NCBI RefSeq assembly: GCF_044704955.1
Contig: NC_092006.1
Coordinates: forward strand, 5,022,001 to 5,086,000
Source of the DNA: Pristiophorus japonicus
Taxonomy: Eukaryota
Direction of reading: 5' to 3'
DNA length: 64,000 nt
The position numbers were made by a program, and so were the translations under genes. How positions within the stretch are numbered: the stretch's first letter is position 1; each line of letters starts with the position of its first letter. Positions 1-64,000 of this stretch are shown in pieces. Below the pieces are notes generated by a model. The model searched no databases. It had not been told where the DNA came from and saw only the letters and a list, made by a program, of their open reading frames with translations.

Positions 1-221
1 TTCAGGAGAAACTTCTTTACCCAGAGAGCGGTGAGAATATGGAACTCGCTGCCACAGGGAGGGGTTGAGGCAAATAGTATCAATGTATTTAAGGGGAAGC
101 TGGATAAACACATGGGGGAGAAGGGAATAGAGGGATATAGGGATGGGGTGAGATGGAGAGGGGAGGGAGGGGGCTGGTGTGGAGCATAAACCCCGGCACG
201 GAGCGGTGGGGCCAAATGGCA

Positions 222-889
222 CAGGCGGTGAAGAAGGCAAGTGGTATGTTGGCCTTCATAGCGAGGGGATTTGAGTATAGGAGCAGGGAGGTCTTACTGC
301 AGTTGTACAGGGCCTTGGTGAGGCCTCATCTGGAATATTGTGTACAGTTTTGGTCTCCTAATCTGAGGAAGGACATTCTTGCTATTGAGGGAGTGCAGCG
401 AAGGTTCACCAGACTGATTCCCGGGATGGCAGGACTGACATATGAAGAAAGACTGGATCGACTAGGCTTATATTCACTGGAGTTTAGAAGAATGAGAGGG
501 GATCTCATAGAAACATATAAAATTCTGACGGGACTGGACAGGTTAGATGCAGGAAGAATGTTCCCGATGTTGGGGAAGTCCAGAACCAGGGTTCACAATC
601 TAAGGATAAGGGGTAAGCCATTTAGGACCGAGTTGAGGAGAAACTTCTTCACCCAGAGAATTGTGAACCTGTGGAATTCTCTACCACAGAAAGTTGTTGA
701 GGCCAGTTCGTTGGAAATATTCAGAAGGGAGTTAGATGTGGCCCTTACGGCTAAAGGGATCAAGGGGTATGGAGAGAAAGCAGGAATGGGGTACTGAAGT
801 TGCATGATCAGCCATGATCATATTGAATGGCGGTGCAGGCTCCAAGGGCCGAATGGCCTACTCCTGCACCTACTTTCTATGTTTCTATG
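222..889 (+). mobile_element. CR1-clade LINE (HER1-like) 5'-truncated ORF2 end plus 3' UTR
   Basis: [40 protein letters not shown]; (TTCTATG)-type tail. Confidence 0.92.
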
Positions 890-2237
890 AGTAGCCTGTG
901 TCTGTGCTGCACGCTGTGTGCAATTCTACCTGAAGGGTCACCCTCTGCAGAAGAATGAAATGGTGTGGGGAACGGAGCGATGAGAGCAAGCGAGGTAAGT
1001 TTCGAATCAATTACCGGTAGAGTTTGGCCGCGAGTCGAGCGGACCAATTTTTGCACTTTGCTGAATTTCTGAGCCGAGGTGCAGCAGTCCTTGACCTCAA
1101 AGGGCAGAGAAGCGAGGGCGACCCTGAAGCAGAGAGGTCAGGAGGATACAACCCGGCCACAGCCAGAGCAGAGGCGCCCGGCTTGTGGGCCGCGCGTGAC
1201 GCGGTAGGCGCCTCGCCCGCTGCTCACGCTGCTTGCGGGGAGGGGCCGCTTGCGAACAGACGCGAAAGGCTCAGCCACGAACTGGTGGAAATAGCTGCAC
1301 TGCCACAGATTCTGCCTTAGCCCGAAAGAGAGTGGCCGAGCTCGAAGCTCTCTGTGGTTTTCCTGTTGCTGCAGAAAGGTCAAACTCTGAGACATCACAT
1401 CAAACCGCTCGCAGTTTGCCGCCCAGAGTACATTCAACCAAAACTACAGCAGCCCCCGTGTGCATTAACCTCATGTGCACCATTGCCTTTCTAGGTGGCG
1501 GTGCTCGGACAGAAGGAATTGGTGTTATTCTGAGTCCCAGTTACATTCATTAACCACCCCCCCCGCACTCCCTCCTCCACCGCGGCTGCAGTGTGCACCA
1601 TCTATCTGGCAAGTGTCTCACCTCCTGACTCCCCCAAAGCCTCTCCCACCATCTCCAAGTCAGGAGTGTGATGGAACACTCCCCACTTGCCTGGATGAGT
1701 TGCAGCTCCAGCAACGCTCGAGAAGCTCGACACCGTCCAGGACAAAGCAGCCCCGCTCGATCGGCCACGCTCCCCACCACCTTCAACACTCACTCCCTCC
1801 ACCACCGGCGCACCGTGGCTGCAGTGTGCACCGTCTACACGATGCACCGCGGCAACTCGCCAAGGCTTCTTCGGCAGCACCTCCCAAACCCGCCACCTCT
1901 ACCCGCTATACCAGGGGTGGATTAACCCCACCAAAGAACATCGGCCCACCAAATAAAGGTAGGAACAAAATATAAGGCCTTCCAAATAGGCTGAATAGAA
2001 TCCACAACGAGAGAGGGGAAAAGCAAGACTGAGGAAAATATCGTTTGTTGGCCTAACGTGTACATAGATCAACGACAGGCCAAATCCACCCTTTTCACTC
2101 TGTGTATTGAACATGGCTGCTGGCTACTATTGAAATGGGAGACATCATTGAGAAATTCCCATGTAGGAAATCTCGCAATGTTATCCTATAAAGTACCTAC
2201 GGGCTATATACTGGCTGATACAGGCTAGATTCACTTG

Positions 2238-2517
2238 TATATACCTATATACACTAATGTACCTATATACACTAATGTACCTATATACAGAAGTACCTAT
2301 ATACACGAATGTATCTATATACACTAATGTACCTATATACACTAATGCACCTATATACAGGAATACACCTATATACAGAAGTACCTATACACACTAATGT
2401 ACCTATATACACTAATGCACCTATATACAGGAATACACCTATATACAGAAGTACCTATATACACGAATGTACCTATATACAGAAGTACCTATATTTACTA
2501 ATGTATCTATATACAGA
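2238..2517 (+). repeat. 16-18 bp tandem repeat (TACCTATATACACTAATG variants)
   Basis: Direct periodicity. Confidence 0.9.
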
Positions 2518-5500
2518 ACAGAAAATGTAGTAACCTGTTTTATTTCACATGTTATTGAGAGAAATTTGCATCTCTAGATAGGAACCTAGTATTACAATAT
2601 TACCAGAATATATACCTACTTGATACAGAATATATGCTTTCATTGTTGAATAAACTGGCCTATGTTTTCATACTCAGAATCAGAATCATACACATCATGT
2701 AATGAAGATGAACAAATGTAATTATCGGCCCATTTGGATTAGTTTGCCCCAGGACCTTAATCTGGTCCTGAAGGGCAGCAGGTGTATGGGAACACCACCC
2801 CCTCCACATTCCCCTCCCTGTCACACACCATCCCGACTTGGAAATATATCGGCCGTTCCTTCATCGTCGCTGGGTCACAATCCTGGAACTCCCTCCCTAA
2901 CAGCACTGTGGGAGCACCTTCACCACACGGACTGCAGCGGTTCAAGAAGGCGGCTCACCACCACCACCTTCTCAAGGGGCAATTAGGGATGGGCAATAAA
3001 TGCCGGCCTTGGCCAGCGATGTCCATATCCCAGGAACAAATAAAACATTTTTTATTAAAAGGTAAAGAAAAGTGTGTAATATTCTTACCACGTTAACCTG
3101 AAACAACTCAAAAGTTACCCCGCATAAAGCATTCTGTATCTTCACCAGTTAGAATCAATATATCGGAGATGAGCAAGCCATCTGCCAGAACTGTAACCAA
3201 AGCATGTTTTTTATTACTTTAACAGGTTCTCTAGGGGATATATTTTTCTCGTTTTCCAATTCAAACGAGCAAACAAGTGATCGGATTTTGTATTTTTTTT
3301 AAAATCCAGACGTATTCATGCATAATTCATGTTTTCATAAAAGTTGAATTAGTACTTAAAATAAAAAGCAAAGTGCGTATATATCAAATTCTTACAAACT
3401 TTTCACCCAACTCCCTCAGTGTACTTCCTCCCAGATCGCCCCAGTGCAGATTCTCGGAGATTTTGCTCTCAATTTTTGTTGAATTTCCACTCAGAATTAT
3501 TCGCAGTGAAATCACAAGCCAGCTGGAATACCTTCGCGGTTCCGCTAACAATAGCGATCATAAGACAGCATTAACGGTACCGCTAATAGATTGCAGCCGG
3601 GGTTCAATTTCCCTTCGGTTATTCGGTGTACGGAAACGCCTGCGTGCAGCATTGGGGGGGGACAAATGTTCAATGTAACCTCCTCCTGGCAAAACACTTG
3701 CAATTTAGGAGCATCGAACACAAGTAGGAACATTTTTTTAACATAGTCCTACTCCGGTTAAAAGGCTCGGCTGTGACCACCACCACTCGGCTGTGTGGCC
3801 CAATGCTGTCCCGGGGAATTTACAGCCACGGAAACATAGAAAATAGGTGCAGGAGTAGGCCATTCGGCCCTTCGAGCCTGCACCACCATTCGATATGATC
3901 ATGGCTGGTCATGCAACTTCAGTACCCCATTCCCTGCTTTCTCTCCATACCCCCTGATCCCTTTAGCCGTAAGGGCCAACTCTAACTCCCTGTTGTCGGG
4001 CACTTCCAAAGGCAAAGGCACCTGCAGGGTGTACGTGTGCATGTATATGTAAAGGGCGGCCAGATATATAAAATGGCTGCCAGAGATTCCGCAAAGCATT
4101 AGGGGAATTTAGCTAGCCAGCTTGACTACGTTCCTAGCAACTGAAAAGGGCGCGCTCAGCAGAATGTCTCGAATCAGCAACCCCCCCAGACAAGATGTCC
4201 TGGTAGATTACTAGACAATGGGATCCCTGTAACTGTGCAACTGAGTAATGGGATTCTCATAACTGTATCAAGATAAGGAGGTTAGGCGCCAACAAAACCC
4301 AAGGACAGTTGAGGTAAGGGGGTCTGGAAAAACATCAGGAGACCAGAAGTAACTCCTTTCCTGGACATGAAGTGATCACACAGCCCCTGCTACTGAGGGG
4401 CCAAATCCATTGGCCCAAAGGAACCGATATGTAACCGATACTCGTTATGATTGGATTGTGTCCAGCCGAGATGGGCTGAGTAATTGTAGTGAACTGACTG
4501 TAAAACATATAAGTAGTGATGAATTGCTTTGTTCGGTGGAGAGGAGTGCCTGGAGTTACCCAGAGGCTGTCTCCCCGCCGGCGTAAACAAACCGTTTTTG
4601 ACGTTTGGAACCGACCCGAGTGACGATCGATTCTTCCAGAAAACATCCGCGCCAACACTCCCTTTTGAATATATCCAACGAACTGGCCTCAACAACTTTC
4701 TGTGGTAGAGAATTGCACAGGTTCACCATTCTCTGGGTGAAGAAGTTTCTCCTCATCTCGGTCCTATATGGCTTACCCCTTACCCTTAGACTGTGACCCC
4801 TAATGTGGAGTGTGACCTCTGCCAATTGCAACCCCGCTGGAGACAATTGGAACTGATCACAGGGCTGGTTCTATCGCTCAGTGTAATGAATTCTGAAACA
4901 AAACCCTCTTTGATGCGATTCATTTACCGGGGTGGACTGCACACACAGCTCTGGGTTCGTTTCTAGAGCAGTGGAATTGCAAAGGCGAGATGCTCTATGC
5001 TTACATGGAACCAAGGTTGGACCACACTTGGAGCACTGTGCATAATTCTGGTCTCCACATTCGAAAAATAGAGAAGGTACGAAAAAGATAAACAAGGACG
5101 AGACCAAGGACTGAGGGGTTGGAATCATAGAATCCGAGACGTTTACAGCAGGGAAAGAGGCCGTTCAGCCCATCGTGTCCACGCCGGCCGACAAAGAGCC
5201 ACCCAGCCTATTCCCACTTTCCAGCTCTCGGTCCGTAGCCCTGTAGGTTACAGCACTTCAGGTGCACATCCAAATGTGGTGAGGGTTTCTGCCTCTACCA
5301 CCCTTTCAGGCAGTGAGTTCCAGACCCCCACCACCCTCTGGGTGAAGACATTTCACCTCAAATCACCTCTAAACCTTCCCCCCCCTCCTAATTACGTTCA
5401 ATCTCTGCCCCCTGGTTGTTGACCCCTCTGCCAAGGGAAACAGGGTTACACCTATCAGGAAAGTCCTGTGGAGTGACCTAATAGGGGGTCTTTAAAATGA

Positions 5501-5963
5501 TGAAAGGGTAGGGCAGACAGAGAAAGGGAATGGTTCCACTTGTGATGGGAGACCAGAACCAGGGGCCGTTAATATAAGACAGTCACTAATAAACCCAATG
5601 GCGAATTCAGGAGAAACTTCTTTACCCAGAGAGCGGTGAGAATGTGGAACTCACTGCCACAGGGGTTGAGGCGAATAGTATCGATGCATTTAAGGGGAAG
5701 CTGGATAAACACATGAGGGAGAAAGGAATAGAGGGATATGGGGATGGGGTGAGATGGAGAGGGGTGGGAGGGGGCTGGTGTGGAGCATAAACACCGGCAC
5801 GGAGCGATGGGCCGCTTCTGTGCCGTAATATCAAAAAGTCTTAACGACTAATGCAAACAGAGCATAACTGTGCTATGAATTTTCCTGTGGACACAAATTA
5901 CAATACATCGTGGAACACTGCAATCATTGTTATCGTTTGCCGAGGTGTTCAATCAAACTACGA

Positions 5964-6845
5964 GAAAGAAAGAAAGACTTGCATTTACATAGCGCCTTTC
6001 ACGATCAAAGGACATCTCAAAGCGCTTCACAGCTAATGAAGTACTTTTGGGGTGCAGTCACTGTTGTAATGTGGGAAACGCAGCAGCCAATTTGCGCACA
6101 GCAAGCTCCCACACACAGCAATGTGATAATGACCCAGATCATCTATTTTAGTGATGTTGGTTGAGGGATAAATATTGGCCCCAGGACACCGGGGAGAACT
6201 CCCCCTGCTCTTCTTCCAATAGTGGCCGTGGGATCTTTTACATACGGGGCCTCGGTTTAATGTCTCATCTGAAAGAGGGCACCTCCGACAGTGCGGCGCT
6301 CCCTCAGTACTGCCCCTCCAACAGTGCGGCGCTCCCTCAGAACTGCCCCTCCGACAGTGTGGCGCTCCCTCAGTACTGCCCCTCCGACAGTGCGGCGCTC
6401 CCTCAGTACCGCCCCTCCGACAGTGCGGCGCTCCCTCGGTACTGCCCCTCCGACAGTGCGGCGCTCCCTCAGAACTGCCCCTCTGACAGTGCGGCACTCC
6501 CTCTGCACTGCCCCTCCGACAGTGCGGCGCTCCCTCAGTACTACCCCTCCGACAGTGCGGCGCTCCCTCAGTACCGCTCCTCCGACAGTGCGGCGCTCCC
6601 TCAGTACCGCCCCTCCGACAGTGCGGCGCTCCCTCAGTACTGACCCTCCGACAGTGCGGCGCTCCCTCAGTACTGCCCCGCCGACAGTGCGGTGCTCCCT
6701 CAGTACTGCCCCTCCGACAGTGTGGCACTCCCTCTGCACTGCACTGGAGTGTCAGCCTGGATTTACGTGCTCAAGTCCCTGGAGTGGGACTCGAACCCAC
6801 AACCTTCTGCCTCGGAGGCGCGGGTGCTGCCCATTGAGCCACATT
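5964..6845 (-). mobile_element. tRNA-derived Deu-domain SINE (SacSINE1/AmnSINE1-like) with internal 33-bp tandem expansion
   Basis: A box TGGCTCAATGG and B box GGTTCGAGTCC at 6785-6842; Deu-like core GGCCAATATTTATCCCTCAACC..; tail AGGCGCTAT.TAAATGCAAG; about 14 copies of CTCCGACAGTGCGGCGCTCCCTCAGTACTGCCC at 6283-6740. Confidence 0.8.
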
Positions 6846-8344
6846 GGTAAATAGTGAAGTATTCCTGTGGATCGAGTGAATTCAGAAGAATAAACACGGT
6901 TGTCTCTGCCGTTATTTATGCAATAGGTTCAGTCAGTGGAAACCTACGCAATGGGCCTTAACAGAAAGGAGGGCAGTGCATGATATATTTTTAAATAGTA
7001 GGACTGATTTAAGAAAGGATTTGGATTCATTCAGCTTCTGTCTGAGTGCAATGAACGAAGGTGTCTCACCGATTAGATTTCCGCGTGCATCTTGTGTCCT
7101 GGGGAGCAACAGACCAGTAACTAACACATTACATGCAGCGCGGTCTGGTCCCTTGCAAGTAAGCTGTAGCAAGAATGTGTCACAACCTCTTTGCAGAATA
7201 AACTATAATGACCACTTTCGGATAACACAGCGAGCTTTCACCTCCCAAACCCACGGCTTCCACCACCTAGAAGAACAAGGGCAGCAGGCGCATGGGAACA
7301 CCACCACCTCCAAGTCCCACACATAGAATCAGGGAAGGGTTACAGCACAGAGTCCGGCCATTTGTCCCGTCGAGCTCGTGCCGGCTCTCTGCAAGAGCAC
7401 CTCAGCCAGTCCCACTCCCCCGCCCTTTCCCCCGTACCCTTGCAAATGTTGTTTCCTTCAGGTAATTATCCAACTCCCTTTTGAAAGCCACGTTTGAGTC
7501 TGCCTCTACCACCCTCTCAGGCAGTATATTCCAGACCCTAACCACTCGCTGCTGAAAAATAGTTTTTCCTCATTTCGCCTTTGCTTCTTCTGCCTTAAAT
7601 CTGTGTCCTCTGCTTCTCCACCCTTCTCCCAACGGGAACAGTTCCTCTCTGTCTGGACCCCTCACGATTTGGCCATCCTGACTTGGGCATAGGTCATTGG
7701 GTCACAATCCTGGAACTCCCTCCCTAACAGCACTGTTAGGAGCACCTTCACCACAGCGGACTGTCGAACTCATTTGGCAGAACGTCTGATCGCCAGAGCT
7801 TTCACACAAGCACCAAGATGTAGCTTAGTTGGCGGTGAGGAGGGCCTTACCCGTCAGAGCCTTCATGCACAGCCGACGTCTCAGCAGCACGGCAAGGTGC
7901 CCCCGAGTCGGCTGTGGGGCGGACGAGACTGTCACCCTTCTCCTTCGGGATTGCGCCTTCGCAAGGCAGGTTTGGAAAGAGATGCAGTGGTTGCTGTCGA
8001 GGTTCATCCCGAGCAGCTCCGTAACACAGGACCCTGTGCTCTAGGGGCTGTTCCCAGGGACACACACCCAGACAGACATCACCTGCTGCTGGAGGGTCAT
8101 CGACTCGGTCAAAGACGCTCTTTGGTCTTGCCGAGACTTGCTGGTCTTCCAGAGCAAGGAGATGTCCACGGCCGAGTGTTGCAGACTGGCGCAATCCACG
8201 ATCCAGGATTACGTGCTGAGGGACACACTTAAAATTGGTGCAGTCGCCGCAAAGGCACGGTGGGGAAGGGCCGCAGTTTAAAGCCCTTCTGCCACGGTAA
8301 ACCCAGGGGCAGGAATCAGTACAAAACTCCCCTCGGGCCGTACT

Positions 8345-9930
8345 TTTTTTAAATTTCAAAGTATACTTTATTCATATAAAAATCTGTACAGTACATTCAA
8401 AAGCAGTTCAGTACATTTAGCTGCGGTCAGCAATCCCATACACTACATTTGGGTGCTGACGGAAGTTCCGTTCGATACATTTCCTTGCTTTTCAGTTCAA
8501 GTACAATTCGGTACAATACGGGATACCTTGTAGTAACATAGAAACATAGAAAATAGGTGCAGGAGTAGGCCATTCGGCCCTTCTAGCCTGCACTGCCATT
8601 CAATGAGTTCATGGCTGAACATTCAACTTCAGTACCCCATTCCTGCTTTCTCGCCATATCCCTTGGTCCCCCTAGTAGTAAGGACCTCATCTAACTCCTT
8701 TTTGAATATATTTAGTGAATTGGCCTCAACAACTTTCTGTGGTAGAGAATTCCACAGGTTCACCACTCTCTGGGTGAAGAAGTTCCTCCGCATCTCGGTC
8801 CTAAATGGCTTACCCCTTATCCTTAGACTGTGACCTCTGGTTCTGGACTTCCCCAACATTGGGAACATTCTTCCTGCATCTAACCTGTCTAACCCCGTCA
8901 GAATTTTAAATGTTTCTATGAGGTCCCCTCTCATTCTTCTGAACTCCAGTGAATACAAGCCCAGTTGATCCAGTCTTTCTTGATAGGTCAGTCCCGCCAT
9001 CCCGGGAATCAGTCTGGTGAACCTTCGCTGCACTCCCTCAATAGCAAGAATGACCTTCCTCAGGTTAGGAGACCAAAACTGTACACAATACTCCAGGTGT
9101 GGCCTCACCAATGCCCTGTACAACTGTAGCAACACCTCCCTGCCCCTGTACTCAAATCCCTTTGCTATGAAGGCCAACATGCCATTTGCTTTCTTAACCG
9201 CCTGCTGCACCTGCATGCCAACCTTCAATGACTGATGTACCATGACACCCAGGTCTCGTTGCACCTCCCCTTTTCCTAATCTGTCACCATTCAGATAATA
9301 GTCTGTCTCTCTGTTTTTACCACCAAAGTGGATAACCTCACATTCGACAAATTACATTACACGTGTCACTATACAGTACACGGAATGGGTGACGGTACAT
9401 TTACATTTTTTCTTTTCAACGTGCATTACGAAACAGACCTTGCATTGTACATGGCACTACACAGGTGTTTACAGATCATGGTGCTCCATGTACACAAAAA
9501 AGAAGTTACAAGTACGGCCTGAGGGGAGTTTTGTACTGATTCCTGCCCCCGGGTTTATCGTGGCAGAAGGGCTTTAAACTGCGGCCCTTCCCCACCGTGC
9601 CTTTGCGGCGACTGCACCAATTTTAAGTGCGTCCCTCAGCACGTAATCCTGGATCGTGGATTGCGCCAGTCTGCAACACGCAGACGTGGACATCTCCTTG
9701 CTCTGGAAGACCAGCAAGTCTCGGCAAGACCAAAGAGCGTCTTTGACCGAGTTGATGACCCTCCAGCAGCAGGTGATGTCTGTCTCGGTGTGTGTCCCTG
9801 GGAACAGCCCGTAGAGCACAGAGTCCTGTGTTACGGAGCTGCTCGGGATGAACCTCGACAGCAACCACTGCATCTCCTTCCAAACCTGCCTTGCGAAGGG
9901 GCAATCCTGAAGGAGAAGGGTGACAGTCTC
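8345..9930 (-). mobile_element. Second Tx1/L1-clade copy, inverted, itself interrupted by CR1
   Basis: Poly-T at 8344; ORF 9574-9873 matches the Tx1 peptide; flanked by CTCGGGC(C/T)GTACTT duplication. Confidence 0.75.
8535..9342 (-). mobile_element. CR1-clade LINE fragment
   Basis: ORF 8629-9264, CR1 RT C-terminus. Confidence 0.92.
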
Positions 9931-10666
9931 GGGCTGTACTTGTTAATCTGCTTGTATACATAGAGCACCATGTACTGACAAACACCTGTGTTTGTGCCAT
10001 GTACAATGCAAGTCTCTGCACTGTTTAGTAACTTGTAAAGAAATGTAAATGTATTCTCACCCCGTTCCGTGCACTGCTTTCAACTGCACAGCGCTACATG
10101 TAACATGATTTACGGATTGTACTAAACCGTACCTTGAAATGAAATGCACTCGAGTGCATTGTACGGAACTGCTGTCAGCATCCAAATGAATTGCATGGAA
10201 TTGTTGGCCACAAGTTGCTGAACTATTTTCCAATGTATTGTGAACATTTTATATGAATAAAGTATATTTTTGGAAAACAAAAACACGGACTGCAGCGGTT
10301 CAAGAAGGCGGCTCACCACCGCCTTCTCAAGGGGCGATTGGGGATAGGCAATAAATGCCGGCCTGGCCAGCGACGCCCAGATCCTGTGAACGAATCAAAC
10401 ACAATTCTAAACTTTTAACTGCCAAAATGAATAGTCAGAACAGTGTAAAATGTGCACACCCATACCGTAATCTTTCCGCCATGCTCTCCGAACGACAATG
10501 CAGCAAAGCTCTTCGCGTCCATTCTGCAACTCGCACTAGCCTGGCCACTGTGACGCACAGACACTGGCCACATCTCAAGTGCATGAAGGATGGGATTGCT
10601 CAGGGCACGGCACCCAAAAGGCTTAGGTCGTAATAGTTTCCACTGCATCTGAAGGGGCTGCAACCG

Positions 10667-10668
<2 letters not shown>

Positions 10669-10698
<30 letters not shown>
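10669..10698 (+). repeat. (TG)n microsatellite about 80 bp upstream of the gene A ATG
   Basis: Direct. Confidence 0.95.
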
Positions 10699-10699
<1 letters not shown>

Positions 10700-10779
10700 A
10701 CGGAACATTTGTCGCCCTCTCCGACTGTAGAATGTTCTGAGCGAGCACGGGAATAGCTGAGTGTGCCCCCGGCCCCAGG

Positions 10780-10837
10780 ATGTTGCTGGAAGCGTTTCCC
10801 CTGATCCTCACACTCCACCACGTGTGTTGGAATTACG
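10780..10837 (+). CDS. Gene A leader exon (MLLEAFPLILTLHHVCWNY-G)
   Basis: ATG, hydrophobic core, and phase-1 donor TACG|gtgagt matching the phase-1 V exon acceptor. Confidence 0.7.
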
Positions 10838-13800
10838 GTGAGTGACCCGTGCTTGGGACCAGCCGAAAACGGGAAACAAGGGGACTGTGTTTGCGGAGTT
10901 GAAAATGTGACCCAGCTTTTGCCCCGATATTTTCGCCCCCTCTCCCTATCTCTGTAACCTCCTTCAGCCCTGCAACCCTCCCTATCTCTGTAACCTCCTT
11001 CAGCCCTGCAACCCTCCCTATCACTGTAACCCCCTCCAGCCCCTCCAACCCTCCCTATCTCTGTAACGCCCTCCAGCCCCTACACCTCTCCCTATCTCTG
11101 TAACCCCCTCCAGCCCCGACACCACTCCCTATCTCTGTAACCCCCTCCAGCCCCTGCAACCCTCCCTATCTCTGTAACCTCCTCCAGCCCTCCAAACCCC
11201 CCGCGATCTCTGCGCTCCCCAATTCTCTTGAACAACGCCAATTGTAATGACTCAACCATCGGTGGCCGTGCCTTCAGCTGCCTGGGCCCCAAGCTCTGGA
11301 ACTCCCTCCCTAAACCTCTCCGCCTCTCTCTCCTCCTTTAAGACGCTCCTTAAAACCGACTTCTTTGTCCCAGCTTTTGATCATTACCTAATATCTCATT
11401 TTGTGACTCGATGTCAAATTTCCGTGAAGCGTCTTGGGACATTCAATTACGTTGAAGGCGCTTTATAAAAGAGATATTTTGTTGTTGATAATGTTGGTTT
11501 ACTTTCAGGTCCTTCTACAAGGCTAAGCAAAGGCAAAGTAGAGAATGGGTCCAATCTGCCATAACTAAAGGCAATAATGCCGCTGGTCTTAAGTTACAGG
11601 CGATGGGTTTGAAAGCGGCCTCTCTCCATCTCTCAAAAATCAACATGAAGAAATTGTATTTATATAGCGCCTTTAATGTAGTGTCCTGGGGCCAATATTT
11701 ATCCCTCAACCAACATCGCTAAAACAGATGATTTGGGTCATTATCACATTGCTGTGTGTGGGAGCTTGCTGTGCGCAAATTGGCTGCCGCGTTTCCCACA
11801 TTACAACAGTGAGCACACTCCAAAAAACGGGCTTCATTGGCCGTAAAGCGTTTTGAGACGGCCGGTGGTCGTGAAAGGCGCTATATAAATCCAAGTCTTT
11901 CTTTCTTTTTAGTAAAACGCTTCACAGGAGAATTATTTTTAAAAATTTGACCCCGAGCCACATGAGGAGATATTAGGGACAGGTGACCAAAAGCTGGGTC
12001 AAAGAGATCGGTTTGAAGGAGTGTCTTAAAGAAGGAGAGCAAGGCGGAGAGGTTTAGGGAGGGAGTTCCAGAGCTTGGGGCCCAGGCAGCTGAAGGCACG
12101 GCCACCGATGGTGGAGCGATGGAAATCAGGGGATGGGCAAGAGGGCAGAATTGGAGGAGTGCAGAGATCTAGGAGGGTCGTGGGGGCTGAAGAAGGTTAC
12201 AGAGTTAGGGAGGGGTGTATGGGTTAGAGGAGGTTAAGAGATAGGGAGGAGTGTAGGGGCTGGAGAGGGTTACAGAGATCGGGAGGGGTGTAGGGGCTGG
12301 AGGGGGGTTACAGAGATAGGGAGGGAAATAGTGGCTGGAGGGGGTTACAGAGATAGGGAACGGTTTAGGGGCTGGTGGAGGTTACAGAGATAGGGAGGGG
12401 TGTAGGAGCTGGAGGAGGTTACAGAGATAGGGAGGGGTGTAGGGGCTGGAGGAGGTTACAGAGATTGGGAGGAGTGTAGGGGCTGAAGGAGGTTACAGAG
12501 ATTGGGAGGGGTGTAGGGGCTGGAGGAGGTTACAGAGATTGGGAGGGGTGTAGGGGCTGGAGGGGGTTACAGAGATAGGAAGGGGTGGAGGGGCTGGAAG
12601 GGATTACAGAGACAGGGAGCGGTTTAGGGGCTGGAGGGGGTTACAGAGATAGGGAGGGGTGTATGGGTTAGAGGAGGTTAAGAGATTGGGAGGGGTGTAG
12701 GGGCTGGAGGAGGTTACAGAGATTGGGAGGGGTGTAGGGGCTGGAGGAGGTTACAGAGATAGGGAGGGGTGCAGGGGCTGGAGGGGGTTACAGAGATAGG
12801 AAGGGGTGTAAGGGCTGGAGAGGATTACAGAGATAGGAATGGGTGTAAGGGCTGGACAGGATTACAGAAATAGGGAGCGGATTAGGGGCTGGAGGGGGTT
12901 ACAGAGATAGGGAGGGGTGTAGGGGCTGGAGGAGATTACAGAGATAGGGAGGGGTGTAGGGGCTGGAGGTTACAGAGATAGGGAAGGGGTGTAGAACTGG
13001 AGGAGGTGACAGATTTCGGGAGGGGGCGCGGCCATGGGGGGGATTTAAACACAAGGATGTGAATTTTGAAATCGGGGCGTTGTTTAACCAGGAGCCAGTG
13101 TGGGTCAGCGAGCACAGGGGGCGATGGGTGAGCGGGACTCGGTGCGAGTTGGGACACAGGTCAGCGAGCACAGGGGGCGATGGGTGAGCGGGACTGGCTG
13201 CGAGTTGGGACACAGGTCGGGGCTGCAGAAGTGTGGGATGAACTGGCATTGAAGGCGCGGGGGTCGGAGTAGACAAACCGTCTCTAATGGGACCCCCCCC
13301 CCCCATCTGTCCAGTCGCAGGATCTGAACCCTTCACTGTGACGGCGGCAGCCGGGGAGACGGTGGAACTGGAATGCCACCTGGATTACGAAGTGGATTTC
13401 ATGGACAGCTACTTCTGGTACAAGCAACTCGTGGGGGAAGCGCCCAAGTTGGTGCATATACCAGCCTGCAGTGGAACCGCCTGCAAGTTTACTTCGAAGA
13501 GAGGGCGCAACAAATTTATCCTGGTCCTGCAAATCCTGAAAGTGAACACTTCTGACGCCGCGTCCTACTACTGTGCTGCTAGGGATGGCTTTGCTCCCCT
13601 TAGGAACGGTTCCTTGCTGCTGGTTGGAGGTAAGAACAAAGCCCGATTGAATTCATCCCATGCACATGCGATTAAAATTGCATTAGCCAGAATTTAACTG
13701 TTTCTTTCATCTCCATCCCCACCCAGACAGTTCCACGCCTAAGACCGATGTGCTGGTGTTTGTGACTCCAGGGGAGCCACCTGTGAGGGAAACCATCCCC

Positions 13801-16800
13801 TTGGTGTGTCTGGTGACCGGCGTGTCCTCCAGGCAAATTGCCATTTACTGGAACGTGTCGGGACAGTTCGTCGCGGGACGGAGCGAGGTCGGCACCCTGG
13901 ACCCCAACGGGACCTACAGCATCAGAAGCCACGTGATGGTCGGGGCGGAGATCTGGAGCAACGGAGGGGTCTGCACTTGTATCGTCGAGCTGGGGTCGCC
14001 GGGCAAGTCTTGGACCAAGAGCGTGTCCCGTCCCGAAGCGGCAACAGGTGAGTCATAGAAACATCGAGACATAGAAAATAGGGGCAGGAGCCGGCCATTC
14101 GGCCCTTCGAGCCTGCACCACCATTCAATATGATCATGGCTGATCATGCAACTTCAGTACCCCATTCCTACTTTCTCTCCATACCCCTTGATCCCTTTAT
14201 CCGTAAGGGCCACATCTAACTCCCTTTTGAATATATCCAACGAACTGGCCTCAACAACTGTAGAGAATTCCACAGGTTCACAATTCTCTGAGTGAAGAAG
14301 TTCCTCCTCATCTCGGTCCTAAATGGCTTTCCCCTTATCCTTAGACTGTGACGGGGAGCTCGGTTGCGAAAGTGTAACATCAGTTGGACTGGTTCTCTTG
14401 CCCCTATTATGCAACTCCGCGGGTCAAACACAGAGAGATATCTATCAGCAGAAACAGTGCAGCCAGCCTATTGGGAAATACCTTGAAATAAGCCCACCCG
14501 TCACAGGTCTTGTAAATAATTTCTCTGCTCTCGACTGCCCTTCGATTTCTGCCTGTCACCTTCGAATTATAGACTTACACAGCACAGAATCAGGGGTCAC
14601 CCATTTAAGACAGAGATGAGGAGGAATTTCTGCTCTCAGAAGGTTGTAAATCTGTGGAATTCACTGCCTCGGAGAGCTGTGGAAGAACATAATAACATAA
14701 GAAATAGGAGCAGGAGTCGGCCATTCGGTCCCTCGAGCCTGCTCCGCCATTTAATACGATCATGGCTGATCCGATCATGGACTCAGGTCCACTTCCCTGC
14801 CCGCCCCCTTAATCCCTTATCGATTAAGAAACTGTCTATCTCCGTCTTAAATATATTCAATGTCCCGGCTCTCTGAGGCAGCGAATTCCACAGATTTACA
14901 ACCCTCTGAGAGAAGAAATTTCTCCTCATTTCAGTTTTAAATGGATGGCCCCTTATTCTAAGATTATGCCCCTTAGTTCTAGTCTCCCCCATCAGTGGGG
15001 ATCATTGAATAAATTTAAGACAGAGAGAGACAGTTTCTTAGCCGATAAGGGACTAAGGGGGCGGGCAGGGAAGTGGAGCTGAGTCCATGATCGGATCAGC
15101 CATGATCGTATTAAATGGTGGAGCAGGCTCGAGGGGCCGAATGGCCGACTCCTGCTCCTATTTCTTATGTTCTCATGTATATTCTATATCGGGAGAAACA
15201 ATGCAGTCTGTCTGTTAAAAAATATGTTGAAATAAGCTATGGTCACCCTCCAAACCAGGTCTTTTAAATATTTTCTCTGCTCTTGACTGCCCTTCGATTT
15301 CGGCGTGTCATCTTAGAATTATCGAATACAGCACAGGAGTCGGCCATTCGGCCCCTCGAGCCTGCTCCATCATTCAATAAGATCACGGCTGATCTTCGAC
15401 CTCAACTCCACAATCCTGCACTGTCCCCACTTGGTTCCCCTCGAGTCCAAAAATCTATTACTCCCTGTCTCAACGACTGAGCCTCCATAGCCCTCTGGGG
15501 CAGAGAATTCCAAAGATTCACCACCCTCTGAGTGAAGAAATTCCTCCGCATCTCAGTCCTAAATGGCCGACCCCTTATCCTGAGACTGTGCCCCCTGGTT
15601 CTAGACTCCCCAGCCCGGGGGGAAAAACCCTCCCTGCATCTACCCTGTCGAGCCCTGTCAGAATGTTGTATGTTTCAATGAGATCACCTCTCATTCTTCC
15701 AAGCTAGGAGTTTACAACATAGAAACATAGAAATTTACAGCGCAGAAGGAGGCCATTTCAGCCCATCGTATCCACACCAGCCGACAAAGAGCCACACAGG
15801 CCTCGGTCAGCAGCCCTGAAGGTTACATATAAACCTACGAACGATGAACAATGACGGAAAGGCAAAGAGCACCCAGCCCAACCAGTCCGCCCCACACAAC
15901 TGCGACACCCCTTACACCGAAACATTCTACACTCCACCCCAACCATTGTCCAATTAGCCCCATTCCCCCAACCTATTCCCCACAGTCCTGCAAAGTGTCA
16001 CTCTCCAAGTATTTATCAAATTCCCTTTTGAAAGTTATTAATGAATCTGCTTCTACTGCCCGGCAGCGCGTCTTGGAATAATTTTAAGATTAAAATCTAT
16101 TTTAATTTTAATTTTGACTTGTGGATATCTGCAAATCAGACATATTACCCTCGGGTTGTGACGCTTCAGCGAAATCGGGTTATCGTTCCAGTTTAAGGAT
16201 AAGGGGTAAGCCATTTAGGACCGAGATGAGGAGAAACTTCTTCACCCAGAGAGTGGTGAACCTGTGGAATTCTCTACCACAGGAAGTTGTTGAGGCCAGT
16301 TCGTTGGATATATTCAAAAGGGCATTAGATGTGGCTCTTCCGGCTAAAGGGATCAAGGGTTATGCAGAGAAAGCAGGAATGGGGTACTGAAGTTGCGTGA
16401 TCAGCCATGATCTTATTGAATGGTGGTGCAGGCTCGAAGGGCCGAATGGCCTGCTCCTGCACGTATTTTCTATGTTTCTATGTTTACAGCTCATAAAAAA
16501 TAAGGGTGGATGTACATAAATCTTTGAAGGTGACAGAACAAATTGAAATGGTTGTTAATAATACATACAGAATCCTTGGGTTTATTAATAGACTACAGAA
16601 GCAAGGAAGTTATGCCAGACGTATATAAAGACAACAGTTGGGTCACCGCTGGAGTACTGTGTCCAATTCTGGGCACTGCACTCTAGGAATGATGTCAAGG
16701 CCGTGGAGAGGGCGTGGAGGAGATTTACGGGAATGGTCCTGCACTGGTACGCTCGCGGCCTTCCGCGAGAGGTGGGCACCGGAGGGACTGGAGTGCATCA

Positions 16801-19749
16801 TCACCCCCCCGCCCCCGGCAGACAAATTTTCATTTGAATTCAGTTGATGGCCAAAACCGAATTTGTTTTCTTGTCGATTTTAGTGCCCCCTCTAATAAGG
16901 GGGCATTTGATTTTCGATTGACGGTTTCAACTAAAATAGTTGCAGACCTGTTGATTGCGTCCTTAAAAAAGAAGGCACTTGATTTGAAAGTTTTACGCAA
17001 AATAGTTGAGGGACTTCAGTGAGGTGGAGAGACTTGAGAAACTGGGATTGTTCTCCTCAGGAGAAACTTCTTTACCCAGAGAGCGGTGAGAATGTGGAAC
17101 TCGCTGCCACAGGGAGGGGTTGAGGCTAATAGTATCGATGTATTTAAGGGGAGGCTGGATAAACACATGAGGGAGAAGGGAATAGAGGGATATGCTGATA
17201 GATTTAGATGAGGAAAGACGGCAGGAGGCTCGAGTGGGGCATAAACACCGGCACGGACTGGTTGGGCCCAATGGCCTGTTTCTGTTCCATATTGAGTAGA
17301 CTGGGTCTTTACTCGTTGGAGTTCAGAAGGATGAGGGGTGATCTTATAGAAACATTTAAAATAATGAAAGGGAAAGACAAGATAGAGGCAGAGAGGTTGT
17401 TTCCACTGGTCGGGGAGACTAGAACTAGGGGGCACAGCCTCAAAATACGGGGGAGCCAATTTAAAACCGAGTTGAGAAGGAATTTCTTCTCCCAGAGGGT
17501 TGTGAATCTGTGGAATTCTCTGCCCAAGGAAGCAGTTGAGGCTAGTTCATTGAATGTATACATACAGAATCCTTGGGTTTATTAATAGACTACAGAAGCA
17601 AGGAAGTTATGCCAGACGTATATAAAGACAACAGTTGAGTGAGAATGGTCTGCTCCTGCACCTATTTTCTATGTTTCTATATAATCCTGTGTAATAGTGC
17701 AACTTATTCCATTGGCGAGCATTCACTCGTCCAATATTGGTCGCGTTGGTTGGTTTGTGGTTTCAAGTCACAGATAGATAGATTTTTAACCAATAAGGGA
17801 ATTAAGGGTTACGGGGAGCGGGCGGGTAAGTGGACCTGAGTCCACGGCCAGGTCAGCCATGATCTTGTTGAATGGCGGAACAGGCTCGAGGGGCTAGATG
17901 GCCTACTCCTGTTCCTAATTCTTATGTTCTTATGTTCTTATGTTCTTAGATCCGATGTAATCCTGTGTAATAGTGCAACTTATTCCGTGCTTGCTATTGA
18001 GGGAGTGCAGCGAAGGTTCATCAGTATGATTCCCGGGACGGCAGGACTGACATATGAGGAGAGACTGGATCGACTGGGCTTATATTCCCTGGAATTTAGA
18101 AGAATGAGAGGGGATCTCATAGAAACATATCAAATTCTGACGGGACTGGACAGGTTAGATGCAGGAAGAATGTTCCCGATGTTGAGGGAAGTCCAGAACC
18201 AGGGGTTACAGTCTAAGGATAAGGGGTAAGCCATTTAGGACCGAGATGAGGAGAAACTTCTTCACTCAGAGAATAGTGAACCTGTGGAATTCTCTACCAC
18301 AAAGAGTTGTTGAGGCCAGTTCGTTAGATATGTTCAAAAGGGAGTTAGATGTGGCCCTCATGGCTAAAGGGATCAAGGAGTATGGAGAGAAAGCAGGAAA
18401 GGGGTACTGAGGGAATGATCAGCCATGATCTTATTGAATGGTGGTGCAGGCTCGAAGGGCTGAATGACCTGCTCCTGCACCTATTTTCTATGTTTCTATA
18501 TAATCCTGTGTAATAGTGCAACTTATTCCATTGGCGAGCATTCACTCGTCCAATATTGGTCGCGTTGGCTGGTTTGTGGTTTCACAGCCCGCGTTGGATG
18601 CGCCTAAATTGTAACTGGGTCGCGTTTCTCACAAGTGAGTCGCAGAAAGAGTGGCTTGACCTAGCAACATTTTCTAAGTGTCCTGTCTTTGCAGACTGGT
18701 GTACACCGATCCTTCCGTTTGCAATTCGTGTCTCGGCGATCTTGGTTCTAGTACTGATCCTTATTATTCTGTGTCATCATAACTGCGGCAGACGAGGTGA
18801 GTGTTTATATCCGTCAAAAATATCTTTTATAAATGCTTGTTCAACGTGAGTCCCTTCTCGTATCTTTCGATACTAATTTACAGTGAACTGTTTCAGAAGG
18901 ACGAGACAAGAGGCCCCGCCAGGAAAGGTGAGTAATTGAACTATTTGCAAAGTTGATCAATGAGAGTCTCGCTGGGTTTAACACCGCGTCAGAACCAGTT
19001 TAACCCCAACTCTGATTCCAGTGCCAGATATTATTTGTGTTTTCCACGTTCTTTTTGAGTATGGTTCCAAGACCATTCCACAACTCTGTTCTCGGTATTT
19101 ACGGCACGTGGCCACGGATTCACAGGAGGTAGAAAAGTAAAATACTGCGGATGCGAGCAATGTGACAGATACAGAGTTACAGACAGAGAGAGAGAGACAG
19201 ACAGAGTCAGACAGACAGAGACAGCGACACAGAGAGAGAGGCAGAGAGATAGAGAGACAGACAGAGAGAGACAGGGACAGGCAGAGACAGCGACACAGAG
19301 AGAGAGAGAGAGACAGCGACAGAGAGAGAGAGAGAGGCAGAGATTGAGAGCGAGAGAGAGAGACAGAGACAGCGACGGAACAAGTTAGAGATGTAACCGG
19401 GTTTAAGCTCCACTTTCTCTGTACTTGCTGGAAACATTTTTCCTACATTAAAACAATGACTACACTTCAAAAAAGTATGCCATTGGCTGTAAAGTGCTTT
19501 GGGAGCCCAGTGGTCGCTACAGAAACGCCAGTCTGTCTTTGTTTCATTTCTGTTTTATCTCTAACGTTCTCTCGAAGGGTAACAGACCTGAAAGGTTAAC
19601 TCAGTTTCTCTCCACAAATGCTGCCTGACCCGCTGAGCATCACAAGAAGTAATGTTTGTCTCCTGTTTCTGTTCCCACACGGTTTCAGCTCCAGAGGGAC
19701 AGTGAACAGAGCAGGAGGAGGTGAACCACACTTGGATGAGTTGGATTGA
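10780..19749 (+). CDS. Gene A: non-rearranging V(J)-C1-TM Ig-superfamily receptor, 6 coding exons (10780-10837, 13321-13629, 13727-14047, 18695-18796, 18897-18927, 19689-19749), 293 aa
   Basis: All introns are GT..AG with compatible phases (1,1,1,1,2) and the exons total 882 nt open to TGA. Leader MLLEAFPLILTLHHVCWNYG; V-set C..WYKQ..DAASYYC; C1-set CLV..W..NGTYSIRS..W..G.VCTC; TM ILPFAIRVSAILVLVLILIILC; tail EGRDKRPRQESSRGTVNRAGGGEPHLDELD*. The last two exons are less certain. Confidence 0.82.
10940..11470 (+). mobile_element. L2-like LINE 3' fragment with 36-37 bp tandem expansion
   Basis: CCCTATCTCTGTAACCTCCTCCAGCCCCT repeats followed by GGTGGCCGTGCCTTCAGCTGCCTGGGCCCCAAGCTCTGGAACTCCCTCCC; clade assignment tentative. 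Confidence 0.55.
11683..11905 (+). mobile_element. Deu-domain SINE 3' half
   Basis: Deu core plus GAAAGGCGCTATATAAAT tail. Confidence 0.75.
11930..13200 (-). mobile_element. Inverted copy of the same L2-like element with about 22 x 37-bp G-rich tandem units (12180-13020)
   Basis: TTACAGAGATAGGGAGGGGTGTAGGGGCTGGAGGAGG periodicity; reverse complement of 10940-11400. Confidence 0.65.
13321..13629 (+). CDS. Gene A V-set exon with degenerate J-like G strand
   Basis: Acceptor gtcgcag|GA, donor GAG|gtaaga; GETVELEC..YFWYKQLVGEAPKLV..LQILKVNTSDAASYYCAARDGFAPLRNGSLLLVG. Confidence 0.9.
13727..14047 (+). CDS. Gene A C1-set exon
   Basis: Acceptor ccacccag|AC, donor CAG|gtgagt; IPLVCLVTGVSSRQIAIYWNVSG..DPNGTYSIRSHVMVGAEIWSNGGVCTCIVE. 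Confidence 0.9.
14055..15700. mobile_element. Cluster of nested CR1 3' fragments in gene A intron 3
   Basis: Repeated RRNFF(T/S)[11 protein letters not shown] peptides and CR1 3' UTRs on both strands. Confidence 0.8.
16190..18500 (+). mobile_element. Several CR1 fragments (16190-16485, 17290-17945, 17988-18498; the last has a 29-bp TSD at 17958-17986 and 18501-18529)
   Basis: CR1 peptides; TAATCCTGTGTAATAGTGCAACTTATTCC duplicated at both flanks. Confidence 0.85.
18695..18796 (+). CDS. Gene A stalk and transmembrane exon
   Basis: Acceptor tctttgcag|AC, donor GAG|gtgagt, phase 1-1; DWCTPILPFAIRVSAILVLVLILIILCHHNCGRR. Confidence 0.8.
18897..18927 (+). CDS. Gene A cytoplasmic exon 1 (EGRDKRPRQE)
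   Basis: tttcag|AAGG...GAAAG|gtgagt; phase 1 to 2. Confidence 0.6.
19165..19375 (+). repeat. (GA)n/(GACA)n compound microsatellite
   Basis: Direct. Confidence 0.9.
19689..19749 (+). CDS. Gene A last coding exon (SSRGTVNRAGGGEPHLDELD*)
   Basis: Polypyrimidine tract with ggtttcag| acceptor; phase 2 matches the previous exon; ends in TGA. Confidence 0.55.
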
Positions 19750-19949
19750 AATGTTGGCGCAAATAGAACGTCAAATGCAGGATATTTCAAAATTCAATTG
19801 GGTCATTGCCCGCCTTCAAAATATTCTCCTGTCTGCCGGACATCCAGAAAGGCTAATTACTGCTTAGTCATGCCAATTAATAATGTATCAGATTGTTAAA
19901 TAATGTATCGGGTGGACAGTAGACACCGGGGGTAGATCGTCCGTGCCCA

Positions 19950-20112
19950 TCTATTGGTGTATTGGACCATTGGTGTATTGGACCATTGGTGTATTGAACC
20001 ATTGGTTTATTGCACCATTGGTTTATTGGACCATTGGTGTATTGCACCATTGGTGTATTGGACCATCAGTGTATTGGGGGAACATTGGTGTATTAATGGA
20101 CCATTGGTTTAT
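19950..20112 (+). repeat. 16-bp tandem repeat (TTGGACCATTGGTGTA)n downstream of the gene A stop
   Basis: Direct periodicity. Confidence 0.85.
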
Positions 20113-21296
20113 TGGGGGTCATAGGCTTAATGATGGACTATTGGCGCTCAGTGCCTCTATAATTTATTATAAATGAGCCGGACTTGACAATAATTAAATT
20201 CAAATTCTTAACTATTTATACACAGTTGACACCCATCAAATGGAGGCAAGGCAGACACATCAGGGTACAAGACATGTAAGTAAATTCATTGACCCTGTTG
20301 CAATAATATACAGGAACTTGCCGATTTTCTGGGTATCGCATGCAAATAATTGGCTTGTCTCTTTCAAAGAGCAGGCACGGGCACGATGGGCCGAATGGCC
20401 TATGCCTGTGCTGTATCGTGCTACGATTCCTTGAAACGCGATTGCGGGACGGGATAGTTTGAGCTGCCTTTCGAATAACTTGGAACTTGTCGATATTTAA
20501 CGTGTGTTCCTGTCTCAGGGCGCCCCGCAAGACCAGACTTTCTACGCCTCTCTGCAATTCAAAGCCGCGGAAAAGTCATCAAGAAAGAAGGCGGGTCGCT
20601 GATGAGAACCCCGGAGGGGTTTCTAGCCGGTGGACGAGGGAGGAGACGGAACTCGCAAAGAAGAATGCCCAGCCCGGCGGAGATAAGACTGAAGCCACAG
20701 AGACTCCAATCAAACATCCGGGGGCTGGGCTTTGCACTTCACATCGCTGGCCTAGTGCCCATATATCACCCAAAATGCCCTGCTATCGCCCATTTCACTT
20801 CGCTGACCTATCGGCGAGTGGAAAATCGCGATACAAAAAATGGGCGATGTTCCAGCGATCAGTAAGGCTGACACATTGACCATCGCTGGAACATCGTTCA
20901 TTTTTTGGGCGATAGTCTAGCCTACCTCCCTGTGTTCGGAAGGGTTTGCAAACACTCTTTCTGTTGAATGTAAAAGACCCGTGCTTTGAGTATTGTAAAG
21001 ATGTCCCACTGTATTAGTGAGACCACCATTTAGACCAGGGTCTTCTCAGTTTCCTGATTCTCTGAATCTTTTTCTGCTGACCCTGTAATTCCAGTCAGTA
21101 ACAAGATTGGGGTTTATTTTTTGTCGCAAATGCTTGAATATAAATAAAATAAATGATCCTTTGACTGTAATGATGCACAGGAGGTTCCTATCGTTCAATG
21201 CTTCACTTACAATTAAATGTCATCTGGATAAAACTTCGCTGGCTCTGAGCTGCCAATATCAGTCCTGAATTGAAAGAGTGTTAGTGGCGATATTCA

Positions 21297-21925
21297 TAGA
21301 AACATAGAAAATAGGTGCAGGAGTAGGCCATTCGGCCCTTGTAGCCTGCACCGCCATTCAATGAGTTCATGGCTGAACATGCAACTTCAGTACCCCATTT
21401 CTGCTTTCTCGCCATACCCCTTGATCCCCCTAGTAGTAAGGACTACATCTAACTCCTTTTAGAATATATTTAGTGAATTGGCCTCAACAACTTTCTGTGG
21501 TAGAGAATTCCAAAAGTTCACCACTCTCTGGGTGAAGAAGTTTCTCCTCATCTCGGTCCTAAATGGCTTACCCCTTATTCTTAGGCTGTGACCCCTGGTT
21601 CTGGACTTCCCCAACATTGGGAACATTTTTCCTGCATCTAACTTGTCTGAACCCATCAGAATTTTAAACGTTTCTATGAGGTCCCCTCTCATTCTTCTGA
21701 ACTCCAGTGAATACAAGCCCAGTTGATCCAGTCTTTCTTGATGGGTCAATCCCGCCATCCCGGGAATCAGTCTGGTGAACCTTCGCTGCACTCCCTCAAT
21801 AGCAAGAATGTCCTTCCTCAAGTTAGGAGACCAAAACTGAACACAATACTCCAGGTGTGGCCTCACCAAGGCCCTGTACAAATGTAGCAACACCTCCCTG
21901 CCCCTGTACTCAAATCCCCTCGCTA
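21297..21925 (-). mobile_element. CR1-clade LINE fragment
   Basis: ORF 21459-21893. Confidence 0.92.
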
Positions 21926-22054
21926 TTCACTGTCTGAGGCCGCGATAGGCTTAATCGCTTACAGACTAACAACAGGAGAGAAACGAGGGCAGAGATGCAA
22001 GGAATTTATCCATTTTACCTTTGGCTTGTGTGTTTTGGTATGTGTAGTAATTAT

Positions 22055-22690
22055 AGAATGGTTACAGCACAGAGGAAGGCCATTTGGTCCATCGCGTCCG
22101 TGCCGACTCTGAACAAGTCCAACTCACCCCCTCGTCCTTTCCCCGTAGCCCTGCAAAATTCTTTCCTTCAGATACTTACCCAACTCCCTTTTGAAAGCCC
22201 CGATTGAGTCTGCCTCCACCACCCTCTCAGGCAGCGCTTTCCAGATCCCAACCACTCGCTGCGTAAAAACGTTTTTACTCACGTCGCCTTTGGTTCGTCT
22301 ACCAATCGCCTTCAATCTGTGTCCTCTGGTTCTCCACCCTTCCACCAATGGGAACAGTTTCTCTCGATCTACTCGGTCCAGACCACCCATGATTTTGAAC
22401 ATCTCGATCAAATCTCCTCTCAATCGTTTCTGCCCCACGGACAACAACCCCGGTTTCTCCAGTCTCGCCCCGTCACTGAAGTCCCTCATTCCTGGAAGCA
22501 TTCTCGTAAATCCTTCCTGCACCCTCTCCAAGGCCTTCACATCCTTCCCACAGTGCGGTGCCCAGAATTGGACACAATGCTCCAGTTGGGGGACAAACAG
22601 ATAACTTCCACACTTTTCCACTCTACACCTCAACTTATGGACCCAGATACCCGTCAGCCTTTGTAACTGCTTTCTCAACCTTGCTAGAAC
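22055..22690 (-). mobile_element. Older CR1-clade LINE fragment
   Basis: [37 protein letters not shown]. Confidence 0.85.
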
Positions 22691-23069
22691 GACTGTCCGA
22701 GACAGATGAGTGAGTGTAGCATGGCTTAGGAGGACTGGATGACTTTCGACCTGTGGTCCCCAAAGCTCTCCATAACTGGGGGCTTTGCTCAAGTCAGGTC
22801 TGGGTCTGTTGTAGACTAATGGGTTGCGATGGTTTACCATTATCATTGGATCTCGCGACCACCAGGATGGTAGAAGGCGAGCAAGATAATATTTATCTTT
22901 CTCTTTCCCTTGGCAACTAGTGATGATTCCAACATTCACACCCCATCTAGACTCAGCTTTACTTTCCTATCTTATACCATTACCATCTCAATTCGGCCCA
23001 TTGTCCCCTTTTGCCTCTCTAATCTCTCTTGCCTTCCTCCCGGTCACAGACCTTCCCGTTTGTTCTATC

Positions 23070-23560
23070 ATAAGAACATAAGAACATAACATAAGAACAT
23101 AAGAATTAGGAAAAGGAGTAGGCCATCTAGCCCCTCGAGCCTGCTCCGCCATTCAACAAGATCATGGCTGATCTGGCCATGGACTCAGCTCCACTTACCT
23201 GCCCGCTCCCCGTAACCCTTAATTCCCTTATTGGTTAAAAATCTATCTATCTGTGACTTGAATACATTCAATGAGCTAGCCTCAACTGCTTCCTTGGGCA
23301 GAGAATGCCACAGATTCACAACCCTCTGGGAGAAGAAATTCCTTCTCAACTCGGTTTTAAATTGGCTCCCCCGTATTTTGAGGCTGTGCCCCCTAGTTCT
23401 AGTCTCCCCGACCAGTGGAAACAACCTCTCTGCCTCTATCTTGTCTATCCCTTTCATTATTTTAAATGTTTCTATAAGATCACCCCTCATCCTTCTGAAC
23501 TCCAACGAGTAAAGACCCAGTCTACTCAATCTATCACATTAAGGTAACCCCCTCATCTCT
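23070..23560 (-). mobile_element. CR1-clade LINE fragment with (TTCTTATG)n tail
   Basis: ORF 23185-23529. Confidence 0.9.
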
Positions 23561-23611
23561 GCCCCTGCCTCTTTCCTCCCCTCCCCCTTTCACTATTCCC
23601 TTTGCACTTCC

Positions 23612-23850
23612 TTAAAAAGAAAGACTTGCATTTATATAGCGCCTTTCACGACCACCGGGCGTCTCAAAGCGCTTTACAGCCAATGGAGAGTACTTTTGGA
23701 GTGTAGTCACTGTTATAATGTGGGAAACGCGGCAGCCGATTTGCACACAGCAAGCTCCCACAAACAGCCATGTGATAATGACCCAGATCATCTGTTTGTT
23801 ATGTTGGTTGAGGGATAAATATTGGCCCCAGGACACCGGGGAGAACTCGA
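23612..23850 (-). mobile_element. Deu-domain SINE 3' half
   Basis: Same core and tail as 5964-6200. Confidence 0.75.
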
Positions 23851-24919
23851 AATAATGCCTTGGGATTGTTTATGTCCACTTGAGAGAGTAGATGGAGCCT
23901 CCACCAAACAAAATCGTTTCTCTCTATCTAGTCTATGAAATAGTTAAATCGTCTTAATCACCTCAATTAGATAACCCCCTAATCTTTTATACGCAAGGGG
24001 GGTCTGTGCACGCTGTCCTTATAAGTTAACCCTTTTTGCCCAACATGGTCCTGGTGAACTTAAAGGCTCTTTATAAAAACCTACAATATAAATTAACATT
24101 AACAAGAACACTGGGTCGCTGGGAATTTATTCAAACTCTCATAAGATGTTTTGGGAAGTTTCTGGGCGATGGATTTGAACGGGTCTTTGCCAGGATTGTT
24201 GCTGTTCCCGAATCTCATCCGGTTGTACCTGCTGATTCCAAAGTGATCGGAAGGGGAGTGATTAAACTGACTCTGGTGGATAACGCAATGTAACTACCTG
24301 TGGTACAGCCCTGTTTCTGGCTCAATATCTCCTCTGGGTAAAGAAGTTTCTCCTGAATTCCCCATTGGATTTATTAGTGACTGTCTTATATTGATGGCCC
24401 CTGGTTCTGGTCTCTCCCACAAGTGGAAACACTCCACGTCTACCCTATCGAACCCTTTCAGAAGCTTAAAGACCTGTATCTTGTTGACCCTCCGTCTCTT
24501 TTCGAGGGCCCCAGCAGGTTCAGCCTTTCCTGATGGCAAAACCTCTTAGTTCTGGTATCGTTTTAGTCAATCTTTTTTGCACCTTATCCAGTGCCTCTAT
24601 ATCGTTTTTATGATACGGAGAGCAGAACTGTGCACAGTGCCCCAAGTGTGGTCTAACCAAGGTCCGATACAAGTTTAACATAATTTCCCGACTTTTCAAT
24701 TCTATCCCTCTACAAATGAACCCTGGTTCTTTGCTTGTTTTAATGGGCTTGTTAAGCTATGTCGTTACATTTAGTGATTAGTGTATCTGTACCCCAGATC
24801 CCTCTGTTCCTCTACTCCATTATGGAAACTTATTTTCTAAGAAGGAACAGATATTTATAATAGATAACGAATTGCTGACAAAATCACTTCACTGCATTAT
24901 TATGAACATACAGAACATA

Positions 24920-25780
24920 CATTTATATAGTGCTTTTCACGACCACCGGACATCTCGAAGTGCTTTAAAGCCAATGAAGTACTTTTGGAGTGCACTATTG
25001 TAATGTGGGAAACGCAGCAGCCAATTTGTGCACAGCAAGCTCCCACAAACAGCAATATGAAAATGACCCAGATATTCTGTTTTATTTTGTTAATTGAGCG
25101 ATAAATATTGGCCAGGCTACCGGAGATAATTCCCCTGCTCTTCTTCGAAACAGTGCGATATTTTATATCCAGATGAGAAAGCAGCTTGGTTTAATGTCAC
25201 ATCCGAAACACGGCACCTCCGACACTACAGCGCTCCCGCAGTACTGCCCCTCCGACAGTGCGGCGCTCCCGCAGTACTGCCCCTCCGACAGTGCGGCGCT
25301 CCCGCAGTACTGCCCCTCCAACAGTGCGGCGCTCCCGCAGTACTGCCCCTCCGACAGTGCAGTGCTCCCTCAGTACCGCCCCTCCAACAGTGCGGCGCTC
25401 CCTCAGTCCTACCCCTCCGACAGTGCGGCACTCCCTCAGTACTGCCCCTCCGACAGTGCGGTGCTCCCTCAGTACCGCCCCTCCAACAGTGCGGCACTCC
25501 CTCAGTATTGCCCCTCCAACACTCCATCAGTACTGCCCCTCCGACAGTGTGGTGCTCCCTCCGCACTGCCCTCCCTCAGTACTGCCCCTCCCACAGTACT
25601 GCCCTTCCCACAGTGCGGCGCTCCCTCAGTACTGCCTCTCCGACAGTGCGGTGCTCCCTCAGCCCTGCATTGCAGTGTCAGTCTAGATTTTTGTGCTCAA
25701 GTCTCTGGAGTGGGACTTGAACCCACAACCTCTTGTCTCAAAGGCAAGTGTACTGCCCACTGAGCCACAGCTGACACTTA
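24920..25780 (-). mobile_element. Deu-domain SINE with 33-bp internal tandem expansion (25217-25670)
   Basis: tRNA-like head at 25705-25770, same 33-bp unit. Confidence 0.8.
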
Positions 25781-26429
25781 AAAGGAGCTGCTGGGTTTAA
25801 AATAATCCAGTTTCAATAGTAAATGTGACAAGGTTCACCTCCAGGACACAGCCAGAGAATGTTTGGGATCCATGTAAACGCCAGCTTTAATATCAATGCA
25901 GCTTAAACCTGGAATCAGTGTCTGAGTTGCCCCAGAGGTCCTTAGCCCCACATAAATCACATTTGCTCTATAAATGTGCGCTGTAAATCAGCATTAGAGA
26001 TACACTGAGCGCATCTGGGCTTGAACGTTCAAAGAGCAGGAATCGCAAACGCAATGCTGGGGTTTGACAACCTGTTTATTTGTATTTGTAACATCAGACA
26101 GTGAGCCGTGTTAACTACGACTTGAATAATATCGTGCTCACAGACAGCACAATGCATTTAAGAACAATACAAGTGAGGAGAGACAAGCCGGGACTGAACG
26201 GAAATGGCAGGCGACGTGTCGTCTTCGGAGTAGCGGATGATGGGTCAAGAGAGGATTTCGACATGTTTCGAAGCTCCCGCAGAATTCCCCGTTTGCAAAG
26301 CGGCTTGAAATTGCACCGGTGGTGTTTCGGCGTTAAGGTTCTCCAATCGGCGTTACAATGGTTCTGCGTTGGTCAGTTTCCTCTTGCGATTAATTATTGA
26401 TCAATGCGCATCAGATCGACAGAGTTCTT

Positions 26430-27430
26430 ATATTCAGAGGAAAGGTTGGATAGGCTGGCGTTGTTGTCTTTGGAACAGAGGAGGCTGAGGGGAGAGCTAA
26501 TTGAGGTGTGTAAAATGCTGAGGGGCCAGGATAGAGTGGATAGGATGGACCTGTTTCCCTTGGCAGAGGGGTCAACAACCAGGGGGCATAGACTGAACGT
26601 AATTGGGGGGAGGTTTAGAGGGGAGTTCAGGAGAACTTTGTTCACCCAGAGGGTGGTGGGGGTCTGGGGCGGAGCTCGCTGCCTGAAAGGGCGGTAGAGG
26701 CAGAAACCCTCACCACATTTGGATGTGCACCTGAAGTGCCGTAACCTACAGGGCTACGGACCAAGAGCGGGAAAGTGGGATTAGGCTGGGTGGCTCTTGG
26801 TCGGCCGGCCCGGACACGATGGGCCGTAATGGCCTCCTTCCGGGCTGTAAGTTTCTAGCGTTTCTATGGTTTCAGAGGAAACTTTCCACCATGCTTCATA
26901 TCCATGAGCTGTTCACTTTCCTTTCCCGTCGGACTGTTGGATCCGCCTTAAATGCCAGTTGGGCGTAAAGAGTCTATGAGAGAAAACAGAAACCATTATC
27001 GCGGCTCACATCATCACCATCGGAACGGAGTGACAGGAGGAGGCCATTCAGCCCCTCGAGCATGTTCCCCCACTCAATAAGATAAGAACATAAGAAATAG
27101 GAGCAGGAGTCGGCCATTCGGCCCCTCGAGCCTGCTCCGCCATTTAATGAGATCATGGCCGATCTGATCATGGACTCAGCTCCACTCCCCTGCCCGCTCC
27201 CCATAACCTCTTATCGCCTTATCGTTCAAGAAACTGTCTATCTCTGTCTTAAATTTATTCAATGTCCCAGCTTCCACAGCTCTCTGAGGCAGCGAATTCC
27301 ACAGATTTACAACCCTCTGAGAGAAGAAATTTCTCCTCATCTCAGTTTTAAATGGGCGGCCCCTTATTCTAAGATCGTGCCCCCTAGTTCTAGTCTCCCC
27401 CATCAGTGGAAACATCCTCTCTGCATCCAC
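26430..27430. mobile_element. CR1 fragments flanking the gene B last exon (26430-26870 +; 27082-27430 -)
   Basis: CR1 peptides in the ORF track. Confidence 0.8.
26896..26973 (-). CDS. Gene B last exon ([25 protein letters not shown])
   Basis: ttttctctcatag| acceptor; homologous acceptor and TLYAQLAF also at 38707. Confidence 0.75.
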   Translation of the reverse strand, partial: TLYAQLAFKADPTVRRERKVNSSWI

Positions 27431-30400
27431 AGCTGATCCTGTATCTTAACTCACTCTACCCACCTTGGTTCCCTAACCCTTAATCCCCTTACCCAACAAG
27501 AGTCGATCCACCTCTGTCTTGACATTTCCAACTGACCCCCGACCTCGACAGCTTTTTGGGGGAGAGAGTTCCAGATTTCCGCTCCCCTTTGTGTGAAGAA
27601 GTGTTTCCTGTCATCACCCCTGAACGGTCTGGCTCGAATTTTAAGGTGACGTCCCCTTGGTCTGGACTCACCCTGCCAAAGGAACTCATTTCTCTCTCTA
27701 TCCACCCTATCGAACACTTTAATCATCATAAACAACTCGATTAGATCGCCCTTTAATCTTCTATACTCCAGGGAATAAAAGCTTAGTCTGTGCGACCTGT
27801 CTTAATAATTTAACGCTTTTAGCCCCTGTATTATTAGTTAGGCCACAGCTGGAGTACTGCGTGCAGCTCTGGTCACCACATTACAGGAAAGATGTGATTG
27901 CACTGGAGAGGGTGCAGAGGAGATTTACCAGGATGTTGCACTGGAGAGGGTGCAGAGGAGATTTACCAGGATGTTGCACGAGAGAGGGTGCAGAGGAGAT
28001 TTACCAGGATGTTGCACTAGAGAGCGTGCAGAGGAGATTTACCAGGATGTTGCACTGGAGAGGGTGCAGAGGAGATTTACCAGGATGTTGCACTGGAGAG
28101 GGTGCAGAGGAGATTTACCAGGATGTTGCACTGGAGAGGGTGCAGAGGAGATTTACCAGGATGTTACACTAGAGAGGGTGCAGAGGAGATTTACCAGGAT
28201 GTTGCACTGGAGAGGGTACAGAGGAGATTTACTTGGATGTTACACTAGAGAGGGTGCAGAGGAGATTTAGCAGGACGTTGCACTGGAGAGGGTACAGAGG
28301 AGATTTACTTGGATGTTACACTAGAGAGGGTGCAGAGGAGATTTAGCAGGACGTTGCACTGGAGAGGGTACAGAGGAGATTTACCAGGATGTTGCATGGA
28401 CTGGAGAATTTTAGCGACGAGGAAAGATTGGATAGGCTGGGGGTTGTTTTCTCTGCAACAGAGGAGGCTGAGGGGGGACCTGATTGAGGTGTATAAAATG
28501 ATGAGGGGCCTGGATAGAGTGGATAGGAAGGACCTGTTTCCCTTGGCAGAGGGGGTCAACAACCAGTAGGCATAGATTGAAAGTAATTGGGGGGAGGTTT
28601 AGAGGGGGTTTGAGGGGAAATGTCTTCACCCAGAGGGTGGTGGGGGTCTGGGGCGGAACTCACTGCCTGAAAGGGTGGTAGAGGCAGAAACCCTCACCAC
28701 ATTTAACAAGTACCTGGATGTACACTTGAAGTGCTGTAACCTACAGGGCTACGGACCGAGAGCGGGAAAGTGGGATTAGGCTGGGTGGCTCTTGGTCGGC
28801 CGGCGCAGACACGATGGGCCGAATGGCCTCCTTCCGCGCTGTAAACTTCTGTGATTCTATGATTATTCTGTCAACTTGTAATTATATATAATCGCCAACT
28901 TAAAACATAGACCGATATTTTGTAATCTGTTTTTGCAGTTCTATCAAAATAAACTGCTTTCCTGCGGAGTTCATTATGCAAAGTTTTATAGAATCGTTAA
29001 CTATGAATCTTAACCGTTGGATTAAGGATGAGTGCAGGTAACTGCAAGGTGTCAAGCAAAGACAATTATTTTCACTCTCACCTCCTTATCTCTTGCACCT
29101 GGTCTGGAATCCGTGAATTTCTCATCGCTGGCCGTGTTACCTGAAATAAAGGGAATGCAATCTAAGTCTAAATGCACACACATTTCATGCTGACATGCAC
29201 CGAGCCAAACGTTGTTTCCTTCAGGTAATTATCCAACTCCCTTTTGAAAGCCACGTTTGAGTCTGCCTCTACCACCCTCTCAGGCAGTATGTTCCAGACC
29301 CTAACCACTCGCTGCTTAAAAATAGTTTTTCCTCATTTCGCCTTTGCTTCTTCTGCCTTAAATCTGTGTCCTCTGCTTCTCCACCCTTCTCCCAACGAGA
29401 ACAGTTCCTCTCTGTCTGGACCCCTCACGATTTGGCCATCCTGACTTGGGCATAGGTCATTGGGTCACAATCCCGGCACTCCATCCCTAACAGCACTGTT
29501 AGGAGCACCTTCACCACAGCGGACTGTCGAACTCGTTTGGCAGAACGTCTCATCGCAAGAGCTTTCACACAAGCACCAAGACGTAGCTTGGTTGGCGGTG
29601 AGGAGGGCCTTACCCGTCAGAGCCTTCATGCACAGCCGGCGTCTCAGCAGCACGGCACGGTGCCCCCGAGTCGGCTGCAGGGCGGACAAGACTGTCACCC
29701 ATCTCCTTCAGGATTGCCCCTTCGCAAGGCAGGTTTGGAAAGAGATGCAGTGGTTGCTGTCGAGGTTCATCCCGAGCAGCTCCGTAACACAGGACTCTGT
29801 GCTCTACGGGCTGTTCCCAGGGACACACACCCAGACTAACATCACCTGCTGCTGGAGGGCCATCAACTCGGTCAAAGACGCTCTTTGGTCTTGCCGAGAC
29901 TTGCTGGTCTTCCAGAGCAAGGAGATGTCCACGTCTGCGTGTTGCAGACTGGCGCAATCCACGATCCAGGATTACGTGCTGAGGGACACACTTAAAATTG
30001 GTGCTGTCGTCGCAAAGGCACGGTGGGGAAGGGCCACAGTTTAAAGCCCTTCTGTCACGGTAAACCCAGGGGCAGGAATCAGTACAAAACTCCCCTCGGG
30101 CCGTACTTGTAACTTCTTTTTTGTGTACATGGAGCACCATGATCTGTAAACACCTATGTAGTGCCATGTACAATGTAAGGTCTGTTTCGTAATGCACGTT
30201 GAAAAGAAAAATGTAAATGTACCGTCACCCATTCCGTGTACTGTATAGTGACACATGTAATGTAATTTGTCGAATGTACTACAAGGTATCCTGTATTGTA
30301 CCGAATTGTACTTGAACTGAAAAGCAAAGAAATGTATCGAACGGAACTGCCGTCAGCACCCAAATGTAGTGTATGGGATTGCTGACCGCAGCTAAATGTA

Positions 30401-33400
30401 CTGAACTGCTTTTGAATGTACTGTACAAATTTTTATACGAATAAAGTATATTTTGAAATTTAAAAAAATAACACAGTAACTGGATAGATTGGCCGCGCCT
30501 CCCGACCGCCGCTACCTGACTGCCGGGTCCTGCAGCTCCAGCTCGCCGTCACCGTCACCATCAGGAGGAGGAGAAGCGCCACCGAGCAAGTCACCAAAAC
30601 CCATAAACTACAGTCGCTGTGCAGCGGGAGCCCTGTACACAAGGGGGAAAAACAGCCACTTAGTTAAAAAAAATCCCGTAACCCAAGCCCTCTGCTTCTC
30701 GCAGGAGGTTCAGGGAGACCCAATACCATCTTCCAGGGTCCACGAGGGTTAGATACTCAATACCAAGTCTTCCCAACATCAATAGATAGAGATAGACAGA
30801 CAGACGTATCGACAGATAGATAGACAGACAGACAGATGTATAGACAGATAGACAGACGTATCGACAGATAGATAGACAGACAGACAGATGTATAGACAGA
30901 CAGACAGACAGATAGATGTATAGATAGATAGATAGACAGATGTATAGATAAATAGATAGATAGGTGTATAGACAGATGTATAGATAGATAGATAGATAGA
31001 TAGATAGACAGATGTATAGATAAATAGATAGNNNNNNNNNNNNNNNNNNNNNNNNNNNNNNNNNNNNNNNNNNNNNNNNNNNNNNNNNNNNNNNNNNNNN
31101 NNNNNNNNNNNNNNNNNNNNNNNNNNNNNNNNNNNNNNNNNNNNNNNNNNNNNNNNNNNNNNNNNNNNNNNNNNNNNNNNNNNNNNNNNNNNNNNNNNNN
31201 NNNNNNNNNNNNNNNNNNNNNNNNNNNNNNNNNTGGGTGTCATGGTACATCAGTCATTGAAAGTTGGCATGCAGCTACAGCAGGCGGTGAAGAAGGCAAA
31301 TGGCATGTTGGCCTTCATAGCGAGGGGAATTGAGTATAGGAACAGGGAGGTCTTACTGCAGTTGTACAGGGCCTTGGTGAGGCCTCACCTGGAATATTGT
31401 GTAGAGTTTTGGTCTCCTCATCTGAGGAAGGACATTCTTGCTATTGAGGGAATGCAGCAAAGGTTCACCAGACTGATTCCTGGGATGGCAGGACTGACAT
31501 ATGAAGAAAGACTGGATCGACTAGGCTTATATTCACTGGAATTTAGAAGAATGAGAGGGGATCTCATAGAAACATATAAAATTGTGACGGGACTGGACAG
31601 GTTAGAAGCAGGAAGAATGTTCCCAATGTTGGGGAAGTCCAGAACCAGGGGTCACAGTCTAAGGATAAGGGGTAGGCCACTTCGGACCGAGATGAGGAGA
31701 AACTTCTTCACTCAGAGAATTGTGAACCTGTGGAATTCTCTACCACAGAAAGTTGTTGAAGCCAGTTCGTTGGATATATTCAAGAGGGAGTTAGATGTGG
31801 ACCTTATGGCTAAAGGGATCAAGGGGTATGGAGAGAAAGCAGGAATGGGGTACTGAAGTTGAATGATCAGCCATGATCATACTGAATGGTGGTGCAGGCT
31901 CGAAGGGCCGAATGGCCTGCTCCTGCACCTACTTTCTATGTTTCTATATTTGGACGGACGGATAGATGGTAAACAGACAGATAGGTTACAGATAATACAA
32001 CACTTGGTAAAGCAGTGGATCAGGATGAGGATAATTATAGGCTGCAGGAGAGCACAGACGGGTTGGTGAAATGGCCGTCAGCACGGCCGGTGGGGTTCAA
32101 AGCGGGGAAGTGTTAAGTGTTTCAGTTTGGGAGGAGTAACAGGGACAGACAATGTACTGTGAATGGCATCGAGCGAGGACGTGATCCACCGGAAATGGCA
32201 GTATATTATTCTCCAATTTGACCCATGGATCGCCCAGGAATATACCTGCTCTCCCAGCAGGTAGATATGACCTAGCAGGACAGAAGGACCTTATAATTGA
32301 GAAAGCTAAACATTGAGAGATCTGGGAGAGGTAAATCATTGAGATACTTACACACGAATTTGCAGAAAGGAAGAGAATTTGAATGTATAACGTGACAGGG
32401 CTAACAATGATCTCTTACATCACCATTGAAGATATTAGTGAAGGAGAATAGTTACCGCTCAGCGATGAGATGCTTTCACTGATGAAATTGCCGGTGGAAT
32501 TGACCGGAATGGCGCAAGTGCAGACAGCGCCACTCCGCCATGTTTCCGCCGAGACGCTGAGGTGACTCCCGACCGTGAGCGTCCCGTCCGGCTCGGTGGT
32601 CCCGGAGTCGCTCCGTCCCTCGGCGAGCCGTCCTGAAACATTCCAGCGGACGGGAAGGGAATCGGGAGTCAGGCTTCTGACCAGACACAGCAGCGGGACC
32701 CTCGCCAGCGAGGGAATTTCGTCCTGCGGCGGAGTTAAGAGCTGTATTTCCGGAGACCCTGCCGAATTTGGGGAGGATTAATATTCGACGGAAATCGGCC
32801 GTTATTTACGACGAAATTCGTAAACGAATTCTTACCTGTAATGAGCAATTTCGAGCCGTTTCCGAATATAAGGTGCAATAGACTAGATTTCTTAGCTGCA
32901 CAGTAATACACCCCTGAATCGTTCCCCTGGACCTCGTTCACAATCAGAGAGTAAATATTGAATTTGTCGTCAATTTGTCTGGAAAATCTCCCTTCAGGAA
33001 TATTGTAGTCGCTCACGGTGTAAACTTTCTGCAGAGGTCCTCGGTTCTGCTGCTTATACCACTGCACAGCTCGAGTCAGCAACTGACCAGTGTGACAATC
33101 CGCCTTGAAGGTACTGCCAACCGAGAGAGTCTGGACCAACGGACTCTGGGCGAAATAGTCTTGGGAGGCAATAACTGAGAGAAGAACATGGTCACCACGG
33201 GGTCTGTTACAACAGGAATAAACACCGCTTCAGATCAAGAAACCCACAAAGCAGTGAACGGTGAGAGAGGCGCTCATGTTCAAGGAGCCTCATTTCTAAT
33301 TGAGTTCAATGCTGAGGGTTAACATTGAGCCAATAACAGGAGANNNNNNNNNNNNNNNNNNNNNNNNNNNNNNNNNNNNNNNNNNNNNNNNNNNNNNNNN

Positions 33401-34217
33401 NNNNNNNNNNNNNNNNNNNNNNNNNNNNNNNNNNNNNNNNNNNNNNNNNNNNNNNNNNNNNNNNNNNNNNNNNNNNNNNNNNNNNNNNNNNNNNNNNNNN
33501 NNNNNNNNNNNNNNNNNNNNNNNNNNNNNNNNNNNNNNNNNNNNNNNNNNNNNNNNNNNNNNNNNNNNNNNNNNNNNNNNNNNNNNNNNNNNNNNNNNNN
33601 NNNNNNNNNNNNNNNNNNNNNNNNNNNNNNNNNNNNNNNNNNNNNATAGAGAGAAAGAGAGAGAAACAGATAGAGAAAAAGAGAGAGAGAAAGAAAGATA
33701 AAGAGATAGAGAGAGGGAAAGAAAGAAAGAGTTGGATTTATATAGCGCCTTTCGCAACCACTGGACTCAAAGTGCTTTACAGCCAATGAAGTACTTTTTG
33801 AAGTGTAGTCACTGTTGTAATGTGGGAAACACGGCGCACAGCAAGCTCCCACAAATAGCAATGTGATAATGACCCAGATCAGCTGTTTTCGAGATGCTGA
33901 TTGAGGGATAAATATTGGCCCCAGGACACAGGGGAGAACTCCCCTGCTCTTCTTCGAAATAGTGGCCGTGGGATCTTTTACGTCCGCCTGAGAGACCAGA
34001 CGGGGCCTCGGTTTAACGTCTCAGGCAATAGATGCAGAATATTGACATTAGGTCTATTTCCCACCAGCCTGAGATATTGCACGATGCTAATATCAGTGAA
34101 CGCAGCGCGTAATCTCCGACTCGGCTGATCTTACGCCGCAGTTCCGCCATGGATTACCAGCAAATTCGACTGACCTGGAAAGAGAAGGGCGAGCACGCAG
34201 GGAGCTAAGCGATGCAT
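26896..34217 (-). CDS. Gene B: non-rearranging VJ-C1-TM receptor with ITSM/ITIM-like tail, 6 coding exons (34217-34175, 33174-32836, 32758-32456, 30632-30516, 29140-29082, 26973-26896), 312 aa
   Basis: GT..AG introns, phases 1,1,1,1,0, 939 nt open. Signal peptide [18 protein letters not shown]; V ends [24 protein letters not shown] (FGxG); C1 LLCLVR..W..GAVCTC; [25 protein letters not shown]; tail ..RDKE|[25 protein letters not shown]. Two assembly gaps lie in introns. Confidence 0.85.
27835..28860 (+). mobile_element. CR1 fragment with about 13 x 38-bp internal tandem duplication (27898-28395)
   Basis: (GCACTGGAGAGGGTGCAGAGGAGATTTACCAGGATGTT)n, corresponding to the [13 protein letters not shown] codons of ORF2. 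Confidence 0.9.
29082..29140 (-). CDS. Gene B cytoplasmic exon 1 ([20 protein letters not shown])
   Basis: ctttatttcag| acceptor and GAG|gtgaga donor; 59 nt, bridging phase 1 to phase 0 exactly. Confidence 0.7.
29525..30468 (+). mobile_element. Tx1/L1-clade LINE 3' fragment in gene B intron
   Basis: ORF 29460-30044 with CPRVGC..THLLQDC zinc-finger-like motif, AATAAA and A-rich end. Confidence 0.8.
30516..30632 (-). CDS. Gene B stalk and TM exon (117 nt)
   Basis: gtgtacag|GG, TCAG|gtagcg; [39 protein letters not shown]. Confidence 0.82.
30781..31031 (+). repeat. (GATA/GACA)n microsatellite abutting a gap
   Basis: Direct. Confidence 0.9.
31032..31233. other. Assembly gap (202 N)
   Basis: Run of N. 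Confidence 1.
31234..31945 (+). mobile_element. CR1-clade LINE fragment
   Basis: ORF 31242-31856. Confidence 0.92.
32456..32758 (-). CDS. Gene B C1-set exon (303 nt; not captured as an ORF in the track)
   Basis: ggcag|GG acceptor, AGCG|gtaact donor; [101 protein letters not shown]. Confidence 0.9.
32836..33174 (-). CDS. Gene B germline-joined VJ exon (339 nt)
   Basis: ttctctcag|TT acceptor, ACAG|gtaaga donor; [32 protein letters not shown]. Confidence 0.92.
33344..33645. other. Assembly gap (302 N) in gene B intron 1
   Basis: Run of N. Confidence 1.
33720..34022 (-). mobile_element. Deu-domain SINE fragment
   Basis: Core and tail match the other copies. Confidence 0.75.
34175..34217 (-). 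CDS. Gene B leader exon ([14 protein letters not shown])
   Basis: 43 nt with phase-1 donor CCAG|gtcagt; same length as the leaders of genes C and D. Confidence 0.75.
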
Positions 34218-34279
34218 TGTCTGCGACCTGAGGCGTTTGCTGTCCAGCTTCACACTGACGCTTTGCCGGGAGGTCTTTG

Positions 34280-34390
34280 CGCCCGCAAGCGACGTGAAAT
34301 GCACACAGCTTGCAGAACGTGCGTTTAAAAATAGCGGTCTGGAAAATCCAGCCCGGTGCGAAAGCTGGCTGCGGGTTTCCTGTTGACACA
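34280..34390 (-). promoter_or_regulatory. Gene B proximal promoter with ETS-core block shared with genes C and D
   Basis: gaaagct..g.gggtttcctgtt at 34360-34384 recurs at 48968-48992 and inverted at about 55607-55631; gtgaaatgc also shared. Confidence 0.4.
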
Positions 34391-34784
34391 CGAGGCGCCC
34401 ACGCACAGATGTGCCTGCAAAGGGCAATGTGTTACAGCTGGTCTGAAGGGTGCTGTGCAGTCGAGACCCATTAAACCGTGAACTAACGCCAGGCGGTGCA
34501 GAATTCCACACACCGTGTACCGCTTGTGCAATTCGAGTGGCCGCGGGGGAATTATCCCGTTTCCGAGTGTTGCGATCGATTGGTCCAGAATGCATTCATT
34601 GATACACCCTTACTCGTACCAACAAAAAATGGATCACATTCTGCCCAGAGAATGCCCTTCAAATTCTTACACTGGTAAAAAAGCAGGCACAAGGCCTCTT
34701 TTTTTACCAGCGTAAGAGTTTAAAGCAACAGGAAAATAAAATATTATCACCTATTAGCTGTAGGCTGCAGGACAATAGAACTGA

Positions 34785-35247
34785 CCACACTCGATCAGCT
34801 CCACTGGGCAGGCCACATAGTTCGCATGCCAGACACGAGACTCCCAAAGCAAATGCTCTATGCGGAGCTCCGTCATGGTAATCGAGCCAAAGGTGGGCAG
34901 AGGAAACGTTACAAGGACCACCCTCAAAGCCTCCCTGGTAAAGTGCGACATCACCACCGACACCTGGGAGACCCTGGCCGCAGACCGCCCGAGGTAGAGA
35001 ACGTCCATCCGGGAGGGCGTTGAGCCCTTCGAGTCTCGACGCAAAGAGCGTGAAGAGGTCAGGCACAGGCAGCGGAAGGAGCACGCGGCAAACCAGCCCC
35101 ACCCACCCCTTCCCCCGCCGAATGTCTGTCCCACCTGTGACAGGGTCTGTGACTCTCGTATCGGACCGTTCAGCCACCAGAGAACTCACTTTGGGAGTGG
35201 AGGCAAGTCTTCCCCGATTCCGAGGGACTGCCTGTGATGATGATGAT
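34785..35247 (+). mobile_element. RTE-clade LINE 3' fragment (related pieces at about 40490-40945 and 52090-52390)
   Basis: MPDTRLPKQMLYAELRHGNRAKGGQRKRYKD peptide; GACTGCCT..(GAT)n tail. Confidence 0.75.
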
Positions 35248-35249
35248 AC

Positions 35250-36097
35250 GATCAATGAACTGGTCAGGTGGGCAGAACAGCGGCAAATGGAATTCAATCC
35301 AGAGAAGTGTGAGGTAATGCATTTGGGGAGGGCTAACAAGGCAAGGGAATACATTGAATGGTCAGACACTGAGAAGTGTAGAGGAACAGAGGGACCTTGG
35401 AGTGCAGGTCCACAGATCCCTGAAGGTAGCAGGCCAGGTGGATAAGGTGGTTAAGAAGGCATACGGAATACCTGCCTTTATTAGCCGAGGCATGGAATAC
35501 AAGAGCAGGGAGGATATGCTTGAACTGTATAAAACACTGGTTAGGCCACAGCTGGAGTACTGCGTGCAGTTCTGGTCAGGAAAGATGTGATTGCACTGGA
35601 GAGGGCGCATAGGAGATTTACCAGGATGTTGCCGGGACTGGAGAACTTTAGCGATGAGGAAAGATTGGATAGGCTGGGGTTGTTTTCTTTGGAACAGAGG
35701 AGGCTGAGGGGAGAGGTTATTGAGGTGTCTAAAATTACGAGGGGCCTGGATAGAGTGGATAGGACGGACCTGTTTCCCTTGGCAGAGGGGTCAACAACCA
35801 GGGGGCACAGATTTAAAGTAATTGAGGGGAGGTTTAGAGGAGATTTGAGGGGAAATTTCTTCACCCAGAGGGCGGTGGGGGTCTGGGGCGGAACTCACTG
35901 CCTGAAAGGGTGGTAGAGGCAGAAACCCTCACCACATTTAACAAGTACCTGGATGTGCACTTGAGGTGCCGTAACCTACAGGGCTATGGACCGAGAGCGG
36001 GAAAGTGGGATTAGGCCGGGTGGCTCTTGGTCGGCCGGCGCGGACACGATGGGCTGAAACGGCCTCCTTCCTTGCCGTAAATGTCTATGATTCTACG
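35250..36097 (+). mobile_element. CR1-clade LINE fragment
   Basis: [40 protein letters not shown]. Confidence 0.9.
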
Positions 36098-36678
36098 ATT
36101 CGTACTTGTGCCAACAAAAATAGCCCACATTCTGCCCGGCGTATGCCCATGAAATTCTGACGCTGGCCAAAGCAGGAGCAAGTGGGTAGCACTCTCGTCT
36201 CAGAGTCAGAAGGTTGTGGGTTCAAGTCCCACTTCAGAGATTGAGCATACAACCCAGAGATGGAATACTTCTCAACCTGGAGTCCAGCTTGGTGCTGTCT
36301 ATAATCCACATTTTTCCATTTCCTGGATTATCCAGCTAACCAATTACTCACATGAACGTTCCTTTCTACGTAAGTAAGAATAACATGCAGCACAGCTCAA
36401 TGCAAAATCCAACGTGCATGTTTTGGTAAACTGATAAAACCTTATATCTGAATAACATTTTAAAAATGGCAAGTTATGACAGTAAACAGCAATAAGAGTG
36501 TATACCCGGCTATAATCCACAAACCCCCGCATTCAAAGTACATAATGAAGTGAAAACAATATGTATTTTCTCACTCTGACATTGCAATGACTCAGTAACG
36601 ATTTCCCAGTCAATTGGTCTTGCAACAGAGCACTGACTCAATTTAATGGAGCTGAACTTCGATCTGAATCGGGTCGCC

Positions 36679-36697
36679 TAGCGCCCCCTGGAGGCAA
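36679..36697 (-). promoter_or_regulatory. CTCF-binding motif (candidate insulator between gene C 3' end and gene B promoter)
   Basis: Minus strand TTGCCTCCAGGGGGCGCTA versus canonical TGGCCACCAGGGGGCGCTA, in non-repeat DNA. Confidence 0.6.
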
Positions 36698-37744
36698 CAT
36701 GTGATAAGGGCCTGTGTCTGTTAGCGTTTCTCTGTTTCCCCTCCCCCCCCCCCCACCTTAGCGGCTGCTTTGCCCGCTTCAGAGCTGAGGTCACGAAGCA
36801 GAGTGAGGACCGTATCCTTCCTGTGACGTCCCAGATATAAGATCATGACATCAGAACATAAGACACAGGAGCAGGAGTCGGCCATTTGGCCCCTTGAGCC
36901 TGCTCCGCCATTCAATACGATCACGGCTGATCTTCGACCTCAGTCCCACTTTCCTGCACTGTCTCCTTGATTCCCTTAATATTCCAATATCTGCCTTGAA
37001 TATACTCAACGACTGAGCCTCCACAGCCCTCTGGGGCAGAGAACTCCAAAGATTCGCCACCCTCTGAGTGAAGAAATTCCTCCTCATCTCAGTCCTGAAG
37101 TTTCTCCTGAATTGCCCCTTGGATTTCTTGGTGACCATCTGATATTGATGGCCTCTAGTTATGCGCTTCTGGCATAGGTGGATACACTCTGTTTGTGTCT
37201 ACTCGATCAAAACCTTTCATAATTTTAAAGACCTCGTCTGTGCTGTAAGGTGATTCTAATAGCAGGTAAATTCCGCCAGAATTTTGCTGAAGATATCACT
37301 GCACTGCATTATTGAAAAGCGCAATTTGAATTTAAAATAATCCACTTTTAATAGTAAATGTGACAGGGTTCATTCCCATGATACAACCAGAGAACGCCCT
37401 GGATCCACTTACACACCAGCTTTGCCAACAATGCCCCGGAGTCAGTGCCTGAGCTACCCTGTGGGTCCTTGGTTTCACTGACACACCACACACATTTGTT
37501 CTTTCAATCTGTGCTGTAAATCGGCCGCAGAGATATTCTGAGCGCATCTGGACCGAGCGATCAAAGAGCAGGATTCACATCCACAACGCTGGGGTTTCAA
37601 AACCAGTTTAATTTATCTGTAAACATTACATATGAATTATATCACGTGCTGTATAAAGATGTACTCAGCACGGAAACCACAAATACAAGAATTTGGCATT
37701 ACAATACTTGAAATTAGTTGAGTATATTCAAGACGGAGAGCGAT

Positions 37745-38450
37745 ATAGGAGCAGGAGTTGGCCATTCAGCCCCTCGAGCCTGCTCCGCCATTTAATACCA
37801 TCATGGCCGCTCTGATCATGGACTCAGCTCCCCTTCCCCGCCTGTTCCCCATAACCCTTTACTCTCTTATCGCTCAAAAATCTGTCTATCTCCACCTTAA
37901 ATATATTCAATGACCCAGCCTCCACAGCTCTCTGAGTCAGCGAATTCCACAGATTTACAACCCTCTGAGAGAAGAAATTCCTCCTCATCTCAGTTTTAAG
38001 TGGGCGGCCCCTTATGCCCCCCAGTTTTAGTTTCGCCTATGAGTGGAAACATCCTCTCTGCATCCACCTTGTCGAGCCCCCTCATTATCTTATATGTTTC
38101 CATTAGATCACCTCTCGTTCTTCTGAACTCCAATGAGTAGAGGCCCAACCTACTCAACCTATCCTCATAAGTCAACCCCCTCCGGAATCAGCCGAGTGAA
38201 CCTTCTCTGAACACCCTCCAATGCAAGTATATCCTTCCTTAAATACGGAGACCAAAACTGCACGCAGTACTCCAGGTGTGGCCTCACCAATACCCTGTAC
38301 ATTTGTAGCAGGACTTCTCTGCTTTTATACTCCATCCCCCTTGCAATAAGGCCAACATTCCATTCCAGTTGAGATCGAAGATCGGCCATGATCTTATTGA
38401 ATGGCGGAGCAGGCTCGAGGAGCCGAATGGCCTCCTCCTGCTCCTAATTC
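37745..38450 (-). mobile_element. CR1 fragment(s); block duplicated at about 42720-43445
   Basis: CR1 peptides; identical junction between two fragments in both copies. Confidence 0.8.
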
Positions 38451-38455
38451 GTATA

Positions 38456-38707
38456 TTATAAAATAGAGATTAAACTGAACAGTAACCGACATATCATCGT
38501 AAGAACAGTGGCCCAACACAACGCTATGTAAGAGTCCATTTCAATGGTAGAGTTTTCGATTGGACCCAATTGGGAAATCGCGCCCAAACTATGTTTGAAA
38601 TTGCACCGACTGTCCGGCAAAACAGAGGAAGCTTTGCACTCCATATCGTCTTTCCTTTCCCATCGGAGTGTTGGCTCCGTGTTAAATGCCAGCTGGGCAT
38701 AAAGAGT
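38456..38707 (-). CDS. Gene C last exon ([19 protein letters not shown]...SLISIL*)
   Basis: ttttctctcacag| acceptor, homologous to the gene B last exon. Confidence 0.6.
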   Translation of the reverse strand, partial: TLYAQLAFNTEPTLRWERKDDMECKASSVLPDSRCNFKHSLGAISQLGPIENSTIEMDSYIALCWATVLTMICRLLFSLISIL

Positions 38708-41700
38708 CTGTGAGAGAAAACAGAAACAATTACCACGGCCCACATCTTCAGCGTCGGAACAGTGGGACAGGAGAGGGCCATTCAGCCCTTCGAGCCTGTT
38801 CCCCCATTCAGTTTGATCATGGCTAATGTGTATCTGAACTCCATCCGCCCGCCTTAAATACCCTCGCCCAACACCAATCTTTCATCGCAGTTTTGAACAT
38901 TTCAATTGACCCTCAGCCTCAACAACTTTATGAGGGAGAGAGTTCCAGGTTCCCGCGGCCCTTTGTCTGAAGATGTGTTTCCTGACATCACCCCTGAACG
39001 GCCGGGCTCGAATTTTAAGGTCAAGCCCCCTTGTTCTGGACTCCCCAGACTCTCTCAAATTCTCTAATCATCTTAAATATCTCGATTACATCACCCTGTA
39101 ATCTACACTCGAGGGAAAACAAGGCCAGTCTAAGAACATAAGAACATAAGATTTAGGAGCAGGAGTCAGCCATTCGGGCCCCTCGAGCCTGCTCCGCCAT
39201 TCAATGAGATCACGGCTAACCTTCGACCTCAACTCCACTTTCCTGCCCCATCTCCATATCCCTTGTTCCCCTCGATTCCGAAAATCTCTCGATCTCAGCC
39301 TTGAATATACTCAACGACTGAGTCTCCACAGCCCTCTGGGGCAGAGAATTCCAAAGATTCACCACCCTCTGAGTGAAGAAATTCCTCCTCATCTCAGTCC
39401 TAAATGGCCGAGCCCTTATCCTGAGACTGTGTGACCCCTGGTTCTAGACTCCCCAGCCCTGATATGATTCAATGAGATCACATCTCATTCTTCTAAACTC
39501 CAGAGAGTATAGGCCCAGTCTACTCAACAGGTATAAGCAACCTGTCCCATAATATAACCCTTTTAGCATGTTGGGACATTTTATTGGTTGTTGATAGCTC
39601 AGGTATAATTGTAGTGAATCGGCAATCCTGTGGGTATTTATAATTACTGACTGAAAATATCCAAATATAGATATTTGAATTTACTTTCAAATAAAAGGTG
39701 AATTTGTTTATTCGTTCCTGGGATGTGGGCGTGGCTGGCAAGGCCGGCATTTATTGCCCATCCCTAATTGCCCCTTGAGAAGGTGGTGGTGAGCCGCCTT
39801 CTTGAACCACAGAGGGTGGTTAAGCACCATTCAAATCGCTGTGGGTTTGGAGTCACGTATCAGCCAGACTGGGTAAGGGGCAGTAGATTTCTGTGATTTC
39901 CTTCCCTGAAACATAGAAACATAGAAACATAGAAAATAGGTGCAGGAGTAGGCCATTCGGCCCTTCGAGCCTGCACCACCATTCAACATGATCATGGCTG
40001 ATCATGCAACTTCTGTACCCCTTTCCTGCTTTTTCTCCATACCCCTTGATCCCTTTAGCCATAAGGGCCACATCTAACTCCCTTTTGAATATATCCAACG
40101 AACTGGCCTCAACATCTTTCTGTGGTGGAGAATTCCACAGGTTCACAATTCTCTGAGTGAAGAAGTTTCTCCTCATCTCGGTCCTAAATGGCTTACCCCT
40201 TATCCTTAGACTGTGACCCCTTGTTCTGGACTTCCCCAACATTGGGAACATTCTTCCTGCATCTAGCCTGTCCAATCCCGTCAGAATTTTATATGTTTCG
40301 ATGAGATTCCCCTCTCATTCTTCTAAATTCCACTGAATATAAGCCTAGTCGATCCAGTCTTTCTTCATATGTCAGTCCTGCCATCCCGGGAATCAGTCTG
40401 GTGAACCTTCGCTGCACTCCCTCAATAGCAAGAATGTCCTTCCTCAGATTAGGAGACCAAAACTGCACACAATACTCCAGGTGTGGCCTCACTGAGGCGC
40501 TGTAGGAGGGCGATGGCTACGAAGCCAGGTCGCTGGTTGCAGTGCGGGCAGGCACAGCAGGAGGGGCGACGGAGCAGCAAGAGTCCGTAGAGGGAAGTGA
40601 TCGAGGCCCAAGAGAGGCGTGAATCTGGGGCCCAGAAGAGACGAGGGCCCAGCCCACACTGTGCGATATGTGCGCGCACTGGGCCCGTGCAGCAGAGCTG
40701 GTCTCCAGTCGTCCTGGTTCACCCTTGCCCCTGGACCAAGACCTCGCTCTGTCAAGCCCATGTGGTGGCTGGTGTGCAACGGTCACCCCACGTTAAAAAA
40801 ACCCACCCACAGGGGCCTTCCACCCTTCAGGATGTAGTTCGGGATCTAGAATTTTAGGTTCTTTATTGAAACACTGTGAACTCATCCCTTTTTTGGCGTG
40901 GAATCAAGCCATACTCACTTCGAGGGACTGCCTATAATGATGATACAACTGCAGTAAGACCTCCCTGTTCCTATACTCAAATCCCCTATACTGTCCTATA
41001 CTCAAAGACATTAGTGACACCAGATGGGGTTTTACAATCTGGTAATTTTATGGTCACCGTTACTTTTTAATTCCACATTTATTTGATTAATTGAATTTAA
41101 ACTTCTCACCTACCATGGTGGGATTGGAATTCGGGTCCCCGGGATTAATAGTCCAGGCGCCTGGATTACTAGCCCGCTGACATAACCACTATGCTACCGT
41201 TCTGTCGTGTTAAGCGAAGACAGCTCTTTTCCTATCTACCGCCTGGAACAGCGAACCACCCTGCAAGCGGATAAATTGGGAGTGCGGAGGAGTTTGAAGC
41301 ACCTTGCGACCATCCCTACCTGACTGCCGCTCCGGACAGCCGCCACAGACACCATCAGGAGCAGGAGAAGCGCCGCCAACAAATTCAGGACCAACCGCAA
41401 TCCGCAGGCGCTCTGTGACGGAGACACTGCAAGAAAAGAGCTTTTTTAAAGAAAAAGGACGTTTCTGCAAAGAGTTAAACAAGTGCAGCCACCGAGCAAA
41501 TCTGCTTGTGGAATTTCACACAAAACATTTTGCATAGTTCCCCAGCGAGCAGATATCTGAGAGGCCCCTGCTTACCGATAACTTTGCAATTAACAAGGAC
41601 TGCGATGTTGCGATAGACAGGCAGACACGGGCAGACACCTGAGAGATAGACAGATAAGAACACAAGAAATAGGAGCAGGAGTCGGCCATTTGGCTCCACA

Positions 41701-44700
41701 GCTGGTCTGGTCTCGGGCTCAGCTCTACTTCCCTGTCTGATAGATAGACAGACAGACATAGAGATAGAGATAGAGAGAGAGTTAGAGAGTTAGAGAGAGA
41801 GAGAGGGAGATAGAGAGAGAGAGAGAGAGAGAGGGAGATAGATAGATAGAGAGTTAGAGAGAGAGAGATAGATAGATAGAGAGTTAGAGATAGAGAGTTA
41901 GAGTTAGAGATAGAGAGTTAGAGATAGAGATAGAGAGTTAGAGATAGAGATAGAGAGTTAGAGATAGAGAGTTAGAGATAGAGAGTTAGAGAGATAGATA
42001 GATAGAGTTAGAGATAGAGAGTTAGAGATAGAGAGTTAGAGATAGAGAGTTAGAGAGATAGATCGATTGGATAGGCTGGGTTGTTTTCTTTGGAACAGAG
42101 GAGACTGAGGGGCGACCTTATTGAGGTGTATAAAATTATGAGGGGCCTGGATAGAGTGGATAGGACAGACCTGTTTCCCTTGGCAGAGGGGTCAACAACC
42201 AGGGGTCACAGATTGAAAGTAATTGGGAGGAGGTTTAGAGGGGATTTGAGGGGAAATGTCTTCACCCAGAGGGTGGCGGGGGTCTGGGGTGGAACTCACT
42301 GCCTGAAAGGGTGGTAGAGGCAGAAACCCTCACCACATTTAAAAAGCACCTGGATGTGCGCTTGAAGTTCCGTAACCTACAGGGCTACGGACTGAGAGCT
42401 GGAAAGTGGGATTAGGCTGGGTGGCTCTTTGTCGGCCAGTGCGGACACGATGGGCCGAATGACCTCCTTCCATGCTGTAAATTTCTATGATTCTAGGATA
42501 GACATCGCGATAGAACACAGCACAGTGGAAATGTAATCACATTTTCGACTTTTAAGCAGGGAGGTACCTTACTCCGAACATTTATTCCCTAGCTAGACAG
42601 ATAGACTTCAAAATTCAGCAAGGTAGACACTGAAACATTGAGAGATATGTGATAGGGAGATCATGGTATAATTATACACGGAGACGCAGAAAAGGACGTA
42701 AGAATATAAGAACATAAGAAATAGGAGCAGGAGTCGGCCATTCGGCCCCTCGAGCCTGCTCCGCCATTCAATACGATCCTGGCTGATCCGATCATGGACT
42801 CAGCTCCACTTCCCCGCCCACTCCCCATAACCCTTCACTTCCTTATCGCTCAAAAATCTGTCTATCTCCACCTTATATATATTCAATGTCCCAGCCTCCA
42901 CAGCTCTCTGGAGCCGAGAATTCCACAGATTTACAACCCTCTGAGAGAAGAAATTCCTCCTCATCTCAGTTTTAAATGGGCGGCCCCTTATTCTGAGACT
43001 ATGCCCCCTAGTTCTAGTCTCCCTCATCAGTGGAAACATCCTCTCTGCATCCACCTTGTCGAGCCCCCTCATTATCTTATACGTTTCGATAAGATCACCT
43101 CTCATTCTTCTGAACTCCAATGAGTAGAGACCCAACCTGCTCAACCTTACCTAAGAAGTCAACCCCCTCATCTCCGAAATCAACCAAGTGAACCTTCTCT
43201 GAACTGCCTCCAGTGCAAGTATATCCTTCCTTAAATACGGAGACCAAAACTGCACGCAGTACTCCAGGTGTGGCCTCACCAATACCCTCTCCAGTTGTAG
43301 CAGGACTTCTCTGCTTTTATACTCTATCCCCCTTGCAATAAAGGCCAAGATTCCATTCCAGTTGAGGTCTAAGATTGGCCGTGATCTTATTGAATGGCAG
43401 AGCAGGCTCGAGGGGCCGAATGGCCTCCTCCTGCTCCTAATTCGTATATTCTAAAATAGAGGTTAGACTGAACAGTAACCGACATATCGTAGAGGGTTGT
43501 TGAGGCCAGTCTGTTAGATATATTAAAGAGGAAGCTAGATATGGCCCTTACAGCTAAAGGGATCAAGGGGTATGGAGAGAAAGCAGGAATGGGGTACTGA
43601 GGTGAATGATCAGCCATGATCATATTGAATGGTGGTGCAGGCTCGAAGGGCCGAATGGCCTACTCCTGCACATATTTTCTATGTTTCTATGTAAGGACAG
43701 TGGCTAAATACAGCGCTATGTATTCTGAATTCCCTGTCATTCTTCTGAACTCCAGTCCTTCAATATACAAAAAGTTGCGAAGAAGTGAGACTCACATCAC
43801 CATTGAAGATATTAGTGAAGGGGACACCGGCCACAGTTACCTCCCGGAGATGCGACGCTTTCACTCAGGAGATCCCCGGTGGCGTTGATCGGAACGGTGC
43901 AAGTGCAGACGGCGCCGCTGCGCCAGGTTTCGGCCGAGACGCTCAGGACGCTTCTGGCGGTATAGCTCCCGTCCGGCTCCAGCCTGCCGGGCTCGCTCCG
44001 TCCCTCGGCGGCCCGTCCCGCAACCAGCCAGCGGATGGGGAAGGAGTCCGGAGCAGCGCCCCGCACCAGACACATCAAGGACACTCTCTCCAGCCGGGGA
44101 ATCTCAGCCGGCGGTGGCGTTAAGAGGAAGAGGACCGGGGGGCCCGCTAGATGGAAGAGAAATTGGAATTAACCAGGCGCACAAGGTAGGTTTAAATTGG
44201 TGTCTCGACGCACAATTGGATGGACGAGTGGGATTACCTGTGATCACCAGCGTGGTGCCAGTCCCGAATATCAGGGACCGATTCCTGGCGTTTGGAGCAG
44301 CGCAGTAATACCGCCCAGAATCGCTCCTCTGGACGTTGTCAATGACCAGCGAATGATTCCCTGATTGCTCGCATACCTCGCCGGAAAATCTTCCCCCGGG
44401 CCTCACGAACCGTCCGGTTTTGTAAACAATCCGCATGCCCTCTCGGTGCCAGTGTGTGTACCAGTAAACGATGCCCGGGGCCAGCCTCCCGGTCTGGCAT
44501 TGAAGTTTGACCAGGCTCCCGACATCGGCCGTTAGCAGCGCCGGAAATTGGCTCAAGACCGCCTGAGACACGACAGCTGAGACAAGGTTGCGGGGGGGGG
44601 GGGGGACACAAAAATTAAAAAAAACACAATATTAACAACAGGTTATAGGCCCCCGAGTCACCCTGGATACCGACACATCTCAAATTCCCCTCCACTGGCG

Positions 44701-47700
44701 CGTCGGGAGCGCGTGTGGGACATTCCGCCGCGCTGCGCACCGTTAAATTGCGCCTCTCCGCCCGCAATTCCCACAGGCGCACAGTCCGAGTCCGTTCGCT
44801 GTGAAATCCGCTCCAATCATTGGCGAGCACCATGGCGACTGACTGCAGTTAAGATTGCAAAATCCTTCTCCCAAACCGATTATGCTTCCCCCTGGTCTAA
44901 CCCGGCTCTCCAATCCATCTCTCCAGGGGTTGGGGACCGGGGGGCGCTTGATTGTGTTAAAATGGGGCGATAGCTTTCTCACTAATTCCACTAGACAGGC
45001 CCCCTCTCCCAACGGTAGACCCTCGCCTTCAAATACCGGAGTTCACTGACAACTTTATCTCAGTTAGGGGGCAGTTCAGTGTCACATTCGCTTCCACTCA
45101 CCCATCACAATGTTCGGCTCCAAAGTCGCGCTATCGGTATTGAGCGAAGCCCGCACACCTTTATACTTTGCCCAATATCTAATCTGCTTCTTAAAAAAAT
45201 TATAGTTAAACGCAAACTTGTGTATCAGCGAACGATGCAACACAGGAGGCCATTCGGCCCATCAAACCTGTGTTGTGCCGGCTCTGTGACAGAGCGACTC
45301 AATCATTCCCACTCCGCCCCTGCTCTTTCCCCACAGCCCGGCATATTGCCTCCTTTCCAAATATTTATCCAATTCCCCCGTTTGAAAGTCACTTTTTCAT
45401 CTGCTCCCAGTGCCCCTTTCAGGCAGCGCGTTCCCGAGCACAAGCTCTCAGGGCTTGAAATCACGTCCTGATCTCCCCCTCTGGTTCTGTTACCGATTAT
45501 CTTAAACATGTGTCCTCTGCTTACCCACCCTCCTCCCACTGGAAACAATCTCTCCTTCTTTACTCGATCGGAAACCTTCTCCTTATTAATTCTATACAAA
45601 ACCCTTCTCCTTATTAATTCTCTCCAAAACCCTTCTCCTTATTAATTCTCTCCAAAACCCGTCTAAAATCCAAAATCCAAAAGAGCAGGAGTAAACGGGT
45701 ACTTTTCAGAATGGCAGGCAGTGACTAGTGGAGTGCCGCAAGGTTCTGTGCTGGGGCCCCAGCTGTTTACATTGTACATTAATGATTTAGACGAGGGGAT
45801 TAAATGCAGTATCTCCAAATTTGCGGATGATACTAAGTTGGGTGGCAGTGTGAGCTGCGAGGAGGATGCTATTAGGCTGCAGAGTGACTTGGATAGGTTA
45901 GGTGAGTGGGCAAATGCATGGCAGATGAAGTATAATGTGGATAAATGTGAGGTTATCCACTTTGGTGGTAAAAACAGAGAGACAGACTATTATCTGAATG
46001 GTGACAGATTAGGAAAAGGGAAGGTGCAACGAGACCTGGGTGTCATGGTACATCAGTCATTGAAGGTTGGCATGCAGGTACAGCAGGCGGTTAAGAAAGC
46101 AAATGGCATGTTGGCCTTCATAGCGAGGGGATTTGAATACAGGGGCAGGGAGGTGTTGCTACAGTTGTACAGGGCCTTGGTGAGGCCACACCTGGAGTAT
46201 TGTGTACAGTTTTGGTCTCCTAACTTGAGGAAGGACATTCTTGCTATTGAGGGAGTGCAGCGAAGGTTCACCAGACTGATTCCCGGGATGGCGGGACTGA
46301 CCTATCAAGAAAGATTGGATCAACTGGGCTTGTATTCACTGGAGTTCAGAAGAATGAGAGGGGACCTCATAGAAACGTTTAAAATTCTGACGGGTTTAGA
46401 CAGGTTAGATGCAGAAAGAATGTTCCCAATGTTGGGGGAGTCCAGAACCAGGGGTCACAGTCTGAGGATAAGGGGTAAGCCATTTAGGACCGAGATGAGG
46501 AGAAACTTCTTCACCCAGAGAGTGGTGAACCTGTGGAATTCTCTACCACAGAAAGTAGTTGAGGCCAATTCACTAAATATATTCAAAAGGGAGTTAGATG
46601 AAGTCCTTACTACTCGGGGGATCAAGGGTTATGGCGAGAAAGCAGGAAGGGGGTACTGAAGTTTCATGTTCAGCCATGAACTCATTGAATGGCGGTGCAG
46701 GCTAGAAGGGCTGAATGGCCTGCTCCTGCACCTATTTTCTATGTTTCTATGTTTCTATGTCTCCTTATTAATTCTCTCCAAAACCCTTCTCCTTATTAAT
46801 TCGCTCCAAAACCCTTCTCCTTATTAATTCGCTCCAAAACCCTTCTCCTTATTAATTCTCTACAAAATCCTTCCCCTTATTAATTCGCTCCAAAACCCTT
46901 CTCCTTATTAATTCGCTCCAAAACCCTTCTCCTTATTAATTCGCTCCAAAACCCTTCTCCTTATTAATTCTCTACAAAATCCTTCCCCTTATTAATTCGC
47001 TCCAAAACCCTTCTCCTTATTAATTCTAACCAAAACCCTTCTCCTTATTAATTCGCTCCAAAACCCTTCTCCTTATTAATTCTAACCAAAACCCTTCTCC
47101 TTATTAATTATCTCCAAAATCGTTCTCCTTATTAATTCGCTCCAAAACCCTTCTCCTTATTAATTCTAACCAAAACCCTTCTCCTTATTAATTCTCTCCA
47201 AAACCCTTCTCCTTATTAATTCTATCCAAAACCCTTCTCATTATTAATTCACTCCAAAACCCTTCTCCTTATTAATTCTCTCCAAAATCCTTCTCATTAT
47301 TAATTCTCTCCAAAACCCTTCTCATTATTAATTCTCTCCAAAACCCTTCTCCTTATTAATTCTATCCAAAATCCTCCTCCTTATTAATTCTCTCCAAAAC
47401 CCTCCTCCTTATTAATTCTCTCCAAAACCCTTCTCCTTATTATTCTATCCAAAACCCTTCTCCTTATTAATTCTATCCAAAACCCTCCTCCTTATTAATT
47501 CTCTCCAAAACCCTTCTCCTTATTAATTCTCTCCAAGACCCTTCTCCTTATTAATTCTCTCCAAGACCCTTCTCCTTATTAATTCTCTCCAAAACCCTTC
47601 TCCTTATTAATTCTCTCCAAAACCCTTCTCCTTATTAATTCTATCCAAAACCCTTCTCCTTATTAATTCTCTCCAAAACCCTTCTCCTTATTAATTCTCT

Positions 47701-48796
47701 CCAAAACCCTTCTCATTATTAATTCTCTCCAAAACCCTTCTCCTTATTAATTCTCTCCAAAACCCTTCTCCTTATTAATTCGATCCAAAACCCTCCTCCT
47801 TATTAATTCTCTCCAAAACCCTTCTCCTTATTAATTCTCTCCAAGACCCTTCTCCTTATTAATTCTCTCCAAGACCCTTCTCCTTATTAATTCTCTCCAA
47901 AACCCTTCTCCTCATTAATTCTCTCCAAAACCCTTCTCCTTATTAATTCCATCCAAAACCCTTGTCCTTATTAATTCTCTCCAAAATCCTCCTCCTTATT
48001 AATTCTCTCCAAAACCCTTCTCATTATTAATTCTCTCCAAAACCCTTCTCCTTATTAATTCTCTCCAAAACCCTTATCCTTATTAATTCTATCCAAAATC
48101 CTCCTCCTTATTAATTCTCTCCAAAACCCTCCTCCTTATTAATTCTCTCCAAAACCCTTCTCCTTATTAATTCTCTCCAAAACCCTTCTCCTTATTAATT
48201 CTATCCAAAACCCTTCTCCTTATTAATTCTATTCAAAACCCTCCTCCTTATTAATTCTCTCCAAAACCCTTCTCCTTATTAATTCTCTCCAAGACCCTTC
48301 TCCTTATTAATTCTCTCCAAGACCCTTCTCCTTATTAATTCTCTCCAAAACCCTTCTCCTTATTAATTCTATCCAAAACCCTTCTCCTTATTAATTCTCT
48401 CCAAAACCCTTCTCCTTATTAATTCTATCCAAAAACCTTCCCATTATTAATTCTCTCCAAAACCCTTCTCCTGATTAATTGTATCCAAAACCCTTCTCCT
48501 TATTAATTCTATCCAAAACCCTTCTCCTTATTAATTCTATCCAAAACCCTTCTCCTTATTAATTCTCTCCAAAACCCTTCTCCTTATTAATTCTCTCCAA
48601 AACCCTTTTCCTTATTAATTCTCTCAAAAACCCTTCTCCTTATTAATTCTCTCCAAAACCCTTTTCCTTATTAATTCGCTCCAAAATCCTTCCCTTGGTT
48701 GACTCTCTCCTAACCCCTTCCTCACTCTGGCAAAACATCGAAGGCTATCTCACCTTGGAAGAGATGGAACAGCACACAGAGACCACAGAAGCTCAT
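38456..48796 (-). CDS. Gene C: non-rearranging VJ-C1-TM receptor, exons 48796-48754, 44576-44238, 44146-43841, 41426-41320, 38707-38456 (about 348 aa if the TM exon splices directly to the last exon)
   Basis: Leader [14 protein letters not shown]; V ends [24 protein letters not shown]; C1 ..GAVCTC; TM exon [36 protein letters not shown] ends in phase 0; last exon [12 protein letters not shown].. starts in phase 0. The 3' structure is less certain. Confidence 0.75.
39908..40492 (-). mobile_element. CR1-clade LINE fragment
   Basis: ORFs 39853-40275 and 40289-40492. Confidence 0.9.
41320..41426 (-). CDS. Gene C stalk and TM exon (107 nt)
   Basis: tttcttgcag|TG, TCAG|gtaggg; aligns to the gene B TM exon with a 10-nt deletion. 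Confidence 0.8.
41740..42065 (+). repeat. GA/GATA/GAGTTA compound microsatellite
   Basis: Direct; positionally equivalent to the GATA tract in gene B. Confidence 0.9.
42066..43690. mobile_element. CR1 fragments in the gene C C1-TM intron
   Basis: CR1 peptides on both strands. Confidence 0.85.
43841..44146 (-). CDS. Gene C C1-set exon (306 nt)
   Basis: ccatctag|CG, GGAG|gtaact; [37 protein letters not shown]. Confidence 0.9.
44238..44576 (-). CDS. Gene C germline-joined VJ exon (339 nt)
   Basis: gtctcag|CT, ACAG|gtaatc; [35 protein letters not shown]. Confidence 0.92.
45685..46759 (+). mobile_element. Young CR1-clade LINE, 5'-truncated, uninterrupted 312-aa RT ORF (45721-46659), inserted in the 28-bp array
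   Basis: [22 protein letters not shown] motifs; no stops; absent from the gene D arm. Confidence 0.95.
46760..48695 (-). repeat. Same 28-bp minisatellite, inverted, about 69 copies, in gene C intron 1 (about 3 more units at 45573-45660)
   Basis: (CTCTCCAAAACCCTTCTCCTTATTAATT)n is the reverse complement of the 55910-60858 unit. Confidence 0.97.
48754..48796 (-). CDS. Gene C leader exon
   Basis: 43 nt, CAAG|gtgaga; inverted twin at 55803-55845. Confidence 0.75.
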
Positions 48797-49494
48797 TATC
48801 CCTGCCCCAGGAGGGTTGAACTCTGATGCTGGGACTGGCAGCTCAGGGAGGAATGCTTGTCAGCAGGTCGGTGTGAGGCTGGTGTGAAATGCCGAGCCAA
48901 TTGTGGTAAGCACGCACTGTGTTTATTAATAAATGTACGATTTGGGCTGCAAAATAGTGCCGAAGCAGAAAGCTCTGTGTGGGTTTCCTGTTTTTACAGG
49001 TAAAGAGATGAAACACACACACACCATCTGTGTTACAGAAGGCACCTCGTCTCTACGCATGTTAGTTTGACCACACTTGGAGCACTGCGCACGGTTCTGG
49101 TCTCCATCTTTCAAAAGAATATAGAGGCACTGGAGCGGGTGTAAACAAGATTCAGAAAGATGACACCAGAACTGAGAGAGGTTATACTGATCAGGAAAGG
49201 CTGGACAGACTGGGGCACTTTTCTCCAGAAAATTACATAGTATGCACATCACAGAAACAGACCATTCAGCCCCACCGCTCCGTGCCGGGGTTTATGCTCC
49301 ACACCAGCCCCTCCCACCTCTCTCCATCTCACCCCATCCCCATATCCTTCTATTCCTTTCTCCCTCATGTGTTTATCCAGCCTCCCCTTAAATACATCGA
49401 TACTATTCGCCTCAACCCCTCCCTATGGCAGCGAGTTCCACATCTCAGCGCTCTCTGGGTCAAGAAGTTTCTCCTGAATTCCCCATTGGGTTTA

Positions 49495-50962
49495 TAAGAA
49501 CATAAGAAACAGGAGCAGGAGTAGGCCATTCGGCCCCTCGAGCCTGCTCTGCCATTTAGTACGATCATGGCTGATCTGATCATGGACTCAGCTCCACTTC
49601 CCTGCCCGCCCCCTTATTCCCTTATCGTTTAAGAAACTGTCTTAAATTTATTCAATGTCCCAGCTTCCACAGCTCTCTGAGGCAGCAAATTCCACAGATT
49701 TACAACCCTCTGAGAGAAGAAATTTCTCCTCATCTCAGTTTTAAATGGGCGGCCCCTTATTCTAAGACCATGCCCCCTAGTTCTAGTCTCTCCCATCAGT
49801 GAAAACATCCTCTCTGCATCCACCTTGTCAAGCCCCCTCATAATCTTATATGTTTCGATAAGATCACCTTTCATTCTTCTGAATTCCAATGAGTAGAGGC
49901 CCAACCTACTCAACCTTTCCTCATAAGTCAACCCCCTCATCCCCGGAATCAACTGAGTGAACCTTCTCTGAACTGCCTCCAAAGCAAGTATATCCTTTCG
50001 TAAATATGGAAACCAAAACTGCACGCAGTACTCCAGGTGTGGCCTCACCAATACCCTGTATAACTGTAGCAAGACTTCCCTGCTTTTATACTCCATCCCC
50101 TTTGCAATAAAGGCCAAGATTCCATTGGTCTTCCTGATCACTTGCTGTACCTGCATACTATCCTTTTGTGTTTCATGCACAAGTACCCCCAGGTCCCGCT
50201 GTACTGCAGCACTTTGCAATCTTTCTCCATTTAAATAATAACTTGCTCTTTGATTTTTTTCTGCCAAAGTGCATGACTTCACACTTTCCAACATTATACT
50301 CCATCTGCCAAATTTTTGCCCACTCACTTAGCCTGTCTCTGTCCTTTTGCAGATTTTTTGTGTCCTCCTCACACATTGTTTTTCCTCCCATCTTTGTATC
50401 ATCAGCAAACTTGGCTACGTTACACTCAGTCCCTTCTTCCAAGTCGTCAATCTAGATTCCAAGTCGCCAATACAACACTGATCCCTGCGGCACCCCCCTA
50501 GATACAGATTGCCAATCTGAGAATGAACCATTTATCCCGACTCTCTGTTTTCTGTTTGTTAGCCAATCCTCTAATCATGCTAATATATTGCCCCCAACCC
50601 CGTAAACTTTTATCTTGTGCAGTAACCTTTCATGTGGCACCTTGTCAAATGCCTTCTGGAAGTCCAAATACACCACATCCACTGGTTCCCCTTTATCCAT
50701 CTTGTTCATTACATCCTAAAAGAATTCCAGCAAATTTGTCAAACATGACTTCCCCTTCATAAATCCATGCTGACTCTGCCTGACCCAATTTTGCTTTTCC
50801 AAATGTCCTGCTACTGCTTCTTTAATAATGCACTCCAACATTTTCCCGACCACAGATGTTAGGCTAACTGGTCTATAGTTTCCTGCTTTTTGTCTGCCTC
50901 CTTTTTTAAATAGGGGCGTTACATTTGAAGTTTTCCAATCTGCTGGGACCTCTGCAGAATCC
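49495..50962 (-). mobile_element. CR1-clade LINE fragment (about 1.5 kb, frameshifted)
   Basis: NYRPVSLTSVVGK..SQHGFMKGKSCLTNL..KFADDTK..CVQFW. Confidence 0.92.
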
Positions 50963-51189
50963 ATTTATGAGTGACTGTCTTATATCGATGGCCCCCTCGT
51001 TCTGGTCTTCTCCCTCAAGTTGGAAGCATCTCTATTGTGAGGCAGAAGTGGATATGATCCATTCAGACTTCCCTATAACGGTGGTGAGCACATATTTGAG
51101 GTATGGAGAACCCAGATGCAATGAAAATGGGTTAAGAATGTAAAAAAACACAAGATAAGGCCCGAGGACTGTGCAAGAAACAGACCTGG

Positions 51190-51545
51190 GAAACATAGAC
51201 ATAGAAACACAGAAAATAGGTGCAGGAGCAGGCCATTCGACCCTTCGAGCCTGCACCACCATTCAATATGATCATGGCTGATCATGCAACTTCAGTACCC
51301 CATTCCTGCTTTCTCTCCATACCCCCTTGATCCCTTTAGCCGTAAGGGCCACATCTAACTCCTTTTTGAATATATCCAACGAACTGGCCTCAACAACTTT
51401 CTGTGGTAGAGAATTCCACAGGTTCACAATTCTCTGAGTGAAGAAGTTTCTCCTCATCTTGGTCCTAAATGGCTTACCCCTTATCCTTAGACTGTGACCC
51501 CTGGTTCTGGACTTCCCCAACATCGGGAACATTCTTCCTGCATCT
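51190..51545 (-). mobile_element. CR1 3' fragment
   Basis: ORF 51272-51577. Confidence 0.85.
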
Positions 51546-53271
51546 AGAATTGGCTTCGAAAAGGCGGATCCCACCAATAGTGAGAGTTAATAACTAACTT
51601 TACTGCATGCATTTCTGTTCAAACTATAAACGAGGTCAGGTGTAATCGAATAAACAGGGCTCGACGATTTCTGGAGACTGGGGCAAACCGGGTTCAACTG
51701 GGTGCTGTCTATAATACACGTGTCTTAATTTCCAGAATTATCCAGATAACCAATTATTCACACGAGTGAATCTAGGTAAATAAGATTAACTCGCAGCACA
51801 ACTCATTGCAAAATCCGTCGTCCCCTTTTAGGATTGATGGAACTTTATGTCAGAATATATGGGTTTAAAAAGAACAAGTTTTTCCAGAAAGCAGCAGTAA
51901 GGGTGTGTTACCAGCTATAATCCGCAAACTCTGTATAAAACGTTGAGGGGGCTTGGAACCAGAAAAGCCAGCGTGTTGCAGACAATGTGCTGTCCCAGTA
52001 TGGAGATCTGTGCTCCAATTTATTCTGTCCCAGGCCTCAAAACAGCAAATGTGCGGTTTGGTCACTCCTGGGAATCGCCACTTCTATCATCGCGGCATCC
52101 CCACCGACACCTGGGAGTCCCTGTGGCCAAAGACCAGTGGAGGAAGTGCATCCGGGAGGGCGCTGAGCACCTCGAGTCTGGTCGCCGAGAGCGTGCAGAA
52201 ACCAAGCGCAGGCAGCGGAAGGAGCGTGCGGCAAACCTGTCCCACCCTCCCCTTACCCTCAACCACTGTCTGTCCCACCCGTGACAGGGGACTGTGGCTC
52301 TCGTATTGGACTGTTCGGCCACCGAAGGACTCATGCAAAGAGTGGAAGCGAGTCTTCCTCGATTCCGAAGGTCTGCCGACGATGATGATTATATTGTAGG
52401 ACAGCTCTGTCTTCTACGTCGATGTGTATGCGCGTCGTGCACAACGGTTGATTCACATCCGAATCATTAAAAGATTTGTTTGCCAGTGATATCAAGGGCT
52501 TTTATTTTGCACTGGAAGTTGAGAATAAATGGACCTGAAACGGGAAGTTCTACTGACAGCACTGCGGTATAGCGCCGGCTAGCGATTAAATTGATGTTGT
52601 GCAACCCCCCCCCCAAAGGCCAGTTATCGCACTCAGTACCCCAGGGTGAGAGGTTCCTTGGGTATTTGACGATCCGGACATTTCTTTGGCCAGTACCGCG
52701 CGGACCCACTAATTCAAGAGGACTGGTGGGTCAGTGCTCAGTTGAAATCTGATATCCCCCACACAACAGAGAAATGCAGTTCATTGCAGGGGTCCCGCAA
52801 ATAACCCATCTTTTAGCACCAGGAGGAGGCCATTCAGCCCCTCGAGCCTGCGGTTCCATTCAGTTAGCTCATGGGCTGATCTGTATCTTAACCCCATCCA
52901 CCTGCCTTGGTCCCATAACCCTGAATACCCTTACCCAACAAATAACTATCCATCTTAGTTTTGACATTTTACAATTGCCCCCCCCCCCAGCCTCGACAGC
53001 TTTCTGAGGTAGAGAGTTCCACATTGCCACTACCCTTTGTGTGAAGAAGGGCTTCCTGACATCAACCCTCAATGGCCTGGCTCTAATTTTAAGGTGACAT
53101 CCCCTTGTTCTGGACTCCCCCCACCAAGAGGCCATAGTTTCTCTCAATCTACCCCCTCAACTCCTTCAATCATCTTAAATACTTCAAATAGATCATTCCT
53201 TGATCTTCTATATTCAAGAGAATTCAAGCCTCGTCCATGCAAACGGTCCTCACAATTGAACTCTTTCCCAT

Positions 53272-53970
53272 AGTGTCAGCTGTGGTTGTGGGTAGCACAC
53301 TCGTCTCAGAGTCAGAAGGTCATCGGTTCAAGTCCCACTCCAGGAACTTGAGCATATAAATCCAGGATGGCACTCCCAGTGCAGTGCTGAGGGAGCGCCG
53401 CACTGTCGGAGGGGCGGTGCTGAGGGAGCGCCGCACTGTCGGAGGGGCGGTGCTGAGGGAGCGCTGCACTGTCGGAGGGGCAGTGCTGAGGGAGCGCCGC
53501 ACTGTCAGAGAGGCGGTACTGAGGGAGTGCCGCACTGTCGGAGGGGCAGTGCTGAGGGCGCGCCGCACTGTCGGAGGGGCCGTACTGAGGGAGTGCCGCA
53601 TTGTCATAGGGACGATACTGAGGGAGCGCCGCACTGTCGGAGGTGCTGTCTTTCAGATGAGACATTTAAACCGAGGCCCTGTCTGCCCTCTCAAGTGGAT
53701 GTAAAAGATCCCATGGCACTATTTCGAAGAAGAGTAGGGGAGTTATCTCTGGTTCTTGGCCAATATTTATCCCTCAATCTACAAAGCAGATGATCTGGGT
53801 CATTATCACATTGCTGTGTGTGGGAGCTTGCTGTGCGCAAATTCAGCTGCCGCGTTTCTCACATTACAACAGTAACTATACTCCAAAAGTACTTCATTGC
53901 TGTAAAGCGCAGTTTGAGACATCCAGTGGTCATGAAAGGCGCTCTATAACTGCAATGGTTTTCTTCTTTC
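53272..53970 (+). mobile_element. Deu-domain SINE with about 8 x 33-bp internal repeats
   Basis: B box GGTTCAAGTCC, Deu core and tail. Confidence 0.8.
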
Positions 53971-54812
53971 TAGCCCCTGCATAATGTATCTGTTTAAGTC
54001 TCAAATGAGGTACTGTATACTGGGATTACTCCAACCCCGGTAGATTTCTCTATTTGAACTAACCGGAACTACGCGTGAGTTGGATAAAATTTACCAAAGA
54101 TATTTGATAGCATTCCATTGCTACCACAAGTCACACACCACCTCGGGATTTCCGGATCTGCTTTACAGCCAACGGAGCAACATTTTCAAGTGTGGTCACT
54201 GGTGCAATGTCGGGACACGCGGCCAATTTCCGCACAGCAAGCTCCCACAAACTCACGCTTACCAAAAGAAAATCACTAAACTGGCTGTAAAGCGCGTTGG
54301 GACGTCCTGATGTCGTGAAAGGCACTATATAAATTCCCTAAATTAAGAAGTGTGGGTTATAGACAGGCCCCAGTCTCTAGAACTTGTCGGTCCCTGTTTA
54401 CCGATTACACCTAGTTCGAACAGAAATGCACACAGTAAAGTTAGTTATTTATTCTCAATATTGTTTCCGATCCTCCTTTTCTAAGAGGAGCCAATTCTAG
54501 TTCTCGGGTCTGTTTCTTGCACAGTCCTCGGGCCTTATCTTGTGTGTTTTTACATTCTTAACACGTCTACATTACATCTGACTTCTCCATACCTCAAATA
54601 TGTGCTCACCCCCCACCCCGTTATAGAGAAGGCTGTATGGATCCTATCCACTACCGTCTCACAATAGAGATGTTTCCACTTGTGGGAGAGCCTAGATCTA
54701 GGGGGCCATCACTATACGACAGTCACCCATAAATCCAATGGGGAATTCAGGAGAAACTTCATCACCCAGAAAATGGGGAGAATGTGGAACTCGCTGCCAA
54801 AGGGAGGGGTTG

Positions 54813-55185
54813 AAACATAGAATCATAGAAAATAGGTGCAGGAACAGGCCATTCGGCCCTTTGAACCTGCACCACCATTCAATATGATCATGGCTGATCA
54901 TGCAACTTCAGTACCCCATTCCTGCTTTCTCTCCATACCCCCTTGATCCCTTCAGCCGTAAGGACCACATCTAACTCCCTTTTGAATATATCCAACGAAC
55001 TGGCCTCAACAACTCTCTGCAGGAGAGACTTCCACAGGTTCACAATTCTCTGAGTGAAGATGTTTCTCCTCATCTCGGTCCTAGATGGCTTACCCCTTAT
55101 CCTGAGAGTGTGACCCCTGGTTCTGGACTTCCCCAACATCGGGAACATTCTTCCTGCATCTACCCGGTCCAATCCCGGCAGAATC
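54813..55185 (-). mobile_element. CR1 3' fragment
   Basis: ORF 54888-55208. Confidence 0.85.
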
Positions 55186-55559
55186 TGAGGCGAATAGTAT
55201 CGATGCATTTAAGGGGAGGCTGGATCAACACATGAGGGAGAAAGGAATAGAAGGATATGGGGATGGGGTGAGATGGAGAGTGGTGGGAGGGGCTGGTGTG
55301 GAGCATAAACCCCTCATGGAGCGGTGGGGCTGAATGATCTGTTTCTGTGATGTACATTCTCTCTAATTTTCGAGAGAAAAGTGCCCCAGTCTGTTGAGCC
55401 TTTCCTGATCAGTGTAACCTCTCTCAATTCTGGTGTCATCTTTCTGAATCTTGTTTACACCCGCTCCAGTGTCTCTATATTCTTTTGAAAGATGGAGACC
55501 AGAACCGTGCGCAGTGCTCCAAGTGTGGTCAAACTAACATGCGTAGAGACGAGGTGCCT

Positions 55560-55802
55560 TCTGTAACACAGATGGTGTGTGTGTGTTTTATCTCTTTACC
55601 TGTAAAAACAGGAAACCCACACAGAGCTTTCTGCCTTGGCACTATTTTGCAGCCCAAATCGTACATTTATTAATAAACACAGTGCGTGCTTACCACAATT
55701 GGCTCGGCATTTCACACCAGCCTCGCACAGACCTGCTGACAACCATTCCTCCCTGAGCTGACAGTCTCAGCATCAGAGTTCAACCCTCCTGGGGCAGTGA
55801 TA
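55560..55802 (+). promoter_or_regulatory. Gene D proximal promoter (ETS ACAGGAAA, RUNX ACCACA, E-box CAGATG); mirror copy for gene C at 48797-49040
   Basis: Motifs seen 100-240 bp upstream of the leader ATG; short motifs, so function is inferred. Confidence 0.4.
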
Positions 55803-55845
55803 ATGAGCTTCTGTGGCCTCTGTGTGCTGTTCTATCTCTTCCAAG
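55803..55845 (+). CDS. Gene D leader exon
   Basis: 43 nt, CAAG|gtgaga, phase 1. Confidence 0.75.
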
Positions 55846-58800
55846 GTGAGATAGCCTTCGATGTTTTGCCAGAGTGGGGAAGGGATTAGGAGAGAGTAAA
55901 CCAAGGGAAGGGTTTTGGAGCGAATTAATAAGGAAAAGGGTTTTGGAGAGAATTAATAAGGAGAAGGGTTTTGGAGAGAATTAAAAAGGAGAAGGGTTTT
56001 GGAGGGAATTAATAAGGAGAAGGGTTTTGGATAGAATTAATGAGGAGAAGGGTTTTGGAGAGAATTAATAAGGAGAAGGGTTTTGGAGAGAATTAATAAG
56101 GAGAAGGGTTTTGGATACAATTAATCAGGAGAAGGGTTTTGGATAGATTTAATAATGAGAAGGGTTTTGGATAGAATTAATAAGGAGAAGGGTTTTGGAG
56201 AGAATTAATAAGGAGAAGGGTTTTGGATAGAATTAATGAGGAGAAGGGTTTTGGAGAGAATTAATAAGGAGAAGGGTTTTGGATACAATTAATCAGGAGA
56301 AGGGTTTTGGATAGATTTAATAATGAGAAGGGTTTTGGATAGAATTAATAAGGAGAAGGGTTTTGGATAGAATTAATAAGGAGAAGAGTTTGGATAGATT
56401 TAAAAATGAGAAAGGTTTTGGATAGAATTAATAAGGAGAAGGGTATTGGAGAGAATTAATAAGGAGAAGGGTTTTGGATACAATTAATAAGGAGAAGGGT
56501 TTTGGATACAATTAATAAGGAGAAGGGTTTTGGATAGAATTAATAAGGAGAAGAGTTTGGATAGATTTAATAATGAGAAAGGTTTTGGATAGAATTAATA
56601 AGGAGAAGGGTTTTGGATACAATTAATAAGGAGAAGGGTTTTGGATAGATTTAATAATGAGAAGGGTTTTGGATAGAATTAATAAGGAGAAGGGTTTTGG
56701 AGAGAATTAATAAGGAGAAGGGTTTTGGAGATAATTAATAAGGAGAAGGGTTTTGAATAGATTTAATAATGAGAAGGGTTTTGGATAGAATTAATAAGGA
56801 GAAGGGTTTTGGATAGAATTAATAAGGAGAAGGATTTTGGACAGAATTAATAAGGAGAAGGGTTTTGGATAGAATTAATATGGAGAAGGTTTTGGAGAGA
56901 ATTAATAAGGAGAAGGGTTTTGGAGAGAATTAATAAGGGGAAGGTTTTGGAGAGAGTTAATAAGGAGGAGGGTTTTGGAAAGCATTAATAAGGAGAAGGG
57001 TTTTGGAGAGAATTAATAAGGAGACGGGTTTTGCATAGATTTAATAAGGAGAAGGGTTTTGTAGAGAATTAATAAGGAGAAGGGTTTGGAGAGAATTAAT
57101 AAGGACAAGGGTTTGCATAGATTTAATAATGAGAAGGGTTTTGGATAGATTTAATAATGAGAAGGGTTTTGGATAGAATTAATAATGAGAAGGGTTTTGG
57201 AGAGAATTAATAAGGAGAAGGGTTTTGGAGAGAATTAATAAGGAGAAGGGTTTTGGATAGAATTAATAATGAGAAGGGTTTTGGATAGAATTAATAATGA
57301 GAAGGTGTTTTGGATAGAATTAATAATGAGAACGGTTTTGGATAGAATTAATAAGGAGAAGGGTTTTGGAAAGAATTAATAAGGAGAAGGGTTTTGGAGA
57401 GAATTAATAAGGAGAAGGGTTTTGGATAGAATTAATAATGAGAAGGGTTTTGGATAGAATTAATAAGGAGAAGGGTTTTGGAAAGAATTAATAAGGAGAA
57501 GGGTTTTGGAGAGAATTAATAAGGAGAAGGGTTTTGGATAGATTTAATAAGGAGAAGGGTTTTGGATAGATTTAATAAGGAGAAGGATTTTGGATAGAAT
57601 TAATAATGAAAAGGGTTTTGGATAGAATTAATAAGGAGAAGGGTTTTGGAAAGAATTAATAAGGAGAAGGGTTTTGGAGAGAATTAATAAGGAGAAGGGT
57701 TTTGGATAGAATTAATAAGGGGAAGGTTTTGGAGAGAGTTAATAAGGAGGAGGGTTTTGGAAAGCATTAATAAGGAGAAGGGTTTTGGAGAGAATTAATA
57801 AGGAGACGGGTTTTGCATAGATTTAATAAGGAGAAGGGTTTTGAAGAGAATTAATAAGGAGCAGGGTTTGGAGAGAATTAATAAGGAGAAGGGTTTGGAT
57901 AGATTTAATAATGAGAAGGGTTTTGGATAGATTTAATAATGAGAAGGGTTTTGGATAGAATTAATAATGAGAAGGGTTTTGGAGAGAATTAATAAGGAGA
58001 AGGGTTTTGGAGAGAATTAATAAGGAGAAGGGTTTTGGATAGAATTAATAATGAGAAGGGTTTTGGATAGAATTAATAATGAGAAGGTGTTTTGGATAGA
58101 ATTAATAATGAGAACGGTTTTGGATAGAATTAATAAGGAGAAGGGTTTTGGAAAGAATTAATAAGGAGAAGGGTTTTGGAGAGAATTAATAAGGAGAAGG
58201 GTTTTGGATAGAATTAATAATGAGAAGGGTTTTGGATAGAATTAATAAGGAGAAGGGTTTTGGAAAGAATTAATAAGGAGAAGGGTTTTGGAGAGAATTA
58301 ATAAGGAGAAGGGTTTTGGATAGATTTAATAAGGAGAAGGGTTTTGGATAGATTTAATAAGGAGAAGGGTTTTGGATAGAATTAATAATGAGAAGGGTTT
58401 TGGATAGAATTAATAAGGAGAAGGGTTTTGGAGAGAATTAATAAGGAGAAGGGTTTTGAATAGATTTAATAATGAGAAGGGTTTTGGATAGAATTAATAA
58501 GGAGAAGGGTATTGGAGAGAATTAATAAGGAGAAGGGTTTTGGATACAATTAATAAGGAGAAGGGTTTTGGATACAATTAATAAGGGGAAGGGTTTTGGA
58601 TAGAATTAATAAGGAGAAGAGTTTGGATAGATTTAATAATGAGAAAGGTTTTGGATAGAATTAATAAGGAGAAGGGTTTTGGTTACAATTAATAAGGAGA
58701 AGGGTTTTGGATAGATTTAATAATGAGAAGGGTTTTGGATAGAATTAATAAGGAGAAGGGTTTTGGAGAGAATTAATAAGGAGAAGGGTTTTGGAGATAA

Positions 58801-61800
58801 TTAATAAGGAGAAGGGTTTTGAATAGATTTAATAATGAGAAGGGTTTTGGATAGAATTAATAAGGAGAAGGGTTTTGGATAGAATTAATAAGGAGAAGGA
58901 TTTTGGACAGAATTAATAAGGAGAAGGGTTTTGGATAGAATTAATATGGAGAAGGTTTTGGAGAGAATTAATAAGGAGAAGGGTTTTGGAGAGAATTAAT
59001 AAGGGGAAGGTTTTGGAGAGAGTTAATAAGGAGGAGGGTTTTGGAAAGCATTAATAAGGAGAAGGGTTTTGGAGAGAATTAATAAGGAGACGGGTTTTGC
59101 ATAGATTTAATAAGGAGAAGGGTTTTGTAGAGAATTAATAAGGAGAAGGGTTTGGAGAGAATTAATAAGGACAAGGGTTTGCATAGATTTAATAATGAGA
59201 AGGGTTTTGGATAGATTTAATAATGAGAAGGGTTTTGGATAGAATTAATAATGAGAAGGGTTTTGGAGAGAATTAATAAGGAGAAGGGTTTTGGAGAGAA
59301 TTAATAAGGAGAAGGGTTTTGGATAGAATTAATAATGAGAAGGGTTTTGGATAGAAGTAATAATGAGAAGGTGTTTTGGATAGAATTAATAATGAGAACG
59401 GTTTTGGATAGAATTAATAAGGAGAAGGGTTTTGGAAAGAATTAATAAGGAGAAGGGTTTTGGAGAGAATTAATAAGGAGAAGGGTTTTGGATAGAATTA
59501 ATAATGAGAAGGGTTTTGGATAGAATTAATAAGGAGAAGGGTTTTGGAAAGAATTAATAAGGAGAAGGGTTTTGGAGAGAATTAATAAGGAGAAGGGTTT
59601 TGGATAGATTTAATAAGGAGAAGGGTTTTGGATAGATTTAATAAGGAGAAGGATTTTGGATAGAATTAATAATGAAAAGGGTTTTGGATAGAATTAATAA
59701 GGAGAAGGGTTTTGTAAAGAATTAATAAGGAGAAGGGTTTTGGAGAGAATTAATAAGGAGAAGGGTTTTGGATAGAATTAATAAGGGGAAGGTTTTGGAG
59801 AGAGTTAATAAGGAGGAGGGTTTTGGAAAGCATTAATAAGGAGAAGGGTTTTGGAGAGAATTAATAGGAGACGGGTTTTGCATAGATTTAATAAGGAGAA
59901 GGGTTTTGAAGAGAATTAATCAGGAGAAGGGTTTTGGATAGAATTAATAATGAGAAGGGTTTTGGAGAGAATTAATAAGGAGAAGGGTTTTGGAGAGAAT
60001 TAATAAGGAGAAGGGTTTTGGATAGAATTAATAATGAGAAGGGTTTTGGATAGAATTAATAATGAGAAGGTGTTTTGGATAGAATTAATAATGAGAACGG
60101 TTTTGGATAGAATTAATAAGGAGAAGGGTTTTGGAAAGAATTAATAAGGAGAAGGGTTTTGGAGAGAATTAATAAGGAGAAGGGTTTTGGATAGAATTAA
60201 TAATGAGAAGGGTTTTGGATAGAATTAATAAGGAGAAGGGTTTTGGAAAGAATTAATAAGGAGAAGGGTTTTGGAGAGAATTAATAAGGAGAAGGGTTTT
60301 GGATAGATTTAATAAGGAGAAGGGTTTTGGATAGATTTAATAAGGAGAAGGGTTTTGTATAGAATTAATAATGAGAAGGGTTTTGGATAGAATTAACAAG
60401 GAGAAGGGTTTTGGAAAGAATTAATAAGGAGAAGGGTTTTGGAGAGAATTAATAAGGAGAAGGGTTTTGGATAGAATTAATAATGAGAAGGGTTTTGGAT
60501 AGAATTAATAATGAGAAGGAGTTTTGGATAGAATTAATAAGGAGATGGGTTTTGGAGAGAATTAATAAGGAGAAGGGTTTTGGAGAGAATTAATAAGGAG
60601 AAGCGTTTTGGAGAGAATTAATAAGGAGAAGGGTTTTGGAGAGAATTAATAAGGAGAAGCGTTTTGGAGAGAATTAATAAGGAGACGGGTTTTGGAGAGA
60701 ATTAATAAGGAGACGGGTTTTGGAGAGAATTAATAAGGAGAAGGGTTTTGGAGAGAATTAATAAGGAGACGGGTTTTGGAGAGAATTAATAAGGAGACGA
60801 GTTTTGGAGAGAATTAATAAGGAGAAGGGTTTTGGAGAGAATTAATAAGGAGAAGGTTTCCGATCGAGTAAAGAAGGAGAGATTGTTTCCAGTGGGAGGA
60901 GGGTGTGGGTAAGCAGAGGACACATGTTTGAGATAATCGGTAACAGAACCAGAGGTGGAGTTCAGGACGTGTTTTCAAGCCCTGGGAGCTTGTGCTCGGG
61001 AACGCGCTGCCTGAAAGGGGCACTGGGAGCAGATGAAAAAGTGACTTTCAAACGGGGGAATTGGATAAATATTTGGAAAGAGGCAATATGCCGGGCTGTG
61101 GGGAAAGAGCAGGGGCGGAGTGGGAATGATTGAGTCGCTCTGTCACAGAGCCGGCACAACACAGGTTTGATGGGCCGAATGGCCTCCTGTGTTGCATCGT
61201 TCGATGATGCACAAGTTTGCGTTTAACTATAATTTTTTTAAGAAGCAGATTAGATATTGGGCAAAGTATAAAGGTGTGCGGGCTTCGCTCAATACCGATA
61301 GCGCGACTTTGGAGCCGAACATTGTGATGGGTGAGTGGAAGCGAATGTGACACTGAACTGCCCCCTAACTGAGATAAAGATGTCAGTGAACTCCGGTATT
61401 TGAAGGCGAGGGTCTGCCGTTGGGAGAGGGGGGCCTGTCTAGTGGAATTAGTGAGAAAGCTATCGCCCCATTTTAACACAATCAAGCGCCCCCCCCGGTC
61501 CCCAACCCCTGGAGAGATGGACTGGAGAGCCGGGTTAGACCAGGGGGAAGCATAATCGGTTTGGGAGAAGGCTTTTGCAATCTTAACTGCAGCCAGTCGC
61601 CATGGTGCTCGCCAATGATTGGAGCGGATTTCACAGCGAACTGACTCGGACTGTGCGCCTGTGGTAATTGCGGGCGGAGAGGCGCAATTTAACGGTGCGC
61701 AGCGCGGCGGAATTTCCCACACGCGCTCCCGACGCGCCAGTGGAGGGGAATTTGAGATGTGTCGGTATCCAGGGTGACTCGGGGGCCTATAACCTGTTGT

Positions 61801-63947
61801 TAATATTGTGTTTTTTTAATTTTTGTGTCCCCCCCCCCCCCGCAACCTTGTCTCAGCTGTCGTGTCTCAGGCGGTCTTGAGCCAATTTCCGGCGCTGCTA
61901 ACGGCCGATGTCGGGAGCCTGGTCAAACTGCAATGCCAGTCCGGGAGGCTGGCCCCGGGCATCGTTTACTGGTACACACACTGGCCCCGAGAGGGCATGC
62001 GGCTCGTTTACAAAACCGGACGGTTCGTGACGCCCGGGGGAAGATTTTCCGGCGAGGTATGCGAGCAATCGGGGAATCATTCGCTGGTCATTGACAACGT
62101 CCAGAGGAACGATTCTGGGCGGTATTACTGCGCTGCTCCAAACGCCGGGAATCGGTCCCTGATATTCGGGACTGGCACCACGCTGGTGATCACAGGTAAT
62201 CCCACACGCCCATCCAATTGTGCGTCGAGACACCAATTCAAACCTGCCTTGTGCGCCTGGTTAATTCCAATTTCCCTTCCATCTAGCGGGCCCCCCGGTC
62301 CTCTTCCTCTTAACGCCGCCGCCGGCTGAGATTCCCCGGCTGGAGAGGGTGCCCTTGATGTGTCTGGTGCGGGGCGCTGCTCCCGACTCCTCCCCCATCC
62401 GCTGGCTGGTTGCGGGACGGGCCGCCGAGGGACGGAGCGAGCCCGGGATGCTGGAGCCGGACGGGAGCTATACCGCCAGAAGCGTCCTGAGCGTCTCGGC
62501 CGAAACCTGGCGCAGCGGCGCCGTCTGCACTTGCACCGTTCCGATCAACGCCACCGGGGATCTCCTGAGTGAAAGCGTCGCATCTCCGGGAGGTAACTGG
62601 AGCTACTGGCGGTTTGCCAAATAGTTAGTGATAATAATGTTCATTATAGTATTGCTGGGATGTGAGGGTTTTTTTTGCACGAGAGATTGTGTAGAATGGG
62701 CCTATGTTCTCTGGAGTTTCGTATAAGATTATGAGGGGGCTTGACAAGCTGGATGCAGAGAGGATGTTTCCACTGATGGGGGAGTCTAGAACTAGAGGGC
62801 ATAATCTCAGAATAAGGGGCCGCCCATTTAAAACTGAGATGAGGAGGAATTTCTTCTCTGAGGGTTGTAAATCTGTGGAATTCGCTGCCTCAGAGAGCTG
62901 TGGAAGCCGGGACATTGAGTAAATTTACGATAGAAATAGACAGTTTCTTAACTGATAAGTAATTAAGGGGTTATGGGGAGCGGGCAGGGAAGTGGAGCTG
63001 AGTCCATGATCGGATCAGCCATGATCGTATTGAATGGCGGAGCAGGCTCGAGGGGCCGAATGGCCGACTCCTGCTCCTATTTCTTATGTTCTTATGGAGT
63101 TTCGAAGAAGGAGAGGTGATCTCATTGAAACGTACAAGACTCTGAGGGGGATTGACAGGGTGGATGCAGGGAGGGTGTTTCCCCCCGGGGCTGGGGAGTC
63201 TAGAACCAGGGGTCACACAGTCTCAGGGTAAGGGGTTGGCCATTTAAGACTAAGATGGGGAGAACGTTCTTCACTTGCGATTTACTACGTTACAGGCGCT
63301 ATATAAATATAAGTTGTTGTATATTGGGAGCACTAGTATGGAAAAGTAGTATTTTATAAATGACATGAGTTTGGAAAACAGCGAGACAGAGAGAGACCAT
63401 ATACACAAACCTGTAAATGTGGGAAGGGCAGGTTGGCGAGCTGGTTAAACTGGCTTACGGGGTACTTGAATTTATATAAGGAGATATTAGAACAGTTGAC
63501 CAAAAGCTTGGTCAAAGAGGGAGGTTTTACAGAAGGAGGAGAGGCGGAGAGGTTTAGGGAGAGAGTTCCAGAGCTTGGGGCCCCAGGCAGCTGAAGGCAC
63601 GGCCACCAATGGTGGAGCGATAGAAATCGGGGGGAATGCTCAAGAGGCCAGGATTGGAAGAGCGCAGAGATCACAGCCACTTACGTTGAGACAGTTCATA
63701 GTTCGTCACCATGTCTTTGATGATTCGGGCCAAAAACCAGCTTCAAACCCTCAGCGGACGAGGTTTCAGAATTTGACTGAATTATTTTGTGTTTCGCTCA
63801 TTTCACAAGAGTTGTCTTTCTGCCGTTCAGAGCCCCTTCACAGCTCGACCTGCCGCTTCGCGCTTTATGCCAGCCTGGCGATGGCTCCTCTTGTGATGGG
63901 GTTGATCGGTGTCGCGGTGGCACGGCGTGGCAAGACTCGCCAACCAG
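55803..63947 (+). CDS. Gene D (3'-partial): non-rearranging VJ-C1-TM receptor, exons 55803-55845, 61857-62195, 62287-62592, 63831-63947; cytoplasmic exons presumably beyond the window
   Basis: Leader [14 protein letters not shown]; V and C1 about 97% identical to gene C; 117-nt phase 1-1 TM exon EPLHSSTCRFALYASLAMAPLVMGLIGVAVARRGKTRQP with donor CCAG|gtactg. Confidence 0.82.
55910..60858 (+). repeat. 28-bp minisatellite (AATTAATAAGGAGAAGGGTTTTGGAGAG)n, about 175 copies, in gene D intron 1
   Basis: Direct periodicity; variant units recur at 2066-bp spacing. Confidence 0.97.
61857..62195 (+). CDS. Gene D germline-joined VJ exon (339 nt)
   Basis: V-set motifs plus [24 protein letters not shown]; canonical splice sites. 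Confidence 0.92.
62287..62592 (+). CDS. Gene D C1-set exon (306 nt)
   Basis: C1-set motifs with GAVCTC; canonical splice sites. Confidence 0.9.
62720..63272 (+). mobile_element. CR1 3' fragments in the gene D C1-TM intron
   Basis: ORFs 62704-62922 and 63034-63231. Confidence 0.85.
63831..63947 (+). CDS. Gene D stalk and TM exon (117 nt)
   Basis: tgccgttcag|AG acceptor; Cys at codon 8 and TRQ motif at the end as in gene B; same exon length as gene B. Confidence 0.78.
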
Positions 63948-64000
63948 GTACTGCCCGTCTGAGCCAAACCCTCAATTTCGCCTTTAGCTGAACCTCTCCC

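What the first reader, a model, noticed from the sequence alone, without database searches (positions are those of the whole stretch)
41320..63947. Paired-receptor signature: genes C and D share a near-identical ectodomain but have different TM exons
Seen: V exons differ at 9/339 nt (6 aa) and C1 exons at 7/306 nt (3 aa). Identity stops about 7 bp after the C1 donor (C: gtaactgtggccgg; D: gtaactggagctac). The TM exons are highly divergent: [26 protein letters not shown] versus D CRFALYASLAMAPLVMGLIGVAVARR. Downstream of C1, gene C resembles gene B instead. Known: paired immune receptors (KIR, Ly49, SIGLEC5/14, PILR) keep the same ligand-binding part with different signalling ends, often through gene conversion. 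Inference: C (TLYAQL tail) and D may deliver different signals on the same ligand.
Basis: partly seen in the sequence, partly recalled or inferred. Interest (0 to 1): 0.82.

Follow-up and report, generated by a model that had tools for sequence, protein, structure and literature searches.

The report
Head-to-head shark receptor genes, shared front half
Two neighbouring sawshark immune-receptor genes share a nearly identical front half and have different membrane anchors, but both appear to end in the same tyrosine signalling motif, so this looks like ordinary gene-family reshuffling, not an on/off receptor pair.

Summary
Genes C (- strand) and D (+ strand) differ at 9/339 nt (6 aa) in the V exon and 7/306 nt (3 aa) in the C1 exon. 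Alignable sequence ends 7 bp after the C1 donor. The TM exons are only 47% identical.

The shared block is not limited to exons. It is the outer part of a large inverted repeat (43834-49414 against 62599-55186). This repeat also holds the 5' flank, the leader exon and intron 1 with a 28-bp minisatellite. Non-exon sequence is as similar as exon sequence (p = 0.62). Identity falls towards the centre: 97, 96, 88, 85, 75%.

Both genes belong to an elasmobranch-wide, unnamed family of non-rearranging VJ-C1-TM receptors with an invariant C-terminal YAxL motif.

- **Gene D:** it has the canonical 117-nt TM exon. Its protein is identical to two Pristiophorus japonicus proteins that end in ...EEETMYAHLAFAVD, the same motif class as C's TLYAQLAF.
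- **Gene C:** it is the derived copy. Its TM exon is B-like and has a 10-bp deletion. I found no 59-nt middle exon, but the reading frame stays open.

An inhibitory/activating pair is therefore not supported. The scan has noted this family and this inverted repeat before.

The parts
43834..49414 (-). C-side arm of the inverted repeat: 5' flank, leader exon, intron 1, V exon, intron 2, C1 exon and 7 bp of intron 3 of gene C
   Evidence: blastn: 45664-43834 against 60767-62599 is 97.4% over 1836 bp. 48702-49414 against 55897-55186 is 95.7%.
55186..62599 (+). D-side arm of the inverted repeat. Same content for gene D, with a longer minisatellite.
49412..54813 (.). Centre of the palindrome. It holds decayed inverted homology (88%, 85%, 75.5%) interrupted by SINE and LINE insertions.
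   Evidence: 49412-49495/54813-54729 at 88%; 50963-51192/54734-54501 at 84.7%; 51544-51684/54500-54367 at 75.5%
48754..48796 (-). Gene C leader exon, [14 protein letters not shown], donor G|gtgaga
   Evidence: tblastn with P0001; sequence read
46760..48720 (-). 28-bp minisatellite in C intron 1, 70 copies
   Evidence: TRF
45666..46757 (+). Retroelement fragment (330-aa RT-like ORF plus SINE-like repeat) in C intron 1, absent from D
   Evidence: ORF list; repeat matches. The C/D alignment breaks at 45665.
44238..44576 (-). Gene C V exon (germline-joined [12 protein letters not shown]), 339 nt
   Evidence: Pfam V-set match obtained for the D copy
43841..44146 (-). Gene C C1 exon, 306 nt
   Evidence: Pfam C1-set
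41320..41426 (-). Gene C TM exon, 107 nt. B-like, with a 10-bp deletion relative to B and D. It ends in phase 0.
38456..38707 (-). Gene C tail exon, starting [14 protein letters not shown]. The ORF runs 83 codons to a stop at 38456.
55803..55845 (+). Gene D leader exon, [14 protein letters not shown]
55903..60856 (+). 28-bp minisatellite in D intron 1, 177 copies. Unit AAGGAGAAGGGTTTTGGATAGAATTAAT; the consensus unit has no C on the sense strand.
   Evidence: TRF; GC skew 0.95
61857..62195 (+). Gene D V exon, 339 nt
62287..62592 (+). Gene D C1 exon, 306 nt
63831..63947 (+). Gene D TM exon, 117 nt, phase-1 end. Canonical for the family and protein-identical to P0001/P0151. The rest of the gene lies beyond the window.
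30516..30632 (-). Gene B TM exon (117 nt), used as comparator
29082..29140 (-). Gene B middle cytoplasmic exon (59 nt, [21 protein letters not shown]). No counterpart was found in C.
26896..26973 (-). Gene B tail exon, [25 protein letters not shown]

Best explanation
C and D are two head-to-head members of a multigene family of non-rearranging VJ-C1-TM receptors. The family is found across sharks and rays.

The two genes sit on the arms of an old inverted repeat. The gene-bearing part of the arms runs from the 5' flank through the leader, intron 1, V and C1. It has been homogenised recently, most likely by gene conversion between the inverted arms. The tract ends where homology ends, 7 bp into intron 3.

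The 3' halves come from different family lineages.
- D keeps the canonical 117-nt TM exon. By inference from protein-identical relatives, it also keeps a middle exon and a ...TMYAHLAF tail.
- C has a B-type 3' half that has been altered. A 10-bp deletion in the TM exon and loss of the 59-nt middle exon together remove 69 nt. The TM exon can therefore still splice in frame to the TLYAQLAF tail exon.

Both genes thus encode inhibitory-type (ITIM/ITSM-like YAxL) chains with the same V-C1 ectodomain and a stalk cysteine. They are not an inhibitory/activating pair.

Shown: the anatomy, the identities, the reading frames and the family membership. Inferred: conversion as the mechanism, D's tail, and whether C is used.
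For: - Counts and borders were checked.
- The block is 97.4% identical over 1836 bp and includes 1.1 kb of non-coding DNA.
- Substitution density does not differ between exons and non-exons: 16/645 against 24/1179, Fisher p = 0.62. dN/dS is 0.69 for V and 0.27 for C1.
- The leader exons lie 4.2 and 6.0 kb upstream, on the far side of the minisatellite, inside the same repeat.
- Identity falls towards the centre: 97.4, 95.7, 88, 85, 75.5%.
- TM exon identity is B-C 70%, C-D 47% and B-D 48%. C lacks 10 bp just before the shared CGGCAGTCAG|gt.
- B has a clear middle exon. C has none above noise.
- The C model gives an open 348-aa frame with canonical splice sites.
- P0001 and P0151 (P. japonicus) have D's TM exon 39/39 aa and end in TMYAHLAFAVD.
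- The family alignment has an invariant stalk Cys and an invariant Y-A-x-L. Members are found in 14 other elasmobranch species beside P. japonicus.
- A Pristis member (P0176) also joins TM directly to the tail motif.
- C carries most of the C/D differences when compared with three other D-like sequences.
Against: - D's middle and tail exons lie beyond base 64000 and were not read. P0001 and P0151 are not D itself; P0001, the closer one, differs from D at 4 aa in V-C1 and 1 in the leader, and P0151 differs at more.
- A conversion tract of 5.6-7.4 kb that ends in a 72%-identical exon is unusual. A one-step rearrangement at the shared GGTAACT donor could give the same picture.
- No RNA contig covers C's TM exon in the one run available, so C may be silent.
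- C's TM segment has Arg and Asn near its outer end (LRLVLN), which D and B lack. Some signalling difference therefore cannot be excluded.
Confidence: 0.62

Rival explanations
1. C and D are a true functional paired receptor. The same ectodomain is kept alike so both bind one ligand, and they signal differently. D would be the canonical inhibitory chain. C would be a derived chain whose outer-TM Arg/Asn and very short juxtamembrane segment change adaptor use or trafficking. That would make C a 'bifunctional' form like CHIR-AB.
For: - The ectodomains are near-identical, with an abrupt switch at the C1/intron 3 border.
- C has R and N in LRLVLNLL where B has W and T. C's YAQL lies only about 8 residues after the TM segment.
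- C's frame is preserved by two changes that add up to 69 nt.
- The cluster does hold an Arg-TM, Tyr-free member, gene A.
- Classes with a charged TM plus an ITIM exist in birds (abstract of PMC3601082).
Against: - Both tails carry the family YAxL motif.
- C's Arg is 3 residues after the stalk Cys. That is the membrane edge, not the mid-TM position seen in gene A, where it is 9 residues after the Cys.
- Identity is no higher in exons than in introns.
- At least three further D-like V-C1 sequences exist, so C/D is not a unique pair.
- No transcript of C was seen.
Confidence: 0.12
2. C is a one-step chimera and probably a decaying by-product. A D-like 5' half was joined to a B-like 3' half by a single rearrangement at the conserved GGTAACT splice-donor microhomology (non-homologous or template-switch repair). 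There was no ongoing conversion, and the pair has no joint function.
For: - B, C and D all share GGTAACT at the junction. About 10 nt of unassignable sequence lie between the end of D-homology and the start of B-homology.
- C has a 10-bp deletion, no middle exon and a tail ORF that runs on past the point where canonical tails stop, as B's does more briefly.
- C carries 7 amino-acid changes not seen in four other D-like sequences.
- Contig cover on C's TM exon is zero.
Against: - The identity gradient towards the palindrome centre suggests older homology followed by later homogenisation, not one event.
- All C splice sites and the 348-aa frame are intact.
- The combined dN/dS of 0.46 suggests some constraint.
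Confidence: 0.2
3. Assembly artefact: one arm is a mis-joined haplotype or a collapsed paralogue, so the head-to-head pair does not exist as drawn.
For: - The subfamily has several 97-99% identical copies.
- Each arm holds kilobases of 28-bp minisatellite, which is hard to assemble.
Against: - The arms differ by 2-5%, by a 1.1-kb retroelement insertion, and by 70 against 177 satellite copies.
- They have unrelated 3' continuations.
- Identity decays smoothly into the centre.

None of this looks like two alleles.
Confidence: 0.05

Closest known systems
Unnamed elasmobranch VJ-C1-TM-YAxL receptor family (database models labelled 'immunoglobulin kappa light chain-like', 'Ig heavy chain Mem5-like' or 'uncharacterized'; for example P0001 of Pristiophorus japonicus and P0152-P0156 of Heterodontus francisci)
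   Same: Same architecture and the same invariant residues: split leader, single-exon VJ with FGxG, one C1-set domain, stalk Cys, TM, and a C-terminal [ST]xYAxL. D is 97% identical to P0001 in V.
   Different: C has a shortened TM exon, lacks the middle cytoplasmic exon, and its tail ORF runs 69 residues past the point where canonical tails stop.
Paired receptors homogenised by gene conversion (SIGLEC11/16, KIR, PILR, SIRP alpha/beta, CEACAM1/3)
   Same: Adjacent genes with extremely similar ectodomain-coding regions and divergent TM/cytoplasmic parts. PMC5701461 attributes the SIGLEC11/16 similarity to gene conversion. PMC3533184 defines paired receptors by similar ligand-binding regions with opposite signalling (abstracts).
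   Different: Here both partners appear to carry the same tyrosine motif. No partner has a tyrosine-free tail with a mid-membrane charge. The similar tract is not exon-focused.
UrIg and UrIg2 (non-rearranging elasmobranch antigen-receptor genes; PMC12227049)
   Same: Non-split VJ exon with a split leader, followed by C1-type domains. The C/D C1 domain matches the UrIg2 structure 9dmx_A, residues 242-330, at E = 2.7e-19.
   Different: UrIg has three C domains and is secreted. UrIg2 has 9-11 C domains plus a TM. C and D have a single C1 exon and a tyrosine-motif tail.
PRARP genes (Fu et al. 2019, J Immunol; cited in PMC10751288; details from my own memory because the paper is not held)
   Same: As I recall, a pair of non-rearranging VJ(-C1) membrane genes with an ITIM-like tail that form disulfide-linked dimers. 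The architecture is the same as here.
   Different: No PRARP sequence was available, so homology was not tested. PRARP was described in bony vertebrates.
Bifunctional receptors with a charged TM plus an ITIM (chicken CHIR-AB; PMC3601082, PMC6760009)
   Same: Gene C combines an Arg near the outer end of the TM segment with a YAxL tail.
   Different: C's Arg sits at the membrane edge. Adaptor binding is untested. The Ig domains are of a different type (V + C1, not C2-like).

Membership tests
Paired activating/inhibitory immune receptors | Closely linked genes with near-identical ectodomains | tested here: met
   C and D are head-to-head with about 7 kb between their leader exons. V is 97.3% and C1 97.7% identical.
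Paired activating/inhibitory immune receptors | One partner has an ITIM-type tail and the other lacks it (opposite signalling) | tested here: not met
   C has TLYAQLAF. D's tail is off the window, but proteins with an identical TM exon end in TMYAHLAFAVD. YAxL is invariant in the family. The evidence for D is indirect.
Paired activating/inhibitory immune receptors | A charged residue inside the TM helix of the ITIM-less partner, for an ITAM adaptor | tested here: inconclusive
   C has Arg 3 residues after the stalk Cys, and D has Arg 1 residue after it. Both are at the membrane edge. Gene A has a mid-TM Arg in FAIRVSAIL.
Paired activating/inhibitory immune receptors | Similarity confined to or focused on the ligand-binding exons (conversion under selection) | tested here: not met
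   The tract runs from the 5' flank to intron 3 +7. Exon and non-exon divergence are equal (p = 0.62).
Paired activating/inhibitory immune receptors | Same ligand with opposite cellular outcome | not testable with these tools
   Needs binding and signalling assays.
Elasmobranch VJ-C1-TM-YAxL family | Single-exon V domain with a J motif (FGxGxxL) and no split for rearrangement | tested here: met
   [10 protein letters not shown] lies inside the 339-nt V exon in both genes. Pfam V-set.
Elasmobranch VJ-C1-TM-YAxL family | One C1-set domain, then a stalk Cys and a TM segment | tested here: met
   Pfam C1-set, E = 1.2e-9. The Cys lies in SACGL (C) and STCRF (D), at the invariant alignment column C237.
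Elasmobranch VJ-C1-TM-YAxL family | Canonical 3' exon set: 117-nt TM exon (phase-1 end), about 59-nt middle exon, and a tail exon starting at the YAxL motif | tested here: inconclusive
   In D the TM exon is canonical and the rest is off the window. In C the TM exon is 107 nt, no middle exon was found, and the tail exon is present. B has all three.
UrIg / UrIg2 | VJ followed by three or more C1-type domains | tested here: not met
   There is only one C1 exon between V and TM in C and D. UrIg architecture is from PMC12227049.
PRARP | Sequence homology to the chicken/teleost PRARP V and C1 domains | not tested
   No PRARP sequence or paper was available. Only the recalled architecture matches.
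SIRP | V domain followed by two C1 domains; alpha/beta forms with ITIMs or a TM Lys | tested here: not met
   There is one C1 domain only. The best solved-structure matches are Ig and TCR chains. No tree with SIRP sequences was made.

The most novel reading that the evidence does not exclude
C and D may be an early or atypical paired system. Arm-to-arm conversion in a palindrome would keep promoter, leader and ectodomain alike. D would signal through the canonical long tail. C would behave differently: it has been re-framed by a 10-bp deletion plus exon loss, has Arg/Asn at the outer TM and its tyrosine lies about 8 residues from the membrane. The difference could be in adaptor coupling, dimer partner or endocytosis. 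That would be a shark example of how bifunctional or activating partners arise from inhibitory ones.
Probability: 0.12. Interest if true: 0.6.

Novelty: new member of a known kind. Interest (0 to 1): 0.33.

Why it matters
Sharks are the oldest living lineage with antibody- and TCR-type domains. A germline-joined VJ-C1 receptor family there bears on how antigen receptors and their regulatory relatives evolved.

This locus gives a clean, dated-looking example of how such clusters are remodelled. It shows a palindrome with an identity gradient, homogenised 5' halves and swapped 3' halves. It also shows one copy re-framed by two compensating lesions.

It does not show that sharks have a matched inhibitory/activating pair on this ectodomain. 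The family itself is already predicted in public databases under misleading names, and this scan has met it before on other DNA of this genome.

Tried and rejected
- **The look-up of encoding contigs** was closed, so neither D's downstream DNA nor the P0001 locus could be fetched.
- **First leader search:** looking for a leader exon within 1.1 kb of V gave nothing credible. The real leader lies beyond the minisatellite.
- **First translation:** one search used the wrong phase. This was corrected.
- **Broad tblastn with family tails** was mostly noise. A restricted local alignment found B's middle exon but only a chance-level 'SGNTSSDK' in C. The forced alignment shows no conserved exon or donor there.
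- **RNA evidence:** only one public run held the sequence. Its contigs show a spliced V-C1 transcript of another, P0151-like paralogue and nothing on C's TM exon. This cannot prove C is silent.
- **Literature:** searches for a named family (PRARP, non-rearranging + ITIM + shark) found no held paper describing it.
- **The search of earlier findings** by sequence and by 'TMYAHLAF' returned nothing.
- **Rejected readings:** membership in UrIg/UrIg2 (wrong number of C domains), and C's Arg as the family's activating-type Arg (wrong position compared with gene A).
- **Joined models:** Exons were searched one by one, by reference. Exons were joined only inside local scripts, to check the reading frame.


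Full report
**What is in the window**

A tblastn with the V and C1 open frames finds four related genes:
- A on the + strand at 13.3-14.0 kb
- B on the - strand at 33.2-32.4 kb
- C on the - strand at 44.6-43.8 kb
- D on the + strand at 61.8-62.6 kb

Pfam calls the first domain V-set and the second C1-set. In C and D the V exon runs without interruption into a J-like [10 protein letters not shown], so the gene is germline-joined and does not rearrange.

The closest solved structures are real antibody and TCR chains. For the C1 domain they also include UrIg2.

The best database match is Pristiophorus japonicus, the Japanese sawshark.

**Check of the observation**

With phase-1 borders, the exons are as follows.

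| Exon | Gene C (-) | Gene D (+) | Length | Differences |
|---|---|---|---|---|
| V | 44576-44238 | 61857-62195 | 339 nt | 9 nt, 6 aa |
| C1 | 44146-43841 | 62287-62592 | 306 nt | 7 nt, 3 aa |

Both introns start gtaactg and cannot be aligned from the eighth base on.

The TM exons are 41426-41320 in C and 63831-63947 in D. They are 46.7% identical.

The identical block is not made of exons only. It runs for 1836 bp at 97.4% and includes 1.1 kb upstream of V.

A tblastn with the full-length relative P0001 places the leader exons far upstream. C's is at 48796-48754 and D's at 55803-55845. Each lies on the far side of a 28-bp minisatellite that fills intron 1, with 70 copies in C and 177 in D.

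The 5' flanks of the leaders are 95.7% alike. The inverted homology then continues towards the centre at 88%, 85% and 75.5%, broken by SINE and LINE insertions.

C and D therefore sit head-to-head on the arms of an old palindrome whose gene-bearing parts were homogenised recently.

Substitutions are no rarer in exons (16/645) than outside them (24/1179; p = 0.62). dN/dS is 0.69 for V and 0.27 for C1. The likeness belongs to the DNA segment as a whole. It is not a mark of selection on the binding domain.

**The family**

A HMMER scan of 1.84 billion representatives with the D V exon gave P0001 (299 aa, 97% identical) and a set of 250-410-aa single-V proteins.

Word-index searches with P0001 and with a 22-member alignment found about 30 members. 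They come from 14 other elasmobranch species beside P. japonicus, among them Heterodontus, Mustelus, Rhincodon, Scyliorhinus, Cetorhinus, Hemiscyllium, Stegostoma, Chiloscyllium, Pristis, Hypanus, Mobula and Leucoraja. Several species have more than one copy on a single contig. The database names are misleading, for example 'immunoglobulin kappa light chain-like' and 'Ig heavy chain Mem5-like'.

The alignment shows these invariant features:
- the usual V and C1 cysteines and tryptophans
- the FG of the J motif
- a stalk cysteine just before the membrane
- Y-A-x-L close to the C-terminus (consensus ETLYAxLAFxxDPxL)

This is an ITIM/ITSM-like motif. It also fits a YxxΦ sorting signal. I found no held paper that names this family. 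By architecture the closest described things are UrIg/UrIg2 and, from my memory only, the PRARP genes cited in PMC10751288.

**D is the canonical copy**

D's TM exon is 117 nt and ends in phase 1, like B's. Its 39 residues are identical to those of P0001 and P0151.

Those two proteins continue ESAATTDRGTASRIKKAEEE-TMYAHLAFAVD. TMYAHLAF is the same motif as the TLYAQLAF of B and C.

A first-stage note on the next window (s1-879231) also calls D's tail 'inhibitory-type'. I could not check that note.

This step is therefore an inference.

**C is the derived copy**

Downstream of C1, C follows B:
- a ~30-bp nearly identical core early in intron 3
- a TM exon 70% identical
- a tail exon 76% identical over its first 75 nt

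Compared with both B and D, C's TM exon lacks 10 bp just before the shared CGGCAGTCAG|gt. It is therefore 107 nt long and ends in phase 0.

B has a clear 59-nt middle exon encoding [21 protein letters not shown], which matches Heterodontus SGNMNSDDELMDSRPRAQEKE. C has nothing above noise in that interval.

Ten plus 59 is 69 nt, or 23 codons. The TM exon can therefore splice straight to the TLYAQL exon in frame.

The model leader-V-C1-TM-tail is an open 348-aa frame with canonical splice sites.

A Pristis member (P0176) also joins TM directly to the motif, so this layout has a precedent.

C's tyrosine would sit about 8 residues from the membrane. Its TM start reads LRLVLN where B has LWVLVT.

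The Arg lies 3 residues after the stalk Cys, at the membrane edge. In gene A, the Arg-TM member of this cluster, the Arg lies 9 residues after the Cys (FAIRVSAIL).

**Not a unique pair**

I compared five V-C1 sequences: C, D, P0001, P0151 and the one RNA contig available.
- Seven of the nine C/D amino-acid differences are private to C.
- Two of them (T28, H43) are shared in a mosaic pattern with P0151 and the RNA contig.

D thus belongs to a group of at least four near-identical sequences. P0001 and P0151 carry the canonical TM and tail, and the RNA contig's 3' part fits nothing in C's 3' region. C is the outlier.

**RNA evidence**

Only one public run held the sequence. Laid on 38650-44640, it gave a 1111-nt contig with V joined exactly to C1, with the intron 44147-44237 removed.

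That contig's 364 nt of 3' sequence fit nothing in C's 3' region. Contig cover on C's TM exon was zero.

By its variant letters, the transcript comes from a P0151-like paralogue. The subfamily is therefore transcribed and spliced as modelled. C itself is unconfirmed, and contigs cannot show absence.

**Mechanism and rivals**

I favour arm-to-arm gene conversion in an old palindrome, with the tract stopping where homology stops (confidence about 0.6).

A single rearrangement at the shared GGTAACT donor could also have made C a chimera that is now decaying (about 0.2). About 10 unassignable bases lie at that junction.

A true functional pair, with C as a CHIR-AB-like bifunctional variant, is possible but weakly supported (about 0.12).

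A mis-assembly is unlikely (about 0.05). The arms differ by 2-5%, by a 1.1-kb retroelement and by satellite length, and identity decays smoothly into the centre.

**Verdict**

This is a new local example of a known kind of event inside a gene family that databases already predict and that this scan has noted elsewhere in the same genome.

N runs were left as they are. Read laying was given 5991 letters.

Noticed in passing
window 46760-48720 and 55903-60856: Intron 1 of both C and D is filled by a 28-bp minisatellite (70 and 177 copies). Its consensus unit has no C on the sense strand (GC skew 0.95). This places a G-rich non-template-strand repeat just downstream of the promoter and leader. 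I did not examine whether it affects transcription, R-loops or recombination between the arms.
   Followed up: partly
window about 18700 (+ strand): Gene A's TM exon reads CTPILPFAIRVSAILVLVLILIILCHHNCGRRGE, with an Arg in mid-membrane. This is the activating-type layout that C and D lack, so A is the better candidate for an activating partner in this cluster.
   Followed up: partly
window 44666-44833 (-) and 61602-61769 (+): The database model P0151 starts with a 54-aa N-terminus translated from the open frame just upstream of the V exon. That looks like a mis-prediction. The real leader (as in P0001) lies 4-6 kb upstream, beyond the minisatellite.
   Followed up: partly
window 43841-44578, run X1: The only public run holding this sequence contains a spliced V-C1 transcript that matches neither C nor D. 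It is closest to P0151, differing from it at 3 aa. At least one more near-identical paralogue or allele is therefore expressed.
   Followed up: yes
window 45666-46757: A retroelement fragment with a 330-aa RT-like open frame plus a SINE-like repeat sits in C's intron 1. It is absent from the D arm, so it was inserted, or lost from D, after the arms were last homogenised there.
   Followed up: no
window 33344-33645: An N run lies just upstream of gene B's V exon, where a leader or intron 1 might be expected. B's leader was not found in the window. The Ns were left untouched.
   Followed up: no
window 6040-6850, 25210-25780, 53290-53790: Three arrays share a roughly 33-bp repeat that translates as ...SAALPQ.../...GAPHCRRG... 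in long open frames on both strands. It is probably a satellite and not coding sequence.
   Followed up: no
P0176 (Pristis pectinata), P0175 (Mustelus asterias): Family members in other species show tail variants. P0176 joins TM directly to the tyrosine motif, with no middle segment. P0175 isoform X2 ends without the motif. Tail plasticity therefore seems common in the family.
   Followed up: partly
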